A stretch of DNA of 64,000 nucleotides. Source: Syntrophales bacterium. GTDB lineage: Bacteria; Desulfobacterota; Syntrophia; Syntrophales; UBA6109. The translations under genes were made by a program, and so were the position numbers. Below are positions 1 to 64,000 of this stretch, one piece after another. The DNA lies in NCBI GenBank assembly GCA_035366835.1, contig DAOSIS010000005.1:52-64051 (forward strand), read 5' to 3'. A model generated the notes under the pieces. That model was given only the letters and a program-made list of their open reading frames with translations, was not told the origin of the DNA and did no database searches. Within the stretch, counting starts at the first letter, position 1; each line of letters opens with the position of its first letter.

Positions 1-26
1 CATAAAGAAGAAGTGGAAGGTCGGGT

Positions 27-176
27 ATGCGAAACATCATTACGTTGGCCTGTACGGACTGCAAGCAGAAGAATTACTCTACGACGAAGAACAAGCGGAC
101 CATGCAGAACCGGCTGGAGTTGAAGAAGTTCTGCAAGTTTTGCAGAACGCACACCCTTCACCGGGAAACGAAATAA
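27..176 (+). CDS. rpmG: 50S ribosomal protein L33
   Basis: Hand translation of an ORF too short for the track: [49 protein letters not shown] (49 aa, two CxxC pairs = zinc-type L33). Classic position upstream of tRNA-Trp/secE/nusG. Confidence 0.9.
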
Positions 177-211
177 TGTAAAGGCGGTGCAGGGCGGAAG
201 AAGTCCCGAAC

Positions 212-288
212 AGGCCAGTAGCTCTAATGGATAGAGCGCCGGACTCCAAATCCGGATGCTGGGGGTTCGAGTCCCTCCTGGCCTGCCA
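212..288 (+). tRNA. trnW: tRNA-Trp (anticodon CCA), 3' CCA encoded
   Basis: Cloverleaf folded by hand: acceptor AGGCCAG/CTGGCCT, D arm GCTC..GAGC, anticodon arm CCGGA-CTCCAAA-TCCGG (anticodon CCA), T arm GGGGG-TTCGAGT-CCCTC, discriminator G plus CCA. Conserved rpmG-tRNATrp-secE synteny. Confidence 0.9.
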
Positions 289-324
289 TATTTTTTTCGG
301 GCCTACAAGGGGCAAGAGAGAGGA

Positions 325-528
325 ATGGACAGGCTCAAACTGATCTACGGAAGAGTGAGACAGTTCCTTCTAGAGGCGTTCGCAGAACTGCGGAAGGTGA
401 CATGGCCTACGCCAAAGCAGACGCTCGCTTCGACGTCGGTCGTCATCGTGGTCTCTTTGATCGTTTCGCTTTTTCTTGGAATTGTGGACTTCGGCCTCAC
501 AAAGCTGATCAAGGTGATTCTGGGATAG
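325..528 (+). CDS. secE: preprotein translocase subunit SecE
   Basis: Internal ATG of ORF 256..528, whose 5' part overlaps the tRNA. Product MDRLKLIYGRVRQFLLEAFAELRKVTWPTPKQ... with a single C-terminal TM helix. Lies directly upstream of nusG. Confidence 0.85.
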   Translation: MDRLKLIYGRVRQFLLEAFAELRKVTWPTPKQTLASTSVVIVVSLIVSLFLGIVDFGLTKLIKVILG

Positions 529-532
529 ATTC

Positions 533-1063
533 ATGGCCTTCAAGTGGTACGTCGTACATACCTATTCGGGATTCGAGAACCGCGTGAAGCTTTCGCTGCA
601 GGAGCGGATTCAGGCAGCGGGAATGGAGTCCTTCTTTTCCGACATCCTGATTCCCGAGGAAGATATCGTCGAACTGGTGTCCGGAGAGAAGAAGACCTCC
701 AAGCGCAAGTTTTTCCCCGGGTACATCCTTGTGCGCATGGAAATGAACGAGCAGACATGGCACCTCGTGAAGGATACGCCGAAGGTGACGGGATTTATCG
801 GCAGCAAGGAAAAACCCTCCCCCATTTCCGACAAGGATGTCGACATCCTGAGGACGAGAATCGATGAGGGAACGCTGAAACCGAAGCCGAAATTCCGTTT
901 CGAGATGGGAGACCATGTCCGTATCGTAGACGGTCCCTTCACCAATTTTGAGGGGATCATCGACGAAGTCAAACCGGAAAAGGGGAAACTGCGTGTCATC
1001 GTAAGCATCTTCGGGCGTTCGACGCCCGTCGAGCTGGATTTCATCCAAGTGACGCAAGAATAG
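533..1063 (+). CDS. nusG: transcription termination/antitermination factor NusG
   Basis: 176 aa starting [18 protein letters not shown]..., NGN domain plus C-terminal KOW ([18 protein letters not shown]). Synteny supports. Confidence 0.95.
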
Positions 1064-1135
1064 TTCCGAAAAAGGCAGGATTGGATCTCTGCAGGGGATC
1101 CTGACTTCACGACAACCATCGGTAGGGTGTTCATC

Positions 1136-1561
1136 ATGGCAAAAAAGGTTATTGCGAGCATCAAACTCCAGCTCAAAGCAGGGAAGGCCACCCCTTCTCC
1201 GCCGGTCGGACCGGCCCTTGGTCAGCACGGCGTCAACATCATGGAATTCTGCAAGGCATACAACGCCATGACGCAGAACCAGGAAGGCAGCGTCATTCCC
1301 GTCGTCATCACCGTATATGCCGACCGATCCTTCACGTTCGTGACCAAGACTCCGCCCGCCTCCGTACTCCTGAAGCAGGCTGCGAAGATCGCAAAGGGTT
1401 CCGGCGATCCGAAGCGGGAGAAGGTGGGAACGGTGACGGAAACCCAGGTTCGGGAAATTGCGGAACTGAAGATGAAGGATCTCAACGCCGTGAATCTGGA
1501 AGGCGCCATCCGGACGATCGAGGGAACGGCGAGATCCATGGGGATCGATATTGTCCGTTAG
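1136..1561 (+). CDS. rplK: 50S ribosomal protein L11
   Basis: [43 protein letters not shown]... Start moved to the MAKK ATG inside ORF 1127..1561. Confidence 0.95.
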
Positions 1562-1657
1562 GCTCCCGGGCGCGTCGATGATCAGAAAGGGTCGCCTGCC
1601 CGGCGGCCGGGATGTCCCGGCAGGAAACGGGATATATCCATATTGAGGGGATCCATC

Positions 1658-2356
1658 ATGTCCAGTAGAGGAAAGTCATACATCGAAGCAAAAAAGAAGG
1701 TTGTTCCCAACAAGCGGTACGGAATGCGGGAAGCAGCCGAGATCGTCATCTCGACGGCACGGGCCAAGTTTGACGAGACGGTTGACGCAGCCATCCGTCT
1801 GGGCGTCAATCCCCAGCATGCGGATCAGATGGTTCGGGGTTCTGTTGTCCTGCCCAACGGCCTGGGAAAAACGGTGCGCGTCCTGGTGTTTGCCAAGGGC
1901 GACAAAGAGAAGGAAGCCCTCGATGCCGGTGCCGATTCCATAGGCTCCGACGAAGTCGTCGAGAAGATCAAGGGAGGATGGCTGGAATTCGACCGCGTCA
2001 TCGCCACGCCCGACATGATGGGCACCGTCGGAAAACTGGGGAAAATCCTCGGCCCCCGCGGCTTGATGCCCAATCCCAAGGTGGGAACGGTGACGTTCGA
2101 CGTCGGCAAGACGGTCAAGGAACTCAAGGCCGGCAAGGTGGAATTCCGGGTTGAGAAGGCCGGCATCGTGCACAGCCCCGTAGGCAAGGTGTCGTTCGGT
2201 GCGGAAAAGCTGGGAGAGAACGTTGCGGCCCTCCTGGACGCGATCATCCGCCTCAAACCGGCATCCAGCAAGGGAATTTACCTGAAGAGCATTTCGCTTT
2301 CCACGACCATGGGACCGGGGGTGAAGATCGACCCCTTGGACGTAAAGAACATCTAA
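1658..2356 (+). CDS. rplA: 50S ribosomal protein L1
   Basis: [15 protein letters not shown]...[15 protein letters not shown]...; internal ATG of ORF 1643..2356 chosen. The start is uncertain by 5 codons. Confidence 0.92.
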
Positions 2357-2620
2357 CTTCCAAACCCGGCCGGAAGTCTGGCGGCCGAAGGTTCGGACTA
2401 CGAAGTGTCGGAGACAGCAGGTACAGGGAGTTTAATCGACGGAAGTCGGCCTGCCGAGACCAAATCGCGGTGTGTTCCCGTAGCGGACAGTAAACCGGAT
2501 TGTTTTTCTGATTTCTCCCTGTATCGTGCCCTGTTTTCCGATGTTCGGTTCGGCTTTGCAGCCTTCTTTGCCGGGAGAGAAGATATTGGTCAGGAGAAGG
2601 ATCAGGAAAGGAGGTCGAAT
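2357..2620 (+). promoter_or_regulatory. long untranslated leader of rplJ-rplL (candidate L10 autoregulatory leader)
   Basis: 264 nt between rplA and the TTG start of rplJ. The in-frame ORF extension (2405..2620) has no L10-like sequence. Bacteria commonly carry an L10(L12)4-binding leader here. Structure not modelled. Confidence 0.4.
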
Positions 2621-3145
2621 TTGGATCGGAAAACGAAAGAACAGGTAGTCGCCGAGCTCAACGAGCAACTTCGGGACGTCAAGCTTGCCGTCCTGACGGG
2701 ATACTCGGGGATGGACGTGGCGAAACTCACGGCGCTTCGCAATGTCTTGCGGAAGTCGGGGACAGAGTTCCGGGTGGTGAAGAATACGCTGTTGCGGATT
2801 GCCTCCAAGGATACTTCGTTCAGTGCTCTGGAACAGCATTTCAAAGGGCCGCTGGCGGTTGTCATCAACCGCGGGGATGCCGTTGAAATGACCAAGGTGC
2901 TCACGGAATTCGCCCGGAAAAACGCCCAACTGGAAATCAAGGCAGGCATTCTCGAAGGCCGTGTGCTGTCCAAGAGCGACATCAGCTTGCTGGCCGAGCT
3001 TCCCAGCCGGGAAGTTCTTCTGGCGAAACTCCTGTCGCTGCTGGTCGGTGTACAGGGCAAGCTGGTGAACGTGCTGAGCGCGGTTCCGAGGTCATTCGTC
3101 GGGGTTCTCGACGCGTATCGGGTCAAGAAGGAATCTGCCAACTAA
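2621..3145 (+). CDS. rplJ: 50S ribosomal protein L10
   Basis: TTG start 6 nt after AAAGGAGG. Product LDRKTKEQVVAELNEQLRDVKLAVLTGYSGMDVAKLTALR..., 174 aa, a typical L10 length. Confidence 0.9.
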   Translation: MDRKTKEQVVAELNEQLRDVKLAVLTGYSGMDVAKLTALRNVLRKSGTEFRVVKNTLLRIASKDTSFSALEQHFKGPLAVVINRGDAVEMTKVLTEFARKNAQLEIKAGILEGRVLSKSDISLLAELPSREVLLAKLLSLLVGVQGKLVNVLSAVPRSFVGVLDAYRVKKESAN

Positions 3146-3175
3146 ACAATCATCATACAGGAAGGAAGAAGAGCG

Positions 3176-3565
3176 ATGGCAAATCAGACAACCAAAGAGG
3201 ACGTGATCAAATTCATCGAATCGATGACGGTATTGGAGCTTTCTCAGCTGGTCAAGGAGTTGGAAGAGAAATTCGGCGTGACCGCGGCGGCGCCTGTTGC
3301 CGTGGCCGCTGCAGCGGCAGCCGGACCTGTCCAGCAGGCGGCGGCGGAGGAGAAGACCGAATTCGATACCATCCTCACCGGTTTCGGGGAAAATAAAATT
3401 CAGGTGATCAAGGTCATTCGTCAGATCACCAGCCTGGGTCTCAAGGAGGCCAAGGACCTGGTGGACGGCGTGCCCAAGCCGATCAAGGAAGCCGTCTCCA
3501 AGGACGAAGCGGCCGACATCAAGAAGAAGATCGAGGAAGCCGGCGGAACCGTCGAAATCAAATGA
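3176..3565 (+). CDS. rplL: 50S ribosomal protein L7/L12
   Basis: 129 aa with Ala-rich hinge ([15 protein letters not shown]) and C-terminal KEAKDLVDG...[10 protein letters not shown]. Confidence 0.96.
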
Positions 3566-3626
3566 TGCAGGGTTGACGATGTGAAGCGGCGACAGGGGGC
3601 CTTCCAGGCCCTCGCATGGAGATGAT

Positions 3627-3657
3627 CTCGGCGTCCTGCAAGTGGCGGGACGCCGAG
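3627..3657 (+). promoter_or_regulatory. rplL-rpoB intergenic hairpin (candidate attenuator)
   Basis: Perfect 10-bp stem CTCGGCGTCC/GGACGCCGAG with an 11-nt loop and no U-tract. An attenuator is known at this position in E. coli. Confidence 0.35.
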
Positions 3658-3668
3658 CCTGCTAAAGG

Positions 3669-7769
<4,101 letters not shown>

Positions 7770-7854
7770 GCTCCTCCGAGTAAGGCCCCGGGGATCCGCT
7801 TCGCGAGTGCGGATGCTGCGGGGACGGGACAAAACCTTTTTATAGGGGAAATCT

Positions 7855-10800
7855 GTGGAAGACGTTTTCAGCTATTTCGAGAAGCCGAAGGATCCGATCC
7901 GTTTCAATGCGATCCGGATGTCGATCGCCTCTCCGGAGGAGATTCTTTCCTGGTCGCACGGCGAAGTCAAGAAACCGGAGACGATCAATTACCGGACCTT
8001 CAAGCCCGAGCGCGACGGATTGTTCTGCGCCAAGATTTTCGGACCTGTCAAAGACTACGAGTGTCTGTGCGGACGCTACAAGCGCATGAAGCACAGGGGC
8101 GTGGTGTGCGAAAAATGCGGTGTGGAAGTGATCCAGTCCAAGGTTCGCCGCGAGCGGATGGGCCACATTGTGCTGGCCACGCCGGTCGCGCATATCTGGT
8201 TCCTCAAGAGCCTTCCCAGCCGCATCGGCAACGTCCTGGATCTGACCCTGAAGGAACTGGAACGTGTCCTGTATTTCGAGTCCTGGATCGTGCTCGATCC
8301 GAAACAGACGCCGCTGGAGAAGAAGCAGCTTCTGACGGATGAGGAATATGCGGAACTGAAGGAACAGTACGGTGAAGAGGCCTTCGTAGCGGGAATCGGC
8401 GCCGAAGCCATCCGGACCATCCTCGAGGAGATCGATCTCGAGAAGATGGACCAGGAGATCCGTGACGATCTCAAGACCACCTCTTCCGACACGAAGCGCA
8501 AGCGGCTCATCAAGAGACTGAAGGTCATCGAGGCGCTGAGAAAGTCGGGAAACCGGCCGGAATGGATGATCCTGACGGTCCTTCCCGTCATTCCTCCGGA
8601 CCTCCGGCCGCTGGTGCCCTTGGACGGCGGCCGCTTCGCGACCTCCGACCTGAACGACCTGTACCGCCGGGTGATCAACCGGAACAATCGCTTGAAGAGG
8701 CTCCAGGAACTGAACGCACCCGAGATCATCATCCGGAACGAGAAGCGCATGCTGCAGGAAGCCGTCGACGTCCTGTTCGACAACGGTCGGCGGGGCCGGG
8801 CCATCACGGGAACGAACAAGCGGCCGTTGCGCTCCCTGTCGGACATGCTCAAGGGGAAGCAGGGCCGTTTCCGTCAGAACCTGCTGGGAAAGCGCGTCGA
8901 TTACTCCGGCCGGTCCGTCATCGTGGTCGGGCCGGATTTGAGGCTGCACCAGTGCGGCCTTCCGAAAAAAGTGGCGCTGGAGCTGTTCAAACCTTTCATC
9001 TACAACCGGCTGCACGAAAAGGGGTATGTGACGACCGTCAAGAGCGCCAAGAAGATGGTCGAAAGGGAGACCGCGGAGGTTTGGGACGCCCTGGACGAAG
9101 TCGTGCGCGAGTACCCGGTCATGCTGAACCGGGCGCCCACCCTGCACCGGCTCGGCATGCAGGCGTTCGAACCGCTGCTGATCGAAGGGAAGGCCATCCA
9201 GCTGCATCCGCTCGTCTGCACCGCTTTCAATGCGGACTTCGACGGCGACCAGATGGCCGTCCACGTGCCGCTTTCGATCGAAGCACAGACGGAAGCCCGC
9301 GTGCTGATGATGTCCACCAACAACATCCTGTCCCCCGCGAACGGCAAACCGATCATCATTCCCAGCCAGGACATCGTCCTGGGGATTTACTACCTGACGC
9401 GGGGACGGAGCGGCGTCAAGGGCGAGGGGATGGTCTTCTCGGGCGTCGAAGAAGTGCGGCGAGCCCTGGACGCCGGCGTCGTCGACCTGCACGCGAGGAT
9501 CGAGGTCCGCATCGACGGCGAGCGGAAGAAGACCACGGTCGGGCGGATCGTGCTGTATGAAGTCGTGCCCAGGGAAATCGGCTTCGACTACATCAACAAA
9601 CTGATGAACAAGAAGGAAATGGCGAGCCTCATCGATTACTGCTACCGGACCTGCGGCGAGAAGACGACGGTCCTGCTGGCCGACCGCCTCAAGGATCTGG
9701 GCTTCCGGTACGCGACGATCGCCGGCGTTTCCTTTGCCCTGCACAATCTGGTGGTTCCGGCCAACAAGAAGGATATCGTCAGCAAGGCCGACAAGGACGT
9801 CCTGCGGATCCAGAAGCAGTACATGGACGGTTTGATCACCGACGGCGAGCGCTACAACAAGGTCATCGATATCTGGGCCCAGGCGACGGAAAAGATCGCC
9901 TCCGAAATGATGGTCGGCATCGGCAGCGATGCGACGGCCCTTCCCGAAGGGGACAAGACGAAGACCGAGAGCTTCAACCCCATCTACATGATGGCGGACT
10001 CCGGTGCCAGGGGCAGCGCCGTGCAGATCCGCCAGCTCGCAGGGATGAGAGGCCTCATGGCGAAACCGTCGGGGGAAATCATCGAGACCCCGATCACGGC
10101 CAACTTCCGCGAGGGGCTTACGGTCCTGCAGTATTTCATCTCGACGCACGGCGCCCGGAAGGGCCTCGCCGATACGGCGCTCAAGACGGCCAATTCGGGA
10201 TATCTGACCCGCAGGCTCGTCGATGTCGCGCAGGACTGCATCATCACGGAAGAGGACTGCGGTACGGTTGATGGAATCTACGTCTCCGCCTTGATGGAAG
10301 GCGGCGAGATCATCGAGCCGGCCGGAGAACGCGTTCTCGGCCGGGTCGTCCTGGAAAACATCGATGACCCGTACACGGGCGAAGTCCTGGTCAAGGCGAA
10401 TTCGCTGATCGATGAAGCGCTGGCGGAGCGCATCGACCGCGCCGGCATCGAACGCGTCAACATCCGGTCGGTGCTTACGTGCAAATCGAAGCACGGGGTC
10501 TGCGCCATGTGCTACGGCCGCGACCTTGCTCACGGGCACCTGGTCAATATCGGCGAGTCCGTCGGGATCATCGCCGCCCAGTCCATCGGTGAACCGGGTA
10601 CGCAGTTGACGATGCGGACCTTCCACATCGGCGGTACCGCAAAATTCGAAGAGCACTCCACGCTGGAGGCCCGCCACGACGGGACCGTCCGCTTCACGAA
10701 CCTGCATACAGTCAAGACCAAGGGCAGGGACAAGGACAGCGTCGTCATGAACCGCAACGGCGAAATCCATGTCCTCGACGAACACAAGCGAAGTCGCGGG

Positions 10801-12015
10801 AAATACCCCGTTCCCTACGGCGCGCATATCAAGGTCGGCGACGGCAGTGAAGTGAAGAAGGGGACCTTGATTGCAGAATGGGATCCCTTTGCCGTCCCGA
10901 TCCTCGCCGAGGTCGAAGGCACCGTGAAATTCGGCGATGTCGTCGAAGGGAAAACCATGCAGGAGCAGGTGGACGAGGTGACGGGTCTGTCGCGCAAGGT
11001 CATCATCGAATACAAGGACCCTGATCTCCGCCCCCGCATCTCGATCAAGGACAAGAAAGGCAAGACGGCGAAAGTTCCCGGCACGAATTCCGTGGCGAGG
11101 TATCTGCTGTCCGTCGGCGTGAACATCGTCGTTTCCGAAGGCGATACGGTCAGCGCCGGAGACATCATCGCCAAGATTCCGCGCGAAACGACGAAGACGA
11201 AGGACATCACGGGCGGTCTGCCGCGGGTCGCCGAGTTGTTTGAGGCGCGCAAGCCGAAGGAATTCGCCGTCATCAGCGAGATCGACGGCGTCGTCTCCTA
11301 CGGCAAGGATTCCAAGGGGAAGAGAAAGATCATCGTGACGCCGGATTCGGATGAGCAGAAGGAATATCTCATCCCGAAGGGGAAACATGTCAGCGTCCAG
11401 GAAGGCGACCGCGTGATGGCCGGTGAGCCCCTGATGGACGGGATCAACAACCCGCACGACCTGCTCATGATCAAAGGGGAAAAGGAGCTGGCCCGCTATC
11501 TCGTCGACGAGGTGCAGGAGGTGTACCGTCTGCAGGGCGTGAAGATCAACGACAAGCACATGGAGGTCATCGTCCGGCAGATGCTGCGCAGGCTCATCGT
11601 GAAAGATCCGGGCGACACCTCGTTCATCACCGACGAGCAGGTAGAGCGGCACCGCTTCCAGGAAGAAAACGAGCGTGTCGTCGAGAAGGGCGGGAAACCC
11701 GCCGTCGGAGAGCCGATTCTCATGGGGATCACCAAGGCGTCGCTCTCGACGCAGAGCTTCATCTCCGCGGCGTCCTTCCAGGAAACGACCCGCGTGCTGA
11801 CGGAAGCGGCCCTTGCCGGCAAGACCGATTACCTGCGCGGTCTCAAGGAAAACGTCATCATGGGAAGGCTGATTCCGGCGGGGACCGGACTGCCGATGTA
11901 CCGGAAGTTGGGCATTCAAACGGATGAGCCGGAGTTGCCCCCGCAGGAGCCTGAAATGCAGACCAACAGCGACGAATCGGATGAGAAAGTGCTTGACATC
12001 CAGGCGTCGAATTGA
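7855..12015 (+). CDS. rpoC: DNA-directed RNA polymerase subunit beta'
   Basis: 1386 aa, GTG start. Zinc finger [20 protein letters not shown] and catalytic [12 protein letters not shown] motif. Confidence 0.98.
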
Positions 12016-12077
12016 TACGAGATCAAGCTTTTCGTACACTGCCCGTTTGATGGCGGGCATAGGAACCGGGAGGAACG

Positions 12078-12449
12078 ATGCCGACGATCAACCAATTGGT
12101 CCGGAAGGGAAGAATGAAGATCCGGAAAAAGACCTCGACACCGGCGCTGGGAAGCTCACCTCAGAGGCGCGGGGTGTGTGTCAGGGTCTATACGACGACG
12201 CCGAAAAAGCCGAACTCGGCGCTCCGTAAAGTGGCCAGGGTCAGGCTGACGAGCGGGTATGAAGTGACATCCTATATCCCCGGCGTCGGGCACAACCTGC
12301 AGGAGCACTCCGTCGTCCTGGTGAGGGGCGGGAGGGTCAAGGACCTTCCGGGCGTTCGTTATCACATCATTCGTGGCACGCTGGATGCGGTGGGCGTCCA
12401 GGACCGCAAGCAAGGCCGGTCCAAGTACGGCGCCAAGAAACCGAGCTGA
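12078..12449 (+). CDS. rpsL: 30S ribosomal protein S12
   Basis: [12 protein letters not shown]...[18 protein letters not shown]... Confidence 0.97.
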
Positions 12450-12466
12450 GTGAAGGACGGTAAGAT

Positions 12467-12937
12467 ATGCCGAGGAGACGAGAAGTCGCGAAGAGGGAGA
12501 TCCTGCCGGACCCCAAGTACAACAACAAGCTGGTGGCGAAATTCATCAACAGCTTGATGAGACGCGGGAAGAAGAGCGTGGCCGAATCCATCCTCTATGG
12601 AGCGCTGGAATTCATCGAAAAACGCGCCAAGGAACAGCCGGTCGAAGTTTTCGAAAAGGCCGTGAACAATGCCAAACCGCTCATCGAAGTGAAGTCGAGA
12701 CGCGTCGGCGGTTCCACCTATCAGGTGCCGACGGAGGTGCCGCAGGGCCGGAGAATCGCCTTGGGGATCCGCTGGCTGATCTCCAACGCGCAGGAGCGCA
12801 CGGAAAAGACCATGAGAGAGAAACTGGCGGGTGAACTGATCGACGCCGCCAACAACCGGGGCGGGGCCATCAAGAAGAGAGAGGCCGTGCACAAGATGGC
12901 GGAAGCGAACAAGGCGTTTGCCCATTATCGGTTTTAG
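12467..12937 (+). CDS. rpsG: 30S ribosomal protein S7
   Basis: [28 protein letters not shown]..., 156 aa. Confidence 0.97.
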
Positions 12938-13076
12938 AAACGGGGCCGGTCTTTCGTTTCGGCGGGAAATCGCCGCCGGGAAAACGGCGTGGAACTCGAC
13001 GGATGCAGATCGCTCTTCCGGAGAGCGAAGAAGAGACGACAAGACGAACCATCAACGTTGAAGGAGGGAAGGAGAG

Positions 13077-14270
13077 ATGGCGAAGAAGAAATTTGAAAGG
13101 ACGAAGCCGCATCTCAATATCGGCACGATCGGCCACGTGGATCATGGCAAGACCACCCTTACGGCTGCCATAACCAAGCATCTCGCGAAGAAAGGGTTCG
13201 CCGAATTCAGGCCCTTTGATTCCATCGACAACGCCCCCGAAGAAAAGGAAAGAGGCGTGACCATCAACATCTCGCACGTGGAATATGAGACGGCGAAACG
13301 GCATTATGCCCACGTCGACTGCCCCGGCCATGCCGACTACATCAAGAACATGATTTCGGGCGCGGCGCACATGGACGGTGCCATTCTCGTCGTGGCCGCT
13401 TCGGAAGGACCCATGCCGCAGACCCGAGAGCACATCCTCCTTGCCCGTCAGGTCCAGGTTCCCTACATCGTCGTCTATCTCAACAAGGTGGACCTTGTTG
13501 ACGACCCGGAACTCCTTGACCTGGTCGAACTCGAGCTTCGCGAACTCCTTACCCAGTATGAATTCCCCGGCGACAAGATTCCCATCATCCGCGGCTCGGC
13601 GCTCAAGGCGCTGGAGGCGGACGATCCCGATTCGCCGGACGCCAAGTCCATCTGGGAATTGATGGACGCGGTCGACAGTTATGTCCCCGAGCCGGTCCGC
13701 GATCTCGAAAAGCCCTTCCTGATGCCTGTCGGCGACGTCTTCAGCATCTCCGGGCGCGGCACGGTCGTCACTGGCAGGGTGGACCGCGGCATCGTGCGGA
13801 CGGGCGAAGAAGTCGAGATCGTCGGCATCCGTCCTTCGTTCAAGACGGTTTGCACCGGCGTCGAGATGTTCCGCAAGACCCTCGATGAAGGACGCGCCGG
13901 CGATGACATCGGCGTCCTGCTCCGCGGGACCAAGCGGGAGGAAGTGGAAAGGGGCCAGGTCGTGGCAAAACCGGGGTCCATTACGCCCCATACGAAATTC
14001 AAGGCAGCCGTTTACGTGCTGACCAAGGAAGAAGGCGGCCGGCACACGCCCTTCTTCTCGGGGTATCGGCCCCAGTTCTATTTCCGGACGACGGACGTGA
14101 CGGGTGTCACGACGCTCCCGGAAGGCGTGGAAATGGTGATGCCCGGAGACAACGTCAACGTGGAAATCGCGCTCATTACGCCGATCGCCATGGAGGAGCA
14201 GCTGCGCTTCGCCATTCGCGAGGGCGGTCGCACGGTCGGCGCGGGTGTCGTGAGCAAGATCATCGAATAG
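13077..14270 (+). CDS. tuf: translation elongation factor Tu
   Basis: 397 aa with [17 protein letters not shown] and NKVD GTPase motifs. Confidence 0.98.
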
Positions 14271-14303
14271 GGATTGGATAATCCGGGGATCGATAAGGGA
14301 TCT

Positions 14304-14612
14304 ATGAAAGATCAAAAGATACGAATACGTCTGAAGGCATACGACTACAAACTCCTGGACCGGTCCGTGGAGGACATCGTGGAAACCGCACGGCGGACGG
14401 GTGCCCGGGTCGCCGGGCCCATTCCTCTGCCGACCGAGATCAACCGCTACTGCGTGAATCGATCTCCGCACGTGGACAAGAAGTCCCGGGAACAGTTCGA
14501 GATTCGAACCCACAAGCGTCTGATCGACATCATCGAGCCGACGCAGTCCACGGTGGATGCGCTGATGAAACTGGACCTGTCGGCAGGGGTGGACGTCGAG
14601 ATCAAGCTGTAG
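14304..14612 (+). CDS. rpsJ: 30S ribosomal protein S10
   Basis: [29 protein letters not shown]... Start is the ATG inside the TTG-initiated ORF 14274..14612. Confidence 0.94.
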
Positions 14613-14701
14613 CCCGATGAAAAAGCTTGGCGGCCGACGGGTTCCCTCGTGACGGAGTTCTCGGAGACCTTTTTCCGGCCGTACCGGATAGTGTGGTGAA
14701 C

Positions 14702-15346
14702 ATGAGCAAAGGATTGATCGGCAAGAAATTGGGGATGACCCAGGTATTCGCGGAAGATGGATCGGCCGTCTCGGTGACGGTGATCGAGGTGGAGTCTTCC
14801 GTCGTCATTCAGAAGAAGACGAAAGAGACGGACGGGTATGACGCCGTTCAACTCGGATACGGTCGCATCAAGCAGAGTCGGGTCACCAAGCCGCTGCAGG
14901 GGCATTTGAACAAAGCGGGAAAAGGCCTGTTCAAGATTCTGCGCGAGATCCGCGTGGACGAAGGCGATCAGTACGAGGTCGGTCAGGAGCTGAAGGCGGA
15001 TCTCTTTGCAGCCGGGGAGCGCGTCGACATCGTCGGCACGACCAAGGGCAAGGGATTTGCGGGCGTCATGAAACGGCACGGGTTCCGCGGCGGCGCGGCG
15101 ACCCACGGTTCCATGTTTCACCGGGCGCCGGGCTCGATCGGCGCCAGCGCTGACCCGTCGCGTGTCTTCAAGGGGACGCGCATGGCGGGCCAGATGGGTC
15201 ATGTGAGGAACACCGTTCAGAATCTTGTCGTATGGAGCGTGAGACCGGACCAGAACGTATTGCTGGTCAAGGGGCCCGTTCCCGGCTGCCGAAATGGTTA
15301 CGTCCTCGTGAAGAGAGCGGTCAAAGCGGGAAACGAAAGGATCTAG
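14702..15346 (+). CDS. rplC: 50S ribosomal protein L3
   Basis: [16 protein letters not shown]... Internal ATG of ORF 14627..15346. Confidence 0.94.
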
Positions 15347-15355
15347 AGGTCAGAA

Positions 15356-15979
15356 ATGCCGACAGCGGACATATACGATATCGAGAAGAACAAGGTGTCC
15401 GAAATCGAGCTCAACGAAGCCGTTTTCGGTGCCGAGGTGAACGAAACCGTCATCCACGAAGTCGTCAAGATGCAGATGGCCTCCAGGCGGCAAGGCACGA
15501 GCTCGACGAAGCGCAGGCATGATGTGAGCGGCGGAGGGAAGAAGCCTTGGCGGCAGAAGGGGACCGGGCGGGCGAGAGCCGGATCGAGCCGTTCTCCTGT
15601 ATGGCGTGGCGGCGGGATCGTTTTCGGTCCTCATCCCCGGGATTATGCCTACCGGGTGCCCAAGAAGGTGAAACGGCTGGGGCTTGTCTCCGCGCTGAGC
15701 ATGAAGCTCAAAGAGGAAAGGCTGTTGATCCTGAGGGATTTCCCGATGGAGGAAATCAAGACGAAGCGCTTCAAAGAGGTGGTGGACCGCTTTGGTCTGA
15801 AAAAGGCCCTTTTTGTGCTGGACAAGGCCTATCCCAACTTGGAGAAATCCTCCCGGAACCTCCAGGGGATGAAAATGATCCGTTCGGAGGGCATCAACGT
15901 ATACGATCTCGTGAATTTCGATCACCTGGTTCTCCTGGAACCCTCCGTGAAAAAAATCGAGGGGGCGCTGCTGGCATAA
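15356..15979 (+). CDS. rplD: 50S ribosomal protein L4
   Basis: 207 aa; GGGKKPWRQKGTGRARAGS motif. Confidence 0.95.
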   Translation: MPTADIYDIEKNKVSEIELNEAVFGAEVNETVIHEVVKMQMASRRQGTSSTKRRHDVSGGGKKPWRQKGTGRARAGSSRSPVWRGGGIVFGPHPRDYAYRVPKKVKRLGLVSALSMKLKEERLLILRDFPMEEIKTKRFKEVVDRFGLKKALFVLDKAYPNLEKSSRNLQGMKMIRSEGINVYDLVNFDHLVLLEPSVKKIEGALLA

Positions 15980-16266
15980 TGGATACGCATTACATCATCA
16001 AACGGTCGATCGTTACGGAAAAGAGCGCCGCAACCAAGGACGAGCGGAACCAGTATGTGTTCGAGGTGGACCCGCGGGCGAACAAGATCGAAATCGGCAG
16101 GGCCGTGGAAAAGCTCTTCAAGGTGAGGGTCCTTGATGTCCGCACCGCCAACGTCATCGGCAAGAAGAAGCGGATGGGGCGGATCGTCGGTCAGAAGCGT
16201 TCGTGGAAGAAGGCGATTGTGACGCTGGCTCCAGGCAGCACGATTCAGATTTACGAAGGTGTGTAG
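15979..16266 (+). CDS. rplW: 50S ribosomal protein L23
   Basis: [39 protein letters not shown]... TAATG overlap with the rplD stop. Confidence 0.93.
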
Positions 16267-16283
16267 GAAGAGGGTGGCCATCC

Positions 16284-17105
16284 ATGGGAATCAAACAGTA
16301 TAAACCCACATCTCCGGGCAGGAGATTCCAGAGCTGTTCGGATTTCGAGGAAATCACCAAGTCCCGTCCGGAAAAGAAGCTCCTTCGCCCCCTGCGGAGA
16401 ACCGGCGGCCGCAACAGCTACGGACGGATGACGAGCCGGCACATCGGCGGCGGGCACAAGAGGATGTACCGTGTGATCGATTTCCGCCGGGAGAAGACCG
16501 ACATCCCCGCGAAGGTGGCGGCCATTGAATACGACCCGAATCGCTCTGCCCGGATCGCCCTGCTGCATTACGCGGACGGGGAGAAGCGTTACATCATCGC
16601 CCCTGCCCAGCTTGCACCGGGCGAAACGATCATCAGCGGTGAGAAGGCGGACATTCGTCCGGGCAATACGATCGCGTTGAAGAATATTCCGCTGGGCTCC
16701 CTGATCCACAACATCGAGATCAAGATGGGCCGCGGCGGCCAGTTGATCCGCAGCGCCGGTTCCTACGGCCAGCTGATGGCCAAGGAAGAGGGGTATGCGC
16801 AGATCCGGCTTCCGTCCGGAGAGGTCCGGAAGGTGTTTCTGGAATGCCGGGCGACGATCGGACAAGTGGGAAACATCGAGCATGAAAATGCGAGCGTCGG
16901 AAAAGCCGGCCGCAAGCGCTGGATGGGGAAGCGTCCCCACGTCCGCGGCGTCGTCATGAATCCCGTCGATCATCCCATGGGCGGAGGCGAGGGGAAAACG
17001 TCCGGAGGAAGGCATCCCTGCACGCCCTGGGGTATGCCGACGAAAGGATACAAGACGAGAAAGAACAAGAATACCGACAAATTTATCGTGAAGAGAAGGG
17101 ACTAG
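16284..17105 (+). CDS. rplB: 50S ribosomal protein L2
   Basis: [14 protein letters not shown]... with [15 protein letters not shown] near the C-terminus. Confidence 0.96.
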
Positions 17106-17108
17106 AAA

Positions 17109-17390
17109 GTGGCTCGCTCATTGAAGAAAGGTCCGTACATCGAAGAGAAGCTGCTGGAAAAGGTGCGCAAGCTGGAGGCTTCCGGGAGCAAGAGCGTGAT
17201 CAAGACTTGGTCGCGCCGCTCCACGATCACTCCGGAGTTGATCGGGCACACCTTTGCCGTGCACAACGGTAAGAAGTTCATCCCGGTATTCATTACGGAG
17301 AATATGGTGGGTCATAAACTGGGCGAATTTTCTCCGACGAGAACGTTCTTCGGTCACGCCGGCGATCGGAAGACCAAGATCAAGAAATAG
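17109..17390 (+). CDS. rpsS: 30S ribosomal protein S19
   Basis: GTG start; [16 protein letters not shown]...HNGKKFIPV. Confidence 0.95.
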
Positions 17391-17427
17391 AAGGCCAGTC
17401 GCTCGTCGACGGGGAGTGGAATCGATT

Positions 17428-17760
17428 ATGGAAGTTCGGGCGGTTTCAAAATATGTGAGAATCTCGCCGCAGAAGGTGCGGCTGGTGGTGGATCTCGTCC
17501 GCGGGAAAAAGGTCGAAGAGGCGCGTCACCTCCTGGCCTTTACGAGGAAGCGTGCGGCGGTCATACTCGCGAAGGTGCTGGCGTCGGCCCTGGCCAATGC
17601 CAAACAGAATCCGAATATCGATGAGCACATCCTGTACGTGAAGAGCGCCTTCGTCGATCAGGGGCCGTCCCTGAAACGCTGGCGGGCGAGGGCGCAGGGC
17701 AGGGCGTTTTCCATTCGCAAGCGGGTGAGTCACATCACGGTCGTTCTTGATGAACAGTAA
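17428..17760 (+). CDS. rplV: 50S ribosomal protein L22
   Basis: MEVRAVSKYVRISPQKVRLVVDLVRGKKVEEA... Internal ATG of ORF 17254..17760. Confidence 0.94.
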   Translation: MEVRAVSKYVRISPQKVRLVVDLVRGKKVEEARHLLAFTRKRAAVILAKVLASALANAKQNPNIDEHILYVKSAFVDQGPSLKRWRARAQGRAFSIRKRVSHITVVLDEQ

Positions 17761-17775
17761 AGAGGGAGGTGGGTT

Positions 17776-18423
17776 TTGGGGCAGAAAACAAACCCGATCG
17801 GATTCAGATTGGGCGGCATCAAAACGTGGCGTTCGCAGTGGTTCTCCGAGAAGGACTATCGCCAAATGCTGCATGAAGACCTGCGGATCCGGAAGCACCT
17901 GAAACAGAAGCTGTACAACGCAGGCGTATCCAAGATCGAGATCGAACGGGCCGCGAACAAGGCGAAAGTCAATATTTATGCGGCCCGGCCGGGGATCATC
18001 ATCGGCAAGAAGGGCGCGGAGATCGAGAAACTCAAGAAGGATCTCGAAAAGGTGTCCACCGGCGAAGTGATCATCAATATTCTGGAAGTCCGCAAGCCGG
18101 AAACCGACGCGCAGTTGGTTTCGGAAAACGTGGCGATGCAGTTGGAACGGCGGGTCGCCTTCCGCCGCGCCATGAAGAAGTGCGTCACCGCTGCCATGAA
18201 GTTCGGCGCCAAGGGAGTCAAGATTCATTGCGCCGGCCGCCTCGGCGGGGCGGAAATGGCGAGGCGGGAGTGGTATCGGGAGGGAAGGGTCCCCCTGCAT
18301 ACCCTCAGAGCGGACATCGATTGGGGGTTTGCCGAGGCCCGTACCACCTATGGTCAGGTGGGCGTGAAAACGCTGATCTTCCACGGCGAGGTGTTGCCGG
18401 GCAGAAACGAGCCCGCGAAATAA
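17776..18423 (+). CDS. rpsC: 30S ribosomal protein S3
   Basis: TTG start after GGAGG; [23 protein letters not shown]... Confidence 0.96.
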
Positions 18424-18493
18424 TGCGTGTTCCTCAGGAAAAGCTGCGGGGACGGTTTGTCCCACGGGCTTTTTGATGAAGGGTCGATAGGGT

Positions 18494-18916
18494 ATGCTGG
18501 CGCCAAAAAGGATCAAGTACAGAAAACAGCAAAAGGGTCGGAGGTCCGGAACGGCCACGCGCGGTCAGACCGTGGCTTTCGGGGAATACGGTCTGCAGGC
18601 AGCCGAATGCGGCTGGATTTCGTCGCGCCAGATTGAAGCGGCGCGCGTCGCGATGACGCGTCACGTCAAACGCGGCGGAAAGATCTGGATCCGTATCTTC
18701 CCCCACAAGCCGATTACCAAGAAGCCCGCGGAAACCCGAATGGGAAAAGGGAAGGGGACGCCCGAAGGCTGGGTGGCCGTCGTGAAGCCCGGTTCCGTTC
18801 TCTACGAGATGGAAGGCGTTTCCAGGGACATCGCCAGGGAAGCCTTCCGCCTGGCGGCCCATAAGCTGCCGATCGCCACAAGATTTTTAGCGAGGGAGAC
18901 GGCGGATGAAGATTAA
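18494..18916 (+). CDS. rplP: 50S ribosomal protein L16
   Basis: [16 protein letters not shown]..., 140 aa. Confidence 0.96.
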
Positions 18917-19115
18917 GGAAATTCGGGATCTGAGCAGCGAAGAATTGAAACAGAAGAATACCGAGCTGATCGACGAGCTCTTCAAGCTCCGTATGCGTCA
19001 TTCTTCAGGCGGGCAGTTGGATTCTCCCGCAAGAATGGGCCAGATCAGGAAAGATGTAGCACGGATCAAAACCGTTCTCAGGGAAAGGGAGAATCGCGAT
19101 GGCGGAGCGCGGTAA
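18906..19115 (+). CDS. rpmC: 50S ribosomal protein L29
   Basis: [32 protein letters not shown]... Overlaps the rplP end and the rpsQ start. Confidence 0.92.
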
Positions 19116-19356
19116 GAAGAAGACCATCACGGGGATTGTCGTGAGCAGTGCGATGGACAAGACGATTGTCGTGAGGGCCGAAAGACTGGTCAAACACCTG
19201 AAGTTCCAGAAGTACATCCGCAAGTATGCCAAGTACAAGGCACACGATGAAAAGAATGACTGCCAGGTCGGCGATCGCGTCCTCATCGTTGAGTCCCGCC
19301 CGCTGAGTCGTGACAAGCGCTGGCGGATGAGACAGATCCTGGAAAAGGCAAAATAA
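19099..19356 (+). CDS. rpsQ: 30S ribosomal protein S17
   Basis: 85 aa; ...[26 protein letters not shown]... Confidence 0.93.
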
Positions 19357-19398
19357 ACGGAATGCGTCGGCTCGTAGGGTCGTCGATGGGGTGTCGTC

Positions 19399-19767
19399 AT
19401 GATTCAGATGCAGACCATTTTGAATGTGGCAGATAATTCGGGAGCCAAGAAGGTTGCGTGCATCAAGGTGCTCGGCGGTTCCAAACGGAGATTTGCCACG
19501 GTGGGCGATGTGATCGTGGTATCCGTCAAGGAGGCCATGCCGAATTCGAAGGTGAAGAAGGGTGATGTTTCGAAGGCCGTTATCGTCCGCACCGCGAAAG
19601 AGGTCAAGAGGCCGGACGGTTCCTACTTGAAATTCGATGAAAACTCCGCCGTTCTGATCAACAACCAGATGGAGCCGGTGGGGACGCGTATCTTCGGGCC
19701 GGTGGCGCGTGAACTGCGGGCCAAGCAGTTCATGAAGATCATCTCGCTCGCCCCTGAAGTGCTGTGA
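19399..19767 (+). CDS. rplN: 50S ribosomal protein L14
   Basis: [28 protein letters not shown]... Confidence 0.97.
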
Positions 19768-19777
19768 GGGAGACTGT

Positions 19778-20098
19778 ATGCACGCGAAGAAACTAAAGAA
19801 GGGCGATACGGTCAAGGTGATTGCCGGCAAGGAAAAAGGAAAGACCGGCAAGATCATGAAGACGCTCGACAGCAAGGACAAGGTGATCGTCGAGAAATTG
19901 AACATGGTCAAGCGTCACAAGAAACCGGATGCCAAGGCAAAGGGCGGTATCATGGAGAAGGAAGGCCCGATCCATATATCGAATGTGATGTACCTCTGCA
20001 GCAAGTGCAACAAGGGCGTCCGCGTCGGATTCCGTGTTCTCGAGGACGGCAAGAAGGTCCGGGTCTGCAAGGCATGCAACGAAATACTGGATGCGTAG
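19778..20098 (+). CDS. rplX: 50S ribosomal protein L24
   Basis: 106 aa with KOW motif ([20 protein letters not shown]). Confidence 0.94.
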
Positions 20099-20107
20099 GT
20101 CGATGAC

Positions 20108-20647
20108 ATGGCAAGGTTGAAAGAATACTACAAGAGGGAAGTCGTTCCCGCTCTCGTGAAGGAATTCGGCTACAAGAACATGATGCAGGTCCCGAAGATG
20201 GAGAAGATCGTCATCAACATGGGACTGGGCGAGGCGATCCAGAACGTCAAGGCCCTTGACAGTGCGGCGGACGAAATTGCGCGGATCACCGGCCAGAAGC
20301 CCGTGATCACGAAGGCGAAGAAATCGATCTCGACCTTCAAGCTCCGGCAGGGGATGTCGATCGGCTGCCGGGTGACCTTGCGGGGGGACAGGATGTACGA
20401 GTTCTTTGATCGCTTCGTGAATATCGCCCTTCCCAAGGTTCGCGACTTCAGGGGGATTTCTCCGAAGTCCTTCGACGGAAGGGGAAATTTCGCCACGGGG
20501 CTCCGGGAGCAGATCATCTTCCCGGAGATCGACTACGACAAGATTGAGAAGACCAGGGGCATGAACATCGTCATCACGACAACTGCGAAGACGGACGATG
20601 AGGCACGGTACCTTCTGAAAATCATGGGAATGCCGTTTCGCAGCTAG
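20108..20647 (+). CDS. rplE: 50S ribosomal protein L5
   Basis: [39 protein letters not shown]... Confidence 0.96.
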
Positions 20648-20689
20648 CCTTTCCGGGAACGGGTGGAACGGCGCTTCGGAGGAATGGGT

Positions 20690-20875
20690 GTGGCAAAGAA
20701 ATCTTTGATTGCGAAGTCGAAGAGGAAGATGAAGTTTTCGGTCAGGACCTACAACCGCTGCCCTCTGTGCGGGAGGTCGAGAGCCTATTATCGGAAATTC
20801 GATATGTGTCGCATTTGCCTGAGGAATCTTTCTCTGAAAGGGGAAATCCCCGGCGTAATCAAGGCCAGTTGGTAA
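20690..20875 (+). CDS. rpsN: 30S ribosomal protein S14 type Z (zinc-binding, 61 aa)
   Basis: A GTG start gives the canonical 61-aa form (M)[12 protein letters not shown]...CPLCGR...CRIC...KASW. ATG at 20684 is an alternative start. Confidence 0.88.
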
Positions 20876-20897
20876 ACTCGAACAAGGAGTTCATGAG

Positions 20898-21299
20898 ATG
20901 TCAGTTACAGATCCCATCGCGGATATGTTGACGAGGATCCGCAACGCCAACAAGATGCGCTTCAAGAATACCGACGTGATGCTGTCCCACGTCAATCTGA
21001 ATGTCGCCAAGGTCCTGAAGAAGGCCGGATACATCAGCGGCTATGACGTGAAGGAGAACAGCCGTAAGCAGGACGTTCTGCGCATTTATCTCAAGTATAC
21101 GGATGCGCGGCGTGCGGTCATTTCCAAGATCGAGCGCGTCAGCAAGCCGGGCAGAAGGGTATATGTGAGGGGCGACAAGATCAGAAAGGTCCTCGACGGC
21201 TACGGCGTGGCGATTGTTTCAACCTCCCGCGGTGTCATGACGGACAAGGAAGCGAGGGCACTCAACGTCGGCGGAGAGGTTCTCTGCCAAGTCTGGTAG
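20898..21299 (+). CDS. rpsH: 30S ribosomal protein S8
   Basis: MSVTDPIADMLTRIRNANKMRF... Confidence 0.96.
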   Translation: MSVTDPIADMLTRIRNANKMRFKNTDVMLSHVNLNVAKVLKKAGYISGYDVKENSRKQDVLRIYLKYTDARRAVISKIERVSKPGRRVYVRGDKIRKVLDGYGVAIVSTSRGVMTDKEARALNVGGEVLCQVW

Positions 21300-21360
21300 G
21301 ATTCGGCATGGCCCGTCTTCGCGGCGGGCTTGTTCCGCATCCGGCTTTGGAGATACGTTC

Positions 21361-21900
21361 ATGTCAAGAATTGGAAAGAAGCCGGTCGAGATCCCGAAGG
21401 GTGTGAAGGTTTCTCAGGGTCGCGACGCAGTCAAGGTGGAAGGACCTAAGGGCGCTCTGACGCAGAAGCTGCCGCCCGGCATCGAAATCCACACGGAGGC
21501 GAACGCGCTTTCGGTCCGCATGTCGGCGGGCGGGAGGCAGGAGGGGGCTTATCAGGGATTGGTCCGCACCCTTGTCGCCAACATGGTTAAGGGGGTCAGC
21601 AGCGGATTTGAGAAGAGCCTCGAAATCTCCGGTGTCGGATATCGTGCGGAAGTCAGCGGTCAAGTTCTGAAACTGAGTGTCGGGTACTCGTCACCCGTGG
21701 AATACAGCATTCCGAAAGGAATCACCGTCAAGGTGGACAAGCTGATCAATATCTCCATTTCCGGAATCGACAAGGAGTTGGTCGGCAGGGCGGCGGCCGA
21801 GATCCGCAGCCTGAGAAAACCGGAGCCCTACAAGGGCAAGGGGATCAAGTACGTCGGCGAGCATGTGCGGAGAAAAGTCGGCAAATCGGTGGGGGCATAA
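21361..21900 (+). CDS. rplF: 50S ribosomal protein L6
   Basis: MSRIGKKPVEIPKGVKV..., 179 aa. Confidence 0.96.
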   Translation: MSRIGKKPVEIPKGVKVSQGRDAVKVEGPKGALTQKLPPGIEIHTEANALSVRMSAGGRQEGAYQGLVRTLVANMVKGVSSGFEKSLEISGVGYRAEVSGQVLKLSVGYSSPVEYSIPKGITVKVDKLINISISGIDKELVGRAAAEIRSLRKPEPYKGKGIKYVGEHVRRKVGKSVGA

Positions 21901-21950
21901 GGATGTCGGGCCCGGCATGGTGAAGGGCTCCCGGAGGATGAGGTAGGACA

Positions 21951-22316
21951 TTGACGACGAAGAGAATGGAAATCAACAGGTTGAAGCGAAAGCTGCGCGT
22001 TCGGGGCAAGATCAGCGGCGTCCTGGCAAGACCTCGCCTGTCCGTATTTCGAAGCGCCCGGCACATCGCCGTGCAGGCCGTAGCGGATGATGTGGGCCGG
22101 ACACTGGCCGCCGCCTCCACGCTGAGCGGGGAAGTGAAGGGAAAATTGAAGGGAATGAAAAAGACCGATGCCGCCAAAGAAGTCGGGAAACTGATCGCCA
22201 AGCGATTGAAGGAGATCGGTGTGGAGCAGGCGGTTTTCGACCGGGGGAGATTTCTCTACCACGGTCGCGTGAAGGCCCTTGCCGACGGAGCGCGGGAAGC
22301 GGGTTTGAAGCTTTAG
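21951..22316 (+). CDS. rplR: 50S ribosomal protein L18
   Basis: TTG start; ...[16 protein letters not shown]...[26 protein letters not shown]. Confidence 0.94.
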
Positions 22317-22354
22317 AAGCAATGTCGTTCCCACAGGAAATCGAGAGGTGATCG

Positions 22355-22855
22355 TTGGATACCGCAGGATTTGAAGAACAGCAGGAACTGCTTGACAGGG
22401 TGATTACCATCAACCGCACCGCGAAGGTCGTCAAGGGCGGACGCCGTTTCCGGTTCAGTGCGATCGTCGTCGTCGGAGACGGCAAGGGGTCCGTGGGGGC
22501 AGGCCTGGGCAAGGCTCACGAAGTTCCGGAGGCGATCCGGAAGGGGATGGAGCAGGCAAAGAAGAGTATGATCAAGGTGGCCGTTCACAATCGCACGATA
22601 CCCTATGAGGTCATCGGTCACTACGGTGCGGGAAAAGTGATGCTGAAGCCTGCCGCGGAAGGGACCGGCCTCATCGCCGGCGGTGCCGTTCGCGCCGTAC
22701 TGGAGGTTGCCGGAGTCCAGAATATCCGCACCAAGTGCCTCGGATCCCACAATCCCCATAACCTCATCAAGGCAACGCTCGACGGGCTCAGCCGGTTGAA
22801 GGATCCGGAAGACATCGCTGGCCTTCGGGGCAGGTCCGTTGCGGATATTGTTTAA
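22355..22855 (+). CDS. rpsE: 30S ribosomal protein S5
   Basis: TTG start; ...[33 protein letters not shown]... Confidence 0.95.
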
Positions 22856-22870
22856 CGGAAGGGGTTGACC

Positions 22871-23068
22871 GTGGCGAAGATGATGAAGATCACACAGGTC
22901 CACAGTTACATCGGAAGACCGGAAAAGCAGCGCAAGGTGTTGCGGGGCATGGGATTGGGACGGATGCATCGTTCGGTTCTGCTGAAGGATTGTCCGGAAA
23001 CCCGCGGCATGGTCGCCCAGGTCCGGCACCTGGTATCCATAGAGGAAGTTGAGGAAGCGAAGGCATGA
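22871..23068 (+). CDS. rpmD: 50S ribosomal protein L30
   Basis: The GTG start gives (M)AKMMKITQVHSYIGRPEKQRKVLRGMGLGR..., matching the usual L30 N-terminus. TTG 22865 and ATG 22880 are alternatives. Confidence 0.88.
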   Translation: MAKMMKITQVHSYIGRPEKQRKVLRGMGLGRMHRSVLLKDCPETRGMVAQVRHLVSIEEVEEAKA

Positions 23069-23508
23069 ACCTGGGAACCTTGAAAGCACCAGCAGGTGCA
23101 AGTCACAGCAGGAAGCGGCTCGGGCGCGGCGATGGATCCGGGCACGGCGGAACAGCCGGACGCGGCGACAAGGGACAAAGGGCGCGGTCCGGCGGAAAAG
23201 TCCGGCGCGGCTTCGAAGGGGGACAGATGCCCCTGGCCCGCAGGTTGCCGAAACGGGGGTTCAAGAATCCGTTCCGCCGCGAATTCGCGACGGTCAACCT
23301 GGATCAGCTGAAAGGATTTCCTCAGGGGGCTGTGGTGGATGCCGACGCGCTGATCCGCGAAGGGATCGTTTTCGGCGGCGCGGAAAGAATCAAGATCCTG
23401 GGGCGGGGGGAACTCCCCCATCCGTTGTCCATCAAGATGGAATATATCAGCCGCAGTGCGAGGAAGAAGATCGAGGCGGCCGGCGGCACAGTGATCGAGG
23501 TAGCCTGA
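23065..23508 (+). CDS. rplO: 50S ribosomal protein L15
   Basis: [34 protein letters not shown]... Confidence 0.95.
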
Positions 23509-23509
23509 G

Positions 23510-24817
23510 TTGTTAGACGGACTGAAGAACATTTCCAAGATCCCGGAACTGCAGAAGCGGATCCTGATGTCGTTTGTGCTCCTGGCCGTGTATCGGATCG
23601 GGGCGCACGTGCCGACGCCGGGCATCGATACGACCGCCCTGGCGGCGTTCTTCGATCAGGCGAGAGGATCCCTGCTCGGACTGTTCGACATGTTCGCGGG
23701 GGGCGCGCTCAGCAACCTGTCCGTATTCGCCTTGGGCATCATGCCGTACATCAGCGCGTCGATCATCCTGCAGCTCCTCACCGTCGCCATTCCCCATCTG
23801 GAGAGGCTCTCCAAAGAGGGCGAGGCAGGCAGGCGAAAGATCACGCAGTACACGCGGTACGGGACGGTGATTCTGAGCGTCATCCAGGGATTCGGCATCG
23901 CTGTCGGCCTCGAGAACATGGCGGGACCGACGGGCGTATCGATCGTCATCGACCCGGGCTGGGGATTCAGGATGATGACCGTGATCACCCTGACGGCCGG
24001 CACGGCCTTCATCATGTGGCTCGGTGAGCAGATCACGGAGCGCGGGATCGGCAACGGCATATCGCTCATCATCTTCGCCGGTATCGTCTGTCGCGGTCCC
24101 GAGGCGATCCTCAGTACGTTCCGCCTGCTGTCCGCGGGCGAGATGGGGTTCTTCTTCATCATCATCCTGACGGTCGTCATGATCGCGGTCGTCGGTGTGA
24201 TTGTCTTCATGGAGACCGGCCAGCGGCGGATTCCGGTTCAGTATGCGAAAAGGGTCGTCGGACGGAAGGTGTACGGCGGGCAGTCGACCCATCTGCCGCT
24301 GAAGATCAATACCTCGGGAGTCATTCCGCCGATCTTCGCTTCATCCATCATCATGTTTCCGGCGACGATCGCCAATTTCGTCGACCACCCCTGGATGAAG
24401 ATGGTTGCGAACATCCTCGTACCCGGGAGGGTGGGATACGAGCTCCTGTACGTCGCGTTCATCGTCTTTTTCTGTTATTTCTACACGGCTGTCATCTTCA
24501 ATCCCGTCGATGTCGCCGACAACATGAAGAAATACGGGGGATATGTCCCCGGCATCCGGCCCGGCAAGAAAACCGCGGATTACATCGACGATATCCTGTC
24601 GAAACTGACCTTCAGCGGCGCCATCTATGTCTCTGCGGTATGTGTGCTGCCCAGTATTCTCATCGGGTATTTCAACGTCCCGTTCTATTTTGGCGGCACG
24701 GCCCTGCTGATCGTCGTGGGTGTCGCTTTGGATACGGCGGGACAGATTGAAACGCACCTCCTGACGAGGCAATACGAGGGGTTCATGAAAAAGGGTCGGC
24801 TCGCGAAGAGGCGCTGA
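23510..24817 (+). CDS. secY: preprotein translocase subunit SecY
   Basis: 435 aa polytopic membrane protein, TTG start; ...[12 protein letters not shown]...[13 protein letters not shown]... Confidence 0.96.
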
Positions 24818-24845
24818 GCGCCGCGGGAACCGGGGGATCTGAGAA

Positions 24846-25595
24846 ATGATCATCCTGAAGCAGGCCGACGAAATCGAAAAAATCCGCGCGAGCAACGCGA
24901 TTGTAGCCGAGATTCTCCTGGAACTGAAAGAGCGGGTGAAACCCGGTGTCACGACGCTCGAGCTCAACAGGCTTTCGGAAACGCTGGCGCGCAAGCGGAT
25001 GGCGAAGCCGGCGTTTCGCGGTTACCGGGGTTACCCGTTTGCTCTTTGTACATCGGTGAATTCGGAAGTCGTCCATGGGATGCCCTCGGAGCGCGTACTG
25101 GTCGAAGGGGACATCGTGAGTCTCGATTTCGGAATTTATCACAAGGGGTACTACGGAGACGCGGCCATTACGGTCCCCGTCGGAGAAGTGTCGGACGTGG
25201 CACGCCGCCTGATCGAGGTGACGGGGCAGTGCCTCTATGACGGCATCGAGAAGGCGTCGGCAGGCAATCGTCTCGGAGACATCTCTGCGGCGGTGCAGGC
25301 GCGGGTGGAGGAAAACGGGTTCTCCGTCGTGCGGGATTTTGTCGGTCACGGAATCGGCCGGAGTCTGCACGAGGAGCCGCAGATTCCCAATTACGGCATC
25401 CGCGGCCGGGGCATCGAACTGAAAACCGGCATGGTGCTGGCCATCGAACCGATGGTGAATGAAGGTTCTTACCGGGTGAGGATCCTGGACGACGGCTGGA
25501 CGGTCGTCACCGCAGACGGGAAGCTGTCCGCCCATTTTGAACACTCGGTCGTGATTACCGAAAACGGTCCCGAGATACTGAGCAGGCTGTCCTGA
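24846..25595 (+). CDS. map: type I methionine aminopeptidase
   Basis: 249 aa; ...EVVHGMPS...DIVSLDFG...[18 protein letters not shown]...EPM... metal-ligand pattern. Confidence 0.95.
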
Positions 25596-25628
25596 AAGGG
25601 CCGCCGGCGGGAGATGACGGAAATAGGT

Positions 25629-25847
25629 ATGGCGAAAGAAGAACCCATCGAAGTGGAAGGCCGGGTGATCGAACCTTTGCCGAATGCCATGTTCCGCGTC
25701 GAACTGGAAAACGGACATCGTGTGCTTGCCCACATTTCGGGAAAGATGAGAATGCACTTCATCAAGATTCTTCCCGGAGACAAGGTGACGGTGGAACTTT
25801 CTCCGTACGATTTGACCCGGGGGAGGATCACATACCGCACGAAGTAG
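25629..25847 (+). CDS. infA: translation initiation factor IF-1
   Basis: [41 protein letters not shown]...; 72 aa from the internal ATG. Confidence 0.95.
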
Positions 25848-25906
25848 GCGTCGGACAGGGAGCGGGCATCAGGCCCGGCCGCGGCCGGGAGTTGCGAGGT
25901 GGAAAA

Positions 25907-26020
25907 GTGAAAGTCAGGTCTTCCGTAAAAAAGATGTGCGAGAAATGCAAGATCGTCAAGAGAAAGGGCGTTCTGAGGGTCATCTGCGAGAATCCGAAAC
26001 ATAAGCAACGCCAGGGATAG
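25907..26020 (+). CDS. rpmJ: 50S ribosomal protein L36
   Basis: Hand-translated, GTG start: (M)[36 protein letters not shown] (37 aa, zinc-type). Not in the ORF track because it is too short. Confidence 0.92.
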
Positions 26021-26038
26021 GAAATCAGGAGGTCATCA

Positions 26039-26407
26039 GTGGCACGCATTGCAGGGGTGGATTTGCCGAAGAACAAGAGGATGGAAATCGCGCTGACCTA
26101 CATCTACGGGATCGGCAGATCGAAGGCGAAGGAAATCTTGGCGATGGCCGGCGTGAATCCGGATACCAAGACCGACATTCTGGCCGACGCGGAGATTTCC
26201 GCCATTCGAAATATCATCGACCGGGAGATGAAGGTCGAGGGGGATCTGCGGCGTGACACGTCCATGGCCATCAAGCGTCTGATGGACGTGGGGGCATACC
26301 GCGGTTTGAGACATCGGAAGGGGCTTCCCGTGCGGGGGCAGAGATCGCATACGAATGCACGGACGAGGAAAGGTCCGCGTAGGTCGATCGCAGGCAAGAA
26401 GAAGTAA
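26039..26407 (+). CDS. rpsM: 30S ribosomal protein S13
   Basis: GTG start; [26 protein letters not shown]... Confidence 0.96.
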
Positions 26408-26440
26408 CGGCGAATTCCATCAGGGCCTCCGGAGGGTAAC

Positions 26441-26833
26441 GTGGTCAAGGCAGCGAAAAAGACGGGAAAAAAACGGGAGAAGAAGAACATTACGGAAGGT
26501 GTCGCCCACATCCAGTCGACATTCAACAACACGATCATTACGATCACGGACATGAGCGGCAACGTCATCGCCTGGTCTTCAGCGGGGATGCAGGGGTTCA
26601 AGGGGTCCCGGAAAAGTACGCCTTTTGCGGCCCAGATGGCTGCCGAAGATGCAGTGAAAAAGGCCAAGGAGCATGGCCTGAGGACCGTTCAGGTCTACGT
26701 GAAGGGCCCGGGATCGGGAAGAGAATCCGCCCTTCGGTCTCTACAGGTGGCGGGGCTGAAGATCACGTTGATACGGGACGTCACTCCCATTCCACACAAC
26801 GGGTGCCGGCCGCCCAAGCGGCGGCGCGTGTGA
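26441..26833 (+). CDS. rpsK: 30S ribosomal protein S11
   Basis: GTG start; ...[25 protein letters not shown]... Confidence 0.95.
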
Positions 26834-26892
26834 GCACGGCCGGGGGTAACGCGATTCCATAACGCTTTCAGAGGATCAATAGGGAGGGTTGC

Positions 26893-27519
26893 TTGGCAAG
26901 ATATCGAGAATCCGTCTGCAGGCTCTGCAGAAGAGAAGGGTTGAAACTGTTCCTCAAGGGGGACCGCTGCTACACGGAGAAATGCGCCTTTGAACGTCGC
27001 GGCTACGCACCCGGCGAGCACGGGCAGATGCGGAAGAAACCCACGGATTACGGCATTCAGCTCCGTGAAAAGCAGAAGCTCAAGAGAATGTACGGAGTCC
27101 TGGAAAGCCAGTTCAAGGGGTATTTCGAGAAGGCGGACAGGCAGAAGGGCATTACCGGTACGAATCTTCTGCTGTTCCTCGAGCGGAGGCTCGACAATAT
27201 GGTTTTCCGCATGGGGTTTGCCAATTCCCGTACGGAAGCCAGACTGCTTGTACGGCACGGACACTTCCGGGTGGGCGGCAAGGCTGTCAACATTCCGTCC
27301 TACCTGGTCAATACCGGCGACGAGATCGAGGTCCGGCAGAAGAGCCGGACGGTGCCGCGCATCGTCGAGGCGATGGAAACCGTTGCGCGGCGGGGCGTTC
27401 CCCAGTGGCTGTCGCTGGATAAAGGGAATTTCAAGGGATTCGTGAAGTCGCTTCCCGCGAGGGATGAACTTACGATGCCAGTTCGAGAACAATTGGTGGT
27501 TGAGCTGTATTCGAAGTAG
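26893..27519 (+). CDS. rpsD: 30S ribosomal protein S4
   Basis: TTG start; [26 protein letters not shown]... Confidence 0.95.
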
Positions 27520-27565
27520 CCGATCGGATCCATTGCAGACTACCTTACAGTAAGGGAATGTAACT

Positions 27566-28582
27566 ATGCAGAGAAACTGGCGAAGTTTGATACAGCCCAA
27601 GAGGATTGAAATCGACGAGTCGACGAGCACCCGCTTTTACGCGGAGTTCACCTGCCAGCCGCTGGAACGCGGTTTCGGGATCACGCTCGGCAATGCCCTG
27701 CGGAGGATTCTGCTGTCGTCCATTCACGGAGCGGCGATCGTCTCCGTGAACTTCGACGGTGTATTGCATGAATTTTCCACCATTCCCGGCGTCAAGGAGG
27801 ATGTGACGGACATCATCCTGAACCTCAAGGGCGTGCGGCTCAATCTTCACCAGGACGGACCGAGAATGGTCCGCCTGGACGTGAAGAAAGAAGGCGTTGT
27901 GACGGCCGGCGACATCATCTGCGACGAGACGATCGAGATCCTCAATCCCGATCATGTCATCGCCACGCTCACGGGGGATGCCGTCCTGAAGGCGGAGATG
28001 GTGGTGAAGATGGGCAAGGGATATGTCCCCGCCCAGAGGGAGAAGGATCCGGAACAGCCGGAAGGAACGATCAATATCGACGCCCTCTATTCGCCCATCA
28101 AGAAGGTGAACTATACCGTGACCCACGCGCGTGTCGGGCAGGTCGCGGATTATGACCGGCTCGTCCTCGAGATCTGGACGGACGGCAGCGTTCTGCCGGT
28201 CGATGCCCTGGCCTATGCGGCGAAGATCCTGAAACATCAGCTCGATATCTTCATCAACTTCAGTGAGGAAGACGAGGAAGAAGGGCCCCAGGACGGTGAG
28301 AAAGAAGAGAACATCAACGAACTCCTCCTCCGCCATGTCGACGACCTCGAGCTTTCCGTGCGGTCCGCGAACTGCCTGAAGAACGCGGGCATCAACCTGA
28401 TCGGGGAACTGGTGCAGAAGACCGAAGCGGAAATGCTCAAGACGAAGAATTTCGGAAGGAAGTCACTCAACGAGATCAAAGAAATTCTTGCCGAGCAGGG
28501 ACTCGGTTTCGGGATGAAGTTTGACTTTCCGCCCTGGAATGCCAGCGCAGCGGAAAAACAGCGGGACGAAGAAGAAGCGTAA
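27566..28582 (+). CDS. rpoA: DNA-directed RNA polymerase subunit alpha
   Basis: 338 aa; [12 protein letters not shown]... and C-terminal domain [21 protein letters not shown]. Confidence 0.97.
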
Positions 28583-28618
28583 GACAAGCGGAGCGCGAAT
28601 TCGGGAAAGGAACGTTTC

Positions 28619-29050
28619 ATGCGTCACGGACGATACGGGAAGAAAATTGGCAGGACATCGAGCCATCGGATCGCCATGCTGCGAAACATGGTGACCTCTT
28701 TTATCCGCCATGAAAAGGTGAGGACAACGGATGTCAAGGCCAAGGAACTGAGAATCGTGGCCGAAAAAATGATCGGCTTGGGGAAGAAAGGCGATCTCCA
28801 TGCACGGAGACAGGCCTCGGCCGTCGTGCGCGACAGGGCGATGGTGAAGAAGCTGTTCGAACAGCTTTCTCTCCGCTTCAAGGATCGCGCCGGCGGTTAC
28901 ACACGCATCGTCAAGACGGGATATCGCAACGGCGACAATGCGCCGCTTTCCGTCATCGAATTCCTGCCCGGGGAAGAGAAGAAGGGAAAGGCCAAGAAGC
29001 AGGCCGCCGAGAAGGAAACCAAGGAAGTCAAGGAAGCCGCGGAAAAGTAG
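28619..29050 (+). CDS. rplQ: 50S ribosomal protein L17
   Basis: [24 protein letters not shown]... with a Lys/Glu-rich C-terminal tail. Confidence 0.95.
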
Positions 29051-29070
29051 CGGAACGACAATCTGCCGAA

Positions 29071-29110
29071 AAGGCGGTGGGCTTCCCCGGCCCCCGCCTT
29101 TTTTGTTTTT
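29071..29110 (+). terminator. rho-independent terminator of the alpha operon
   Basis: AAGGCGG(T)GGG...CCCCCGCCTT hairpin followed by TTTTGTTTTT. Confidence 0.75.
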
Positions 29111-29228
29111 CCTTGTTTTTTTTCGGGAAAAGGATATATATCCCGCATGCAGGGAAACGCCGCACGGTGCGGTGCGCAGCAAAGCCGGGGAGGAAATCAC
29201 CGGCAACCGGCAAAGCGAGGTGAACGCC

Positions 29229-29489
29229 ATGGCGGATAAAAAGATCGGCGAGGTGGTCAAATTTTTCGCCAAACCTTCGGTTGCGGCAGTGAAGATCGTG
29301 GAAGGCGAGGTGAAGGTGGGCGATGTCCTGAAATTCACCGGCCACACAACGAATTTCGACATGCCGCTCGATTCCATGGAGGTCGACAACCAGAAGGTGG
29401 AGAAAGCGGTTGCGGGGGACTTCATCGGGATCAAGGTGCCCGACAGGGTTCGTCCCGGTGACGAGGTCTTCAAAGTCGTCGAAGAGTAG
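29229..29489 (+). CDS. small stand-alone beta-barrel protein resembling EF-Tu/IF-2 domain II (translation-factor-like)
   Basis: 86 aa: MADKKIGEVVKFFAKPSVAAVKIVEGEVKVGDVLKFTGHTTNFDMPLDSMEVDNQKVEKAVAGDFIGIKVPDRVRPGDEVFKVVEE. The G-D-x-L/I..G...S...F repeat pattern is typical of translation-protein barrels. Internal ATG of ORF 28938..29489. Confidence 0.6.
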   Translation: MADKKIGEVVKFFAKPSVAAVKIVEGEVKVGDVLKFTGHTTNFDMPLDSMEVDNQKVEKAVAGDFIGIKVPDRVRPGDEVFKVVEE

Positions 29490-29576
29490 TCTCCCCGGAC
29501 GGTGACGGTGGCATGACGGTTCTCCCCTCTCGGGAGGGAACACCCGCCACCAGCCCCGGCTTGTTGCCGGATCCGT

Positions 29577-29625
29577 AACCATGGTGAAGTGCGCGATGAA
29601 GGCGCTGCGCCATGGTTTTCTTTTG
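29577..29625 (+). terminator. hairpin plus T-tract terminator
   Basis: AACCATGG ... CCATGGTT (8-bp stem, structured loop) followed by TTCTTTTG. Confidence 0.5.
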
Positions 29626-29711
29626 TCCGGCGGCCACGGTTCTGCGGGCGCCTGCGGGACCTTCCACATGCCGAAGGACGTGCGACACGCACCGGCGGTC
29701 TTATCAGCGAT

Positions 29712-30980
29712 ATGAAGAATTCCTGGCTTGCCGAGCTGCAAAAAAAGAATCCATCCGAAATCCGCCTGGGGTTGGACCGCATGGTCCGCCTGCTCGAGCG
29801 CCTGGACAATCCGCAACGGGCGTATCCCGCCGTCGTCGTCGCGGGCACCAACGGCAAGGGGTCTGTGACCGCCATGACCGCATCGATGCTCTCGGCAGCC
29901 AGATATCGCGTGGGATGGTACATCTCCCCCCATCTGGTCGACGTGAGGGAGAGGATCCGCATTGGAGATCAGATGATCTCGAAGAAAGCGATGCAGGCGT
30001 GCATCGAGATCGTCCGGTCCTGCCAGGCGGAAGAGTTGACCTATTTCGAGTTTCTGACGGCCGTTGCCTTTGTGCATTTTTTCAGGGCATCCGTCGACCT
30101 GGCCGTTCTGGAGGTCGGGATGGGGGGCCGCCTGGATGCGACCAACGTCGTCGATCCCCATGCATCCGTGATCACCAATATTTCCCTCGAACATCGGGAA
30201 TTCCTGGGAGACAGCCTCGACCGCATTGCGGCCGAGAAGGGCGGCATCGTGAAGCGGGGCGGCACCTGCATCACGGGGGCAAGCCAGCCCGTCGTCCTGG
30301 ACGTCCTGGAAGCGATCTGTCGGGAACGGAATGCCCGCCTGCTGAGACTGGGCCGCGACTTGAAGATCCGGGTCCGCCCGGACGGACTTTTTTCGTACCG
30401 GGGTTTTACCGGCGCACGGCACGCCGGCCTCCGCTGCCCGCTCCGGGGACGTCATCAATACGCCAACGCCGCGCTTGCCCTCGGGATCGTCGAACGTCTT
30501 GGCGAATGCGGATATCCGGTTCACGATTCCCTGCTCCGCTCCGGATTGGAGAAGACCCGCTGGGAGGGACGAGTCGAGGTGCTGCAGCAGCATCCGACGG
30601 TCCTGCTGGACGGGGCGCACAATCCCGACGGCATTTCCGCGCTCTGCGGCGTCCTGCGGCGGGACTTTTCCTGCAGGAGGCTCTTCGTGGTGTTCGGGGT
30701 CCTGTCGGACAAGGACCGGCGTGCCATGATCACCAGGATCGCCTCGATTGCAGACGCCATGATCCTGACACGCCCCGGGAGCGAGCGGGCGGTGGAGCCG
30801 GCGGAGCTTCTTCCGCTGGCGAAGAGGAACTGCAGAAATGCGGTCGTGGAGCGAAATCCGGTCCGGGCCGTGAAGCTGGCCCTGGCCAAGGCGCGAAAAA
30901 ATGATTTGATTTGCATCGTCGGCTCGCTGTATCTGGTCGGCGATATCAAGAAGGCATTGCGCGCGGAGCGTCTTCCTTAG
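29712..30980 (+). CDS. folC: bifunctional folylpolyglutamate synthase / dihydrofolate synthase
   Basis: MKNSWLAELQKKN...VVVAGTNGKGSV (Mur-ligase P-loop)...DGAHNPDG... Internal ATG of ORF 29589..30980. Confidence 0.85.
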   Translation: MKNSWLAELQKKNPSEIRLGLDRMVRLLERLDNPQRAYPAVVVAGTNGKGSVTAMTASMLSAARYRVGWYISPHLVDVRERIRIGDQMISKKAMQACIEIVRSCQAEELTYFEFLTAVAFVHFFRASVDLAVLEVGMGGRLDATNVVDPHASVITNISLEHREFLGDSLDRIAAEKGGIVKRGGTCITGASQPVVLDVLEAICRERNARLLRLGRDLKIRVRPDGLFSYRGFTGARHAGLRCPLRGRHQYANAALALGIVERLGECGYPVHDSLLRSGLEKTRWEGRVEVLQQHPTVLLDGAHNPDGISALCGVLRRDFSCRRLFVVFGVLSDKDRRAMITRIASIADAMILTRPGSERAVEPAELLPLAKRNCRNAVVERNPVRAVKLALAKARKNDLICIVGSLYLVGDIKKALRAERLP

Positions 30981-31013
30981 GACTTCGCACGCCAGGGCGC
31001 GCGAGATCGGCGG

Positions 31014-33320
31014 ATGGAGAGGAGTCGGATGCGGAAGGCACGGGAACCGGTGACGATCGCTGCTTTGTCCCTGCCGGGCATGATGATCCTCCGGGCGATC
31101 CTGCCTTGGCTGTGCTTCCTGTCCGTCCTGTCACCGGCCTTTGCTCCGGCCATGGAGCCCCTTCGGGGAGACAAGCCGGTGATGATCGAGGCCGACAGCA
31201 TTGCCTACGATGAAGAGCGGGATGTCGTCACCGCAAGCGGCGGCGTGGTGATCCGATACGAAGGAAATACCCTCGCGGCCGACACGGTCGCCCTCGACAG
31301 GAAAACGAACATCGCCACCGCCGAAGGGAATGTCGTGCTGCGGAGCGAAAAGGACGTGATCGAGGGAGAAAGGGCCGTCTTCAACACGCAGGATCGCCGG
31401 GGCGTGGTCTATCAGGGCAAGATGTTCCTGGCCGAGAACCATTTCTATCTCGAGGGGAGCACCATCGAAAAGGTGGGAGCGGAGAGCTATCGGGCGACGG
31501 ATGCGGCCGTTACAACCTGCGACGGGGACGCGCCCGACTGGCGCATCCGATCCAGCGAGATGGATGTCACGGTCGACGGATACGGCACGCTCAAGCATGG
31601 CAGATTCTATGCCGGCGGCGTTCCCGTCCTGTACGTGCCCTACTTCCTCTTCCCCGCAAAGACGACCCGTCAGTCCGGATTTCTCCTTCCGAGGTTCGCC
31701 TATTCGATGAAAAACAGCGGGCTGGATCTGGAAGTTCCCTTTTACTGGGCCATATCGGAAGACACGGACGCGACGTTTTTCCAGCGCTACATGGAAAAGC
31801 GGGGCTTCAAGGAAGGCATGGAATTCCGCTACGCCGCCAGCGAAAAGTCGTTCGGCACCTTCTATGCAGACTACCTGAAAGACCGCAAACAGTTCGACGA
31901 TCCGGACGACGATATCCGGCCGGACTGGCAGGGCGGTGAGAACCGATGGTCCCTGTATTGGAACCATCAGACGACCTTCCCCGACAACAGCTACCTTCGG
32001 GCCGATATCCGAAAAGTTTCCGACCGCTGGTATTTCCGGGACTTTACCGGATGGAACTACTACCTCGACCATTATGCGACGGACGATCGCAGGAAATTCG
32101 ACCGGGTGTCCTTTCTGGGAGACGAAACCCTCGCGTCGCTGGATTCCACGGTGCGCTTCGTCCGGAACTGGGACTTCTACAACCTGACGGTCCTGGGCCA
32201 GTTCACGGATAATTTCGCGACCCTCAACAACGATGCAACGCTGCAGCGCTATCCCGAGATTACCCTGACAGGGACCAAACGACCGATCTTCGGGGGGCCT
32301 GCTTACCTCGAATTCACGACCGCGTACGACTACTTTTACCGGACCGAGGGTCAGAAAGGCCATTTCTATGACCTGCAGCCCATCGTGTCCCTGCCGCTCA
32401 CATTCGGTGATTACGCACAGTTCACGCCGCAGTTCCTGCTCAAGGGCTCCGGATGGAGCCGGGACGACCAGGCATCGGTCGCGGGTTTGAGCCGGCAGGG
32501 GGACCGGGCGCTGTACAGCCTGGGGGCCACGCTATCGTCGGAGGTCCACCGCATCTTTTCCGTCGGCGGGAAGACGGTGGACAAGATCCGGCACGGGATC
32601 CGTCCGGAGATATCCTACATCTACACGCCCTATGAGTTTCAGGGCGATGCCCCCGACTTCGTCACCCAGGTTTTCGAACAGCACACCGTGACCTACGGGG
32701 TCATCAATACCCTGATGGCCAAGCTCAAGGAGCCGAACGGAAAGACATCCTACCGCGAATTCCTGCGTTTCAAGCTCTCCCAGAGTTTCGATATCCGGGA
32801 ATCGCGCCGCAACGTTCAGAATCAGGAGCAGGAGAAGCGGCCCTTCAGCGATGTGGACCTCGAGCTGGACCTGCTTCCGCATCCGCAGGTGAGCTTTTCC
32901 GCGAGAAACAAGTACTCCGTGAATTCGGGGGACTGGAAGCAGACGAACTATGACCTGGGGCTCAGCGACAAGCGCGGGGACAGTGTTACGCTCGGCTACC
33001 GTTACGCCAAGAGCGGCGATACCACGATTCCCGGATACCTGTACGCCGTGAGCGGAAACACCATGGTCCTCAACTACCGGGCCCCGCTGACGCCGCTGCA
33101 GGAAGTCAATCTCGCGCTCAAGGCCGTCATCACGGAACGGCTGGAGGCGAACTACATCATTCGGGAGAACCGTCTCGACAACCAGGTCGTCGAAGAGAGT
33201 TATGGGGTGAGGTACAAGAAGCAGTGCTGGAGCGCGGACATCGCCTATGTGAACACGCCCAACGACCGACGCTTTACGATCATGTTTGTCCTTTACGGTC
33301 TGGGAAAGGCGGGCTTCTGA
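31014..33320 (+). CDS. lptD: LPS-assembly outer-membrane protein LptD (OstA family)
   Basis: 768 aa: signal peptide, OstA-N repeat (ADSIAYDEERDVVTASGGVVIRYEGNTLAADTVALDRKTNIATAEGNVVL), aromatic-rich beta-barrel ending ...YGLGKAGF. Start may be 31029. Confidence 0.85.
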   Translation: MERSRMRKAREPVTIAALSLPGMMILRAILPWLCFLSVLSPAFAPAMEPLRGDKPVMIEADSIAYDEERDVVTASGGVVIRYEGNTLAADTVALDRKTNIATAEGNVVLRSEKDVIEGERAVFNTQDRRGVVYQGKMFLAENHFYLEGSTIEKVGAESYRATDAAVTTCDGDAPDWRIRSSEMDVTVDGYGTLKHGRFYAGGVPVLYVPYFLFPAKTTRQSGFLLPRFAYSMKNSGLDLEVPFYWAISEDTDATFFQRYMEKRGFKEGMEFRYAASEKSFGTFYADYLKDRKQFDDPDDDIRPDWQGGENRWSLYWNHQTTFPDNSYLRADIRKVSDRWYFRDFTGWNYYLDHYATDDRRKFDRVSFLGDETLASLDSTVRFVRNWDFYNLTVLGQFTDNFATLNNDATLQRYPEITLTGTKRPIFGGPAYLEFTTAYDYFYRTEGQKGHFYDLQPIVSLPLTFGDYAQFTPQFLLKGSGWSRDDQASVAGLSRQGDRALYSLGATLSSEVHRIFSVGGKTVDKIRHGIRPEISYIYTPYEFQGDAPDFVTQVFEQHTVTYGVINTLMAKLKEPNGKTSYREFLRFKLSQSFDIRESRRNVQNQEQEKRPFSDVDLELDLLPHPQVSFSARNKYSVNSGDWKQTNYDLGLSDKRGDSVTLGYRYAKSGDTTIPGYLYAVSGNTMVLNYRAPLTPLQEVNLALKAVITERLEANYIIRENRLDNQVVEESYGVRYKKQCWSADIAYVNTPNDRRFTIMFVLYGLGKAGF

Positions 33321-33348
33321 GGAAGACATCCGTCCGCCAGGATTTTCC

Positions 33349-33377
33349 TTGACAAAGGAAAGAATATTGCGTAACTA
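33349..33377 (+). promoter_or_regulatory. candidate sigma-70 promoter of rplM-rpsI
   Basis: TTGACA, 17 nt, then TAACTA (weak -10), 34 nt upstream of rplM. Confidence 0.3.
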
Positions 33378-33410
33378 TCGCTTCTTAAATTTTTCCCAAT
33401 TGGTGAACCT

Positions 33411-33839
33411 ATGAAAACCTTTCAGGCAACGGCAGAGGGGACCCGCAGAGACTGGTTCGTCGTCGACGCACAGGGACGGGTCCTGGGAAGGCTGGCGAGC
33501 GAAATCGCCAGCAGGCTGCGCGGAAAGCACAAACCGATCTATACGCCGCACCAGGATACGGGCGATTTTATCATTGTTGTGAATGCGGAGAAGATTCTGC
33601 TGACGGGGAACAAACTGGCCGACAAGGCCTATTACCGCCATTCCGGTTACCCAGGGGGACTTCGACAGACGGTCGCCGGAAAGATCCTCCAGGAAAATCC
33701 GACATTCCTCATCACCGAGGCCGTCAAGGGGATGCTTCCGAAGAACTCTCTCGGGCGGAGAATGCTGAAGAAACTCAAGGTATATGCGGGCGGTGTTCAC
33801 CCCCACGATGCCCAGTGCCCCCAGCCGCTGTCCATTTGA
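33411..33839 (+). CDS. rplM: 50S ribosomal protein L13
   Basis: [47 protein letters not shown]... Confidence 0.96.
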
Positions 33840-33889
33840 CGGGCGCGGAACGGGGTGAACCCGGATTCACGGGTGTTTTGGAGAAACCT

Positions 33890-34282
33890 ATGACCGAGAA
33901 ACGGATTTACGCAACAGGGAAGAGGAAGAATGCCGTCGCCAGGGTCTACATGAAAGAAGGCACCGGCCTCCTGGTCGTCAACAAGAGGAATTTCGACGAT
34001 TACTTCACCCGGGACAGCCTCAAGATGATGATCCGGCAGCCGCTGGGCCTGACAGGCCAGGAAGGGAAACTCGATTTCTACGTCAACGTCCAGGGCGGCG
34101 GGATGTCCGGGCAGGCAGGAGCCGTCAAGCACGGGATCTCGAAGGCGCTGGTGGATTATGACGCGCAGCTCCGCTCGATCCTGAAGAAGGCCGGTTTCCT
34201 GACGCGGGATTCCCGCATCAAGGAGCGGAAGAAGTACGGCCAGCCGGGAGCCAGAAAGCGTTTCCAGTTCTCAAAGAGGTAA
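33890..34282 (+). CDS. rpsI: 30S ribosomal protein S9
   Basis: [26 protein letters not shown]...ends ...[10 protein letters not shown]. Internal ATG of ORF 33815..34282. Confidence 0.95.
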
Positions 34283-34295
34283 TCTGCTTACAGGG

Positions 34296-34320
34296 AAGGG
34301 GGCTCCGGCCCCCTTTTTTA
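34296..34320 (+). terminator. rho-independent terminator
   Basis: AAGGGGGC-TCCG-GCCCCCTT followed by TTTT. Confidence 0.8.
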
Positions 34321-34354
34321 TTTCGCCGGGATCTCGCGGAGAAGAGGTGGAACC

Positions 34355-35392
34355 ATGGTGAGGGTAGGTATTTTCGGTGCCAGCGGCTATACCGGTCAGG
34401 AACTCCTGAGAATTCTTCTGCGACACGGAAAGGTCCGCGTTGAAGCCGTCACGTCGCGCCGCTTCGCCGGCCAGCCCGTCCGGGACGTCTATCCGTCCTT
34501 TACGGGGTTGACCGAACTGTCTTTCACGGACCTCGAGCCCCGGCAGCTCGCCGAAAGCGTCGACATCGTGTTCCTCGCCGTTCCGCACGGAGTCGCCATG
34601 GATTTTGCCGCGTCCTTTCTGGAGACCGGACGGAGGCTGATCGACCTCAGCGCCGACTTCCGCCTTCGGGACGCCGCGTGCTACGGGCAGTGGTACGGGA
34701 AGCACCGCGCGGAGCACGTGCTCAGGGAGGCGGTGTACGGGCTGCCCGAACTGTATCGCGAGAAGATCCGGGGGGCCAGGTTCGTGGCGAATCCCGGCTG
34801 CTATCCGACGAGCGTCATTCTGGGGATGGCGCCGCTCTTGAAGGGGAACTTCGTCGATCCGGGTTCGATCATCGCCGATTCGAAGTCCGGCGTCAGCGGG
34901 GCAGGCCGGGAGCCGCAGGTCGGGTCTCTGTTCTGCGAAGTCGACGGCGGCTTCAAGGCCTACAAGATCGCGGGCCATCGGCATACGCCGGAAATCGAGC
35001 AGGAACTCAGCGTGCTGGCGGGTCGGGACATCCGCATTACCTTCACGCCGCATCTCCTGCCCCTGAATCGGGGCATCCTGAGCACGATCTACGCGTCGCT
35101 CGCGAAGGACGCCGACGCGGGAGCGGTTCTGTCGGCCTATCGGACTTTCTACCGGGAGGAACCGTTCGTGAGGGTCTATCCCGCCGGGAGCTTCCCCAAC
35201 GTCTCTTCCGTCCGGGGTTCCAACTATTGCGATATCGGCGTCGCCGTGGACAAGCGCACGGGGAGGAGCATTGTCGTTGCGGCGATCGACAACCTGTTCA
35301 AGGGTGCATCCGGACAGGCGGTCCAGAATATGAACTTGATGTGCGGATTTCCGGAAGCGACCGGCCTTGACATCTGCCCGCTGTTCCCGTAA
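34355..35392 (+). CDS. argC: N-acetyl-gamma-glutamyl-phosphate reductase
   Basis: 345 aa; MVRVGIFGASGYTGQELLRIL...VANPGCYPTS (active-site Cys)... Confidence 0.92.
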   Translation: MVRVGIFGASGYTGQELLRILLRHGKVRVEAVTSRRFAGQPVRDVYPSFTGLTELSFTDLEPRQLAESVDIVFLAVPHGVAMDFAASFLETGRRLIDLSADFRLRDAACYGQWYGKHRAEHVLREAVYGLPELYREKIRGARFVANPGCYPTSVILGMAPLLKGNFVDPGSIIADSKSGVSGAGREPQVGSLFCEVDGGFKAYKIAGHRHTPEIEQELSVLAGRDIRITFTPHLLPLNRGILSTIYASLAKDADAGAVLSAYRTFYREEPFVRVYPAGSFPNVSSVRGSNYCDIGVAVDKRTGRSIVVAAIDNLFKGASGQAVQNMNLMCGFPEATGLDICPLFP

Positions 35393-35541
35393 ACACAATC
35401 GACCTTGAACGGATCGACGCGTGGAACGGAGCGGGCGTGTTCCCGCCGATGCATGACAAGCCGCTGTCCCCGGACTTCCGGGGGGAGTCCGGCTGGCGGC
35501 AGTCAGGTTCCCGAAAAGCGATGGGACGGGAAACCAGGAAA

Positions 35542-37005
35542 ATGGCTCTGAAGATCTACAATACCCCAACCAAGCGCAAAGAGGAATTTGTTCCCCTCGC
35601 GGAGGGGAAGGTGGGGCTGTACGTCTGCGGGATTACGGCCTACGACGTCTGCCACGTCGGTCACGCCCGGTCGGCCGTCGTCTTCGACGTGGTCGTGCGA
35701 TATCTTCGCGAGTGCGGCTACGCAGTCACGTACGTGAAGAATTTCACGGACGTCGACGACAAGATCATCGAAAAGGCGAATCGCCTCGGCCTCGGCATCG
35801 CCGCCGTTGCGGAACGCTACATTGCCGAGCATGACGAAGACATGCGGGCCCTGGGCGTCGCCCCCCCGACGATCGCACCGAGGGCGACCGAAAACATCGA
35901 CGGCATGATCCGCCTGATCCGGAGACTCGTCGATGCCGGTCTTGCGTACGCTGTGGACGGGAACGTCTATTATGCCGTCGACCGGTTTCCCCCGTACGGA
36001 AAGCTCTCCGGAAGAAGCACGGAGGAGCTGCTCGCCGGCGCGAGGGTCGAAGTGAACGAGCGGAAAGGGAACCCCCTGGATTTCGTCCTCTGGAAGGCGA
36101 GCAAACCCGGCGAACCGTTCTGGGAGAGCCCGTGGGGGACGGGAAGGCCGGGCTGGCACATCGAGTGTTCGGTCATGAGCCAGAGGTATCTGGGCGAGCA
36201 GTTCGATATCCACGGCGGCGGCGCGGACCTCATCTTCCCCCATCACGAAAACGAGATCGCGCAGTCCGAAGGTGCGACAGGGAAGCCGTTGGCCTCTTAC
36301 TGGATGCACAATGGATTCGTGCGCGTCAACAGCGAAAAGATGTCGAAGTCGCTCGGCAACGTCTTTACGATCAGGGAGATCCTGAAACACTGTCACCCGG
36401 AAGTGCTGAGGCTCTTCATCCTGCAGGGCCATTACCGCAGTCCTCTCGACTTCTCCGGCGAGGCGATCGAGGAAGCGAGGATGGGGCTCAACAGGCTCTA
36501 CGGAACGCTCAAGGCGGCAAAAGATCTGGCTGCGGCCGCGCAGCCCGGACCCCCCTCCACCCCGAGCGGGGAGATGTCCGGACGCATCGCGGAATTGGAG
36601 CGGAACTTTCACGCCGCCATGGACGACGATTTCAATACGGCCCGGGCGATCGGGCATCTCTTCGAGACCTCCCGCTATCTCAACGGGTGCTTCGCCGGCA
36701 AGGGAGCTCCGGCGGGGGGCACGGCGGCGCCGCTGATGGCGGAGGTCCGGCGCGTCTTTGCAAAGGTCGGCGCCGTGCTGGGGATGCTTCAGGAAGATCC
36801 GGACGCCTATTTTCTGAAGGACAGGGAACGGAGAATCGCGCAGCTGGGTCTGGACGCCGGCGAAATCGACCGTCTCGTGGAGGAAAGAAGAAAGGCCCGT
36901 GCGGAAAAGGACTGGCGGCGCGCAGACGAAATCCGGGGACTCCTGGCGGCCCGGAAAGTGGTCATCCAGGACTCCCCGTCGGGCACGACCTGGAGGGTTG
37001 AGTGA
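35542..37005 (+). CDS. cysS: cysteine--tRNA ligase
   Basis: MALKIYNTPTKRKEEF..., HVGHARS (HIGH), class I KMSKS motif, zinc-binding WHIECS. Internal ATG of ORF 35437..37005. Confidence 0.95.
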   Translation: MALKIYNTPTKRKEEFVPLAEGKVGLYVCGITAYDVCHVGHARSAVVFDVVVRYLRECGYAVTYVKNFTDVDDKIIEKANRLGLGIAAVAERYIAEHDEDMRALGVAPPTIAPRATENIDGMIRLIRRLVDAGLAYAVDGNVYYAVDRFPPYGKLSGRSTEELLAGARVEVNERKGNPLDFVLWKASKPGEPFWESPWGTGRPGWHIECSVMSQRYLGEQFDIHGGGADLIFPHHENEIAQSEGATGKPLASYWMHNGFVRVNSEKMSKSLGNVFTIREILKHCHPEVLRLFILQGHYRSPLDFSGEAIEEARMGLNRLYGTLKAAKDLAAAAQPGPPSTPSGEMSGRIAELERNFHAAMDDDFNTARAIGHLFETSRYLNGCFAGKGAPAGGTAAPLMAEVRRVFAKVGAVLGMLQEDPDAYFLKDRERRIAQLGLDAGEIDRLVEERRKARAEKDWRRADEIRGLLAARKVVIQDSPSGTTWRVE

Positions 37006-37007
37006 CC

Positions 37008-37793
37008 ATGGACGCCTGTACGCAACTGGTCCCCTCCGGAAAGGCCTTCGTCCGCTTCTCTTCCCGCCGCGGGTCCGCCCGCACTCCACAGAAGAGTCCA
37101 CGCCGGCAGAGGAAGTGCCTGTCCTGCGGCACGACGGAGGGAATGGCCCGGCGCCGGTATTGCTCGATCGAATGCCGTCAGAAGCTCCGCCACCAACTGG
37201 AGATGCGAACGGGCCTGATCCAGGCCCTGAATGCACGTTTCGCCGCCTTTCACTTTTCCGATGAACTCGTGATGCTGGACGTCATGATCTCCGGATCGAA
37301 GGAGATCTTCAGTTTCTTCTACCCGCGTACGGCGAAGGGCAAGCCGCGGGAGGATTTCGGCAGGATGGCGGATTCCCTCGGCAGGATCTGGTGGGCGGAA
37401 AAGGGGAGGACCAACAAGTATTACCTGGCCTCGCGGCGCGTTCTCGATCACGCGTTCAGGAGTCATGAGGATGGCTGCTCCGTAAAACCCGTCGAACTCA
37501 GGATCCCGAACGTGAAGGGCGCGGCGCTGTCTTATCTGAAACTCGGTGCGGCGCAGATGTCTTCCCCGGAGCTTCCCGGCCTGATCAAGAACGCGTACCG
37601 GACGCAGGCCAAGATCCATCATCCCGACCTGGGCGGAAATCCCTCGGTCTTCCGGAAAATACATGCGGCCTATCAGGAGCTGATCTCCTGGGCGGAACAC
37701 CCGACGTACATCCGGAAACGCGGTTTCCCGGACAAGTGGTTTTACGACTCCGACCGGAACCGCTGGTATCAGCCGACGCCCTTGCCCCGCTGA
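37008..37793 (+). CDS. J-domain protein with N-terminal CxxC...CxxxC zinc-ribbon-like motif; middle domain unknown
   Basis: 261 aa. C-terminal J domain: ...LIKNAYRTQAKIHHPDLGGNPSVFRKIHAAYQELI (HPD motif). N-terminus: KCLSCGTTEGMARRRYCSIECRQK. The start overlaps or abuts the cysS stop (GTG 37002 / ATG 37008). Confidence 0.7.
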   Translation: MDACTQLVPSGKAFVRFSSRRGSARTPQKSPRRQRKCLSCGTTEGMARRRYCSIECRQKLRHQLEMRTGLIQALNARFAAFHFSDELVMLDVMISGSKEIFSFFYPRTAKGKPREDFGRMADSLGRIWWAEKGRTNKYYLASRRVLDHAFRSHEDGCSVKPVELRIPNVKGAALSYLKLGAAQMSSPELPGLIKNAYRTQAKIHHPDLGGNPSVFRKIHAAYQELISWAEHPTYIRKRGFPDKWFYDSDRNRWYQPTPLPR

Positions 37794-38218
37794 CGACAAA
37801 GAGCGACTCCGTCGAGTCGCCGGACCGTCCGGCAAGGTTCCGTCCCCTTTTCCCCGCCCGCTTTGTCTGCAACGTCCTTCCGCCTCGCATCATGAGGCGG
37901 CATCCGACGCCCCTTGCGGCTTGAGGGGACGGGTTCGGTCCGGGTTTCCTCCCGCAGGAAGCGCCGCGCCGATCCCATGTTGTATCGATATGCGATCCTG
38001 CTCCATCTCTTTCCGATATCGACGTTGACATTTCTCCTTTTTGAAGATAGAAGATCGCCGGAGCATTCCTCACAACCCTTTGTCAACAGGGGCTTTCGCC
38101 CTGGAGAGAAACAGCGGCAAGACAATCGGCGGCACCCCGTCACCCGAAGCCGGTGAGGCGGCGACCCCGGTTTCCGGCTGCAGCCGGATGTTCAAGACTA
38201 CTCGGAAGGGGGGCAGGT

Positions 38219-39436
38219 ATGGCAAGAGAGTTGGAAGGAATCCGTATCGTAGAAGTGGGCGGAGCGGTGGCAATGCCGCTTCCGGGGGTCCTCCTGGGCA
38301 GCTGGGGGGCGGAGGTGATTCACGTCGAACCGCCCGGGAAGGGTGACAACTGGCGGCATGTGCTCGGGCAGGGCATGGCCGGCTGGGCGAAACCGCATCC
38401 GATCAACTATTACTGGGAGCATGCGGACCGCAACAAGAAAAGCATCTGCATCAACCTGGCCTCGGCGGAAGGTCAGGCCGTGCTGCACAAGCTCATCGCC
38501 TCCGCCGACATCTTCGTCAACAACCTCAGGCCCTACGAGATGAAGAAATTCAATCTTACGTACGAGGCCATGTCCAAACTCAACCCCAGGCTGATTTACG
38601 CAAATCTGACCGGTTACGGGACCAAGGGCCCGGAAGCGAACGCCGGCGGTTACGATACCGTGGGTTTCTGGGCGCGCAGCGGCGTCATGGATCTGATGCA
38701 CGATGCCGATTCGGCGCCGAACATCTCGCGGCCCTGCTACGGCGACAGCATCACTTCCCTGAGCCTTCTGGCCGGCATGCTGGCCGCGCTGTACATCCGC
38801 GAGAAGACCGGAGTCGCGCAGGCGGTCGAGATCTCGCTGTACAACACGGCCACCTGGGTGCTCGGGTTCGACATCGCCGGATGTCTGATTTCCGGGGAGG
38901 ATGTCGTGCGGCCGCAGCGCAAGACCATGGGAAACCCCATCCGCAACGTCTATCCCACAAAAGACGGCCGCTGGATCATGCTCGGCATGACGAACTCGCA
39001 GACCTACTGGGCGGGCTTCTGCAAGGCCATCGACCGGCCCGATCTCGAGAACGACCCGAAATTCGTCACGCAGGCAGCCAGGGCGCAGAACGCGGCGGAA
39101 CTGGTGCAGATCATCGAGGCGTACTTCAAGGTCCGGACGCTGGCGGAACTGCGGGACAAGCTGAACGCCAACAAGTGCATCTGGTCGCCTGCCGCGACGC
39201 CGCTGGAGGTGACGAAGGACGAGCAGGCCCTTGCGAACGACTTCTTCGTCGAGTGGGACCATCCCAAGTACGGGAAGATCAAGGTCATGAACAACCCGAT
39301 CAAGCTTTCCAAGACCAAGGCGGAAATCGCCTGCCCGGCGCCTGAATTGGGTCAGCACACGGGGGGTCTGATGAAAGGCCTCGGATACTCCGAGGACGAG
39401 ATCGCCAAGCTGAAGGCATCAGGCGCCGTCGCCTGA
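38219..39436 (+). CDS. family III (CaiB/BaiF/Frc-type) acyl-CoA transferase
   Basis: 405 aa; MARELEGIRIVEVGGAVAMPLPGVLLGSWGAEVIHVEPPGKGD...LNPRLIYANLTGYG..GP.....GYDTVGFWARSG...DHPKYGKIKVMNNPIKLS, the family fingerprint. Substrate not inferable. Confidence 0.85.
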   Translation: MARELEGIRIVEVGGAVAMPLPGVLLGSWGAEVIHVEPPGKGDNWRHVLGQGMAGWAKPHPINYYWEHADRNKKSICINLASAEGQAVLHKLIASADIFVNNLRPYEMKKFNLTYEAMSKLNPRLIYANLTGYGTKGPEANAGGYDTVGFWARSGVMDLMHDADSAPNISRPCYGDSITSLSLLAGMLAALYIREKTGVAQAVEISLYNTATWVLGFDIAGCLISGEDVVRPQRKTMGNPIRNVYPTKDGRWIMLGMTNSQTYWAGFCKAIDRPDLENDPKFVTQAARAQNAAELVQIIEAYFKVRTLAELRDKLNANKCIWSPAATPLEVTKDEQALANDFFVEWDHPKYGKIKVMNNPIKLSKTKAEIACPAPELGQHTGGLMKGLGYSEDEIAKLKASGAVA

Positions 39437-39455
39437 AACTTCCCGACCCTGCATC

Positions 39456-39481
39456 CCCCCGGCCGCCGTTCCGGCCGGGGG
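39456..39481 (+). terminator. GC-rich hairpin after the CoA-transferase gene (candidate terminator)
   Basis: CCCCCGGCC-GCCGTTCC-GGCCGGGGG, a perfect 9-bp stem. The trailing T-tract is weak (TGCTTTCC). Confidence 0.45.
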
Positions 39482-39688
39482 TGCTTTCCTGCGGGCCGGG
39501 CAATCCCGGGCTTCCTCCGCCGCGTCATTTGTCCGAAATTGTTCGGCCCGTCTCTCGGGGACAAGGGGGGCCTCCGGTTTGTTGCCGGACTGCGTATTCT
39601 GTCTCATCTTGATGCTCCTGTTGCAGAAAGACACGACCCGCCGTCTCTCCGAGATGGCGACGGCGGAGAGTCCGTGGATGGTCGAGGC

Positions 39689-41782
39689 ATGATGCGGACA
39701 CCTTACAGACAGGACAGCGACTTCAATCCATCCGTTCACCAGCGCCCGCTGCTCGCCGCGTGGAAACGGTTCCTCGAAACCGGTCAGATCACGGCCGACG
39801 TCATTCCGCCGCACATCGCCGAATCGTGGAAACAGAGCCGCGCGAAGGGCGTGGATCCTTTTGTCTGCTCACGCTCGGCGCGACTGGACCCGGGCAGCTT
39901 TGAACGGCGCATCGCCGACCTGCAGTATCTCATCTACATCGCAAAACCTTTCATGGAAAAGATCTATCCGTCGCTCGATCCCCGTCGCTACCTGGTGGTC
40001 CTGTACGACGCGGAGGGATATCATCTGCTGCGGATGGGACGGGTGGCCGCGTTCGAGCGTATCAGCGGTTTTCACATCGAGGGGGGGATCTGTTTCGGGG
40101 AGAACAAGATCGGGACCTGCGGCTTCTCGCTCGTCAAGAAGTTGCGAAGACCCGTTCAGATCGCCGGCTGCGAACACTATGCCGCTTTCATGCATCGCAT
40201 CGTCGGCTCCTACGCGCCCATCAACGACCCCGTCGAGGGCGCCCTGATGGGTGTCATCGGCATTGCCGGGGCGATGACCATGCCCAACCAGCAGACGTTG
40301 GATACGATCGCGTCCGCCAGTGCGGCCATTGAAGATTCCATCAAGCAGGACCACGCACGGCGGATCTTCTCGGTGCAGGGCCGGACGCTGCAGACCATGA
40401 TCGATCACCTGGACGAGGGGATCGCCCTGATCGACCGGGAAGGAAGAATCGCCGAAATCAATCTCGCGGCGAGGACCATTTTCGGCCTCACCGGCGAGGA
40501 CGCGAAAGGTCGGCGGTTGGAGGACATTCTCTCTGCGCCCGAGGCGAGGGGGCTTCTCTCGCTCGCGGAAGGCGATTCGGCCGGATGCGATCGCCCGCTG
40601 GAGATCAGCATCCGCAGCAAGCCCTATGCCGTCCGGGGCCGGCCGGTCCGGGATCCGAAAGAGGGAGACATCGGCCGGATGATCGACCTCAAGGCGCTGC
40701 CGCCGTCTGCAAGAAGTGCGAAGAGGCCGGCGGCGGATCAGGATCCGGTCAAACCGCCGAAGGAAAGCCATCCTCCGCGGAATCCCGTCAGGGAGACCGG
40801 CGCGACGAAGGTCTTCTTTGACACGATGATCGCGTCGAGCTCCAAGATGACGGAGTTGATCGGACTCGGCAGGATGGCGGCGCGCTCCGGCGCCAATATC
40901 ATCATCGAAGGGGAAAGCGGCACCGGCAAGGAGATCTTTGCGCACGCCATACACAACGAGAGCACCCGCAGGGACGCTCCCTTCGTGGCGATCAACTGCT
41001 CGGCCATTCCCGGTGAATTGATGGAGTCCATCCTCTTCGGCCACGAGCAGGGGGCGTTCACGGGGGCACACCAGACGCACATCGGAAAATTCGAGCTTGC
41101 GGACGGCGGCACCGTCTTTCTGGACGAGATCGGCGAGATGCCGGCCGCCATGCAGGCGAAGCTGCTCCGCGTGCTGGAGGAAAAAACGATCGAACGCGTC
41201 GGCGGCAAGAAGGTCCGCCGCGTCGACGTGCGGATCGTCGCCGCTACGAACCGCAACCTCCTCAAGGAAATCCACGCCAACCGGTTCCGCGAGGACCTCT
41301 ATTACCGTTTGAATGTCTTTCGCATCGCCCTGCCCCCCCTGCGCGAACGCAAGCAGGAGATCCGTCATCTCGTCCCCTTCTTCGTGCGGCAGTTCGGTCC
41401 CCTCTTCAACAAGACCGTGGAAAGGATCCAGGAAGACTACTACCGTTGCCTCATGGACTACCCCTGGCCCGGGAACATCCGCGAACTCCGCAACGCCGTC
41501 GAATACTCGATCGCCGTTCTGAACGGCCCGGTCCTGGCGGCGGAGCACGTCCTCGGCTTCTTCCGCCAGCCTTCCGCCGACGGCAACGATCCGGCGGACA
41601 GGACCTTCCCGGGAGGACCGTTGCCCGGCCTCCTCCTGTCGGAACTGGGAGACGCGGCGATCCGCAACGCGCTCAGTGCCGCCGACGGCCACAAGACGAA
41701 GGCGGCGCGGATGCTGGGGATCAGCCGGACCACGCTGCACCGTAGACTCAAGCGAATGGCGGTGCAAGGACCGCCGCAATAG
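39689..41782 (+). CDS. sigma-54-dependent enhancer-binding transcriptional activator (AcoR-like sensory N-terminus, PAS, AAA+, Fis-type HTH)
   Basis: Walker A GESGTGKE, GAFTGA loop (EQGAFTGA), Walker B VFLDEIGEM, C-terminal HTH KTKAARMLGISRTTLHRRLKR. Start taken at MMRTPY inside ORF 39539..41782. Confidence 0.9.
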   Translation: MMRTPYRQDSDFNPSVHQRPLLAAWKRFLETGQITADVIPPHIAESWKQSRAKGVDPFVCSRSARLDPGSFERRIADLQYLIYIAKPFMEKIYPSLDPRRYLVVLYDAEGYHLLRMGRVAAFERISGFHIEGGICFGENKIGTCGFSLVKKLRRPVQIAGCEHYAAFMHRIVGSYAPINDPVEGALMGVIGIAGAMTMPNQQTLDTIASASAAIEDSIKQDHARRIFSVQGRTLQTMIDHLDEGIALIDREGRIAEINLAARTIFGLTGEDAKGRRLEDILSAPEARGLLSLAEGDSAGCDRPLEISIRSKPYAVRGRPVRDPKEGDIGRMIDLKALPPSARSAKRPAADQDPVKPPKESHPPRNPVRETGATKVFFDTMIASSSKMTELIGLGRMAARSGANIIIEGESGTGKEIFAHAIHNESTRRDAPFVAINCSAIPGELMESILFGHEQGAFTGAHQTHIGKFELADGGTVFLDEIGEMPAAMQAKLLRVLEEKTIERVGGKKVRRVDVRIVAATNRNLLKEIHANRFREDLYYRLNVFRIALPPLRERKQEIRHLVPFFVRQFGPLFNKTVERIQEDYYRCLMDYPWPGNIRELRNAVEYSIAVLNGPVLAAEHVLGFFRQPSADGNDPADRTFPGGPLPGLLLSELGDAAIRNALSAADGHKTKAARMLGISRTTLHRRLKRMAVQGPPQ

Positions 41783-41930
41783 TCTTATTCTGACACACCG
41801 GGTCTTGTCACTTGTTTCATAGAGAAACAACCTTGCCCCCTCCACGAATCCGTTCCCTGCCGGCCTTGTCGAGGCCAATATCCTGAATTGACGAGTCAAT
41901 CGGTTTTCGGCCGGCGGCTGCATTTCCGGC

Positions 41931-41946
41931 TGGCATAGGTCCTGCA
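41931..41946 (+). promoter_or_regulatory. sigma-54 (-24/-12) promoter
   Basis: TGGCATAGGTCCTGCA against consensus TGGCACG-N4-TTGCW. GG and GC are at the exact 12-nt register, 66 nt upstream of the ATG at 42012 and directly downstream of the sigma-54 activator gene. Confidence 0.75.
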
Positions 41947-42011
41947 CAATCCCCCTGCGAACGGCGAACGGGGCGCCGTTCAAATTCCCGAAAAAGGAGG
42001 AACGGGTCTTC

Positions 42012-43277
42012 ATGGCAAGAATTTACGAACATCAGGGGAAGCAGTTGCTCGCCGGAGCCGGACTTCGAGTTCCGCGGGGCGAAGTCGCGACGACGCCGGA
42101 GCAGGCGAAGGAAATCGCCCGCAGGATCGGCAAACGCGTGGTGATCAAGGCGCAGGTGTGGACGACGGGGCGGTTCAAGGCCGGCGGGATCAAGTTCGCC
42201 GATACGCCGGAGGAAGCCTGCGTGCGGGCCCGGCAGGTCCTGGAGACGAACATCAAGGGACTTCCCGTGACCAAGGTCCTTGTCGAGGAACTCCTGAAAG
42301 TCGCCCACGAGTACTATGTCGGCATCGTCGTGAACTCGTCCGTGAACATCAAGGCGCCGGTTCTTGTCTTCAGCACGGAGGGCGGAACGGGAATCGAGGA
42401 GGTCGCGGCGAGAAACCCCGAACGTGTCGGGAAACTCCTGATCGATGCGATCGACGGACTGGACATCGGGAGGGTCCGCGACCTTCTGACCCGGATGAAG
42501 GTCGAAGAGGAGCGGCGGGAAGAACTCGCCAACGCGATCTGGGGCCTCTACCGGGTCTTCCGCGATTACGATGCCCGGTCCATTGAGATGAATCCCCTGG
42601 TCTGGACGGACGACGGCCAGGCGTACGCGGCCGATTGCCACGTGACGCTCGATGACGGCTCCATCTTCCGCCACCCCGAATTCGGCATCGAGGTTCCGCG
42701 CGATATGGAGCGGGAACCGACGAAGCTGGAAAAGCTCGCCTGGACGCATATCGAGGAGAGCGATTATCGCGGCACGGGTTATTTTGCGCAGATGGTGACG
42801 GACTACAGGGGGGACAAGGTCTACGTCGGTTTTCACGGGATCGGCGGCGGCGGTTCGATGCTGGGGGCGGCGGCCCTGATCAACAAGGGTTTGAAGATCG
42901 CCAACTACGCCGACACCAGCGGGGATCCGCCCGCCAGCAAGGTGTACAAGGTGGTCAAGGCGATCTTTTCCCAGCCGATCTCCGCGTACGTCATGACCGG
43001 CGCCTGCCTTGCGAACCAGGAGCAGTGGTATCACGCATTCGCGCTGGTCAAGGTCCTCCGGGAGGAGCTCCGGGACCGTCCGGGATTCCCCGTTCTCATC
43101 CTGATTGCCGGCAACCGGGAAAAGGAGGCCATTCAAATTCTGAAAGACGGGCTGAAGGACATGGATATCCGCCTGGAGATCTACGGCCGGGAGTACATCT
43201 ATCGTTCCGACTACATCGGTGAACGCGCGGAAAAGCTCATCGCCGAGTACTTGAATGAAGAAAGGGGGGCGGAGTGA
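42012..43277 (+). CDS. ATP-grasp beta-like subunit of an acyl-CoA synthetase (NDP-forming), ATP-citrate-lyase / citryl-CoA-synthetase branch
   Basis: 421 aa; MARIYEHQGKQLLAGAGLRVPRG...VVIKAQVWTTGRFKAGGIKF (ATP-grasp). C-terminal half HGIGGGGSMLGAAALINKGLKIANYADTSGDPPASKVY resembles the ACL '..ANYGEYSGAPSE..' segment rather than the SucC '..ANFLDVGGGA..' segment (recalled from memory, no alignment run). Confidence 0.75.
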   Translation: MARIYEHQGKQLLAGAGLRVPRGEVATTPEQAKEIARRIGKRVVIKAQVWTTGRFKAGGIKFADTPEEACVRARQVLETNIKGLPVTKVLVEELLKVAHEYYVGIVVNSSVNIKAPVLVFSTEGGTGIEEVAARNPERVGKLLIDAIDGLDIGRVRDLLTRMKVEEERREELANAIWGLYRVFRDYDARSIEMNPLVWTDDGQAYAADCHVTLDDGSIFRHPEFGIEVPRDMEREPTKLEKLAWTHIEESDYRGTGYFAQMVTDYRGDKVYVGFHGIGGGGSMLGAAALINKGLKIANYADTSGDPPASKVYKVVKAIFSQPISAYVMTGACLANQEQWYHAFALVKVLREELRDRPGFPVLILIAGNREKEAIQILKDGLKDMDIRLEIYGREYIYRSDYIGERAEKLIAEYLNEERGAE

Positions 43278-43278
43278 A

Positions 43279-43620
43279 ATGAACGCGAAACGGGACATTC
43301 TTTCCTTTGAGACGAAATGCATGAAAGTCACGATCGACTATTCCCGGTGCGAGGCGGCCCGTTCCGGGGCCGCGAATCCCGGCTGCGGCTTTGCCTGCGT
43401 CAAGGCGGACCGCATGTATGACCGCGGTCTGCTGCGGATCGAGGGCCGCCGGCCGGTACTGGCGGTTCCTCCGGGAGACGCGAAAAAGATCTCCAACGAA
43501 TCCCTGTCCTGGGAGTATGCCTGCAATCAGGCGGGTTGCGGTGCCATCAGGATCGCGGTCCCTTTCCCAGGGCTTGAAGAGTACCGGAAGACGGTCGACC
43601 TTACGGGAAGAAGGAGGTAG
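43279..43620 (+). CDS. small Cys-rich protein of unknown function (possible degenerate ferredoxin-like / Fe-S or Zn module)
   Basis: 113 aa, ATG 1 nt after the upstream stop, ends 4 nt before the next start. Six Cys: C-x9-C-x11-C-x3-C ... C-x4-C (IDYSRCEAARSGAANPGCGFACVKAD ... EYACNQAGCGAIRI). I recognise no family. Confidence 0.5.
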   Translation: MNAKRDILSFETKCMKVTIDYSRCEAARSGAANPGCGFACVKADRMYDRGLLRIEGRRPVLAVPPGDAKKISNESLSWEYACNQAGCGAIRIAVPFPGLEEYRKTVDLTGRRR

Positions 43621-43624
43621 CGCC

Positions 43625-44527
43625 ATGTCCATCATTCTGCAGGAAGGGACCAGCGTCATGATCCAGGGCATCACGGGACGCTTCGGCCAATTCGTGGCCC
43701 GCAACATGCTGGACAACGGCACCAACGTCGTCGCGGGAGTGACGCCGGGCAAGGCGGGGCAGAGGGTATGGGACATCCCCGTCTACGACACGGTGCGCGA
43801 GGCATGGGACGCCCACGGACCCATCGAGACCGCGCTGATCGTCGTGCCTGGTCCCGAGGCCAGGACGGCGCTGATGGAGACCGTCGGCGTCCCCTTCAAG
43901 AACGTTCTCATGGAGATCGAACGCGTCCCCCTCCACGATTCGCTGGCCTGTATCGCCGCCTGCAAGAGGGCGGGAATCCGGCTCATCGGTCCGGGCTCCG
44001 GCGGCATCGTATGCCCGGGCAAGGGTACGCTGGGACTGTTCGGATCTCCGGAAATGGCGGAAATCGCTTTCCATCCCGGCAGAATCGGTGTAATCTCCCG
44101 CAGCGGCGGCCAGACGAGCACCCTGTCCTACGAAGTATGCAAGGCCGGTTTCGGGATCAGCACGGCCGTCAACCTGGGCTCCGAGTCCGTCCTGGGGACG
44201 ACCTTCTCCGAGCTTCTTCCGCTGTTCCAGGAAGACGCCGAAACGGATGCCGTCGTCTACTACGGCGAGATCGGCGGCGTGATGGAAGAGGAGGCGGCGG
44301 ATCTGATGCGTGCGGGCGGGTATCGCAAGCCGCTGGTCGCCTACATCGCCGGGCGCGGCCTGCCTGCGGGCATTCGCTTTTCCCACGCGAGCGCCATCAT
44401 CGAGGGAGGCCGGGGCACCGCCGAAGGGAAGGTGGGGGCCCTCAAGGGGGCCGGGGCGCATGTCGTAGACAACCCCGCCGATATCGGCTCCACGCTGAAA
44501 AAGATATTCTTGAACGTGACTTTCTGA
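43625..44527 (+). CDS. CoA-binding alpha-like subunit of the acyl-CoA synthetase (SucD/CcsB-like)
   Basis: 300 aa, co-linear with E. coli SucD as I remember it: MSIILQEGTSVMIQGITGRFG...GVTPGKAG...VISRSGGQTSTLSYE...; phospho-His loop is FSHASAII instead of MGHAGAII. Confidence 0.85.
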   Translation: MSIILQEGTSVMIQGITGRFGQFVARNMLDNGTNVVAGVTPGKAGQRVWDIPVYDTVREAWDAHGPIETALIVVPGPEARTALMETVGVPFKNVLMEIERVPLHDSLACIAACKRAGIRLIGPGSGGIVCPGKGTLGLFGSPEMAEIAFHPGRIGVISRSGGQTSTLSYEVCKAGFGISTAVNLGSESVLGTTFSELLPLFQEDAETDAVVYYGEIGGVMEEEAADLMRAGGYRKPLVAYIAGRGLPAGIRFSHASAIIEGGRGTAEGKVGALKGAGAHVVDNPADIGSTLKKIFLNVTF

Positions 44528-44546
44528 ACACAAGGGGAGGGTGGGA

Positions 44547-45479
44547 ATGGCTGATGTGAGAATCTGGAGATCGCTGCTTTTCGTGCCGGCCAACAACTGG
44601 AAGATGCTCAACAAGGCGACCGGGGAGCAGGAAGACGCGGTCATCATCGATTTGGAGGACGCCTGTCCCATGGCGGACAAGGAGACGGGACGGACATTTG
44701 CGAGGGACATTTCCCCCCTGTACAAGAAGCAGGGGATCGACGTCCTGGTGCGGATCAACTCCCTCCAGACGCGGGGGCTTACCGCCGAAGACATCAAGAT
44801 CATTGTCCGGGAAGAGCTGGACGGTGTCGTGCTGGCGAAGACGGAGACGGAACAGGACATCCGCGAAGTCGAAAAGCTTCTCGCCGATGCGGAGCAGGCC
44901 AGCGGGCAGACGGGGAAGACCTTGATTCTGCCCCTTCTCGAATCGCCGAAGGGCGTCCAGAACGCCGGCGAAATCGCCGCCGCGAGCGAACGGGTGGCAG
45001 GGCTCGCGTTCGGCGCGGCGGACTTCATGCGCGAGATGGGGGCCGGGTTCGCCGTCACCAAGATGAACCCCGATGAGTATGCGCCCTTCCTGGCTTATCC
45101 CCGTTCGGCGATCTCGGTTGCGGCGGCTGCTGCCGGCATTCTGGCCATCGACACGCCGTTCTTCGGGACGCTGACCGATCAGGAGAGGCTGGAGCGCGAG
45201 GCCCATGCGGTCAGGCTCATGGGTTTCAAAGGAAAACTGGCAATCCATCCCCGACAGCTGGAGACGCTGAATCGCGTGTTCTCGCCGTCCGAGGAGGATG
45301 TCGCACTGAGCCGGCGGATGATCGAGGCCTACCTGAAGGCGGAGGCCGAAGGGAAGGGCGCGGCGACCCTGGACGGCAAGATGATCGATGTCGCGATGTA
45401 CAAGATGGGGATGGAAACCGTCGCCAAGGCGGAGGGGATCGCCGCCAGGGCCGTCCGCAGGAAGGCGGAATCCAACTGA
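44547..45479 (+). CDS. HpcH/HpaI-CitE family acyl-CoA lyase (citryl-/malyl-/citramalyl-CoA lyase-like)
   Basis: 310 aa; RSLLFVPANN...AVIIDLEDA...PLLESPKGV...LAFGAADF... matches the CitE/Mcl metal and substrate motifs. ATG 44547 is preferred over GTG 44541. Confidence 0.85.
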   Translation: MADVRIWRSLLFVPANNWKMLNKATGEQEDAVIIDLEDACPMADKETGRTFARDISPLYKKQGIDVLVRINSLQTRGLTAEDIKIIVREELDGVVLAKTETEQDIREVEKLLADAEQASGQTGKTLILPLLESPKGVQNAGEIAAASERVAGLAFGAADFMREMGAGFAVTKMNPDEYAPFLAYPRSAISVAAAAAGILAIDTPFFGTLTDQERLEREAHAVRLMGFKGKLAIHPRQLETLNRVFSPSEEDVALSRRMIEAYLKAEAEGKGAATLDGKMIDVAMYKMGMETVAKAEGIAARAVRRKAESN

Positions 45480-45587
45480 AGGCTGCCGAAGAGGGCCTTT
45501 CGGGCCCGCCGCAGGGCTCTGCGGCGTCATGCGCGACATCCTCAGGAAAGCCCCGGAAGTTCCTGCCGGGCGTCTTGCGGCGCCCGG

Positions 45588-45620
45588 CATATCGGCGGAG
45601 CGGAGCGCTCCGCCGATATG
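45588..45620. terminator. perfect 14-bp inverted repeat (operon boundary hairpin / candidate terminator or protein-binding site)
   Basis: CATATCGGCGGAGC-GGAGC-GCTCCGCCGATATG. No flanking T-tract on either strand. Confidence 0.4.
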
Positions 45621-45666
45621 AAATCCTGCCGGATTCCGAGAGCGCATCCCGGGAAAGTGATAATTC

Positions 45667-45695
45667 TTGACACATAGCGGGTTCATCGCTATAAG
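45667..45695 (+). promoter_or_regulatory. sigma-70 promoter of the SDH-like operon
   Basis: TTGACA, exactly 17 nt, then TATAAG, 125 nt upstream of the ATG at 45820. Confidence 0.7.
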
Positions 45696-45819
45696 ACGGC
45701 AGTTTTCCGTTCATGACTGGGGCTCATGCGTCGCGGACAGATTGTCCACGACATGAGCCAGGTTCCCTTCGTTCGAAACATTCAACATTCTTTTCACATC
45801 TTCTTGGGGGGATAGAATT

Positions 45820-46647
45820 ATGAAGGTTCTGGAGGAGCGTCGCGGGCTCAGCGTCGCGCTGCTGCAGGTTCTGGAGAGGTTGCCGGTTCTTTCCTGCTAC
45901 GCGAAGACCCACGGGTGGAACTACGTCGTCAGCTGGTTGCATCGCCTGACGGGGATCGGCCTCGTCGTTTACCTGGGCATTCACCTTTACACCCTTTCGT
46001 CGCTTTCCACGCCGTCCGTCTACGACGCGAAGATGAGGATAATGTATCTGCCGATCGTCGTATTCCTTGCCTGGGCCTCGTCGCTGATGGTCGCGTTTCA
46101 CGCCCTGAACGGAGGCCGGCTGATCCTTTACGAGTCCTTCGGAAACCGGAACGACGAGACGATGATCCGCTGGACCTTCGGCCTGACCGTCTCGTATGCG
46201 CTCCTGCTGGGCATTCTCATGCTGATGAACAATCAGAACGTTTCGGCGGTCTTCTTCTGGCTGCTGACATTTTTCGCCGGCCTGGCCACAGCGTACGCCG
46301 TTGCGTCCCGCATCTGGAACACCAAGCACTCGGCCTGGTGGAAGCTCCAGCGGATCAGCGGCGCCTTCCTGGTCATCGCGATTCCGGCGCATCTGGTCTT
46401 CTCGCACCTCAACCCGGGGATGGCGCAGGAGGCGCAGGCGGTGATCGCCCGCATGCAGAATCTCTTCATCCGCTTCGTCGATCTGGTCCTTGCGGCCGCG
46501 GCGCTGTACCACACCGGCTACGGGCTCTACTCGATCGCTACGGATTACGTCTCCGCCGGTGCGGTCCGGACGGCTCTGGCGGTCCTGATCGCCGTCGTCG
46601 TCGCCGTGTTCGGCTTTCTGGCGCTCAAGTTGACACTGTTCATCTAA
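45820..46647 (+). CDS. fused SdhC-SdhD-like membrane anchor (cytochrome b) of a complex II paralogue
   Basis: 275 aa, about 6 TM helices. The N-half (WLHRLTGIGLVVYLGIHLY...AFHALNGGRLI) parallels the separate SdhC at 58544. The C-half (WWKLQRISGAFLVIAIPAHLVFSHL...LYHTGYGLYSI) parallels SdhD at 58995 (LHMAVVHL...LYHGFYGLRTI). Confidence 0.75.
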   Translation: MKVLEERRGLSVALLQVLERLPVLSCYAKTHGWNYVVSWLHRLTGIGLVVYLGIHLYTLSSLSTPSVYDAKMRIMYLPIVVFLAWASSLMVAFHALNGGRLILYESFGNRNDETMIRWTFGLTVSYALLLGILMLMNNQNVSAVFFWLLTFFAGLATAYAVASRIWNTKHSAWWKLQRISGAFLVIAIPAHLVFSHLNPGMAQEAQAVIARMQNLFIRFVDLVLAAAALYHTGYGLYSIATDYVSAGAVRTALAVLIAVVVAVFGFLALKLTLFI

Positions 46648-46664
46648 GAAAAGGGGGACGCGCG

Positions 46665-48461
46665 ATGGGAAACAAGCTGCAAATCTCTGCAACGCTGAAC
46701 TGTGATGTCCTGATCGTCGGAGCCGGGGGCGCGGGTCTTCGCTGCGCCGCGCACCTTCTCGAACACAAGCCGAACTTGAAGATTTTCGCGGTGACGAAGG
46801 TGTCGCACCCGCAGAAGTCCCACACGAGCACGGCCCAGGGCGGGCTGGCCGCCGTGGATCCGAAGGACAAGACGGACAAGCCGATCTACCACATGTTCGA
46901 TACCTGGAAGGGCGGGGACTGCTCTTCCGACCAGGACGTGGTCAAGAAGATCGTCGAGGGCGGCTGGGACGAGATCCGCTGGCTGGAGGGCCGCGGGATG
47001 CACCTGAGCCGGGACGAGGAGGGAAACATCAGCAAGCGCCAGTTCGGGGGGCACACCAACGAATTCGGCAAGGGAGACGTGTTCCGCGCCGTCTTCGAGG
47101 CCGACCGGACGGGCAAGGGCATGATGGACACGGCCTGGGGCGAGGCGCTCAAGCACGGGTCGGTCTTCATCAATTCCGCGGTCGTCACGGAGCTCCTCTT
47201 CAACGAGGGGTGCTGCGTCGGCGCGGTGCTCTACAAGATCCGGGACGGCGAATTCGTCACGGTGCTGGCGAAGGCGACCGTTCTGGCGACGGGCGGCTCG
47301 GGTCAGGTTTTCCGGATCACGACGAACTGCCGCGGCAACACGGGCGACGGCATCGCCGTGGTTCTCCGTGCCGGACTGCCGGTCATGGACCCCGAGGCCG
47401 TCCAGTTTCACCCGACGGGGATCGTGGGGCCGGGGATCCTGGCCAGCGAGGCCCTGCGGAGCGAAGGCGGGATCCTGCGCAACAAGGACATGGAGCCGTT
47501 CATGGACCGCTACGCCCCGAAGATGAAGAACCTCGCGCCCCGGGACATCGTGGCCCGCTCCATCGAGACGGAGATCCGGGAAGGCCGTGGCATCATGAAC
47601 CCCGACCACCAGATCGAGCACGTCTGGATCGACCTGCGGCATCTGCCGGACTACGTCCACGAAGTGAAGCTCAAGGAAGTGGCGAGCTTCTTCAAGACTT
47701 ACGCCAATCTGGATTCGCGCACGCAACTCTGCCCGGTGCGTCCTTCCAACCACTACCACATGGGAGGCATTCCGACCAACGCCTTCGGGGAGGTCCAGGG
47801 CGACAGCGGCCGGATCGTGCCGGGCCTCTTCGCCGTGGGGGAATGCGCCTGTGCGAGCTTCCACGGATTCAACCGCCTGGGCACCAACTCCCTGCTGGAA
47901 CTCCTGACGATGGGCCGGTACGTGGGAGAGCGCGTCGAGACCTATCTTTCGGAAAAGCCGATTTCCGCCCCCAAGGGCGCGGGCGAGGCGAGCCTGTCCC
48001 TGTTCTCGTCGTATCTGTCGGGAACGGGGAAGGAGAACGTCGGGCGGGTCCGTCTGGAGATGCGCGACATGATGACGCGCAAGGTCGGCGTTTTCCGGCA
48101 CGAAAAGGGCGTCTCCGAAGCGATCCAGGAGTTGATGGCGTTCAAGGAGCGGGCGGGGAAGACGTCGGTATCGGTCCGGGATGCGAGATGGAACCAGGAA
48201 TTGCTCGAGCGGTGGGAACTGGACAACCTGCTGGACAATGCCATGACCATGGCCCAGGGGGCGCTGCTCAGGAAGGAATCGCGCGGCGCGCATTTCCGTG
48301 AGGACTACCCGGTGCGCAGCGACGAGTTCCAGTACCATACCCTCGTGTCCATGACCGAATTCGGCAAGGTGACCTTCGGGAGGCGTGCCATCGACATGAG
48401 CCTCTTCAACGCCAAGGACGAATACTCCGAGCACTTCAAGATCATCCCGAGGAAGTATTGA
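46665..48461 (+). CDS. succinate dehydrogenase/fumarate reductase-type flavoprotein subunit (paralogue 1, Gln-type)
   Basis: 598 aa; DVLIVGAGGAGLR, FAD-linking SHTSTAQGG, FHPTG, LRSEGG, HYHMGG, NRLGTNSL, ESRGAHFREDYP. Internal ATG of ORF 45915..48461 after AAGGGGGA. Confidence 0.9.
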   Translation: MGNKLQISATLNCDVLIVGAGGAGLRCAAHLLEHKPNLKIFAVTKVSHPQKSHTSTAQGGLAAVDPKDKTDKPIYHMFDTWKGGDCSSDQDVVKKIVEGGWDEIRWLEGRGMHLSRDEEGNISKRQFGGHTNEFGKGDVFRAVFEADRTGKGMMDTAWGEALKHGSVFINSAVVTELLFNEGCCVGAVLYKIRDGEFVTVLAKATVLATGGSGQVFRITTNCRGNTGDGIAVVLRAGLPVMDPEAVQFHPTGIVGPGILASEALRSEGGILRNKDMEPFMDRYAPKMKNLAPRDIVARSIETEIREGRGIMNPDHQIEHVWIDLRHLPDYVHEVKLKEVASFFKTYANLDSRTQLCPVRPSNHYHMGGIPTNAFGEVQGDSGRIVPGLFAVGECACASFHGFNRLGTNSLLELLTMGRYVGERVETYLSEKPISAPKGAGEASLSLFSSYLSGTGKENVGRVRLEMRDMMTRKVGVFRHEKGVSEAIQELMAFKERAGKTSVSVRDARWNQELLERWELDNLLDNAMTMAQGALLRKESRGAHFREDYPVRSDEFQYHTLVSMTEFGKVTFGRRAIDMSLFNAKDEYSEHFKIIPRKY

Positions 48462-48497
48462 ATGAAGGCTTCTTCGCCGCAAATACAGGAGGAAGGT

Positions 48498-49208
48498 ATG
48501 TCCAAGATCTTCTCGCTGACCCTGACGATCAAGCGCTACGATCCCGATGCGGAGAAAACCTGGTTCCAAACCTACAAACTGGAGGCGGGGGGCATCCTGC
48601 GCTTCGTCGATCTGTTCCGGAGAATCAACGTGGAGCAGGACGCCACGCTGAGCTGGGCGTCCTCGTGCGAACACGGGCAGTGCGGGAGCTGTTCCGTGAA
48701 GATCAACGGCCGGCCGATGCTGGCCTGCGAGCTTCTGGTGGAAAACGCCGTCGAGCTGTTCGGCACCACGGAATTCAAGATCGAGCCCGTGACGGTCGCT
48801 CCGGTGATCCGGGACCTGGTCGTGGATTGGGAAAAGGCCTACGAACGGGTCCACCGCGCGAAACCCTACGTGATTTCGCCCAAGCAGCTTCCGCCCGGCG
48901 TCACGGAGCACGTCATTTCCCCGCAGGAAATCGCCAGGTACGAAGACGCCACGCGCTGCATCAACTGCTTCTGCTGCGCCACCGCCTGCATCAGCTCCCA
49001 CAGGAGCTTCATCGGCCCCAATGCCGCCATGGCCAGCATCGTGCGCATGATGGATACGAGGGAAACGGCGAAGGAGGAAAGACTGGATCTCCTGTACAGC
49101 GAAGAGGGGGTCTACCGCTGCCACACCTCGAAGGCCTGCACGCACGTCTGCCCCAAGAAGATCGACGTGGCCCACTTCATCGCCCTGGCGAAGGAAGGGG
49201 AGTTTTGA
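48498..49208 (+). CDS. complex II iron-sulfur subunit (paralogue 1)
   Basis: 236 aa; [2Fe-2S] SCEHGQCGSCSVKINGRPMLAC, then CINCFCCATAC and CHTSKACTHVCP clusters. ATG after AGGAGGAAGG. Confidence 0.9.
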   Translation: MSKIFSLTLTIKRYDPDAEKTWFQTYKLEAGGILRFVDLFRRINVEQDATLSWASSCEHGQCGSCSVKINGRPMLACELLVENAVELFGTTEFKIEPVTVAPVIRDLVVDWEKAYERVHRAKPYVISPKQLPPGVTEHVISPQEIARYEDATRCINCFCCATACISSHRSFIGPNAAMASIVRMMDTRETAKEERLDLLYSEEGVYRCHTSKACTHVCPKKIDVAHFIALAKEGEF

Positions 49209-49279
49209 TCGCTCGGGTGACCTGACTGCGGAGAGGCGATCGACGCCGCCCGCCGAACTTCGGAACAGGAGGGAAGACC

Positions 49280-50629
49280 ATGCCGAAGGAAATTCTCGCC
49301 GACCAACTGGCAAAATATTTCTGCGGGCTTCGCTTCGAAGACCTGGGAAAAGAGCATGTCGCCAACATGAAGGGGTACATCCTGGACTGGCTGGGTTCGG
49401 CCTACGCGGGCAGGGATCTGCCGCCGGTCCGGATGATGCGGAGCGTCGCCGGTAGTCTCGGCGGCAAGCCGGAGTCGACCTCCATTCCCGACGGCACCAA
49501 GACCAGCTGCATCCTGGCGGCGCTGGTGAACGGCGCGACATCCCACGTCGTCGAGATGGACGACCTGCACCGGGAGTCGATCCTTCATCCGGCCTGCGCC
49601 ATCCTTCCCGCGGTCCTCGCCCTTGGGGAGCGGCAGCACGCCCCGGGCAGGGATCTGATCCTTGCGGCCTCCGCCGGCTACGAAGTGGGCATCCGCGTGG
49701 CCCTGGCCGTGGGGACGAGCCATTACTACTCCTGGCATACGACGGCGACCTGCGGGACCTACGGCGCGGCGGCGGGTGCGGCCAAGCTGCTGGGCCTCGA
49801 CGAGGATCAATTCGCATGGGCCCTGGGGTCGGCGGGAACGCAGGCGGCCGGACTCTGGGAATTCCTGGTGGAATGCGCCATGAGCAAGCAGCTCCACCCG
49901 GGCAAGGCGGCGATGAACGGTCTCCTGGCGGCCCTGCTGGCGAAGGAGGGGTTCACGGGCGCACGCAGGATCCTGGAAGGCGAGAAGGGGTTCTTCCGCG
50001 CCACGTCGAAGAACTTCGATGAGGGCAAGTGCACGGCGGACCTCGGAAAGGTCTTCCACGGCGACCGCAATTCCATCAAGTACCACGCCTCCTGCGGTCA
50101 CACCCACTCCGCCATCGACGCCGTGCAGCTGGCCACCGGCGGCAGGACCCTGAAAGCGGCGGAGGTCGCGGACGTCCGCATCCAGGTTTATCAGGCGGCG
50201 ATCGACCTCCTGGGGAACGTCGAGGCGAAGTCGCCGTACCTCGCGAAATTCAATCTGCCGTTCTGCATCGCCACGGCGCTGCTCTTCGGGCACGTCCGGC
50301 TGGACGATTTCAGCGAAGCGCGCCTGGCCGACGCCGAGATCCGGAACCTGATGTCCAAGGTTTCTTTCACGGTCGATCCCGAATTGACGAAGGCCTATCC
50401 GCGCAAGTGGCCCGCCCGCGTGACGATCACCCTTGCCGACGGTCGGAAGCTGGAGGCCTGCAACGAATACCCGAAAGGCGATCCGGAAAATCCCCTGACG
50501 GCGTCCGAACTGGTCGCGAAATTCAAGAGCCTTACCGCCGGGATTCTCTCCGGGGCGCAGGCAGACCGGATCGTCGAGAAGGTGATGAATCTGGAAAAGA
50601 TCGCCGATGCAAACGAACTGCTCTCGTGA
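49280..50629 (+). CDS. MmgE/PrpD family protein (2-methylcitrate dehydratase-like)
   Basis: 449 aa; ...LDWLGSAYAG...ALVNGATSHVVEMDDLH...HPACAILPAVLALGE... family pattern. Substrate unknown. Confidence 0.85.
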   Translation: MPKEILADQLAKYFCGLRFEDLGKEHVANMKGYILDWLGSAYAGRDLPPVRMMRSVAGSLGGKPESTSIPDGTKTSCILAALVNGATSHVVEMDDLHRESILHPACAILPAVLALGERQHAPGRDLILAASAGYEVGIRVALAVGTSHYYSWHTTATCGTYGAAAGAAKLLGLDEDQFAWALGSAGTQAAGLWEFLVECAMSKQLHPGKAAMNGLLAALLAKEGFTGARRILEGEKGFFRATSKNFDEGKCTADLGKVFHGDRNSIKYHASCGHTHSAIDAVQLATGGRTLKAAEVADVRIQVYQAAIDLLGNVEAKSPYLAKFNLPFCIATALLFGHVRLDDFSEARLADAEIRNLMSKVSFTVDPELTKAYPRKWPARVTITLADGRKLEACNEYPKGDPENPLTASELVAKFKSLTAGILSGAQADRIVEKVMNLEKIADANELLS

Positions 50630-50693
50630 GCGGCTTTTCCCGTTCCGGATTGCGAGTCCGGCGGATGAAAAATGAAGACTGAGGAGGTATGTC

Positions 50694-51581
50694 ATGGCCG
50701 GGAAAGAATTGCACGGCATCTTCCCCTATCTCGTCACACCCCTGGATGAACAGGGACACCTCAAGGAGCAGGTGCTGGCCGATGTCGTCGATCACCTCAT
50801 CCGTCAGGGCGTCCACGGCGTCACGCCGCTGGGCAGCACCGGCGAGGCCCCCTATCTGGACTGGGCGACGAGAAAGAAAACCGTGGAGGTTGTCGTGAAC
50901 GCCGCGGCCGGGCGCGTCCCGGTCGTCGCGGGGATCTGCAACATGTCGACACCGGGGGCCGTGCGTGAGGCCGTGGAAATCGAGAAACTGGGCGTCGACG
51001 GCATCCTGACCATCATGCCCAGCTACTTCCCCTTGGGAGAGCCGCAGGTCGTCGGCCACTTCCGCGCCATCGCCAAGGCCGTGAACTGCCCCATCACGCT
51101 CTACACCAATCCGAAATTCCAGACCTGGGACTTCACGGTGGATGCGTTGAAGCAGCTCGCCGAGGAACCGAACATCCAGTACCTGAAAGATGCTTCCGGA
51201 AACGTCGGGAAGATCATGTCCATTGTCTCCACGCTCGGCAGCCGGATCAAGATCTTCAGCGATACCTCTTCCGTCCCGCTGTTCATGTTCCTGATCGGGG
51301 GCGCCGGCTGGATGTCGGGGCCCGCCTGCATCATACCGAAGCAGAGCATCGAGCTCTACGAAACGGCGAGGCAGAAGAGATGGGAGGAGGCGGCGCAGCT
51401 GCAGATCAAGCAGTGGCCCATGAACGTCGCCTTCCAGCGGTTCTCCCTGTCGGCCTGCGTGAAGGCGGGTCTGGAAATGCAGGGATTTCCCGTAGGGCCC
51501 CCCATGCCGCCGCAAAAGCGGCTGAACCCCGAGGAGAGAAAGGCCCTGGAAAAGATCCTCCGGGACATCGGCGCGCTGTAA
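50694..51581 (+). CDS. DapA/NAL-family class I (Schiff-base, pyruvate-type) aldolase or dehydratase
   Basis: 295 aa; GIFPYLVTPLDEQG, LGSTGEAPYL, IMPSYFP, candidate Schiff-base Lys in IQYLKDASGN. Not obviously a true dihydrodipicolinate synthase. Confidence 0.8.
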   Translation: MAGKELHGIFPYLVTPLDEQGHLKEQVLADVVDHLIRQGVHGVTPLGSTGEAPYLDWATRKKTVEVVVNAAAGRVPVVAGICNMSTPGAVREAVEIEKLGVDGILTIMPSYFPLGEPQVVGHFRAIAKAVNCPITLYTNPKFQTWDFTVDALKQLAEEPNIQYLKDASGNVGKIMSIVSTLGSRIKIFSDTSSVPLFMFLIGGAGWMSGPACIIPKQSIELYETARQKRWEEAAQLQIKQWPMNVAFQRFSLSACVKAGLEMQGFPVGPPMPPQKRLNPEERKALEKILRDIGAL

Positions 51582-51624
51582 TCTCCACTGTGCGACGCAA
51601 ACCGGACCGTTCTGTCGGACTGAA

Positions 51625-51664
51625 GGAAGAGCCGGGTGGACCGTCTGACCCACCGGGCTCTTCC
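51625..51664. terminator. bidirectional hairpin between convergent genes
   Basis: GGAAGAGCCGGGTGG ... CCACCGGGCTCTTCC (15-bp stem, 1 mismatch) between the + strand aldolase gene and the - strand lipoprotein gene. Confidence 0.55.
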
Positions 51665-51692
51665 TGTCCGCGGTGGATTCTTTCGGTGACGG

Positions 51693-53000
51693 CTACGGAA
51701 GGCCGGCCAGCTTTCTCGCCAGGGACGGCACGCCGTTGAGCAGTTCCTCTTCCTTGCCCATCGAGCTTCTCAGCGATCCGATGCCGAGCGTTCCCAGCGA
51801 CTGGATGTCCGTCCGCTTCGCCTGAAGGACGTACAGGCTGCCGAGCACCGCCAGCTTTCCCGTCACCGTTTCGTTGGCCGCCAGCCACTTTCCCATTTGG
51901 ACGGCCTGGCCTTCGTCGATCATTCCCGATTGCTGAAGTTTCAACTCCTCCATCACCTGGACGATATTCTCCCGGTTCACGAGCAGGAACTTGCCCAGTT
52001 CGTGGAGTTCCTCACGCAACGCCTCGGTCAGAATCATGGCGACGACATTGAGCTGTTCGCCGGCGTCGAAGTCGTACACGACGAGACGGCTTTTTCCCGT
52101 CGTACCGGCCTGGTGCTCTTCGAGCATGGCCTGGAGACCGGGGGGGATTTCATCCTTTGCCGGCTTGTCCGTCCGAAGGTCCGCCCTCCTTTCTGGCGGC
52201 GGTGCCGCAGGGGCAGGGGGCGACGGTGTCTTGGACGGCGCCTTCTCCGGAGCGGGGACGGGCTGCAGCAAATCGCGTTCGGTCGGCTTTGCCTCCTCCA
52301 CGGGCCGGGCGGATGAGGCCGGGGGCGTCCTCTCCACGGCGGGCAGGGGCGGCCGTTCCGGCGCTTTCGGGTCCGTCCCCCCGGGAACCGCTTTTCCCTT
52401 CCGGACCGCTGTCGCGAACATGTCTCCCTTGGCCGCCATGAACAGCTTCCGATAGGCATTCCGCATCATTTCCTGCGAGCGGGCCACGCCCTCCGCAAAG
52501 GATTCGCCTACGGTCGTGGTTGAAGCGATGCTTTCCCGGAAGATCCTGCCGGAAGAGAGGCTGATGATGATCTGCTCGGCGGATAAGACGCTCCTTACGG
52601 GGAACTTGCGTTCGAAGATGTTGATGTAGTCCGCATGCAGGGCGCGGCCGACGTCCTTGGCCAGCTTCCAGTTGCCAGCGGACCATCGCCACCCCTCGAT
52701 GTCCTGATTCCCCAACACGGCGGCGACCTCGTCCCGGGGGATGACCTGGTAGAATCCTTTCATCTGCAGCGTTCTGGAAACGTGCCGATATTGGTTATCG
52801 GAGAAGTCCTTGTCCGACACGGGCCATGCGCCGGCCGGATGAGGCGTGGAGGTGACCGGAAGCACGAAGACGCGGAGCTTCGCCGTCGGCGGCGGTGCCG
52901 GAAGCGTATTCAACCGGATTTCCGAGCATCCCGCGAGGATGGCGGTAAGGCACATCGTCAAAAGGGAGGCAACCGCCAGGCGCGGAAACGGCTCCTTCAT
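51693..53000 (-). CDS. two-domain lipoprotein with Pro-rich linker; the C-terminal domain is, by sequence impression only, LpoB/CsgG/FlgO-like
   Basis: Lipobox LTAILAGC|SE after MKEPFPRLAVASLLTM. About 90-aa Pro/Ala/Glu linker (PERPPLPAVERTPPASSARP...PSPPAPAAPPPERR). C-terminal SRLVVYDFDAG...NVVAMILTEALREEL...LVNRENI...ELKLQQSG. Start is the internal ATG of ORF 51693..53081. Confidence 0.7.
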   Translation of the reverse strand: MKEPFPRLAVASLLTMCLTAILAGCSEIRLNTLPAPPPTAKLRVFVLPVTSTPHPAGAWPVSDKDFSDNQYRHVSRTLQMKGFYQVIPRDEVAAVLGNQDIEGWRWSAGNWKLAKDVGRALHADYINIFERKFPVRSVLSAEQIIISLSSGRIFRESIASTTTVGESFAEGVARSQEMMRNAYRKLFMAAKGDMFATAVRKGKAVPGGTDPKAPERPPLPAVERTPPASSARPVEEAKPTERDLLQPVPAPEKAPSKTPSPPAPAAPPPERRADLRTDKPAKDEIPPGLQAMLEEHQAGTTGKSRLVVYDFDAGEQLNVVAMILTEALREELHELGKFLLVNRENIVQVMEELKLQQSGMIDEGQAVQMGKWLAANETVTGKLAVLGSLYVLQAKRTDIQSLGTLGIGSLRSSMGKEEELLNGVPSLARKLAGLP

Positions 53001-53017
53001 GGAACGCTCCTTGGACG

Positions 53018-53437
53018 CTATTTCACGAGCATCACCGGTGACGGGCACAGCAGCACCACCTTGTAGCTGATGGTGCCCCATCCCTGCGTCAGGTCTTTCG
53101 GATCGATGCGGTGGGAATTCATGACGACGACGTCCACCTTCCGGGCGGTCACATATTTCAGGATTTCCTTGACGCGGTCGCCGAAAATGATCTCTTTGCG
53201 GACGCTGACGGAGGTTTTCTTGGAAGAAGCCGCCAGTTTGTCGAGCGCACGTTCGGCGCGTTTTTCCATTTTGCGGTAAAAGCTTTCAAGCTCGGAGAAC
53301 TCCACATCGGCGACAGTCTGTATCACGTGGAGCAGCGTCAGGGAAGCGCCGGAGCATGCGGCCATCCGCATTGCGACGTCGATGGCCTTCTTGTTCTTGT
53401 TCGAAAAATCTACGGGGACCAGAATGTGCTGAAACAT
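53018..53437 (-). CDS. universal stress protein (UspA family)
   Basis: 139 aa; MFQHILVPVDFSNKNKKAIDVA...LTLLHV...VVVMNSH...GWGTISYKVVLLCPSPVMLVK. Confidence 0.88.
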   Translation of the reverse strand: MFQHILVPVDFSNKNKKAIDVAMRMAACSGASLTLLHVIQTVADVEFSELESFYRKMEKRAERALDKLAASSKKTSVSVRKEIIFGDRVKEILKYVTARKVDVVVMNSHRIDPKDLTQGWGTISYKVVLLCPSPVMLVK

Positions 53438-53493
53438 GGCCGTCTGAACCTCCTCTTCAATCCACCGAACGTTTTGGGTGCGCGGTGATCGTC

Positions 53494-53522
53494 ATTATAA
53501 GAGCAAGAGCGATCCGATGCAA
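53494..53522 (-). promoter_or_regulatory. sigma-70 promoter of the usp gene
   Basis: On the minus strand: TTGCAT, 17 nt, then TATAAT, about 57 nt upstream of the usp ATG. Confidence 0.65.
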
Positions 53523-53581
53523 TAACGACTATCGGCCTGCGAACCAAACCGAAATTCCGGATCGGGCGCCGCGAAATATGA

Positions 53582-53623
53582 TGGTAAAAAAGATTTACCA
53601 CACCTGGTAAAAGATCATTACCA
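53582..53623. promoter_or_regulatory. two tandem 19-bp palindromic operator-like sites
   Basis: TGGTAAAAAAGATTTACCA (53582-53600) and TGGTAAAAGATCATTACCA (53605-53623). Both fit TGGTAA-N7-TTACCA; centres are 23 bp apart. They lie in the divergent usp / malic-enzyme control region. Confidence 0.55.
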
Positions 53624-53718
53624 TCAGATGGACACCCACAGGCCATGTTCATAAAAAAATAAATATAATTAAATATTTAAAAGTATTTTGTGGCCGGAGA
53701 CGAACGCCCCTTTTTTTC

Positions 53719-53745
53719 TTGACTATTGCATTTCATTATTATAAA
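53719..53745 (+). promoter_or_regulatory. candidate sigma-70 promoter for the malic enzyme operon
   Basis: TTGACT, 15 nt, then TATAAA. The spacing is sub-optimal, so this is tentative. Confidence 0.3.
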
Positions 53746-53879
53746 AGGTCAATGCTTTTATACAATGCGTATATGTTCATGACGACAGAATTCGCAAAAA
53801 CAATTCACCCAGCCCATTTCCCAACGTTCAGCACGAGTCTTTGAATCCTAATTCTTCTGAGAGAAAGGAGCACCCCAGC

Positions 53880-55334
53880 ATGGCCAAGATTGATCTCAAG
53901 ATGACGGACCTGAAGAAGGCCTTCCCGAAGAACTTTACGCCTGCGCAGATTGCAAAGGGGCAGACGATTTTTCTGAAGGAACTGGCCTATGAAGCGCACA
54001 AGTACTACGGCGGCAAGATGATGACGGTTCCGAAGGCCGGTCTGTACAGCTTCAATTGGTTCAACGTTTACTACAGCCCCGGCGTTTCGAAGATCTCGAC
54101 CTCGATCCGCGACGACAACAACCTCTCTTTCGAACTCTCCAACCGCGCGAACCTCGTCGCGGTGGTCAGCGATTCCACGCGCGTCCTGGGCGACGGCGAC
54201 TGCACGCCCCCCGGCGGCCTGGGAGTCATGGAAGGCAAGGCCTTCCTGATCAAGTATCTCGGCGGTCTCGATGCGATCGCACTTTGCGTGAACAGCTACA
54301 ACGCAAAAGGCGAGCATGACGCCGACAAAATCATTGAGTTCGTGAAGATGCTGCAGCCGAGCGTCGGCGCGGTCAACCTCGAAGACATCTCGCAGCCGAA
54401 CTGCTTCAAGGTCCTGGACACCCTGCGGGAAGAGTGCGAAATTCCCGTCTGGCATGACGACGCGCAGGGCACCGCCTGCGTGACCCTCGGCGGTTTGATC
54501 AATGCCCTGAAGGTCGCCGGCAAGCAGATGGGCAAGGTGAAGATGGCCTTCTTCGGTGCCGGGGCCTCCAACACGACGATCGTCCGTCTGATCCTCGCGG
54601 CAGGTGCCGATCCGGACAATATCGTGATGTGCGACTCCAAGGGAGGACTGCACAAGGGCCGCAAGGACATCGAGGCCGACAAGCGCTACTACCGCAAATG
54701 GGAAATCTGCGAGGCAACGAATCCCAACAGGATCAACAACATTCAGGATGCCATGAAGGGTGCCGACGTGCTGATTTCGCTTTCCACGCCGGGACCGGGC
54801 GTCATCAAGGCTGAGTGGGTGAAGACCATGGCGAAGAAGTCGATCGTCTTTGCCTGCGCCAACCCCGTTCCCGAAATCTATCCCTACGAGGCGAAGGAAG
54901 CGGGCGCCTACGTCGTGGCCACCGGCCGCGGCGACTTCCCCAACCAGGTGAACAACTCCATCGGCTTCCCCGGCATCCTCAAGGGCGCCTCCCTGGTGAA
55001 GGCGTCGAAGATCACGGATGGGATGGCGATCGCGGCCGCCAAGTGTCTGGCCAAGACGGCCGAGAAGCGCGGTATCAATCCCGACGACATCGTCCCGAAG
55101 ATGACGGAATGGGAAGTCTTCCCCTCCGAAGCCAGGGACGTGGCCATGCAGGCCATCAAGGACGGCGTCGCCAGGGTGAAGATGTCCGCCAAGGAAGTCT
55201 ACAAGAAAGCCTATGATGACATCGCCGAGTCGCGAAAACTGACGGAGACCCTGATGGCGAAGGGTTTCATCAGGAAACCGCCCGTCAGCATGCTGGAAAA
55301 GGCGCTCAAGAAGGCGATTGCTCAGGCCAAATAG
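53880..55334 (+). CDS. maeA: NAD(P)-dependent malic enzyme (short, non-PTA-fused form)
   Basis: 484 aa; ...VVSDSTRVLGDGDCTPPGGLGVMEGKAFLIKYLGG..., dinucleotide fold FFGAGASNTT, ...NNSIGFPGILKGA. ATG after GAAAGGAG. The gene symbol is generic. Confidence 0.88.
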   Translation: MAKIDLKMTDLKKAFPKNFTPAQIAKGQTIFLKELAYEAHKYYGGKMMTVPKAGLYSFNWFNVYYSPGVSKISTSIRDDNNLSFELSNRANLVAVVSDSTRVLGDGDCTPPGGLGVMEGKAFLIKYLGGLDAIALCVNSYNAKGEHDADKIIEFVKMLQPSVGAVNLEDISQPNCFKVLDTLREECEIPVWHDDAQGTACVTLGGLINALKVAGKQMGKVKMAFFGAGASNTTIVRLILAAGADPDNIVMCDSKGGLHKGRKDIEADKRYYRKWEICEATNPNRINNIQDAMKGADVLISLSTPGPGVIKAEWVKTMAKKSIVFACANPVPEIYPYEAKEAGAYVVATGRGDFPNQVNNSIGFPGILKGASLVKASKITDGMAIAAAKCLAKTAEKRGINPDDIVPKMTEWEVFPSEARDVAMQAIKDGVARVKMSAKEVYKKAYDDIAESRKLTETLMAKGFIRKPPVSMLEKALKKAIAQAK

Positions 55335-55347
55335 ATAGGGGGTTACC

Positions 55348-56187
55348 ATGAGAGAGGTCCACGTCAGTGAAATCGTTCCAATTGTAAAAAAACTGCTGAT
55401 CGATGCAAATTACAAGATTGGTCAAGACATCGTGGACGCCTTCGACAAGGGGATTCAGAAGGACGAATCGCCCGTCGCAAGGGAAGTTCTGAAGGAGCTC
55501 AAGCAGAACGTCGGAATTTCCGCGGAAGGCGAATATCCGATCTGTCAGGACACGGGATTGGCCGTCCTGTTCGTCGATATCGGTCAGGATGTCCACATCG
55601 TGGGCGGAAACATCAGGGAAGCGCTCAACGAGGGCGTCCGCCAGGCCTACAAGGACGGCTACCTGAGGAAATCGTCCTGTGATCCGTTTACCAGGAAGAA
55701 CACGGGGGACAATACCCCGGCGATCGTCCACTATGACATCGTTCCCGGCGACAAGATCAGAATCATGGCCGTTCCCAAGGGCGGCGGCGCGGAGAATATG
55801 AGCCGCGTGCACATGCTGGCACCCTCGGCGGGCGTTGAAGGCATCAAGGATTTCATCGTCAACCGGATGAAGGAAGCAGGCTCCAATCCCTGTCCTCCCA
55901 CGGTTGTCGGCGTCGGGATCGGCGGAACCTTCGAGAGAACGGCTATCCTGGCGAAAAAGGCACTGTTGAGAAAGGTGGGGGAGCGCCATCCCGATCCGGT
56001 CATTGCGAAACTCGAGCAGGAGGTCCTGGAGCGGATCAACAAACTCGGGATCGGGCCTATGGGGTATGGCGGCACGACCACGGCGCTCGATGTCTTCTTC
56101 GAGGTGGAGCCCTGCCACATCGCCAGCCTTCCGCTGGCGGTGAATGTACAGTGTCATGCAAACAGGCACAAAGAAGCGACGATCTGA
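55348..56187 (+). CDS. class I (Fe-S) fumarate/tartrate/mesaconate hydro-lyase, alpha subunit
   Basis: 279 aa; ...YPICQDTGLAVLFVDIG...PKGGGAENMS...NPCPPTVVGVGIGGT... Confidence 0.88.
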   Translation: MREVHVSEIVPIVKKLLIDANYKIGQDIVDAFDKGIQKDESPVAREVLKELKQNVGISAEGEYPICQDTGLAVLFVDIGQDVHIVGGNIREALNEGVRQAYKDGYLRKSSCDPFTRKNTGDNTPAIVHYDIVPGDKIRIMAVPKGGGAENMSRVHMLAPSAGVEGIKDFIVNRMKEAGSNPCPPTVVGVGIGGTFERTAILAKKALLRKVGERHPDPVIAKLEQEVLERINKLGIGPMGYGGTTTALDVFFEVEPCHIASLPLAVNVQCHANRHKEATI

Positions 56188-56200
56188 ATGGAGGATTAGC

Positions 56201-56758
56201 ATGGCAAACGAGATTCGATTGAAGACCCCCTTGACCGATGCAGACGTCGACAAATTGAAGATCGGCGACAAGGTCCTGATTACGGGCGTCATTTATACGG
56301 GAAGGGATGCGGCTCACAAACGGATGATCGACCTCATCAATCAGGGCAAGGAATTGCCCATCGATGTCAAGGGGCAGATCATCTACTACGTCGGCCCGAC
56401 CCCGGCCAGGCCGGGCAAGCCGATCGGCTCCGCGGGACCGACGACGAGCTACCGAATGGACGCCTACGCCCCGAAGATGATGGAACTGGGGATGAAGGGC
56501 ATGATCGGTAAGGGAAACCGCGCTCCCGAAGTCATCGCGGCGATGAAAAAATACAAGGCCATCTACTTCGGCGCCACGGGCGGCGCCGGCGCCGTCCTCG
56601 CCAGGAGCATCAAGAAGGCGAAGGTCGTCGCTTACGAGGACCTGGGACCCGAGGCCATCCATCGGTTGGAGGTCGAAGATTTTCCGGCGGTCGTCATCAA
56701 CGACACCAAGGGAAACGACCTCTACGTGGAGGGCGCAAAGAAATACCGGAAAGACTGA
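56201..56758 (+). CDS. class I (Fe-S) fumarate/tartrate/mesaconate hydro-lyase, beta subunit
   Basis: 185 aa; ...GDKVLITGVIYTGRDAAHKRM...YYVGPTPARPGKPIGSAGPTTSYRMD...IGKGNR... Internal ATG of ORF 56144..56758. Confidence 0.88.
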   Translation: MANEIRLKTPLTDADVDKLKIGDKVLITGVIYTGRDAAHKRMIDLINQGKELPIDVKGQIIYYVGPTPARPGKPIGSAGPTTSYRMDAYAPKMMELGMKGMIGKGNRAPEVIAAMKKYKAIYFGATGGAGAVLARSIKKAKVVAYEDLGPEAIHRLEVEDFPAVVINDTKGNDLYVEGAKKYRKD

Positions 56759-56787
56759 AGACAAATACTCGATAAAGGTGGGTGGAT

Positions 56788-58533
56788 ATGAAAACTGCCG
56801 GATACGGTGGAAGAGAAACGGAAATTGTCACTCACGACGTATTGATATTCGGGACGGGACTGGCGGGTCTGCGGGCCGCCGTTGAAATCGCCCGCAAGTC
56901 CGACGATGCCATCAACATCGGTCTCGTCTCCAAAGTCCAGATTCAGCGCCCGCACTCGGTATGCGCCGAGGGCGGCACCGCGGCCGTTCTCCGGGAGGAG
57001 GAGGGAGACAATCTCGAACTCCACGCCTGGGATACGGTGAAAGGCGCCGACTTTCTCGCCGATCAGGATGTCGTCGACCGGTTTGTGGAAACCAGCCCCA
57101 AGGAAATCCTGCTCATGGATCACTGGGGAATGCCCTGGTCGCGGCGCCCGAACGGCAGCATCCAGCAGCGTCCCTTCGGAGGGCACAGTTTTCCGCGGGC
57201 GACGATGGCGGCGGACAAGACCGGTTTCTTCGAGGTGCAGACGCTCTACGACACCTTCATGCAGTACAAGAATTTCTCGCGGTACGACGAGTTCTTCGCG
57301 ACGTCGATTCTCGTGGAGAACGGAGAATTCTGCGGCCTCGCGGGCATCTTCATGCCCACGGGGAAATTCATGGTGCTGCGGGCGAAGGCGCTGCTGATCG
57401 CGACCGGCGGCCTGGGAACGCTGTACGGGTTCACCACCTATTCCCAGACCGTCAGCGGCGACGGCCAGGCGCTGGCGTACAAGGCCGGATTTGCCATCGA
57501 GGATCCCGAGTTCCTGCAGTTCCATCCCACGGGGCTTGTCCCCTCGGGAATTCTCATGACGGAGGCGTGCCGCGGCGAAGGCGGTTACCTGAAGAACACC
57601 GAAGGCAAGCGCCTCATGGAAAAGTATGCCTCGAAATTCATGGAGCTGGCGCCGCGTGACATCGTTTCCCGGTCGGAAATGACCGAGATTCTGGAGGGCC
57701 GCGGTTTCAAAGGCCCGGACGGCCTCGACTACGTCCACCTCGACCTCACGCACCTGGGAGCCGAAAAAATCAATCACTGCCTTCCCCTGATCCGGGAAGT
57801 CTGCATGAAGTTCCTCGGCCTCGATCCGATCCTGAAGCCGATTCCGGTCCGGCCGGTTGCGCACTACAGCATGGGCGGAATCGAGGCGGACATCAACGGC
57901 GCGACGAAGATCAAGGGAGTATGGGCGGCCGGCGAGGTTGCCTGCCACTCCATGCACGGTGCCAACCGTCTCGGCTGCAATTCCACGGCGGAATGCCTCG
58001 TCTGGGGCGGGATCACGGGGGCGGAGATCGTCAAGTATCTCAACGCCGACCCGCCGATGCCGAAACTTCGCGGGGATGCCATTGATGCGGAATTCGCCCG
58101 CATCTTTGTCGAACTTCTGAACCGCAAGGGCACGGAGAACCAGTACGACATCAAGAAGGAACTCCGCATCGCCATGGACCAGCACGCCGGCGTCTACCGC
58201 ACGGCCAAGAGCATGAGCGAAGGGCTGGCCACGGTGCAGAACCTCAAGCAGCGATACCAGCGCATCTCGATCCAGGACAAGGGCCAGGTCTACAACACCA
58301 ACCTGATCAATGCCCTGGAAGTGGACAATCTCCTGAATCTGGCCGAAGCGCTCCTGACGGCCGCCCTGGCGCGCGAGGAATCCCGCGGGGCGCATGCCCG
58401 CACGGATTTCCCCACGCGGGATGACGAGAAGTGGCTGAAGCACACGCTTGTCACCTACAGTCAGGACGGGCCGAAACTCTCTTACAAGCCGGTAGCCATC
58501 ACCAAGTGGAAGCCGGTTGAGCGGAAATACTAA
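56788..58533 (+). CDS. fumarate reductase/succinate dehydrogenase flavoprotein subunit (paralogue 2, Glu-type)
   Basis: 581 aa; DVLIFGTGLAGLRAA, FAD-linking PHSVCAEGG, FHPTG, CRGEGG, HYSMGG, NRLGCNS, ESRGAHARTDFP. GTG 56782 is an alternative start. Confidence 0.92.
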   Translation: MKTAGYGGRETEIVTHDVLIFGTGLAGLRAAVEIARKSDDAINIGLVSKVQIQRPHSVCAEGGTAAVLREEEGDNLELHAWDTVKGADFLADQDVVDRFVETSPKEILLMDHWGMPWSRRPNGSIQQRPFGGHSFPRATMAADKTGFFEVQTLYDTFMQYKNFSRYDEFFATSILVENGEFCGLAGIFMPTGKFMVLRAKALLIATGGLGTLYGFTTYSQTVSGDGQALAYKAGFAIEDPEFLQFHPTGLVPSGILMTEACRGEGGYLKNTEGKRLMEKYASKFMELAPRDIVSRSEMTEILEGRGFKGPDGLDYVHLDLTHLGAEKINHCLPLIREVCMKFLGLDPILKPIPVRPVAHYSMGGIEADINGATKIKGVWAAGEVACHSMHGANRLGCNSTAECLVWGGITGAEIVKYLNADPPMPKLRGDAIDAEFARIFVELLNRKGTENQYDIKKELRIAMDQHAGVYRTAKSMSEGLATVQNLKQRYQRISIQDKGQVYNTNLINALEVDNLLNLAEALLTAALAREESRGAHARTDFPTRDDEKWLKHTLVTYSQDGPKLSYKPVAITKWKPVERKY

Positions 58534-58543
58534 GGGGGACACG

Positions 58544-58981
58544 ATGGCAGACTTCAAGAAATTCGACAACCATTTTGGGATTCTGGGCTGGCTCGGTGGA
58601 GGCCGATGGGGTGTGGAGCGTTATCTGTACATCATCCATCGCGTGGCCGGGTTGGGATTGCTGCTGTTCTTCCTGCTGCATATTTTTGAGAGTTCGTTGA
58701 GGATCTTCGGGCCGGAGACGTGGAACGGGGCGATGGAAACCCTCAAGCATCCCTTCTTCAAGGTCGGTGAGTTTTTCATTGTCATCGGCTTCGCCTTCCA
58801 CGCCCTCAACGGCATCCGTCTGATCCTCATCGAATGGGGACTTGCGGTGGGCAAGGCCGAAGAGCCGGTCTATCCTTACAGATCGTCCTTGAATACCCAG
58901 CGTCCGCTGATGGTGATCGCGATGATCCTTTCCGCGGTCTTCATCATCGCCGGGGGATTCAATATCTTTTTCGTGGGATGA
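58544..58981 (+). CDS. complex II membrane anchor subunit C (cytochrome b)
   Basis: 145 aa, 3 TM; YIIHRVAGLGLLLFFLLHIF...FAFHALNGIRLIL. Internal ATG of ORF 58517..58981. Confidence 0.8.
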   Translation: MADFKKFDNHFGILGWLGGGRWGVERYLYIIHRVAGLGLLLFFLLHIFESSLRIFGPETWNGAMETLKHPFFKVGEFFIVIGFAFHALNGIRLILIEWGLAVGKAEEPVYPYRSSLNTQRPLMVIAMILSAVFIIAGGFNIFFVG

Positions 58982-58994
58982 AGGGAGCTTCGCG

Positions 58995-59369
58995 ATGAGA
59001 GAGACAGCATACTGGATCTGGTTTGTTATTGCCGGGCTCGTCATCTTCGTTCTGGGCGGGCTCCACATGGCGGTAGTCCATCTGAGCGGGATTGTCGGGA
59101 TCTTCAACCCGGCCGGCGCGGAAGCCGTGGCGTGGGAAAATGTGGCCTTCCGGAGTCATTCGACGTTCTTCATGATTGCGTACATCCTGCTGTTGGCGGC
59201 AGTGCTCTATCACGGTTTCTACGGCCTGCGAACGATCGTCTTCGAGCTGGGGATCGGCAAGGCCTGCCAGCGGTCGCTGACGGTGGCGCTGTGGATCGTC
59301 GGGGTGGTCCTTTTCATTGTCGGTGCCTATGCCGCGATTGCGGCCAAGACGCTGGGCGCAGCCCTATAG
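58995..59369 (+). CDS. complex II membrane anchor subunit D
   Basis: 124 aa, 3 TM; ...GGLHMAVVHL...LYHGFYGLRTIVFELG... Confidence 0.75.
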   Translation: MRETAYWIWFVIAGLVIFVLGGLHMAVVHLSGIVGIFNPAGAEAVAWENVAFRSHSTFFMIAYILLLAAVLYHGFYGLRTIVFELGIGKACQRSLTVALWIVGVVLFIVGAYAAIAAKTLGAAL

Positions 59370-59382
59370 GAAGGATGAAACC

Positions 59383-60216
59383 ATGGAAAAAGAAGAAAAG
59401 AAGACCAACATCACTTTTTATATCCGTCGCTTCGATCCGGCAAAGGATGAGGAGCCCAGGGAACAGCAGTACAACCTCCAGGTGGAGAAGGGAATGACGG
59501 TGCTGGACGGCCTGCACCGGATCAAGGAGACCCAGGACCCGACCCTGGCATTCCGTTTTTCCTGCCGGATGGGCGTCTGCGGTTCCTGCGGCATGCTGAT
59601 CAACGGCCGGCCGACGCTCGCCTGCAACACGCAGATTCTCGACGTGACGCAGAACGTTCTTACGGTCGCGCCCCTTCCGAATTTTTCGATCATCAGGGAC
59701 CTGGTGCCGGATCTCGTGCCGATGTTCGAAGTCCATCAGCGCATCCAGCCCTACATCAAGCGCAGCGACAGGAAGGAGATGGAGGATCCGTCGGGGGAAT
59801 TCTTCCAGAGCCAGCATCAGCTGGAAAAGTTTCTCCAGTTCACCTACTGCATCAAGTGCGGCGCCTGCATGGCCGCCTGCCCCACGATGGCGACGGACAG
59901 GCAGTACCTGGGACCCATGCCGATCACCCAGATCTACCGGTACTGCGTCGATTCCCGGGACGATGGCCGGAAAGAAAGAATGGACATCGTCGCGGCGTCT
60001 CACGGGGCGTACAACTGTCACTACGCCGGAGAATGCTCCAATGTCTGTCCCAAGGGCGTCGATCCTGCACGCGCCATCCAGTTGATGAAGAAGGAACTCG
60101 TCCGCGAGTATTTCAACTTGGTCGGAAAGGAGCCCTGCGCAAAGGTATGGCACCTTCCTGAAAACGCGGAACGAAAACCGAAGATCCAGGCCCCTGCGCG
60201 CACTGTCGGCAAATAG
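59383..60216 (+). CDS. complex II iron-sulfur subunit (paralogue 2)
   Basis: 277 aa; SCRMGVCGSCGMLINGRPTLAC, CIKCGACMAACP, CHYAGECSNVCP. Internal ATG of ORF 59317..60216. Confidence 0.9.
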   Translation: MEKEEKKTNITFYIRRFDPAKDEEPREQQYNLQVEKGMTVLDGLHRIKETQDPTLAFRFSCRMGVCGSCGMLINGRPTLACNTQILDVTQNVLTVAPLPNFSIIRDLVPDLVPMFEVHQRIQPYIKRSDRKEMEDPSGEFFQSQHQLEKFLQFTYCIKCGACMAACPTMATDRQYLGPMPITQIYRYCVDSRDDGRKERMDIVAASHGAYNCHYAGECSNVCPKGVDPARAIQLMKKELVREYFNLVGKEPCAKVWHLPENAERKPKIQAPARTVGK

Positions 60217-60378
60217 GGGCTGATCGGGAAAGAAAAATTCTGTCGAGGAGGTGGTCGAAGCAACCTAGGACGCGAGAGCGAGGGGGGTGCCGCGGAGTCA
60301 GGGCGGTGCAAGGTTACATTCGTATCGTGCAGCAGAGGTTGAAAAACGTAGAATAACCATTGAAAAAGGAGGATGTCG

Positions 60379-61383
60379 ATGAAAAGTCTTACCGCGAAGA
60401 AATGGGTCGGTTTGGCGGCGGTGGTTTGTCTTGCGGTCGTGTTCGTGGCCGGATCCGCCATCGCGGCCGAAAAGAAGATCGAAGTCAAGTTCTCTCACGT
60501 CGTCGCCGATCAGACGCCGAAAGGCCAAGCGTCGGAGAAATTCAAGGAAATCCTTGACAAGAGCGGGATCTTCGACGTCAAGGTATATCCGTCCTCGCAG
60601 CTGTACGGAGACAAGGAGGAACTCGAGGCCCTGCGGGCGAACAACGTGCAGGTGATCGCCCCCTCGATGACGAAACTGGTGGGCTTCAACCCCCAGTTCC
60701 AGATCGTCGACATGCCCTTCCTCTTTGCTTCCGACGATGCGGTCGCAACCTTCTGGAATTCAGAGAAGGGCAAGGTGCTCTTCAACTCCGTGCGCCGCGC
60801 GGGATTCATCGGTATCGCCCATTGGCCGAACGGCTTCACGCAGTTCATCAACGCGAAACGCCCCCTCAAGAAACCGGCCGACTTCAAAGGCCTGAAACTT
60901 CGCGTGCAGAGCGGCGGTCTTCTTGACGCCCGCAACAAAGCCTTGGGCGCCGGGTCCCAGACCATGGCGTTCGCCGAGGTCTACCAGGCCCTCAACAGCC
61001 ATGCCATCGACGGCCTCGACAACACCTTCAACAACCACGAAACCCAGAAATTCTACGAAGTCGCCAAGTACCTTACGATCGGCAACTTCACCCGCCTCGA
61101 CTATGTCGTTCTCACGAACGTGAAGTTCTGGGACAGCCTGAAGCCGGACCAGCAGAAGACCTTCATGGACGCCATGAACCAGGCCTCCGCCTACGAAAGA
61201 AAACTGGCGGAAGAGATGGACACGAAGAGCCTGGAGATCATGAAGAAGAGCGGCAAAGTCGAAGTCTACACCCTCACCCCCGCCGAGAGGCAGGAATTCA
61301 TGAAGGCCCTCCAGCCGCTGTACAAGCAATACGAAAGCAAGATCGGGAAAGACAATATCGACTACGCCTTGAGTCTGAAGTAA
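60379..61383 (+). CDS. dctP: TRAP transporter substrate-binding protein (DctP family)
   Basis: Signal peptide MKSLTAKKWVGLAAVVCLAVVFVAGSAIAAEKK, then ...KFSHVVADQTPKGQASEKFKE...YPSSQLYGDKEELEAL... ATG 60373 is an alternative start. Ligand not inferable. Confidence 0.88.
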   Translation: MKSLTAKKWVGLAAVVCLAVVFVAGSAIAAEKKIEVKFSHVVADQTPKGQASEKFKEILDKSGIFDVKVYPSSQLYGDKEELEALRANNVQVIAPSMTKLVGFNPQFQIVDMPFLFASDDAVATFWNSEKGKVLFNSVRRAGFIGIAHWPNGFTQFINAKRPLKKPADFKGLKLRVQSGGLLDARNKALGAGSQTMAFAEVYQALNSHAIDGLDNTFNNHETQKFYEVAKYLTIGNFTRLDYVVLTNVKFWDSLKPDQQKTFMDAMNQASAYERKLAEEMDTKSLEIMKKSGKVEVYTLTPAERQEFMKALQPLYKQYESKIGKDNIDYALSLK

Positions 61384-61461
61384 GGGACAATGGGGGCGGG
61401 TTGCCGAGGCGGCCCGCCCCGTTCTTTTGATTCCTTTCTTGCTTGCGGAGGATTTTGAACC

Positions 61462-61986
61462 ATGGGTGCGGAAAAGAGCAAATGGTCGAAATTTTACGAA
61501 GCCTTCGAAGAATGGACATCCGGGATTTTACTCTTTACCGGCTTGACCCTCATCATGATCAACGTCACGCTGAGGTACGTCTGGGGAATGCCGCATTCCC
61601 TTCTCGATGAGTTCTCCGTGTACTTCGTCGTCTGGGGGACGTTCGTGGGCATGTCCGTCGCCCTCCGGACCAACCACCACATCAAGGTGGACATGTTTTA
61701 CGATATGTTCCCCGTCTGGCTGAAGCGCTACATCAGCATGTTCGCACACGGCCTGGGGTTCGCGTTCTGTGTTTTCTTCACGTACTTCGGCATCCTGCTC
61801 GTCCTGGACTATCTCCAGACGGGTCAGGGTTCCACGGACAGCATGTTTCCCCTGTGGATCGTTAATCTTGTCATGCCGGTGAGCGGCGTCATGTTCGGCG
61901 CTCGTTTCCTGCAGAAGTTCCTCTTCCTCTTCAAGGACGGCGGAAAAGCATGGACCGACGGCATGGAGAAAGGAGCGATTGTCTGA
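61462..61986 (+). CDS. dctQ: TRAP transporter small permease (DctQ)
   Basis: 174 aa, 4 TM, sits between dctP and dctM. Confidence 0.85.
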   Translation: MGAEKSKWSKFYEAFEEWTSGILLFTGLTLIMINVTLRYVWGMPHSLLDEFSVYFVVWGTFVGMSVALRTNHHIKVDMFYDMFPVWLKRYISMFAHGLGFAFCVFFTYFGILLVLDYLQTGQGSTDSMFPLWIVNLVMPVSGVMFGARFLQKFLFLFKDGGKAWTDGMEKGAIV

Positions 61987-63266
61987 TGGAGACTGCGGTT
62001 CTCTTCGGGATATTCATCTTTCTCTTCTGCCTGAACGTGCCGATCGCCGTCGCCCTGGCGACGGCGGCGATCGTCGTCCTGGCCTCCACCACGGACTTCA
62101 GCCTCTACATGATCGCCCAGCGGATGTTCGCTGCGCTCCTGTCGCCGCCGCTCCTGGCGATCCCTTCGTTCGTCTTCGCCGGCGTCGTCATGTCCCACGG
62201 CGGCATCTCCAAGTATCTCATCGCCGCCCTGCGCACCTGGGTCGGGCACCTTCCGGGCGGTCTGGCCGTCGTGACCATCGCCGCCTGCGCGATCTTCGCC
62301 GCCATTTCGGGATCGAGCCCGGCGACGGCGGCCGCGATCGGCGCCATCATGCTGCCGGCCATGATCGAGAACGGCTATTCCAAGCGCTACGCCATGGGGC
62401 TCGTCGCAGCTTCCGGAACGCTGGGCATTCTCATCCCGCCCAGCGTGACGATGGTCATCTTCGGCATCGTGGCCGAGTACTCCATCGGCGAGCTCTTCGC
62501 CGCCGGCATGATCCCGGGCATCCTCCTTGCCGGCATCCTGGTCGTCAGCGCGGTCATCTATGCCCAGCGGCAGAAGATGACCAAGACCGCCAAAGCCACC
62601 TGGCCAGAGCGCTGGAAGGCGACTTTCAAAGCCATCCCCGGTATGTTCCTGCCTTTCTTTATCCTGGGGAGCATCTACTCGGGGATCGTCACCCCGACGG
62701 AAGCGGCGGTCCTTTCGGTCTTCTACACGCTCGTCGTGTCGGCGTTCATATACCGGGAACTCAGGTGGAGCGGCATCCGCCCGATCCTTCGGGAGGCGAT
62801 CAATATTTCCTCGATGATTTATCTGATCATCGCCGCGGCCATGGTCTTCTCGCTGTTCCTGACGGCGAAGCAGATCCCGCAGCAGGTGCTGATGGCGATC
62901 ACTGCGGCGAAGGTCAGCAAGTGGATGTTCTTCCTCGTGACGCAGCTCATGTTCTTCGTCATGGGGACCTTCCTGGAGGCTGTGTCGATCACGCTGATCA
63001 CGCTGCCCATCCTGCTGCCCGTCATCCGGGCGCTGGATATTCCCATCGTCCAGTTCTGCGTCGTCATGACCGTCAACATGGAATTGGCGATGATCACGCC
63101 GCCCGTCGGCCTGAACCTCTTCGTCGTGTCGGCGATGGCCAAGGAAAAACTGGAGGAAGTCGTCAAGGGCGTCTGGCCCTTCCTGTTGATCATGGTCGGC
63201 GCCTTGATCCTCTTCGTCGTCTGGCCGGACCTTTCCACGTTCCTGCCGGCGAGAATGAGGATGTAG
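61986..63266 (+). CDS. dctM: TRAP transporter large permease (DctM)
   Basis: 426 aa polytopic; METAVLFGIFIFLFCLNVPIAVALA... ATG overlaps the dctQ stop (TGATG). Confidence 0.9.
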   Translation: METAVLFGIFIFLFCLNVPIAVALATAAIVVLASTTDFSLYMIAQRMFAALLSPPLLAIPSFVFAGVVMSHGGISKYLIAALRTWVGHLPGGLAVVTIAACAIFAAISGSSPATAAAIGAIMLPAMIENGYSKRYAMGLVAASGTLGILIPPSVTMVIFGIVAEYSIGELFAAGMIPGILLAGILVVSAVIYAQRQKMTKTAKATWPERWKATFKAIPGMFLPFFILGSIYSGIVTPTEAAVLSVFYTLVVSAFIYRELRWSGIRPILREAINISSMIYLIIAAAMVFSLFLTAKQIPQQVLMAITAAKVSKWMFFLVTQLMFFVMGTFLEAVSITLITLPILLPVIRALDIPIVQFCVVMTVNMELAMITPPVGLNLFVVSAMAKEKLEEVVKGVWPFLLIMVGALILFVVWPDLSTFLPARMRM

Positions 63267-63299
63267 ATCGCGGTTCGCACGTTCAACGCCGTTGCGTTG

Positions 63300-63337
63300 C
63301 CGGGGGGACCCCTCGCGGGGATTCCCCCGGTTTTTTG
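63300..63337 (+). terminator. rho-independent terminator
   Basis: CCGGGGG-(GACCCCTCGCGGGGATT)-CCCCCGG followed by TTTTTTGTTT. Confidence 0.85.
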
Positions 63338-63344
63338 TTTGTCG

Positions 63345-63373
63345 TTGACTTTAGACCCGACGACCCCTATATT
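63345..63373 (+). promoter_or_regulatory. sigma-70 promoter
   Basis: TTGACT, exactly 17 nt, then TATATT, 40 nt upstream of the ATG at 63413. Confidence 0.65.
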
Positions 63374-63412
63374 AACTCGCTTTTAAGAGCGCAGAAGGTC
63401 TGGGGCCGGAAC

Positions 63413-64000
63413 ATGGCGTTGAGACGGGTCGTTGTGAGAGGCGCTGGAGGGAACAGCACGAGCGGAGGGCGGTGGGCCCTGCTGCTCCTCTTGGTCGTGC
63501 TCCTGACGGCGGCCGATGCCTGGGGAAGTGCGAGAAGCCTCGTCAGGATCGGATCCGATGTCACGGTGGAAGAGGGACGCACGGTCGGCCATGCAGTGGC
63601 CATCGGCGGACAACTCACCGTCGACGGCACGGTGGAAGGCCATGCGGTGGCGATCGGAGGCTCCGTCGTCCTGGGTACAGGGGCGTCCGTAGAGGGCAAT
63701 GTCGTCGCGATCGGCGGCATCATCGTCGCCGCCCGCGGCGCGGAAGTGGGCGGGAGCCTGACGGAGCTCAACACCTCCAACATATCCGCCGCGATCTCCG
63801 AGGCCCTGAGCGGGGACTGGGAGGGCTGGTCCTGGGTATTCGCCGTTGTCTCGGTTCTCATCTTCGCGGCGATCCTGCTGTTTTCATTGATCCTCGTCGC
63901 CTTCATCCCCCGTCACATCGGGCTGATCGGCGAGGCAATCTCGAGGAACCCCGTCCGCGTCACCTTCTGGGGCATCCTGGGGGGAATCCTGATCGTCAAT
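63413..64000 (+). CDS. partial CDS (3' end beyond the window): secreted/membrane protein with bactofilin-like beta-helix repeats
   Basis: Hand-translated open frame to the window end (196 codons, no stop, hence absent from the ORF track): MALRRVVVRGAGG...WALLLLLVVLLTAADA (signal peptide). Repeats GHAVAIGGQLTVDGTVEGHAVAIGGSVVLGTGASVEGNVVAIGGIIV, then TM segments WVFAVVSVLIFAAILLFSLILVAF. Confidence 0.6.
   Translation, partial: MALRRVVVRGAGGNSTSGGRWALLLLLVVLLTAADAWGSARSLVRIGSDVTVEEGRTVGHAVAIGGQLTVDGTVEGHAVAIGGSVVLGTGASVEGNVVAIGGIIVAARGAEVGGSLTELNTSNISAAISEALSGDWEGWSWVFAVVSVLIFAAILLFSLILVAFIPRHIGLIGEAISRNPVRVTFWGILGGILIVN

What the first reader, a model, noticed from the sequence alone, without database searches (positions are those of the whole stretch)
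38219..51581. Sigma-54-controlled metabolic island with a gene combination matching no pathway I know (candidate route for a substituted succinate or tricarboxylate)
Eleven co-directional genes sit within 13.4 kb:
- a family III CoA-transferase
- a sigma-54 enhancer-binding protein with a sensory N-terminus
- a sigma-54 promoter
- an ACL/citryl-CoA-synthetase-type two-subunit ligase
- a CitE-type acyl-CoA lyase
- a complete extra complex II (fused anchor + flavoprotein + Fe-S subunit)
- a PrpD/MmgE protein
- a DapA-family aldolase.
Each family is well known, but the combination suggests a coherent chemical logic. A succinate-like backbone is dehydrogenated (SDH paralogue). The resulting enoate is hydrated or dehydrated (PrpD family, or the class I hydro-lyase 4 kb downstream). 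The hydroxy-acid is thioesterified (ligase and/or CoA-transferase). The product is then cleaved to acetyl-CoA plus an oxo-acid (CitE).
Routes that fit this logic:
- tricarballylate -> cis-aconitate -> citrate -> citryl-CoA -> oxaloacetate + acetyl-CoA
- methylsuccinate -> mesaconate -> citramalate -> citramalyl-CoA -> pyruvate + acetyl-CoA
- succinate -> malate -> malyl-CoA -> glyoxylate + acetyl-CoA, with the DapA-like aldolase handling glyoxylate and pyruvate.
The substrate cannot be decided from sequence.
Basis: partly seen in the sequence, partly recalled or inferred. Interest (0 to 1): 0.78.

Follow-up and report, generated by a model that had tools for sequence, protein, structure and literature searches.

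The report
Uncharacterised ATP-driven acid-splitting gene cluster
The eleven genes are real, and their core is a four-gene unit (a two-subunit CoA ligase, a small cysteine-rich protein and a CitE-type lyase) that recurs in about 100 uncultured anaerobic bacteria and archaea and has never been characterised; it most likely splits a malate-like acid into acetyl-CoA plus an oxo-acid.

Summary
All eleven co-directional genes are present with the stated families, in a Syntrophales MAG.

- **Invariant core.** LigB – Cys-rich orfX – LigA – CitE (42012-45479) keeps this order in about 100 independent loci from Desulfobacterota, Dehalococcoidia, Bathyarchaeia, Nezhaarchaeota and Desulfurococcales. orfX is often fused to LigB.
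- **Usual neighbours.** A PrpD-family gene sits nearby in 21 of 27 well-flanked loci and an SdhA-family flavoprotein in 16 of 27. FumAB-like hydratases, PrpF and transporters are frequent. DapA, the CoA-transferase and the membrane-bound SDH are rare partners.
- **Sigma-54 control.** The sigma-54 promoter and an upstream palindrome are real. They recur with an orthologous activator (55% identical) in other genomes. Here they probably drive only the four-gene operon, because SdhCDAB-PrpD-DapA has its own sigma-70-like promoter behind a strong hairpin.
- **Not an island.** Nothing marks the region as horizontally acquired.
- **Substrate.** LigB has an ACL/citryl-CoA-synthetase-type acid-binding domain but lacks the Arg-Arg pair of the citrate enzymes. 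This argues for a 2-hydroxy-dicarboxylate (citramalate or malate), not citrate.

Best reading: an inducible route for a 2-substituted succinate, most plausibly methylsuccinate → mesaconate → citramalate → citramalyl-CoA → pyruvate + acetyl-CoA. The substrate is not proven.

The parts
38219..39436 (+). Family III CoA-transferase, probably a dicarboxylate:succinyl-CoA transferase type. It is an accessory gene, not a core one.
   Evidence: Pfam CoA_transf_3, full length. No NCBIfam cut-off is reached. Best PDB relatives are human succinate-hydroxymethylglutarate/glutarate CoA-transferase (E 3e-50) and a benzylsuccinate CoA-transferase subunit. A homologue lies near the module in L001 (70% identity), L006, L032 and L099.
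39689..41782 (+). Sigma-54 enhancer-binding protein with a MimR_N-type sensory domain, PAS, AAA+ and Fis-type HTH domains.
   Evidence: It is 55% identical over its full length, including the sensory N-terminus, to the activator that heads the FumAB'-TfrAB'-PrpD-LigB-orfX-LigA-CitE operon in L019.
41813..41829 (+). Palindrome TGTTTCAtagaGAAACA, the probable activator binding site (UAS).
   Evidence: It is the only perfect match in the window to TGTYTCA-N4-GAAACA. The same motif stands upstream of the sigma-54 promoters of L019, L027 and L029; L030 and L034 carry related repeats (TGTCTCAcaatGAGACA, TGAAACA).
41931..41945 (+). Sigma-54 (-24/-12) promoter TGGCATaggtcCTGC, 67 nt upstream of LigB.
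   Evidence: Orthologous loci carry TTGGCAT-N5-TTGCT or TTGGCAC-N5-TTGCA 55-122 nt upstream of their first gene.
42012..43277 (+). LigB, the beta subunit of an NDP-forming acid-CoA ligase. It has a SucC-like ATP-grasp domain plus an ACL/citryl-CoA-synthetase-type acid-binding domain.
   Evidence: Pfam ATP-grasp_2 and Citrate_bind (33 bits, cut-off 26.8). It is below the SucC and malate-CoA-ligase cut-offs. The C-terminal domain aligns only to CCS (6HXQ_B) and AclB (6HXJ_A). Family-specific A-[NS]-Q-E-Q-W motif; L-[IL] replaces the RR of the citrate enzymes.
43279..43620 (+). orfX, a small four-cysteine protein and probable Fe-S (or metal) subunit of the ligase. An alternative start is at 43255.
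   Evidence: No Pfam or NCBIfam hit. Present in 87 of 91 loci between LigB and LigA. Fused in frame to LigB in 9 of 13 genome loci. Archaeal copies carry C-x4-C-x3-C and C-x2-C-x2-C-x3-C; four Cys are conserved family-wide: C24, C40 and C82 invariant, C36 in at least 90% of the 27-sequence alignment (re-confirms the three invariant Cys). Only 27 hits among 1.84 billion representatives. AlphaFold2 pLDDT 89.8. No significant PDB fold match; the weak top hits are ferredoxin modules.
43625..44527 (+). LigA, the alpha subunit (CoA-binding, phosphohistidine loop ...FSHASAII...).
   Evidence: Pfam CoA_binding, Succ_CoA_lig and Ligase_CoA. NCBIfam sucD alpha scores 265 bits against a cut-off of 336. 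Sequence. Identification of the His loop rests on my recollection of E. coli SucD GHAGAII.
44547..45479 (+). CitE-type beta-hydroxyacyl-CoA lyase.
   Evidence: Pfam HpcH_HpaI and C-C_Bond_Lyase. NCBIfam citE 203 against 443, RipC_Ccl 168 against 375, malyl-CoA lyase 93 against 500. Best PDB match is Methylobacterium malyl-CoA lyase 5UGR, E 8e-37. Follows LigA in 71 of 73 loci.
45588..45620 (+). Perfect 15-bp inverted repeat. It is a strong RNA hairpin and the probable 3' end or attenuation point of the ligase-lyase operon.
   Evidence: Folding energy -38.3 kcal/mol, z = -4.0. There is no U tract, so terminator function is inferred only.
45667..45695 (+). Sigma-70-like promoter TTGACA-17 nt-TATAAG, about 125 nt upstream of SdhCD.
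   Evidence: Read directly from the sequence. The tool's stricter scan did not list it because the last base is G.
45820..46647 (+). Fused SdhC+SdhD membrane anchor of complex II paralogue 1.
   Evidence: Two Sdh_cyt stretches. NCBIfam cytochrome b556 subunit (residues 33-122) and hydrophobic anchor (174-269), both above cut-off.
46665..48461 (+). SdhA1 flavoprotein.
   Evidence: Passes TIGR01812 (583.5 against 567.3) but not sdhA_forward (573 against 727). It keeps the covalent-FAD His, HPTG, and the Arg, His and Arg of the dicarboxylate site (the E. coli reference was recalled from memory). 65% identical to the L004 copy, which also lies next to a PrpD gene.
48498..49208 (+). SdhB1 iron-sulfur subunit.
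   Evidence: Pfam Fer2_3 and Fer4_8. NCBIfam dhsB scores 188.6 against a cut-off of 88.
49280..50629 (+). MmgE/PrpD-family enzyme, predicted to be an epimerase, isomerase or hydratase acting on a 2-substituted succinate.
   Evidence: Pfam hits to both domains. It is far below the PrpD cut-offs. H89, E92, H103, Y149, H153, K203 and K267 match the full residue set of IDS-epimerase and methylsuccinate isomerase, including the second-base Tyr (with PMC12290011). It is 38-61% identical to module-linked PrpD proteins.
50694..51581 (+). DHDPS/DapA-family class I aldolase-type protein. Its role is unknown and its association with the module is weak.
   Evidence: Pfam DHDPS. It is below the dapA cut-off (168 against 206). 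343 bits to the uncharacterised structural-genomics entry 3EB2. The only match near the module elsewhere is a weak one (28% identity) in L056.
55348..56758 (+). Two-subunit class I fumarase. It lies outside the finding and is the only candidate hydratase in the window.
   Evidence: Pfam Fumerase and Fumerase_C. It is only 30-37% identical to the FumA'/FumB' genes that sit inside the module operons of other genomes, so its participation is inferred.

Best explanation
The stretch encodes an inducible catabolic system for a 2-substituted C4-dicarboxylic acid, organised as several transcription units.

Core operon (42012-45479):
- It encodes an ADP/GDP-forming acid-CoA ligase of the succinyl-CoA-synthetase / ATP-citrate-lyase superfamily (LigB + LigA) with an extra four-cysteine, probably Fe-S, subunit (orfX), followed by a CitE-type lyase.
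- Inferred reaction: 2-hydroxy-dicarboxylate + ATP + CoA gives a 2-hydroxyacyl-CoA, which is cleaved to acetyl-CoA plus a 2-oxo-acid.
- The adjacent sigma-54 activator senses the substrate or a related acid. It binds the palindrome at 41813 and fires the -24/-12 promoter at 41931.

Second unit (SdhCDAB1-PrpD-DapA-like, own promoter), which feeds the core:
- The PrpD-family enzyme epimerises or isomerises the substituted succinate as the free acid.
- The complex II paralogue oxidises it to the enoate.
- A class I fumarase-type hydratase makes the hydroxy-acid. Other genomes encode this hydratase inside the operon. Here only the copy at 55348 is available.

Most likely substrate family: C5-branched acids, that is (R/S)-methylsuccinate to mesaconate to (S)-citramalate to citramalyl-CoA to pyruvate + acetyl-CoA. 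Itaconate, mesaconate and citramalate could enter at later steps.

Shown: gene families, conserved synteny, the regulatory elements and the residue patterns. Inferred: every reaction, its direction and the substrate.

My confidence is about 0.7 in the ligase-plus-lyase mechanism and about 0.4 in the C5-branched substrate.
For: - **Core synteny.** LigB>orfX>LigA>CitE is kept in 87/91, 82/83 and 71/73 of loci with room, across two domains of life.
- **orfX belongs to the ligase.** It is fused to LigB in many genomes.
- **Accessory genes fit one chemistry.** PrpD is present in 21/27 well-flanked loci, an SdhA-family flavoprotein in 16/27 and FumA-like in 9/27. TfrB-CCG, DUF1847 and PrpF also recur. 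Binding-protein, TRAP/TAXI and MFS transporters point to uptake.
- **Complete operons exist elsewhere.** EBP-FumA'-FumB'-DUF1847-TfrA'-TfrB'-x-PrpD-LigB-orfX-LigA-CitE-MFS-PBP occurs in L019 and L029; L027, L030 and L034 carry it with small variations (DUF1847, x or the MFS-PBP tail missing).
- **Same regulator.** The activator is 55% identical and has the same sigma-54 promoter; L019, L027 and L029 also share the window's UAS motif, with related repeats in L030 and L034.
- **Ligase acid-binding site.** It aligns with CCS and AclB and keeps the GGGG and A-N loop, but the RR of both citrate enzymes is invariably L-[IL]. From my memory of Sun et al. 2010 (JBC 285:27418), the loop binds the OH and the central carboxylate of citrate, and Arg379 binds the pro-R carboxylate. 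Loss of that Arg therefore fits a substrate with CH3 or H in place of CH2COO-.
- **PrpD residues.** The protein carries the His/Tyr two-base set of methylsuccinate isomerase and IDS epimerase (PMC12290011).
- **Biochemical precedent.** E. coli SDH oxidises methylsuccinate to mesaconate and FumA hydrates mesaconate to citramalate (bioRxiv 10.64898/2026.01.16.699985). Methylsuccinate is formed anaerobically by itaconate reduction.
- **No reassignment to a known pathway.** No gene reaches an equivalog cut-off of a known pathway.
Against: - No enzyme of this module has been assayed, and the substrate rests on context and a few residues.
- The window itself lacks an operon-encoded hydratase.
- SdhA1 has a fully canonical succinate/fumarate site. 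Residues tried as discriminators (E. coli F119, T254) do not separate cluster-linked from housekeeping enzymes.
- In L004 the SdhCDAB1 type sits beside an ordinary-looking SucCD and a fumarase, so it may simply be a TCA enzyme.
- Malic enzyme and a fumarase (housekeeping-type in the window and L083) lie next to the module in the window, L021 and L083, which suits a C4 route.
- The accessory flavoproteins are heterogeneous, and several lack the fumarate-site residues.
- 'Type B' clusters carry three PrpD paralogues and a dihydropyrimidinase-like amidohydrolase, which the methylsuccinate scheme does not explain.
- The role of the Cys-rich subunit is unexplained.
- The pathway direction is inferred only from transporters and the inducible regulator.
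Confidence: 0.5

Rival explanations
1. C4 route through malyl-CoA. LigAB is a malate-CoA ligase (malyl-CoA synthetase) and CitE a malyl-CoA lyase. It could run catabolically: succinate to fumarate to malate to malyl-CoA to acetyl-CoA + glyoxylate, with the DapA-like aldolase handling glyoxylate + pyruvate. It could also run as the anaerobic glyoxylate-oxidising cycle: glyoxylate + acetyl-CoA to malyl-CoA to malate + ATP, then malic enzyme to pyruvate to acetyl-CoA.
For: - The best solved relative of CitE is a malyl-CoA lyase (5UGR).
- The ligase site lacks the third-carboxylate Arg, which suits malate as well as citramalate.
- Malic enzyme, class I fumarase and a fumarate-reductase-type flavoprotein are adjacent to the module in the window (53841-60216), L021 and L083.
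- Anaerobic glyoxylate fermentation via malyl-CoA is described for Syntrophobotulus glycolicus and Moorella (as cited in PMC8092247). That an ATP-forming malyl-CoA synthetase takes part is my recollection of the Friedrich and Schink papers.
- MtkAB-Mcl of serine-cycle methylotrophs is the same two-step logic (my knowledge).
Against: - It does not explain why PrpD-family genes are the most constant partner (21/27).
- It does not explain why many genomes carry dedicated FumAB'/TfrAB' paralogues only 30-37% identical to housekeeping enzymes, sometimes beside a canonical SdhABCD (L020).
- LigB matches the malate-CoA ligase model only over the ATP-grasp half (145 bits against a cut-off of 604).
- No recognisable glyoxylate-consuming enzyme is conserved with the module.
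Confidence: 0.22
2. Tricarboxylate route: a third kind of ATP-dependent citrate cleavage. Tricarballylate or trans-aconitate is converted to cis-aconitate (by a flavoprotein or PrpF), then to citrate (by a PrpD-type hydratase), then to citryl-CoA (by LigAB), then to oxaloacetate + acetyl-CoA (by CitE). The reverse would be an ATP-yielding citrate or 2-methylcitrate synthase.
For: - The LigB C-terminal domain is of the Citrate_bind type, and its only solved relatives over that domain are citryl-CoA synthetase and AclB.
- The best NCBIfam model for the lyase is citE (203-216 bits).
- PrpD and PrpF are classic (methyl)aconitate enzymes, and PrpF lies beside CitE in L001 and L023 and elsewhere in the L074 and L102 loci.
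- Flavocytochrome-c/TcuA-like flavoproteins occur in type B clusters.
- CitG lies next to the module in L024.
Against: - The Arg-Arg pair present in both citrate-activating enzymes is replaced by invariant Leu-Ile/Leu. The Thr of the ANFT/ANNT motif is Glu, which is hard to reconcile with a third carboxylate.
- All scores to citE and PrpD models are far below cut-off.
- FumAB-type hydratases act on dicarboxylates (my knowledge).
- No aconitase or methylisocitrate lyase is linked to the module.
Confidence: 0.13
3. No dedicated pathway. The genes are ordinary central-metabolism paralogues (SucCD, SdhCDAB, a citrate-lyase remnant, a DapA paralogue) that merely lie together, with a nearby regulator.
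For: - Public annotation calls them succinyl-CoA synthetase, acetate-CoA ligase family, CoA ester lyase and FAD-binding protein.
- SdhA1, SdhB1 and the anchor pass generic complex II models.
- The locus lies in a housekeeping neighbourhood.
Against: - LigB and LigA fail the SucC and SucD cut-offs (212 against 370, 265 against 336).
- The four-gene order, with a private Cys-rich subunit, is conserved across phyla and domains.
- An orthologous activator, promoter and UAS accompany it elsewhere.
- A second, better-scoring complex II with fumarase and malic enzyme exists in the same window.
Confidence: 0.05

Closest known systems
Malate thiokinase + malyl-CoA lyase (MtkAB/Mcl) of serine-cycle methylotrophs, and the malyl-CoA route of anaerobic glyoxylate fermenters
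   Same: Both use a two-subunit SucCD-type NDP-forming ligase followed by a CitE-superfamily lyase. Both convert a 2-hydroxy-dicarboxylate to an acyl-CoA and then to acetyl-CoA + a 2-oxo-acid. The best solved relative of the window's lyase is a malyl-CoA lyase.
   Different: LigB's acid-binding domain is of the ACL/CCS type, not the SucC/MtkA type. An extra four-Cys subunit or domain is present. PrpD-family and enoate-converting genes are the usual partners. The hosts are strict anaerobes and archaea, not methylotrophs.
Citryl-CoA synthetase + citryl-CoA lyase (CcsAB/Ccl) and ATP-citrate lyase
   Same: The superfamily is the same, and the 'Citrate_bind' domain architecture of the beta subunit is the same. 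It is the only solved homologue over that domain. Both follow an ATP-driven two-step C-C cleavage logic.
   Different: The lyase is a CitE TIM-barrel enzyme, not a citrate-synthase-fold CCL. The Arg-Arg pair of the citrate enzymes is Leu-Ile/Leu. The context is an inducible catabolic one, not an rTCA context.
Pseudomonad/Cupriavidus itaconate-methylsuccinate cluster (Ict, Ich, Ccl, Mcd, Msi; Gonner et al. 2025, PMC12290011)
   Same: Both combine a family III CoA-transferase, a CitE-type lyase and an MmgE/PrpD protein. The end products (pyruvate + acetyl-CoA) are the same in the favoured reading. The PrpD protein keeps the His/Tyr two-base residue set of Msi.
   Different: In the known cluster activation is by CoA transfer, and oxidation and hydration take place on CoA esters (acyl-CoA dehydrogenase, MaoC hydratase). 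Here there is an ATP-dependent ligase, and SDH-type and fumarase-type enzymes that act on free acids. No Ich or Mcd homologue is present. The known Msi is almost confined to Pseudomonadota.
Engineered E. coli methylsuccinate module (SdhA F119L + FumA + citramalate lyase; bioRxiv 10.64898/2026.01.16.699985)
   Same: The free-acid sequence is identical: methylsuccinate to mesaconate to citramalate, then cleavage.
   Different: It is synthetic. It uses the ACP-dependent citramalate lyase and yields acetate, not acetyl-CoA, and it has no ligase.
Citrate lyase complex CitDEF
   Same: A CitE homologue is present.
   Different: There is no CitD (ACP) and no CitF in the cluster. The CoA thioester is made by an ATP-dependent ligase instead.

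Membership tests
Succinyl-CoA synthetase (SucCD) | Beta and alpha subunits reach the NCBIfam equivalog or subfamily cut-offs for SucC and SucD. | tested here: not met
   LigB scores 212.5 against 370 (PRK00696) and matches only residues 3-225. LigA scores 265 against 336.
Succinyl-CoA synthetase superfamily (NDP-forming acyl-CoA synthetases) | ATP-grasp beta subunit plus a CoA-binding/ligase alpha subunit with a phosphohistidine loop. | tested here: met
   Pfam ATP-grasp_2, CoA_binding, Ligase_CoA and Succ_CoA_lig. The ...FSHASAII... loop is in LigA. Identification of the His loop is from memory of SucD.
Malate-CoA ligase (MtkAB) | NCBIfam NF010647 (malate-CoA ligase beta) equivalog cut-off. 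| tested here: not met
   145 bits against 604, over the ATP-grasp half only.
Citryl-CoA synthetase / ATP-citrate lyase | ACL-type citrate-binding domain in the beta part. | tested here: met
   PF16114 Citrate_bind scores 33 bits against a cut-off of 26.8. The C-terminal domain aligns to 6HXQ_B and 6HXJ_A.
Citryl-CoA synthetase / ATP-citrate lyase | Basic residue pair (VRRGG / VRRNG) that, in human ACLY, salt-bridges the pro-R carboxylate of citrate. | tested here: not met
   The aligned positions 364-365 are L and I/L in all 24 family members examined. The functional role of the Arg is recalled from Sun et al. 2010 and was not re-read.
Citryl-CoA synthetase / ATP-citrate lyase | Partner lyase of the citrate-synthase fold (CCL, or the C-terminal module of ACL). 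| tested here: not met
   The partner is an HpcH_HpaI/CitE TIM-barrel protein.
Citrate lyase CitDEF | CitE accompanied by CitD (ACP) and CitF, with CitE reaching TIGR01588. | tested here: not met
   CitE scores 203 against 443. No CitD or CitF is among the cluster's gene products.
Itaconate/methylsuccinate degradation cluster (Ict-Ich-Ccl-Mcd-Msi) | RipC/Ccl equivalog, MaoC-type itaconyl-CoA hydratase and acyl-CoA dehydrogenase next to the PrpD-family isomerase. | tested here: not met
   RipC_Ccl scores 168 against 375. No hydratase of the MaoC type and no acyl-CoA dehydrogenase is in the cluster.
Methylsuccinate isomerase / IDS-epimerase-type MmgE/PrpD enzymes | Conserved carboxylate-binding residues plus a catalytic His and a second-base Tyr. 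| tested here: met
   H89, E92, H103, Y149, H153, K203 and K267 align with H85, D88, H99, Y145, H150, K198 and K266 of 2HP3 (residue list from PMC12290011). The set is also present in a B. subtilis homologue of unknown function, so it is necessary but not sufficient.
2-methylcitrate dehydratase PrpD | NCBIfam prpD equivalog cut-offs. | tested here: not met
   35-52 bits against cut-offs of 458-950.
Complex II (succinate:quinone oxidoreductase / fumarate reductase) | Flavoprotein, Fe-S subunit and Sdh_cyt anchor above the family cut-offs, with dicarboxylate-site residues. | tested here: met
   TIGR01812 583.5 against 567.3, TIGR00384 188.6 against 88, TIGR02970 62.3 against 52.3, TIGR02968 42.1 against 41.8. 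The FAD-His, HPTG, Arg, His and Arg are kept. Whether the substrate is succinate or a substituted succinate cannot be tested here.
Sigma-54-dependent operon | A bEBP gene, a GG-N10-GC promoter at a suitable distance, and an upstream inverted repeat. | tested here: met
   The same trio occurs in the orthologous loci L019, L027 and L029; L030 and L034 have the activator, the promoter and related upstream repeats. Transcription itself was not tested.
Genomic island | Deviant composition, a flanking tRNA or integrase or repeats, and patchy presence among close relatives. | tested here: not met
   GC is like the flanks. There is no tRNA and no mobility genes among the flanking ORFs scanned, and the flanks are housekeeping genes. 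Presence or absence in sister genomes could not be tested.
4-hydroxy-tetrahydrodipicolinate synthase (DapA) | TIGR00674 equivalog cut-off. | tested here: not met
   167.7 against 206. The closest solved protein is an uncharacterised paralogue, 3EB2.

The most novel reading that the evidence does not exclude
LigB-orfX-LigA-CitE may be a previously unrecognised, ancient and widespread ATP-coupled C-C lyase system. It would be the first NDP-forming acyl-CoA synthetase with an iron-sulfur subunit, paired with a CitE-type lyase. That would make it a third solution beside ATP-citrate lyase/CCS-CCL and malate thiokinase/malyl-CoA lyase. Together with PrpD-family isomerases and SDH/fumarase paralogues, it would give strict anaerobes (Syntrophales, Desulfobacterales, Dehalococcoidia, Bathyarchaeia, Nezhaarchaeota, Asgard archaea) a free-acid route for methyl- or alkyl-succinates, itaconate and mesaconate. 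These are compounds that accumulate anaerobically from itaconate reduction and from fumarate-addition chemistry. The Fe-S domain might couple ligase activity to cellular redox state.
Probability: 0.3. Interest if true: 0.85.

Novelty: new variant of a known kind. Interest (0 to 1): 0.68.

Why it matters
- **Scale.** More than 2,600 homologues of LigB score E ≤ 1e-50; the 120 best, all at least 58% identical, come from uncultured anaerobes of both domains. They are annotated as 'succinyl-CoA synthetase', 'acetate-CoA ligase family' or 'ATP-grasp protein', and the lyase as 'citrate lyase beta' or 'CoA ester lyase'.
- **Risk of misreading.** Such labels could feed directly into metagenomic reconstructions of TCA and reverse-TCA capacity, so the family may be misread as central metabolism or as evidence for citrate cleavage.
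- **Ecological value.** Knowing its substrate would assign a function to a common gene cluster of sediment, digester and hot-spring communities. It could reveal how branched or substituted dicarboxylates are mineralised without oxygen.
- **Enzymological value.** It would add an Fe-S-bearing member to a textbook enzyme superfamily.
- **Testability.** The module is small, soluble and well defined, so the question can be tested directly by heterologous expression.

Tried and rejected
- **First orfX model.** AlphaFold2 with a 27-sequence alignment gave pLDDT 59 and was not used. A 41-sequence alignment gave 89.8.
- **SdhA specificity residues.** I looked for determinants of methylsuccinate use at E. 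coli F119 and T254. F/L and T/S occur in both cluster-linked and housekeeping enzymes, so the result is inconclusive.
- **Sigma-54 pattern alone.** At two mismatches the consensus is not enriched in the window. The promoter call rests on position and on comparative evidence.
- **Literature searches.**
  - 'citryl-CoA synthetase' with CitE gave no relevant paper.
  - 'citramalate thiokinase', 'citramalyl-CoA synthetase' and similar terms gave zero papers.
  - DUF1847 gave zero papers.
  - Malate thiokinase combined with anaerobic and metagenome terms gave nothing on this module.
  - The ACLY citrate-site paper (PMC2930740) is not held, and searches for R379 were uninformative.
- **Cultured host.** None was found among the 120 best homologues in either search.
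- **Rejected readings.**
  - A housekeeping SucCD plus SDH: the cut-offs fail and the synteny is conserved.
  - Citrate lyase: no CitD or CitF.
  - A bona fide PrpD of a methylcitrate cycle: the scores are far below cut-off, and there is no PrpB or PrpC.

Full report
**1. What is in the window**

ORF listing, codon-position GC and profile searches confirm eleven co-directional genes between 38219 and 51581:
- a family III CoA-transferase;
- a sigma-54 enhancer-binding protein (MimR_N-type N-terminus, PAS, AAA+, HTH);
- LigB, with a SucC-like ATP-grasp domain plus a C-terminal domain that hits Pfam Citrate_bind;
- a 113-121 aa Cys-rich ORF with no family hit (orfX);
- LigA, which is SucD-like;
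- a CitE/HpcH lyase;
- a fused SdhC+SdhD anchor, SdhA and SdhB;
- an MmgE/PrpD protein;
- a DHDPS-family protein.

None of the ligase, lyase, PrpD, CoA-transferase or DapA-like proteins reaches an NCBIfam equivalog cut-off. Only the complex II subunits pass generic family cut-offs.

Exact-sequence look-ups place the organism in Syntrophales/Syntrophaceae MAGs from methanogenic reactors. The same gene string is present in at least 15 contigs, and the annotation is generic throughout.

**2. Surroundings**

The window starts with the rpoB-rpoC-sized ORFs (not profile-scanned) and the ribosomal-protein/secY/rpoA region. The cluster lies between rpsI-argC-cysS and a lipoprotein gene. GC content matches the flanks. 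No tRNA lies nearby, and no mobility genes were found among the flanking ORFs scanned. 'Island' is therefore not supported.

Downstream lie:
- malic enzyme;
- a two-subunit class I fumarase;
- a second complete complex II, in the order SdhA2, Sdh_cyt anchor, SdhB2. SdhA2 passes the PRK06069 cut-off, so this is the better housekeeping candidate;
- a TRAP transporter.

**3. The conserved unit**

I scanned one genome per species with LigB, scanned metagenome contigs with a LigB alignment and ran seven contig look-ups. This gave 100 non-redundant loci. tblastn mapping of reference proteins shows LigB>orfX>LigA>CitE in that order wherever the contig has room: orfX in 87/91, LigA in 82/83 and CitE in 71/73.

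The hosts named in the records are Desulfobacteraceae/Desulfosarcinaceae, Thermodesulfobacteriota, Dehalococcoidia, Bathyarchaeia, Nezhaarchaeota, Ignisphaera, Thermosphaera, a 'Sulfolobales' MAG and Hodarchaeota. All 120 best homologues in two searches come from MAGs or metagenomes.

In the 27 loci with at least 5 kb upstream and 7 kb downstream, the partners are:

| Partner | Loci (of 27) |
|---|---|
| PrpD family | 21 |
| SdhA-family flavoprotein | 16 |
| Binding-protein ABC transporter | 11 |
| FumA-like | 9 |
| GntR regulator | 8 |
| SdhB fused to CCG domains | 7 |
| DUF1847 | 6 |
| Sigma-54 activator | 4 |
| Family III CoA-transferase | 3 |
| PrpF | 2 |

The only DapA-like match anywhere is a weak one (28% identity) in L056. 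The window-type SdhCDAB recurs only in L004 (65-69% identity for SdhA and SdhB), again with a PrpD that is 61% identical.

**4. orfX belongs to the ligase**

In 9 of 13 genome loci orfX is fused in frame to the C-terminus of LigB. Archaeal versions carry C-x4-C-x3-C and the classic C-x2-C-x2-C-x3-C. Bacterial versions, including the window's, keep four cysteines: C24, C40 and C82 are invariant in both alignments, and C36 is kept in at least 90% of the 27-sequence alignment.

The family is very small. An exhaustive phmmer search over 1.84 billion cluster representatives finds 27 hits. Nearly all are stand-alone proteins of about 100 aa, and one is a LigB fusion.

A 41-sequence alignment gives a confident AlphaFold2 model (pLDDT 89.8), but Foldseek finds no significant PDB match. 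The weak top hits are ferredoxin-type Fe-S modules. I infer, but have not shown, that this is an Fe-S or other metal-binding subunit. I know of no NDP-forming acyl-CoA synthetase with such a subunit; that statement rests on my own knowledge.

**5. What the ligase probably binds**

E. coli-type SucC and malate-CoA ligase match only the ATP-grasp half of LigB. The C-terminal 168 residues match only Hydrogenobacter citryl-CoA synthetase (6HXQ_B) and Chlorobium AclB (6HXJ_A).

In those alignments LigB keeps the GGGG stretch and the G-x-x-x-A-N loop. Two differences stand out:
- The RR in VRRNG (CCS) and VRRGG (AclB) aligns with invariant L364 and I/L365 of the LigB family.
- ANNT/ANFT becomes A-[NS]-Q-E.

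From memory of Sun et al. 2010 (JBC 285:27418; the paper is not held), the loop binds the hydroxyl and the central carboxylate of citrate, and Arg379 salt-bridges the pro-R carboxylate. If so, the family keeps the 2-hydroxy-acid grip and has replaced the third-carboxylate clamp with hydrophobic residues. That is what citramalate (CH3) or malate (H) would need. This is a lead, not a test.

**6. The PrpD protein**

Its nearest solved relatives are a B. subtilis homologue of unknown function, IDS epimerase and cis-aconitate decarboxylases, all distant. Mapping the alignment to 2HP3 shows every residue that Gonner et al. (PMC12290011) list for IDS epimerase and methylsuccinate isomerase: H89, E92 (Glu as in the isomerase), H103, H153, K203, K267 and the second-base Tyr149, which the decarboxylases lack.

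The same paper shows three things. All known family substrates share a 1,4-dicarboxylate backbone substituted at C2/C3. The isomerase acts on free acids only. Methylsuccinate arises anaerobically from itaconate reduction.

The window's PrpD is 38-61% identical to module-linked PrpDs of L004, L009, L019 and others.

**7. Regulation**

The -24/-12 element at 41931-41945 is not significant by pattern count. However:
- The activator is 55% identical over its full length, sensory domain included, to the activator that heads the complete operons of L019, L027, L029, L030 and L034.
- Those loci carry near-consensus TTGGCAT-N5-TTGCT promoters 55-122 nt upstream of the first gene. L019, L027 and L029 also carry the palindrome TGTYTCA-N4-GAAACA; L030 and L034 have related repeats (TGTCTCAcaatGAGACA, TGAAACA).
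- That motif's only perfect match in the window is 102 nt upstream of the -24 element.

Downstream of CitE there is a perfect 15-bp inverted repeat (-38 kcal/mol, z = -4), then TTGACA-17-TATAAG about 125 nt before SdhCD. No activator motif is found there or upstream of the CoA-transferase.

I conclude that sigma-54 control is well supported for LigB-orfX-LigA-CitE. SdhCDAB-PrpD-DapA is probably a separate unit, although read-through is not excluded.

**8. Mechanism**

A flavoprotein of the SDH/FRD family interconverts a saturated and an unsaturated diacid. An Fe-S hydro-lyase of the fumarase/tartrate-dehydratase family, or possibly a PrpD-type enzyme, hydrates the enoate. The ligase makes the CoA ester. 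CitE cleaves it. Import systems and substrate-responsive regulators point to catabolism.

The C5-branched series explains the most genes:

| Gene product | Proposed role |
|---|---|
| PrpD | methylsuccinate epimerase |
| SDH or TfrAB' | methylsuccinate dehydrogenase |
| FumAB' | mesaconase |
| PrpF | itaconate/citraconate/mesaconate isomerase (Mii-type; my knowledge) |
| CoA-transferase | alternative activation |
| CitE | citramalyl-CoA lyase |

It also has experimental precedent as free-acid chemistry: E. coli SDH and FumA in the engineered methylsuccinate module.

The C4 (malyl-CoA) reading is favoured by the malic enzyme and fumarase neighbours in the window, L021 and L083, and by the known anaerobic malyl-CoA route for glyoxylate. 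It leaves PrpD and the dedicated paralogues unexplained.

The tricarboxylate reading is favoured by family names (Citrate_bind, citE, PrpD, PrpF, a TcuA-like flavoprotein) and disfavoured by the ligase residues.

Attempts to read substrate specificity from SdhA residues failed.

**9. Comparison with known systems and novelty**

In function the module resembles MtkAB/Mcl and CcsAB/Ccl. By membership tests it belongs to neither, nor to SucCD, CitDEF or the pseudomonad itaconate cluster. Full-text searches found no description of a citramalate-activating NDP-forming ligase, of DUF1847, or of this gene combination.

I therefore file it as a new variant of a known kind: an ATP-dependent two-step hydroxy-acid cleavage with a new subunit composition and a new, very broad anaerobic distribution.

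**10. Verdict**

The substrate-agnostic pathway logic is right. 'Island', the eleven-gene unit and a single sigma-54 regulon are not.
- Interest is 0.68, for three reasons. The cluster is not exotic chemistry, but it is a large, mis-annotated and untested family with an unexpected metal-binding subunit. It has a clear experimental path. It bears on how anaerobes use substituted dicarboxylates and on how TCA and rTCA genes are called in metagenomes.

Noticed in passing
window 53841-63266: There is a second complete complex II in the unusual order SdhA2 (56782-58533), Sdh_cyt anchor (58517-58981), SdhB2 (59317-60216). Malic enzyme and a two-subunit class I fumarase precede it and a TRAP DctPQM transporter follows. 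SdhA2 passes the PRK06069 cut-off, so this looks like the housekeeping C4 block.
   Followed up: partly
window 45588-45620 and 45667-45695: A perfect 15-bp inverted repeat (RNA hairpin of -38 kcal/mol, no U tract) is followed by TTGACA-17-TATAAG between CitE and SdhCD. Together they probably form an operon boundary.
   Followed up: partly
L018 10001-15318 (CP070710.1, 2.4-Mb Deltaproteobacteria MAG): An orphan LigB homologue has no orfX, LigA or CitE. It is followed by hydantoinase A/B-type (acetone/acetophenone-carboxylase-like) genes and an HGD-D protein. It is one of three loci with room downstream that lack the full module (L065 and L103 lack orfX, L103 also CitE).
   Followed up: no
L022 7660-21269 and about 20 similar loci (L039, L042, L047, L058, L060, L063, L077, L082, L088, L101 and others): This is a 'type B' architecture: GntR regulator, PrpD, module, a second PrpD, a flavocytochrome-c-type flavoprotein (passes TIGR01813; weaker TcuA similarity) and a third PrpD. 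L022 also has a dihydropyrimidinase/allantoinase-like amidohydrolase and ABC-transporter permeases; several other loci have a binding-protein gene. It suggests a related but different substrate, possibly an N-substituted or cyclic derivative.
   Followed up: partly
L024 13630-14619 (Nezhaarchaeales, 1.6-Mb contig): A CitG (triphosphoribosyl-dephospho-CoA synthase) gene lies directly beside the module. The module is preceded there by a TAXI-type TRAP transporter.
   Followed up: no
L007 and L008 (Bathyarchaeia): The module is flanked by several pyrogallol-transhydroxylase-like molybdoenzymes with 4Fe-4S subunits. A LUD-domain (LutC-like) gene follows CitE, and the same is seen in L096.
   Followed up: no
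L021 13366-15744: A 792-aa HdrA/MvhD-like protein (FAD_oxidored, several 4Fe-4S, FlpD) follows CitE. Separate CCG and 4Fe-4S proteins, a flavoprotein, malic enzyme and fumarase precede LigB. This hints at electron-bifurcating or thiol-linked redox coupling.
   Followed up: no
window 50694-51581: The DapA-like protein is a close relative (343 bits) of PDB 3EB2, an uncharacterised structural-genomics 'putative DHDPS'. It fails the dapA equivalog cut-off, so it belongs to an unstudied aldolase subfamily.
   Followed up: partly
L019 8246-8578, L020 9584-9865, L026-L029, L034: A small protein of about 110 aa with a weak CDC48_N hit sits between the SdhB-CCG gene and PrpD in type A operons. DUF1847 (Cys-rich) is also a regular member. 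No paper in the library mentions DUF1847.
   Followed up: partly

Follow-up and report, generated by a model that had tools for sequence, protein, structure and literature searches.

A conserved operon pairing a predicted three-subunit acid-CoA ligase with a CitE-type lyase in anaerobic bacteria and archaea

The window analysed here, a 64,000-nt stretch of contig DAOSIS010000005.1 from a Syntrophales bacterium, contains four co-directional genes (42012–45479, + strand) for a β-like ligase subunit, a 113-aa cysteine-containing protein, an α-like ligase subunit and a CitE-type lyase. The locus comprises the following features:

38219–39436, +: family III CoA-transferase, encoded 5′ of the activator (PF02515, 6e-107)
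39689–41782, +: sigma-54-dependent transcriptional activator, 697 aa (Pfam Sigma54_activat 1.6e-70, HTH_8, PAS)
41930–41946, +: sigma-54-type −24/−12 promoter candidate CTGGCATAGGTCCTGCA (GG-N10-GC), read from the sequence, with 2 mismatches to the motif
42012–43277, +: ligase β-like subunit, 421 aa (ATP-grasp_2 1e-54; Citrate_bind PF16114, 33 bits)
43279–43620, +: small Cys protein, 113 aa (92 homologue clusters)
43625–44527, +: ligase α-like subunit, 300 aa (CoA_binding 2.5e-18; Ligase_CoA)
44547–45479, +: CitE/HpcH-fold CoA-ester lyase (PF03328, 7.7e-42)
45491–45620, +: GC-rich hairpins past the lyase stop codon (RNA fold −85.7 kcal/mol, z = −4.0)
45820–49208, +: Sdh/Frd complex, with a fused SdhCD anchor (45820–46647), flavoprotein (46665–48461) and Fe-S subunit (48462–49208)
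49280–50629, +: MmgE/PrpD-family protein of the IDS-epimerase / B. subtilis "IRG1" type, assigned from nearest relatives and active-site residues

The junctions between the four genes measure 1, 4 and 19 nt, in that order. The activator combines a MimR_N-type sensor, a domain listed for the near-identical gene in locus L001, with PAS, AAA+ and HTH_8 domains. The promoter candidate lies directly 3′ of the activator gene and 65 nt upstream of the β ATG. The GG-N10-GC motif is no more frequent across the window than chance would give (23 occurrences, 20.8 expected), and support for the site comes instead from its position and from an equivalent, perfect TGGCATATTCCTTGC behind the activator, 54% identical to that of the window, that heads the homologous operon in L018. 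Both the tight packing and the sigma-54 promoter claimed in a sequence-only reading of this DNA are thereby upheld. The hairpins beyond the lyase probably mark the end of the transcription unit; a scan found no U-tract terminator there.

The β-like subunit joins an N-terminal, SucC-like ATP-grasp domain (47% identity to Thermus SucC) to a C-terminal acid-binding domain of a different kind. Its Citrate_bind score exceeds the 26.8-bit cut-off, and the segment KIANYADTSGDPPASKVY, which the sequence-only reading had called ACL-like, indeed aligns with ANYAEYSGDP of ACL and ANFTDIGGNP of CCS, where SucC and Mtk instead have ANFLD(V/I)GGGA. The domain finds CcsA (1.6e-8) and AclB (4e-5) in the PDB ahead of SucC (0.02) and groups with CCS/ACL in a neighbour-joining tree with support of 88–92/100. 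In a Foldseek search with the predicted fold, the top 16 matches are all CCS/ACL, with a TM-score of 0.77 to CCS (6hxq_B, E = 7e-9) versus 0.59–0.64 to SCS. Sequence, tree and predicted fold thus agree in classing the C-terminal domain as CCS/ACL-like. The signatures GGGG(S/A), A(N/T)Y.DTSG(D/N)P, ANQEQW and LIAGN(K/R)E are invariant in the family.

Within this domain, the acid site appears to retain the features that recognize a hydroxy acid while those for a third carboxylate are gone. The G309 equivalent and the A-N of the 343–348 loop are kept; in place of the arginine pair of VRRGGPN in ACL/CCS (human R378/R379) the family has L and I/L, the T348 equivalent is an invariant Glu and that of F347 is Gln. 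Given the role that R379 of ACLY reportedly plays, the loss of the arginine pair argues against citrate as the substrate.

The α-like subunit consists of a CoA-binding Rossmann domain with a GxTGxxG-type N-terminus and a phosphohistidine domain. The loop around its catalytic His254 reads SHAS throughout, RFSHASAI(I/V) being unchanged in 19/19 family members, which confirms the altered loop noted in the sequence-only reading (FSHASAII versus GHAGAII). The subunit is 37–43% identical to SucD and MtkB, with SucD as its best match (241 bits, against 151 for CcsB and 120 for AclA). Both ligase subunits nevertheless score below every NCBIfam equivalog cut-off (SucC, 212 vs 370; SucD, 265 vs 336). 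Phylogeny against SucCD and MtkAB, by neighbour-joining with few reference sequences, places β and α each in a clade of its own (100/100) outside both, and the Mtk clade (99–100/100) forms without them. The ligase is thus other than an ordinary SucCD or MtkAB, as had been proposed.

The small Cys protein, whose nature the sequence-only reading overlooked, had no match in a Pfam search, nor did its AlphaFold2 model (pLDDT 86.6) match any PDB entry in Foldseek. Its gene is always found between those for β and α or fused onto the C-terminus of β. Such fusions occur in nine of the 18 other loci and imply that the protein is a third subunit of the ligase. Cys24, Cys36 and Cys40 are invariant among family members, and the window version keeps these and one Cys of a second motif. 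Archaeal orthologues display the full pattern C-x4-C-x3-C-x3-C...C-x2-C-x2-C-x3-C and give sub-threshold matches to Fer4 dicluster models. Judged by these cysteines, the protein is a degenerate 2×[4Fe-4S]-ferredoxin-like domain, which may bind Fe-S clusters and would have a structural or redox-sensing role rather than a catalytic one.

The lyase (310 aa from ATG, or 312 aa from GTG at 44541) has the HpcH/CitE fold expected of it and conserves the residues common to the CitE superfamily, the Asp of the C-terminal G.MID among them. It is 28–35% identical to Mcl, RipC, E. coli CitE and CLYBL, and falls below the NCBIfam cut-offs for citE (203 vs 443) and RipC. Its best PDB match is Methylobacterium malyl-CoA lyase (130 vs 111 bits). 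In neighbour-joining trees, again with few reference sequences, the family forms its own clade (99/100) outside Mcl, RipC and CitE; it groups with Mcl in 0/100 replicates and lacks the Mcl insertion. It thus appears to represent a new branch of CitE-type lyases.

Each of the 18 other loci compared, from Desulfobacterota, Dehalococcoidia, Bathyarchaeia, Nezhaarchaeota, Sulfolobales and Desulfurococcales-type MAGs, has the four genes in this order, and many uncultured anaerobes, bacterial and archaeal, carry the module. In these loci the linkage between ligase and CitE-fold lyase is strict across both domains. On this conservation, the predicted two-step module is real and hitherto undescribed, and its ligase part, by sequence, is an undescribed three-subunit ATP-dependent acid-CoA ligase. 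The proposal of an undescribed hybrid therefore stands as regards a conserved ligase and CitE-fold lyase (19/19 loci), but overstated its oddity, since the Mcl beside MtkAB is also CitE/HpcH-fold. Of the three substrates then suggested, citrate, citramalate and malate, citrate is the least likely.

The wider neighbourhood, which the sequence-only reading also missed, is conserved as well. TAXI-TRAP, ABC or MFS transporters directly adjoin the module, among them substrate-binding proteins of TRAP and ABC importers. The commonest neighbour is an MmgE/PrpD-like protein (12–13 of 19 loci), and an Sdh/Tfr-type flavoprotein lies within 10 kb in 10 of the 19. Class I fumarase-like a/b genes, whose products score near the TtdAB models, are present in four loci, with two more nearby; two loci carry genes of the maleate-isomerase (Asp/Glu racemase) family, and L002 has an enoate-reductase-like gene. 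The family III CoA-transferase, below all NCBIfam equivalog cut-offs, recurs near the module in L002, L004 and L009. The MmgE/PrpD protein of the window is not a true PrpD: its nearest relatives are IDS epimerase and B. subtilis "IRG1". The His and both Lys are present, as is a Tyr four positions ahead of the second His, and the protein carries the His/Tyr pair of two-base isomerases. These conserved neighbours point to the catabolism of substituted succinates (C5: methylsuccinate, mesaconate, itaconate, citramalate) or of malate. An (S)-(R)-methylsuccinate isomerase is an MmgE/PrpD protein found in clusters that also encode a CitE-type citramalyl-CoA lyase (PMC12290011), and class I fumarases hydrate mesaconate to (S)-citramalate (PMC4682846).

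Several known systems resemble the module in part. As Mcl is itself CitE/HpcH-fold and mcl-mtkA-mtkB operons exist (L022), the architecture parallels MtkAB and Mcl of the serine cycle and the anaerobic malyl-CoA pathway: a gene for an ADP-forming ligase of the SCS superfamily beside a lyase gene, with the same two-step, reversible logic. The module differs in its CCS/ACL-like β C-domain, its added ferredoxin-like subunit (MtkAB has two subunits), its SHAS rather than GHAG loop, its separate lyase clade and its hosts, which are strict anaerobes and archaea rather than methylotrophs. With CcsAB and Ccl of Hydrogenobacter and with ATP-citrate lyase it shares the β C-domain fold, the GGGxS and AN(Y/F)..(S/G)G(D/N)P motifs and, putatively, the two-step conversion of a hydroxy acid to acetyl-CoA and an oxoacid; their lyase is citrate-synthase-fold, however, they retain R378/R379 and T348, the module's α is nearer SucD than CcsB or AclA, and they lack the extra Fe-S-type subunit. 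SucCD has a similar ATP-grasp N-domain, α architecture and phosphohistidine mechanism, but not the C-domain, third subunit or obligatory lyase partner, and the module fails its equivalog cut-offs. The itaconate/methylsuccinate cluster of Pseudomonas and Cupriavidus (Ict, Ich, Ccl, Mcd, Msi; PMC12290011) likewise joins an MmgE/PrpD enzyme for a substituted succinate to a CitE-family lyase that closes the pathway with acetyl-CoA and pyruvate. That cluster relies on CoA-transferase activation and on oxidation and hydration of CoA esters by an acyl-CoA dehydrogenase and a MaoC-type hydratase, whereas the enzymes next to the module (Sdh/Tfr, class I fumarase-like) would work on free acids, and activation would be ATP-dependent and come last. 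The MmgE/PrpD proteins near the module are probably not orthologous to Msi, with IDS epimerase and B. subtilis "IRG1" as closest relatives.

Chemistry, substrate and direction, as read from sequence, would be as follows. The ATP-grasp domain, CoA-binding N-terminus, His254 loop and CitE-superfamily residues are all intact. A heterotrimeric (β/ferredoxin-like/α), ADP-forming acid-CoA ligase of the succinyl-CoA synthetase/ATP-citrate lyase superfamily would hold ATP in the β ATP-grasp domain and phosphorylate His254 of α; the phosphate would pass to a carboxylate bound in the CCS/ACL-like C-domain, and the acyl phosphate would be thiolysed by CoA. The Mg2+-dependent lyase would then split the 3-hydroxyacyl-CoA to acetyl-CoA (or propionyl-CoA) and a 2-oxoacid. 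The substrate is most likely a 2-hydroxy-dicarboxylate of the citramalate or malate type, lacking the third carboxylate of citrate. This reading as a whole, put tentatively at a probability of about 45%, takes as its first choice (S)-citramalate, split to acetyl-CoA and pyruvate in the final stage of using substituted succinates taken up by the cell, with L-malate second. The adjoining transporters and the sigma-54 activator and promoter provide a catabolic context for such cleavage. Against this reading count the malyl-CoA lyase as nearest solved relative, the fact that Sdh and fumarase fit plain succinate-to-malate conversion too, and the 340-nt hairpin-containing gap between the module and the Sdh/PrpD genes. 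Moreover, the MmgE/PrpD neighbours are far more divergent between loci than the module (25–61% versus 47–77% identity) and may not represent one orthologous step, and for syntrophs the cost of an ATP would speak for the opposite direction.

A malate thiokinase/malyl-CoA lyase analogue, converting malate via malyl-CoA to acetyl-CoA and glyoxylate or the reverse, is rather unlikely. The parallel with mcl-mtkAB, the Mcl match of the lyase, the Sdh/Frd and fumarase neighbours and a malic enzyme in the window (53841–55334) all favour it, and loss of R378/R379 is compatible with malate too. The reverse version is more attractive for anaerobes: in glyoxylate or glycolate oxidation, acetyl-CoA and glyoxylate would yield malyl-CoA, then malate and ATP, followed by malic enzyme. 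An ATP-forming malyl-CoA pathway in anaerobes is attributed to Syntrophobotulus glycolicus and Moorella HUC22-1 in work cited in PMC8092247. However, malate offers no explanation for the MmgE/PrpD-like protein, the most conserved neighbour; the family lies outside the MtkA, MtkB and Mcl groups; and the adjacent importers suggest an imported acid, whereas imported malate needs no ATP-dependent activation.

That the module forms the lower part of another pathway, for a different 3-hydroxy acid such as β-methylmalate, 3-hydroxy-3-methylglutarate or a tartrate-derived acid, is distinctly unlikely. CitE-family lyases take varied substrates, a CitE-like enzyme of M. tuberculosis reportedly cleaving HMG-CoA as well, and the MmgE/PrpD neighbours are heterogeneous and the fumarase-like subunits close to TtdAB; yet the data point specifically to none of these acids, and the C5 reading covers more of the conserved neighbours.

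Non-canonical citrate cleavage, the leading idea of the sequence-only reading, in which a CCS-like ligase would form citryl-CoA and the CitE-type enzyme would act on it as citryl-CoA lyase, is improbable, whether it served to degrade citrate or tricarballylate, to run a reductive TCA cycle or, in reverse, to make citrate with a gain of ATP. It accounts for the Citrate_bind match and the C-domain, CitE is the citryl-thioester lyase of citrate lyase, and tricarballylate or aconitate might conceivably be handled by the Tfr-like, hydratase and MmgE/PrpD-like neighbours. The substitutions at the acid site and the low citE score speak against it, as do the neighbourhoods examined, in which no genes for aconitase, isocitrate dehydrogenase or 2-oxoglutarate:ferredoxin oxidoreductase were found.

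Similarly doubtful is an ATP-conserving fermentation branch run in reverse, from acetyl-CoA and pyruvate via citramalyl-CoA to citramalate and ATP, with dehydration and Frd/Tfr-like reduction to methylsuccinate excreted as an electron sink. Ligases of the SCS family can run either way, the hosts, such as Syntrophales, are anaerobes limited by energy, and Tfr/Frd-type reductases, hydratases and MFS proteins adjoin the module; where methylsuccinate comes from in nature is known only in part (PMC12290011). Importer binding proteins and a sigma-54 sensor-activator nevertheless fit substrate-induced catabolism better. To our knowledge, no methylsuccinate-excreting fermentation of this type has been described. 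An ordinary succinyl-CoA synthetase beside a chance CitE gene, suggested by the SucCD-like N-domain and α and the adjacent Sdh genes, is effectively refuted by the separate clades, sub-cut-off scores, extra subunit and strict lyase linkage in two domains of life.

In the preferred citramalate reading, imported acids of the methylsuccinate, mesaconate or itaconate type would reach the hydroxy acid at the free-acid level through the neighbouring MmgE/PrpD-like enzymes (as isomerases or hydratases), the Sdh/Tfr-type dehydrogenases and the hydratases resembling class I fumarase, and the module would then activate and split it.

The four genes of the module are tightly packed, with gaps of 1, 4 and 19 nt between them, and the operon described in the sequence-only reading is borne out. 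The module and the features upstream of it are:

42012-45479, four co-directional genes, encoding in order:
beta-like ligase subunit, 421 aa, matching ATP-grasp_2 (1e-54) and Citrate_bind (PF16114)
small Cys-containing protein, 113 aa, no Pfam or NCBIfam match
alpha-like ligase subunit, 300 aa, matching CoA_binding and Ligase_CoA
HpcH/CitE lyase, 310 aa
38219-39436, upstream, family III CoA-transferase gene
39689-41782, upstream, sigma-54 activator gene
41930-41946, upstream, GG-N10-GC element of the -24/-12 type

The system is best regarded as a third relative of the malate-CoA ligase and malyl-CoA lyase pair (Mtk/Mcl) and of citryl-CoA synthetase with citryl-CoA lyase (CCS/CCL), with a new, putative Fe-S-type subunit. 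It would consist of a three-subunit hydroxy-dicarboxylate-CoA ligase and a CoA-ester lyase, with a substrate that is neither succinate nor citrate, a reading to which we give a probability of about 0.8.

The gene order beta, small protein, alpha, lyase is identical in all 18 further loci, which come from Desulfobacterota, Dehalococcoidia, Bathyarchaeia, Nezhaarchaeota, Sulfolobales, Ignisphaera, Thermosphaera and metagenome contigs. Homologues of beta form at least 120 clusters at 58% identity or more in metagenomes, and every named one is from a metagenome-assembled genome (MAG). A contig of GCA_022707105.1 is a close relative, with an alpha subunit 95% identical to that of the window. In nine loci (L005, L007 and L010-L016), beta and the small protein are encoded by one ORF, and the small protein is therefore considered a third ligase subunit. 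The family to which it belongs is specific and seldom found: among 1.84 billion representative proteins, a profile search returned 75 clusters (E <= 1e-3), including several fusions of 491-541 aa. Members of the family are absent from the plasmid collection that supplied the MtkAB/Mcl and SucCD reference sequences, where the best match was only 32% identical. Full-text literature searches turned up no description of this gene set.

Both ligase subunits stand apart from the known families. The beta subunit scores 212.5 against a cut-off of 370 for SucC (NF001913), with residues 3-225 alone aligning, and 145 against 604 for MtkA (NF010647); both equivalog models are matched through the N-terminal half only. 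The alpha subunit scores 265 against a cut-off of 336 for SucD (NF004230). In neighbour-joining trees, a distance method applied here with few reference sequences so that it shows separateness and not exact branching, the beta family is monophyletic (100/100), alpha forms its own clade (100/100), and the Mtk clade is recovered in 99-100 of 100 replicates with both outside it. The same trees split the beta family, CcsA, AclB and a CCS-like protein from L007 (a Desulfobacteraceae locus) from SucC and MtkA in 88/100 replicates at full length and 92/100 for the C-terminal domain, against 8/100 for the ATP-grasp domain alone. Ordinary SucCD is rejected on the failed cut-offs and the differing C-domain and loop motifs, and membership of MtkAB on the NF010647 score and the composition of the Mtk clade.

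The ACL-like (ATP-citrate lyase-like) C-terminal segment claimed for beta from the sequence alone was confirmed. The citrate-binding domain PF16114 matches just above its cut-off (33 versus 26.8 bits), and the nearest PDB sequences to the C-domain are CcsA (1.6e-8) and AclB (4e-5), followed by SucC (0.02). The predicted structure of this domain (pLDDT 88.7) has CCS or ACL chains as its first 16 Foldseek matches (TM 0.68-0.78); beta chains of succinyl-CoA synthetase (SCS) match the model at TM 0.56-0.65, with one human ADP-forming chain at 0.71. The alpha subunit scores higher against SucD than against CcsB or AclA and is 37-43% identical to SucD and MtkB. It has a CoA-binding Rossmann domain (PF02629, 2.5e-18) and a phosphorylatable histidine, His254, in 19/19 members, within a loop, RFSHASAI(I/V), that is likewise found in all 19. 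The family has GGGG(S/A), ANY.DTSGDP, LANQEQW and SHASA in place of the SucCD motifs GAGL, ANFLD(V/I)GGGA, GGI(V/T)R and GHAGA. This mosaic of a SucCD-like alpha subunit and ATP-grasp domain with a CCS/ACL-like acid domain bears on the evolution of ACL and CCS from SCS.

L007 also carries a second CCS-like ligase pair (4883-8349, minus strand), divergent from the module and adjoining an MmgE/PrpD gene and SdhCDAB. The motifs of this pair are ANYCEIGGNPS and NTRVD in beta' and RFGHAATIV in alpha', and neither a ferredoxin-like subunit nor a lyase gene lies alongside. This pair suggests a wider radiation of CCS-like ligases in Desulfobacteraceae.

Clues to the substrate come from the beta C-domain, onto which human ACLY numbering was transferred via Chlorobium AclB. 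The family keeps the ACL/CCS-type GGGxS, the AN(Y)..SG(D/N)P segment that holds the G309 equivalent, and the A-N of the 343-348 loop, N346 included. This loop is an invariant L-A-N-Q-E-Q-W, in which Gln takes the place of F347 and Glu that of T348, and both arginines of VRRGGPN are also invariantly replaced, R378 and R379 by L and I/L. In the work of Sun et al. 2010, the 343-348 loop is said to bind the hydroxyl and the central carboxylate of citrate, and R379 reportedly binds the pro-R carboxylate. Since N346 and G309 are kept and R378, R379 and T348 are lost, these reported residue roles would favour malate or citramalate and count against citrate: the requirements of a 2-hydroxy-carboxylate centre appear to be present, those of a third carboxylate absent.

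The partner lyase of CCS and ACL has the citrate-synthase fold of the CCL module, whereas that of the present module has the HpcH/CitE fold (PF03328, 143.5 bits against a cut-off of 25). Its motifs D..ED, E, FGA.D, GK..HP and G.MID are invariant within the family, and the superfamily residues, including the C-terminal Asp, are kept. It falls short of the citE model (203 against a cut-off of 443) and of RipC (168 against 375), and is 28-35% identical to Mcl, RipC/Ccl, E. coli CitE, the Deinococcus CitE-like protein and CLYBL. In the tree, it forms a clade of its own in 99/100 replicates and groups with Mcl in 0/100. Because the lyase gene always follows directly on the ligase genes, the lyase is expected to act on what the ligase makes, which would mean a 3-hydroxyacyl-CoA formed from a 2-hydroxy-dicarboxylate.

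The small subunit resembles a ferredoxin in degenerate form. Its archaeal orthologues have eight cysteines in two motifs, C-x4-C-x3-C-x3-C and C-x2-C-x2-C-x3-C, and match Fer4_2 (3.7e-4) and Fer4_7 (1.7e-3), both below gathering scores, with the dicluster matches spanning both motifs. The window protein has no match to the Fer4 models. It keeps the invariant Cys24, Cys36 and Cys40 and the last cysteine of the second motif, and is without the first three cysteines of that motif; Asp44 replaces the fourth cysteine of the first. Given the ligation scheme of classical ferredoxins, this pattern is as expected if one of two clusters had been lost and one retained. The AF2 model is confident (pLDDT 86.6), and a Foldseek search of the PDB with it gave no match. 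We know of no other ligase of the SCS/ACL superfamily with a ferredoxin-like subunit, and this one, if confirmed, would be the first.

By sequence, the operon is predicted to be sigma-54-dependent: it has the -24 GG and -12 GC at the right spacing and a cognate activator, although the number of GG-N10-GC motifs in the window, taken alone, is not above chance. In L018, the locus with the fullest operon, a perfect TGGCAT-N5-TTGC stands at the operon start behind an activator 54% identical to that of the window. The other loci examined have no sigma-54 motif just upstream of beta, since their operons begin elsewhere. A palindrome, ATTGAC-GA-GTCAAT (41887-41900), lies 30 bp upstream of the -24 element and may be a binding site of the activator; at the thresholds used, the repeat finder reported no inverted repeat upstream of the promoter, this one included.

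Downstream, within 45491-45695, several GC-rich hairpins follow the lyase stop codon (fold z = -4.0), one with a perfect 14-bp stem near 45588-45620; no U-tract terminator was found after the lyase gene. A gap of 340 nt separates the lyase from genes for SdhCD, SdhA, SdhB, an MmgE/PrpD-family protein and a DHDPS-family protein. With these hairpins and a sigma-70-like promoter ahead of SdhCD (TTGACA-17-TATAAG, 45667-45695), the Sdh/PrpD genes are probably a separate transcription unit in the window genome. The DHDPS/NAL-family gene (50694-51581), of the class I pyruvate aldolase type, is found after the MmgE/PrpD gene in the window only among the 19 loci. Long ORFs antisense to the module genes (41817-43331, 43601-45061 and 44442-45686, all minus strand) are presumably not genes but a common consequence of high GC content.

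Across the 19 loci, MmgE/PrpD-family genes occur within 10 kb of the module in 12-13, and Sdh/Tfr-type flavoproteins (succinate dehydrogenase/fumarate-reductase-like) in 10. Class I fumarase-like alpha/beta genes are near it in four loci, with a partial copy at the edge of L007 and a window copy about 10 kb downstream. Also nearby are DUF1847 (five loci), family III CoA-transferases (four), MFS transporters (four) and Asp/Glu-racemase-family genes (two). Uptake systems lie directly beside the module: TAXI-TRAP in L013 and L015, ABC in L010 and L018, and MFS in L016-L018. The L018 operon comprises the sigma-54 activator, fumarase-like alpha/beta, DUF1847, TfrA/TfrB-like, CDC48_N-like and MmgE/PrpD genes, the module, and MFS and ABC transporters. 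The genes for DUF1847 and the small CDC48_N-like protein (two loci) fall within the extended operon, among the hydratase, Tfr-like and MmgE/PrpD genes (L018 4159-4893 and 8246-8578; also L003, L005, L006 and L008).

In L003 (8383-9132) and L008, an Asp/Glu-racemase-family gene, of the family to which maleate cis-trans isomerase belongs, stands immediately upstream of the module along with genes for CCG-domain proteins. In L002 (13541-16567, minus strand, and 3303-8159), from a Nezhaarchaeota MAG, genes on either side of the module encode an Old-Yellow-Enzyme/enoate-reductase-like flavoprotein with a polyferredoxin, two family III CoA-transferases and an ADP-forming acetyl-CoA synthetase pair. 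Such a set would fit the reduction of an unsaturated acid, with ATP regained from acetyl-CoA.

The window MmgE/PrpD protein is rejected as a true PrpD (2-methylcitrate dehydratase): its scores of 35-52 bits fall below the cut-offs, which are 458-950. Its nearest relatives are B. subtilis 'IRG1', IDS epimerase and cis-aconitate decarboxylase. It carries the conserved His, two Lys and, four positions ahead of the second His, a Tyr such as two-base isomerases have. An MmgE/PrpD protein acts as a (S)-(R)-methylsuccinate isomerase in clusters that end in a CitE-type (S)-citramalyl-CoA lyase (Gonner et al. 2025, PMC12290011). According to the same paper, every MmgE/PrpD substrate known so far is a substituted succinate, and bacteria that ferment itaconate are not yet known.

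A free-acid route may be proposed in which the MmgE/PrpD-like enzyme would interconvert (R)- and (S)-methylsuccinate, the Sdh/Tfr-like enzyme would oxidize methylsuccinate to mesaconate, and the fumarase-like enzyme would hydrate mesaconate to (S)-citramalate; itaconate or citraconate could instead reach the same product by hydration or isomerization. Citramalate would then be activated by the ligase and cleaved to acetyl-CoA and pyruvate. Of all the readings, this route explains the most neighbours, and citramalate, or a C5 acid, is put at slightly under even odds as the substrate. A fuller proposal, less likely than not, places the module at the centre of an undescribed free-acid pathway in which strict anaerobes, hyperthermophilic and Asgard-related archaea among them, would ferment or oxidize C5-branched dicarboxylates (itaconate, mesaconate, methylsuccinate and citramalate) with a new Fe-S-containing citramalate-CoA ligase. 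To our knowledge, no ATP-dependent citramalate-CoA ligase has been described.

Malate is a plausible alternative, with the module as an analogue of Mtk/Mcl, including the reverse, ATP-yielding malyl-CoA pathway that is reported for Syntrophobotulus and Moorella (as cited in PMC8092247). It fits a second dicarboxylate cluster in the window (53841-63266):

53841-55334, malic enzyme
55348-56187 and 56144-56758, class I fumarase alpha and beta
56782-58533, second Frd/Tfr-like flavoprotein
59317-60216, Fe-S subunit
60373-63266, TRAP transporter DctP/Q/M

The malate reading leaves the MmgE/PrpD partner unexplained, however. The second cluster resembles a gene set for fumarate/malate fermentation and could supply the module or draw from it. 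In a variant of the C5 reading, the ligase would run backwards and conserve the thioester as ATP. An ATP-conserving fermentation to citramalate or methylsuccinate, by the reverse reactions, is an improbable alternative. Citrate is disfavoured as the substrate by the missing VRRGGPN arginines. The interpretation given from the sequence alone is supported in part: the system is distinct and undescribed, but is better not read as a citrate-cleaving hybrid.

The window begins with a housekeeping block (1-29000):

about 212-288, tRNA-Trp, the sole Rfam match (scan end at 285)
3669-7769 and 7855-12015, long ORFs, presumably rpoB and rpoC
23510-24817, secY
27566-28582, rpoA

After the block come lptD, a gene of the semialdehyde dehydrogenase family and cysS. 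The GC content stays within 55-63% throughout, and by this measure no foreign island is seen around the operon.

If confirmed, the module would extend the two-step "activate then split" systems, so far ACL, CCS/CCL and Mtk/Mcl, by a fourth type. It would also give a function to genes labelled "succinyl-CoA synthetase", "acetate-CoA ligase family" and "citrate lyase beta" in MAGs of Desulfobacterota, Dehalococcoidia, Bathyarchaeia, Nezhaarchaeota, Hodarchaeota and Thermoprotei, annotations that are suspected of misleading automated calls of reductive-TCA or TCA capability. The module could also show how anoxic communities consume itaconate-family acids or glyoxylate.

Follow-up and report, generated by a model that had tools for sequence, protein, structure and literature searches.

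A small protein, probably ferredoxin-derived, encoded between the two subunit genes of a distinct clade of acyl-CoA ligases

The window, that is, the whole stretch of DNA that was analysed, comprises 64,000 nucleotides of a Syntrophales bacterium (contig DAOSIS010000005.1, assembly GCA_035366835.1). It contains a cassette of four genes encoding, in this order, the beta-like subunit of an acyl-CoA ligase, a small protein hereafter called gamma, the alpha-like subunit of the ligase and an acyl-CoA lyase (Table 1). The original prediction had placed a small ORF between the two ligase genes with gaps of one and four nucleotides, and this is indeed what is read in the sequence. The stop codon TGA of the beta-like gene (43275-43277) is followed by a single base (43278) and by the ATG of gamma, and four bases (43621-43624) separate the stop codon of gamma from the ATG of the alpha-like gene. 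Together with the Shine-Dalgarno sites, one abutting the beta stop and the other lying within the 3' end of the small ORF, this spacing has the appearance of a classic translationally coupled arrangement. An alternative in-frame start at ATG 43255, chosen by some gene callers (P0001), gives a protein of 121 aa and a 23-nt overlap with the beta-like gene. This start was dropped in favor of 43279 on the basis of the N-termini of the homologues and of the NCBI records of a 98%-identical protein, which is 113 aa long.

Table 1. Coordinates of the cassette and of the neighboring features in the window
Feature	Position	Strand	Length	Description and basis
Sigma-54 activator gene	39539/39689..41782			MimR_N/PAS/Sigma54_activat
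Sigma-54 -24/-12 promoter-like element, tentative	41931..41945	+		TGGCATAGGTCCTGC; GG-N10-GC spacing, 67 nt 5' of beta start
Beta-like ligase subunit	42012..43277	+	421 aa	ATP-grasp_2 and ACL-type citrate-binding-like C-terminal domain (Pfam)
Shine-Dalgarno site of small ORF	43271..43274	+		GGAG, abutting beta stop (sequence read)
Small ORF (gamma)	43279..43620	+	113 aa	ATG 43279, TAG 43618-43620 (sequence read, ORF list)
SNESLSWEYA block of gamma	43492..43521			Residues 72-81
Shine-Dalgarno site of alpha-like gene	43612..43617	+		AGGAGG, within 3' end of small ORF (sequence read)
Alpha-like ligase subunit	43625..44527	+	300 aa	CoA_binding and Ligase_CoA domains (Pfam)
HpcH/CitE-family acyl-CoA lyase	44541..45479	+	312 aa	Pfam PF03328, 7.7e-42; fourth gene of the cassette
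Antisense ORF	41817..43331	-	504 aa	ORF list
Antisense ORF	43237..43776	-	179 aa	ORF list
Antisense ORF	43601..45061	-	486 aa	ORF list
SdhA/FrdA-like flavoprotein, first paralogue	46671..48461	+		With SdhC- and SdhB-like partners
SdhB-like gene	48462..49208
MmgE/PrpD-family gene	49280..50629	+
Unrelated gene	51693..53081	opposite
Malic enzyme	53841..55334
Class I fumarase, two genes	55348..56758
SdhA/FrdA-like flavoprotein, second paralogue	56782..58533	+		After malic enzyme and class I fumarase

The small ORF is a real and strongly conserved gene. A search of 5.8 billion proteins returned 92 homologous protein clusters (E 1e-16 to 1e-70) of about 105-116 aa, all of them unnamed or 'hypothetical' and without a Pfam domain, and 68 clusters were matched by a family profile among 1.84 billion representatives. 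More than 200 homologues are known, every one of them unannotated. The nearest named relatives belong to Syntrophaceae bacterium PtaU1.Bin231 and to a Syntrophales MAG. The dN/dS ratio is 0.083 against a 70%-identical homologue (L021) and 0.21 against a 98%-identical one; in more distant pairs dS is saturated and dN amounts to 0.32-0.38. The GC content by codon position (0.57/0.52/0.75) is like that of the adjoining genes. The original prediction had named dN/dS and codon usage resembling those of non-coding sequence as evidence against it, and the opposite was found.

It is true that GC-rich DNA gives many long spurious ORFs, including several antisense ones that overlap the small ORF, and this would be the argument for a chance reading frame in a GC-rich intergenic spacer rather than a gene. 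This hypothesis was rejected on the basis of the homologous clusters, of a dN/dS of 0.08 with saturated dS, and of the GC by codon position, with a GC3 as in real genes against the high GC1 and low GC3 of the antisense ORFs. The conservation of the protein from Syntrophales to Thermoproteota and a confident AF2 model stand against it as well, and a chance origin can be considered virtually impossible. The three antisense ORFs over the cassette are themselves best read as non-coding. The high GC1 and lower GC3 of the 504-aa ORF are the signature of the shadow of a real gene in GC-rich DNA, and the 486-aa ORF has a weaker profile (0.67/0.54/0.71); this reading is adopted because these two ORFs, the ones for which the profile was computed, oppose well-supported genes. 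As a separate observation, two homologues of 71 aa (P0091 and P0092, on contigs of 99 kb and 529 kb) are truncated and diverge after residue ~55 ('...LRIEGKPAGSGRLP...'). Frameshifts or errors of assembly, on contigs that are otherwise long, appear to be the cause.

The genes on either side of gamma encode a ligase that, judged by its sequence, is a distinct clade of succinyl-/citryl-CoA-synthetase-like, NDP-forming acyl-CoA ligases, always accompanied by the small protein. In the beta-like subunit, PF08442 is matched at 1e-54 and PF16114 with 33 bits (cut-off 26.8); the top PDB sequence matches are the beta subunit of Thermus aquaticus succinyl-CoA synthetase (SCS; 3ufx_B, 8.8e-60) and the large subunit of Hydrogenobacter thermophilus citryl-CoA synthetase (6hxq_B, 1.2e-35). 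The alpha-like subunit matches the NCBIfam model of SCS alpha at 6.9e-79, below its cut-off, and the PDB entry 2yv2_A at 1.3e-70. Its translation contains FSHASAI, which we take to be a putative phosphohistidine motif by analogy with MGHAGAI of Escherichia coli SucD. The NCBIfam equivalog cut-offs of SucCD and MtkAB are not reached by the beta-like subunit (212 bits vs 370 for SCS, 145 vs 604 for Mtk), nor is that of the SucCD alpha subunit by the alpha-like subunit (265 vs 336). The lyase is matched in the PDB by malyl-CoA lyase (5ugr, 7.7e-37) and by CitE (1sgj, 6.8e-31). The original prediction of an ORF that splits normally adjacent subunit genes was therefore correct as to position, but an ordinary SucCD pair with an inserted gene is not what is found, the ligase being of a distinct clade.

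A conventional SucCD-like pair lies at 1581-3675 (-) on the same contig as the cassette at locus L003, with 33% and 42% identity to the beta-like and alpha-like subunits of the window. Its two genes are adjacent without a small ORF between them, and gamma can therefore be regarded as specific to the cassette clade.

The synteny of the small ORF is obligate. A sample of one genome per species, scanned with the motif CGFACVKA, provided 42 loci, and all 42 display the order beta, small ORF, alpha and CitE-like lyase as far as the contig reaches. The bacterial loci come from MAGs of Desulfobacterota, Dehalococcoidia, Anaerolineales (Chloroflexota) and Myxococcota, and the archaeal ones from Bathyarchaeia, Heimdallarchaeota, Nezhaarchaeota, Thermosphaera, Ignisphaera and other Thermoproteota. 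In a reverse test, metagenome contigs were searched with an alignment of the beta subunits alone. The small ORF directly follows beta in 78 of the best 80 loci inspected, and the other two contigs end too early. In the loci recovered, homologues of gamma do always sit between such ligase genes, as the original prediction had proposed to verify, and the ORF is kept in the syntenic loci of related genomes, where the conserved cysteines are C24, C36, C40 and C82. Across loci, the median gap between the stop of the small ORF and the start of alpha is 6 nt, and the conserved core of the small protein begins ~21 nt past the beta stop.

In some lineages the small protein is not only encoded with the ATP-grasp beta subunit but joined to it. 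In-frame beta-gamma fusions of ~535-547 aa were found at eight of the genome loci, six of them archaeal (L029, L031 and L039-L042) and two from Desulfobacteraceae (L002 and L003), as well as in 5 of the beta-anchored metagenome loci. Full-length fused representatives are P0095, P0127 and P0139, and several C-terminal fragments share the junction. Such Rosetta-stone fusions to the C-terminus of beta designate the small protein as a subunit or domain of the ligase, and they suggest that unfused gamma would likewise be physically associated with it. The proposal of a translationally coupled accessory subunit is thus supported by strict synteny and by the in-frame fusions. Three loci, labelled Methanobacteriota (L008), Dehalococcoidia (L001) and Heimdallarchaeota (L022), carry bacterial-type, Desulfobacterota-like cassettes with 54-68% identity. 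As these contigs belong to MAGs of archaea and Chloroflexota, either horizontal transfer or contamination during binning is suggested.

The cysteines of gamma offer a first indication of its ancestry. Six had been listed, in the arrangement C-x9-C-x11-C-x3-C ... C-x4-C, and this spacing is exact (residues 14, 24, 36, 40, 82 and 87); the relevance of all six did not hold, since four of them are conserved. In the window subfamily of 83 sequences, C24, C36 and C40 are conserved at 99% or more, and position 82 is Cys in 88% and Asp in 11%. C14, which is Cys in 58%, is not conserved, and position 87 has Asn as consensus, Cys being rare and outside the three commonest residues. At the other end of the family, the most distant members (e.g. 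P0096, P0104 and P0127) carry C-x2-C-x4-C-x3-C ... C-x2-C-x2-C-x3-C, which corresponds to two full ferredoxin motifs with 8 Cys, and they are likewise encoded between beta- and alpha-like genes. In the Cys-rich relatives, Pfam shows only models of the Fer4 clan, apart from a few scattered weak matches; these often span both motifs, with E 1e-4 to 1e-2 and ~10-23 bits, below the gathering cut-offs of 21-35. An hhalign comparison of the family with Clostridium pasteurianum ferredoxin places all 8 Cys in register (39% probability, E 3e-4). The window protein itself has 4 Cys at ligand positions, not 8, and no longer contains two full CxxCxxCxxxC(P)-type motifs; it has no Pfam match even at E<=1 and no NCBIfam match. 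The family profile, searched against PDB sequences, gave a single and spurious match, to a proteasome-ATPase at E 0.1.

In the ferredoxin register, C24, C36, C40 and C82 of the window protein occupy the positions CI, CII, CIII and CVIII, the equation of C36 with CII resting on an 11-residue loop insertion between CI and CII. The positions CIV, CV, CVI and CVII are taken by D44, S72, S75 and W78. Clostridial ferredoxins bind one cluster through CI, CII, CIII and CVIII and the second through CIV to CVII. According to this scheme, all four ligands of the first site are present in the window protein, and those of the second are all missing.

The window pattern is one of several graded states. In a census of 200 family sequences, the 4-Cys window type accounts for 73 and its variant with Asp at position 82 for 8, 7 Cys are present with C44 and D72 in 28 and with D44 and C72 in 20, and about 32 have 8 Cys. 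The unbiased, beta-anchored sample contains 40 sequences of the C44/D72 type, 19 of the D44/C72 type and 13-14 of the window type. This gradient from 8 to 4 Cys, in the register of canonical ferredoxin motifs, supports the early impression of a degenerate ferredoxin motif. The small protein is best described as a divergent derivative of the 2[4Fe-4S] ferredoxins, a superfamily-level placement in which the fold assignment is supported, not proven. The initial statement that no family could be assigned is superseded to this extent, and it still holds for Pfam and NCBIfam.

The second site deserves further attention. In the 7-Cys relatives it always consists of 3 Cys and 1 Asp, by two alternative routes. 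Cys and Asp are swapped between the ligand positions 44 and 72 in close relatives ('VKAD...CNEC' vs 'VKAC...DNEC', in L006/L007 vs L010/L014), which suggests that these residues are neighbors at a cluster that is labile or has an Asp ligand. In the window subfamily, the second CxxCxxCxxxC motif is replaced by SNESLSWEYA, invariant in all 83 members, and the block CGFACVKADR-YDR is invariant as well. The invariance of SNESLSWEYA implies strong selection for something besides cluster binding, and Trp78 may perhaps fill the former cluster cavity or form an interface. Several other residues (G37, F38, K42, R45, R49, N73, E74 and E79) are conserved as strongly as the cysteines, which fits an interface role.

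Structure prediction is consistent with this placement. The AF2 model of the window protein, built with 91 homologues, has a mean pLDDT of 88.6 and a pTM of 0.77, and its elements follow the beta-alpha-beta-type order beta, beta, helix, helix, beta, beta, helix, helix, beta, helix. A Foldseek search of the PDB with this model gave nothing significant (E ~1). The top non-significant matches included Thermotoga maritima ferredoxin (1vjw), FwdF, oxalate oxidoreductase, HdrA, Mycobacterium tuberculosis Fdx and the delta subunit of pyruvate:ferredoxin oxidoreductase (PFOR). A second model, of a 7-Cys family member with a short loop (pLDDT 78), had as top matches the Fe-S domain of archaeal RNA polymerase subunit D (4ayb_D and 2waq_D, E ~0.8, non-significant), FrhG and oxalate oxidoreductase. 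Ferredoxin domains dominate the top lists of both models.

The surroundings of the cassette provide some information on its metabolic role. Upstream in the window are genes for a family III CoA-transferase and for the sigma-54 activator, the latter directly upstream of the promoter-like element. This element has 2 mismatches to the sigma-54 consensus in a pattern search, and matches of this stringency number 43 in the window against 50 expected, hence no enrichment; it is suggestive only because of the activator gene immediately upstream. Downstream of the cassette come SdhC/A/B-like genes and one gene each of the MmgE/PrpD and DHDPS families, then the unrelated opposite-strand gene, malic enzyme, class I fumarase and a second SdhA-like gene. 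The window thus holds two SdhA/FrdA-like flavoprotein paralogues. MmgE/PrpD-family genes, often in 2-3 paralogues, flank the cassette in 29 of the 42 genome loci, and class I fumarase-like and Sdh/Frd-like genes in a minority. Together these neighbors point to a hydroxy- or methyl-di/tricarboxylate pathway. The MmgE/PrpD family includes a methylsuccinate isomerase, according to a 2025 paper (PMC12290011). The ligase substrate could be citrate, malate, citramalate or methylcitrate, between which the neighbors do not discriminate.

On the basis of these observations, gamma is proposed to be a ferredoxin-derived, non-catalytic subunit of a distinct ligase clade, docked on beta, carrying at most one [4Fe-4S] cluster and having a structural or redox/O2-sensitive role. 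The probability of this reading is estimated at roughly 0.6. The ancestor of gamma would be a ferredoxin domain of the bacterial 2[4Fe-4S] type carried at the C-terminal end of beta, where gamma is still covalently fused in some lineages, and the window lineage would have kept the ligands of one cluster site and replaced all four of the other. Translational coupling would ensure that gamma is made in fixed stoichiometry. The protein would then dock on the C-terminal, acid-binding domain of beta, with no more than one [4Fe-4S] cluster as judged from its ligand positions, and would stabilize or gate the ligase or ligase-lyase complex, contributing to its assembly, its stability or its redox/O2-dependent control. 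A function as electron carrier is improbable. The non-catalytic module is favored because the reaction of acid, CoA and NTP needs no electrons, because the fusion partner is beta and not an oxidoreductase, and because the window type has one cluster site at most. Several points can be raised against this reading. Neither a ferredoxin profile nor a structure matches the window protein with statistical significance, C36 is equated with CII across a loop insertion, and a ligase reaction has no need of a redox cofactor that would account for the retention of an Fe-S module. The invariant SNESLSWEYA block speaks for selection other than on cluster ligation. Furthermore, the two clusters of the ancestral form resemble an electron wire and are an argument for a redox partner, at least in the ancestor.

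Some of the same features could be accommodated by a scaffold without any cluster, in which the ferredoxin fold would be retained only as a structural adaptor that links beta with alpha or with the lyase, and the remaining cysteines would be relics, Zn ligands or partners in disulfides. The ancestral ligands are indeed reduced by half, with an invariant Ser/Ser/Trp in place of lost ones, and 11% of the subfamily have Asp instead of C82. The conservation of non-Cys residues equals or exceeds that of the cysteines, and no Fer4 profile signal is given by the window protein. However, the cysteines that remain are exactly the ligand set of one cluster in canonical ferredoxins, and C24, C36 and C40 are conserved at 99% or more across bacteria and archaea. 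At position 82, Asp alone commonly stands in for Cys, and Asp is known to ligate the [4Fe-4S] cluster of Pyrococcus furiosus ferredoxin. Disulfides are unlikely in hosts that are apparently anaerobes. This scaffold is accordingly held to be unlikely, even if a number of observations speak for it.

Two further explanations were considered. As an electron-transfer subunit, it would couple the ligase (or ligase-lyase) to a redox partner such as the neighboring Sdh/Frd-like enzyme or a ferredoxin-dependent step; the ancestral form and many extant relatives do have the two cluster sites typical of electron wires, and the window, like about 8-10 of the 42 loci, has Sdh/Frd-like genes beside the cassette. 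This hypothesis is quite improbable, given that the window type has one site at most, that most loci are without Sdh/Frd neighbors, that the chemistry of ligase, lyase and PrpD-family enzymes is non-redox, and that it is the ligase beta subunit, not an oxidoreductase, to which gamma is fused. Even less credible is that gamma shares no more than a transcript with the ligase and is an independent small ferredoxin, or a maturation factor, for other enzymes, for instance Sdh or the class I fumarase. In its favor, Fe-S enzymes are encoded nearby in the window, namely this fumarase and the SdhB-like protein, but the place of the small ORF between beta and alpha is invariant in ~120 loci regardless of the other neighbors, in-frame fusion to beta occurs, and the family was never found outside the cassette among the loci recovered. 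The preferred reading remains that of a ferredoxin-derived, non-catalytic ligase subunit. A bolder extension, rather improbable in our estimation, is that of a hitherto unrecognised Fe-S-containing class of ATP-coupled acyl-CoA ligase/lyases, widespread among anaerobes of both domains, in which gamma makes C-C cleavage or condensation redox-responsive, either by acting as a redox switch or, where two clusters are present, by providing an electron-transfer link to a partner oxidoreductase. If true, an otherwise non-redox, ATP-yielding step of the citryl-, malyl- or citramalyl-CoA type would be tied to the redox state of the cell.

Textbooks describe the succinyl-CoA synthetase/ATP-citrate lyase superfamily as enzymes of two subunits with a non-redox chemistry. 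A third subunit, ferredoxin-derived and strictly conserved, would define a distinct and uncharacterised ligase-lyase system, present in many uncultured anaerobes from Syntrophales, Desulfobacterales, Chloroflexota, Bathyarchaeia, Heimdallarchaeota, Nezhaarchaeota and other Thermoproteota. In metagenomic pathway calls, the cassette is probably labelled 'sucCD + citE' or 'citryl-CoA synthetase', and such labels feed inferences on reverse-TCA or anaplerotic capacity. Its recognition as a separate three-subunit enzyme would provide a concrete biochemical handle on the substrate, the direction and the possible redox control of the reaction. The series from 8 Cys to 7 Cys plus Asp and to 4 Cys would also be a natural one for studying the decay of Fe-S domains into structural modules. 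What is new is not the superfamily, which is known, but the use of a divergent derivative of it in a ligase, in a protein whose database entries all read 'hypothetical protein'.

With SucCD, citryl-CoA synthetase (CcsAB) and ATP-citrate lyase (ACL), the cassette shares homologous beta and alpha subunits, its beta having an ACL-type citrate-binding-like domain. To our knowledge, no solved or described enzyme of this family has a third subunit or an Fe-S-type domain, and no ligase of the SCS, citryl-CoA synthetase (CCS), ACL or ACD type has an Fe-S-type subunit. In the literature, searched with incomplete coverage, no ligase of the SCS, CCS or ACL type was described with a third subunit or one of Fe-S type, and this cassette was not found. 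The Hydrogenobacter system of CcsAB and Ccl is similar in that the cassette beta combines ATP-grasp and a citrate-binding domain, both PF08442 and PF16114 being above cut-off. It differs in two respects: the cassette beta scores lower to the CCS large subunit than to T. aquaticus SCS beta, and the cassette lyase belongs to the HpcH/CitE family whereas H. thermophilus Ccl is of a citrate-synthase-like family. The delta subunit of the 2-oxoacid:ferredoxin oxidoreductases (OFOR) recalls gamma in that it is a small dicluster ferredoxin whose gene lies among those for the subunits of a CoA-dependent enzyme, and ferredoxin domains of oxalate oxidoreductase and PFOR are among the non-significant structural matches of gamma. 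The clusters of OFOR, however, carry catalytic electrons, whereas gamma is hosted by a non-redox ligation enzyme and has lost one cluster site.

The bacterial-type 2[4Fe-4S] ferredoxins, such as clostridial ferredoxin, resemble gamma in core size, in the predicted beta-alpha-beta-type order and in Cys register, and the distant members of the gamma family carry both complete four-Cys motifs. The window protein departs from them by having 4 of the 8 Cys, an 11-residue CI-CII loop and extra N- and C-terminal elements, and gamma would be a dedicated ligase subunit or domain instead of a free electron carrier. The 7Fe and Asp-ligated ferredoxins, of the Azotobacter FdI type or as in P. furiosus, have sites with 3 Cys (and Asp). 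They recall the nearest relatives of gamma, with 7 Cys and an Asp (D44 or D72), and the Asp82 found in part of the window subfamily; the likeness is sequence-based, the Asp of the gamma family alternates between 44 and 72, and the window lineage has lost the site entirely. The best functional analogy may be the ferredoxin-like domain of archaeal RNA polymerase subunit D. There, a ferredoxin-derived domain is part of a non-redox enzyme, is thought to be structural or O2-regulatory, and has lost cluster ligands in a lineage-specific manner. Its host enzyme is unrelated to the ligase, and no sequence relationship with gamma can be detected beyond the shared superfamily.
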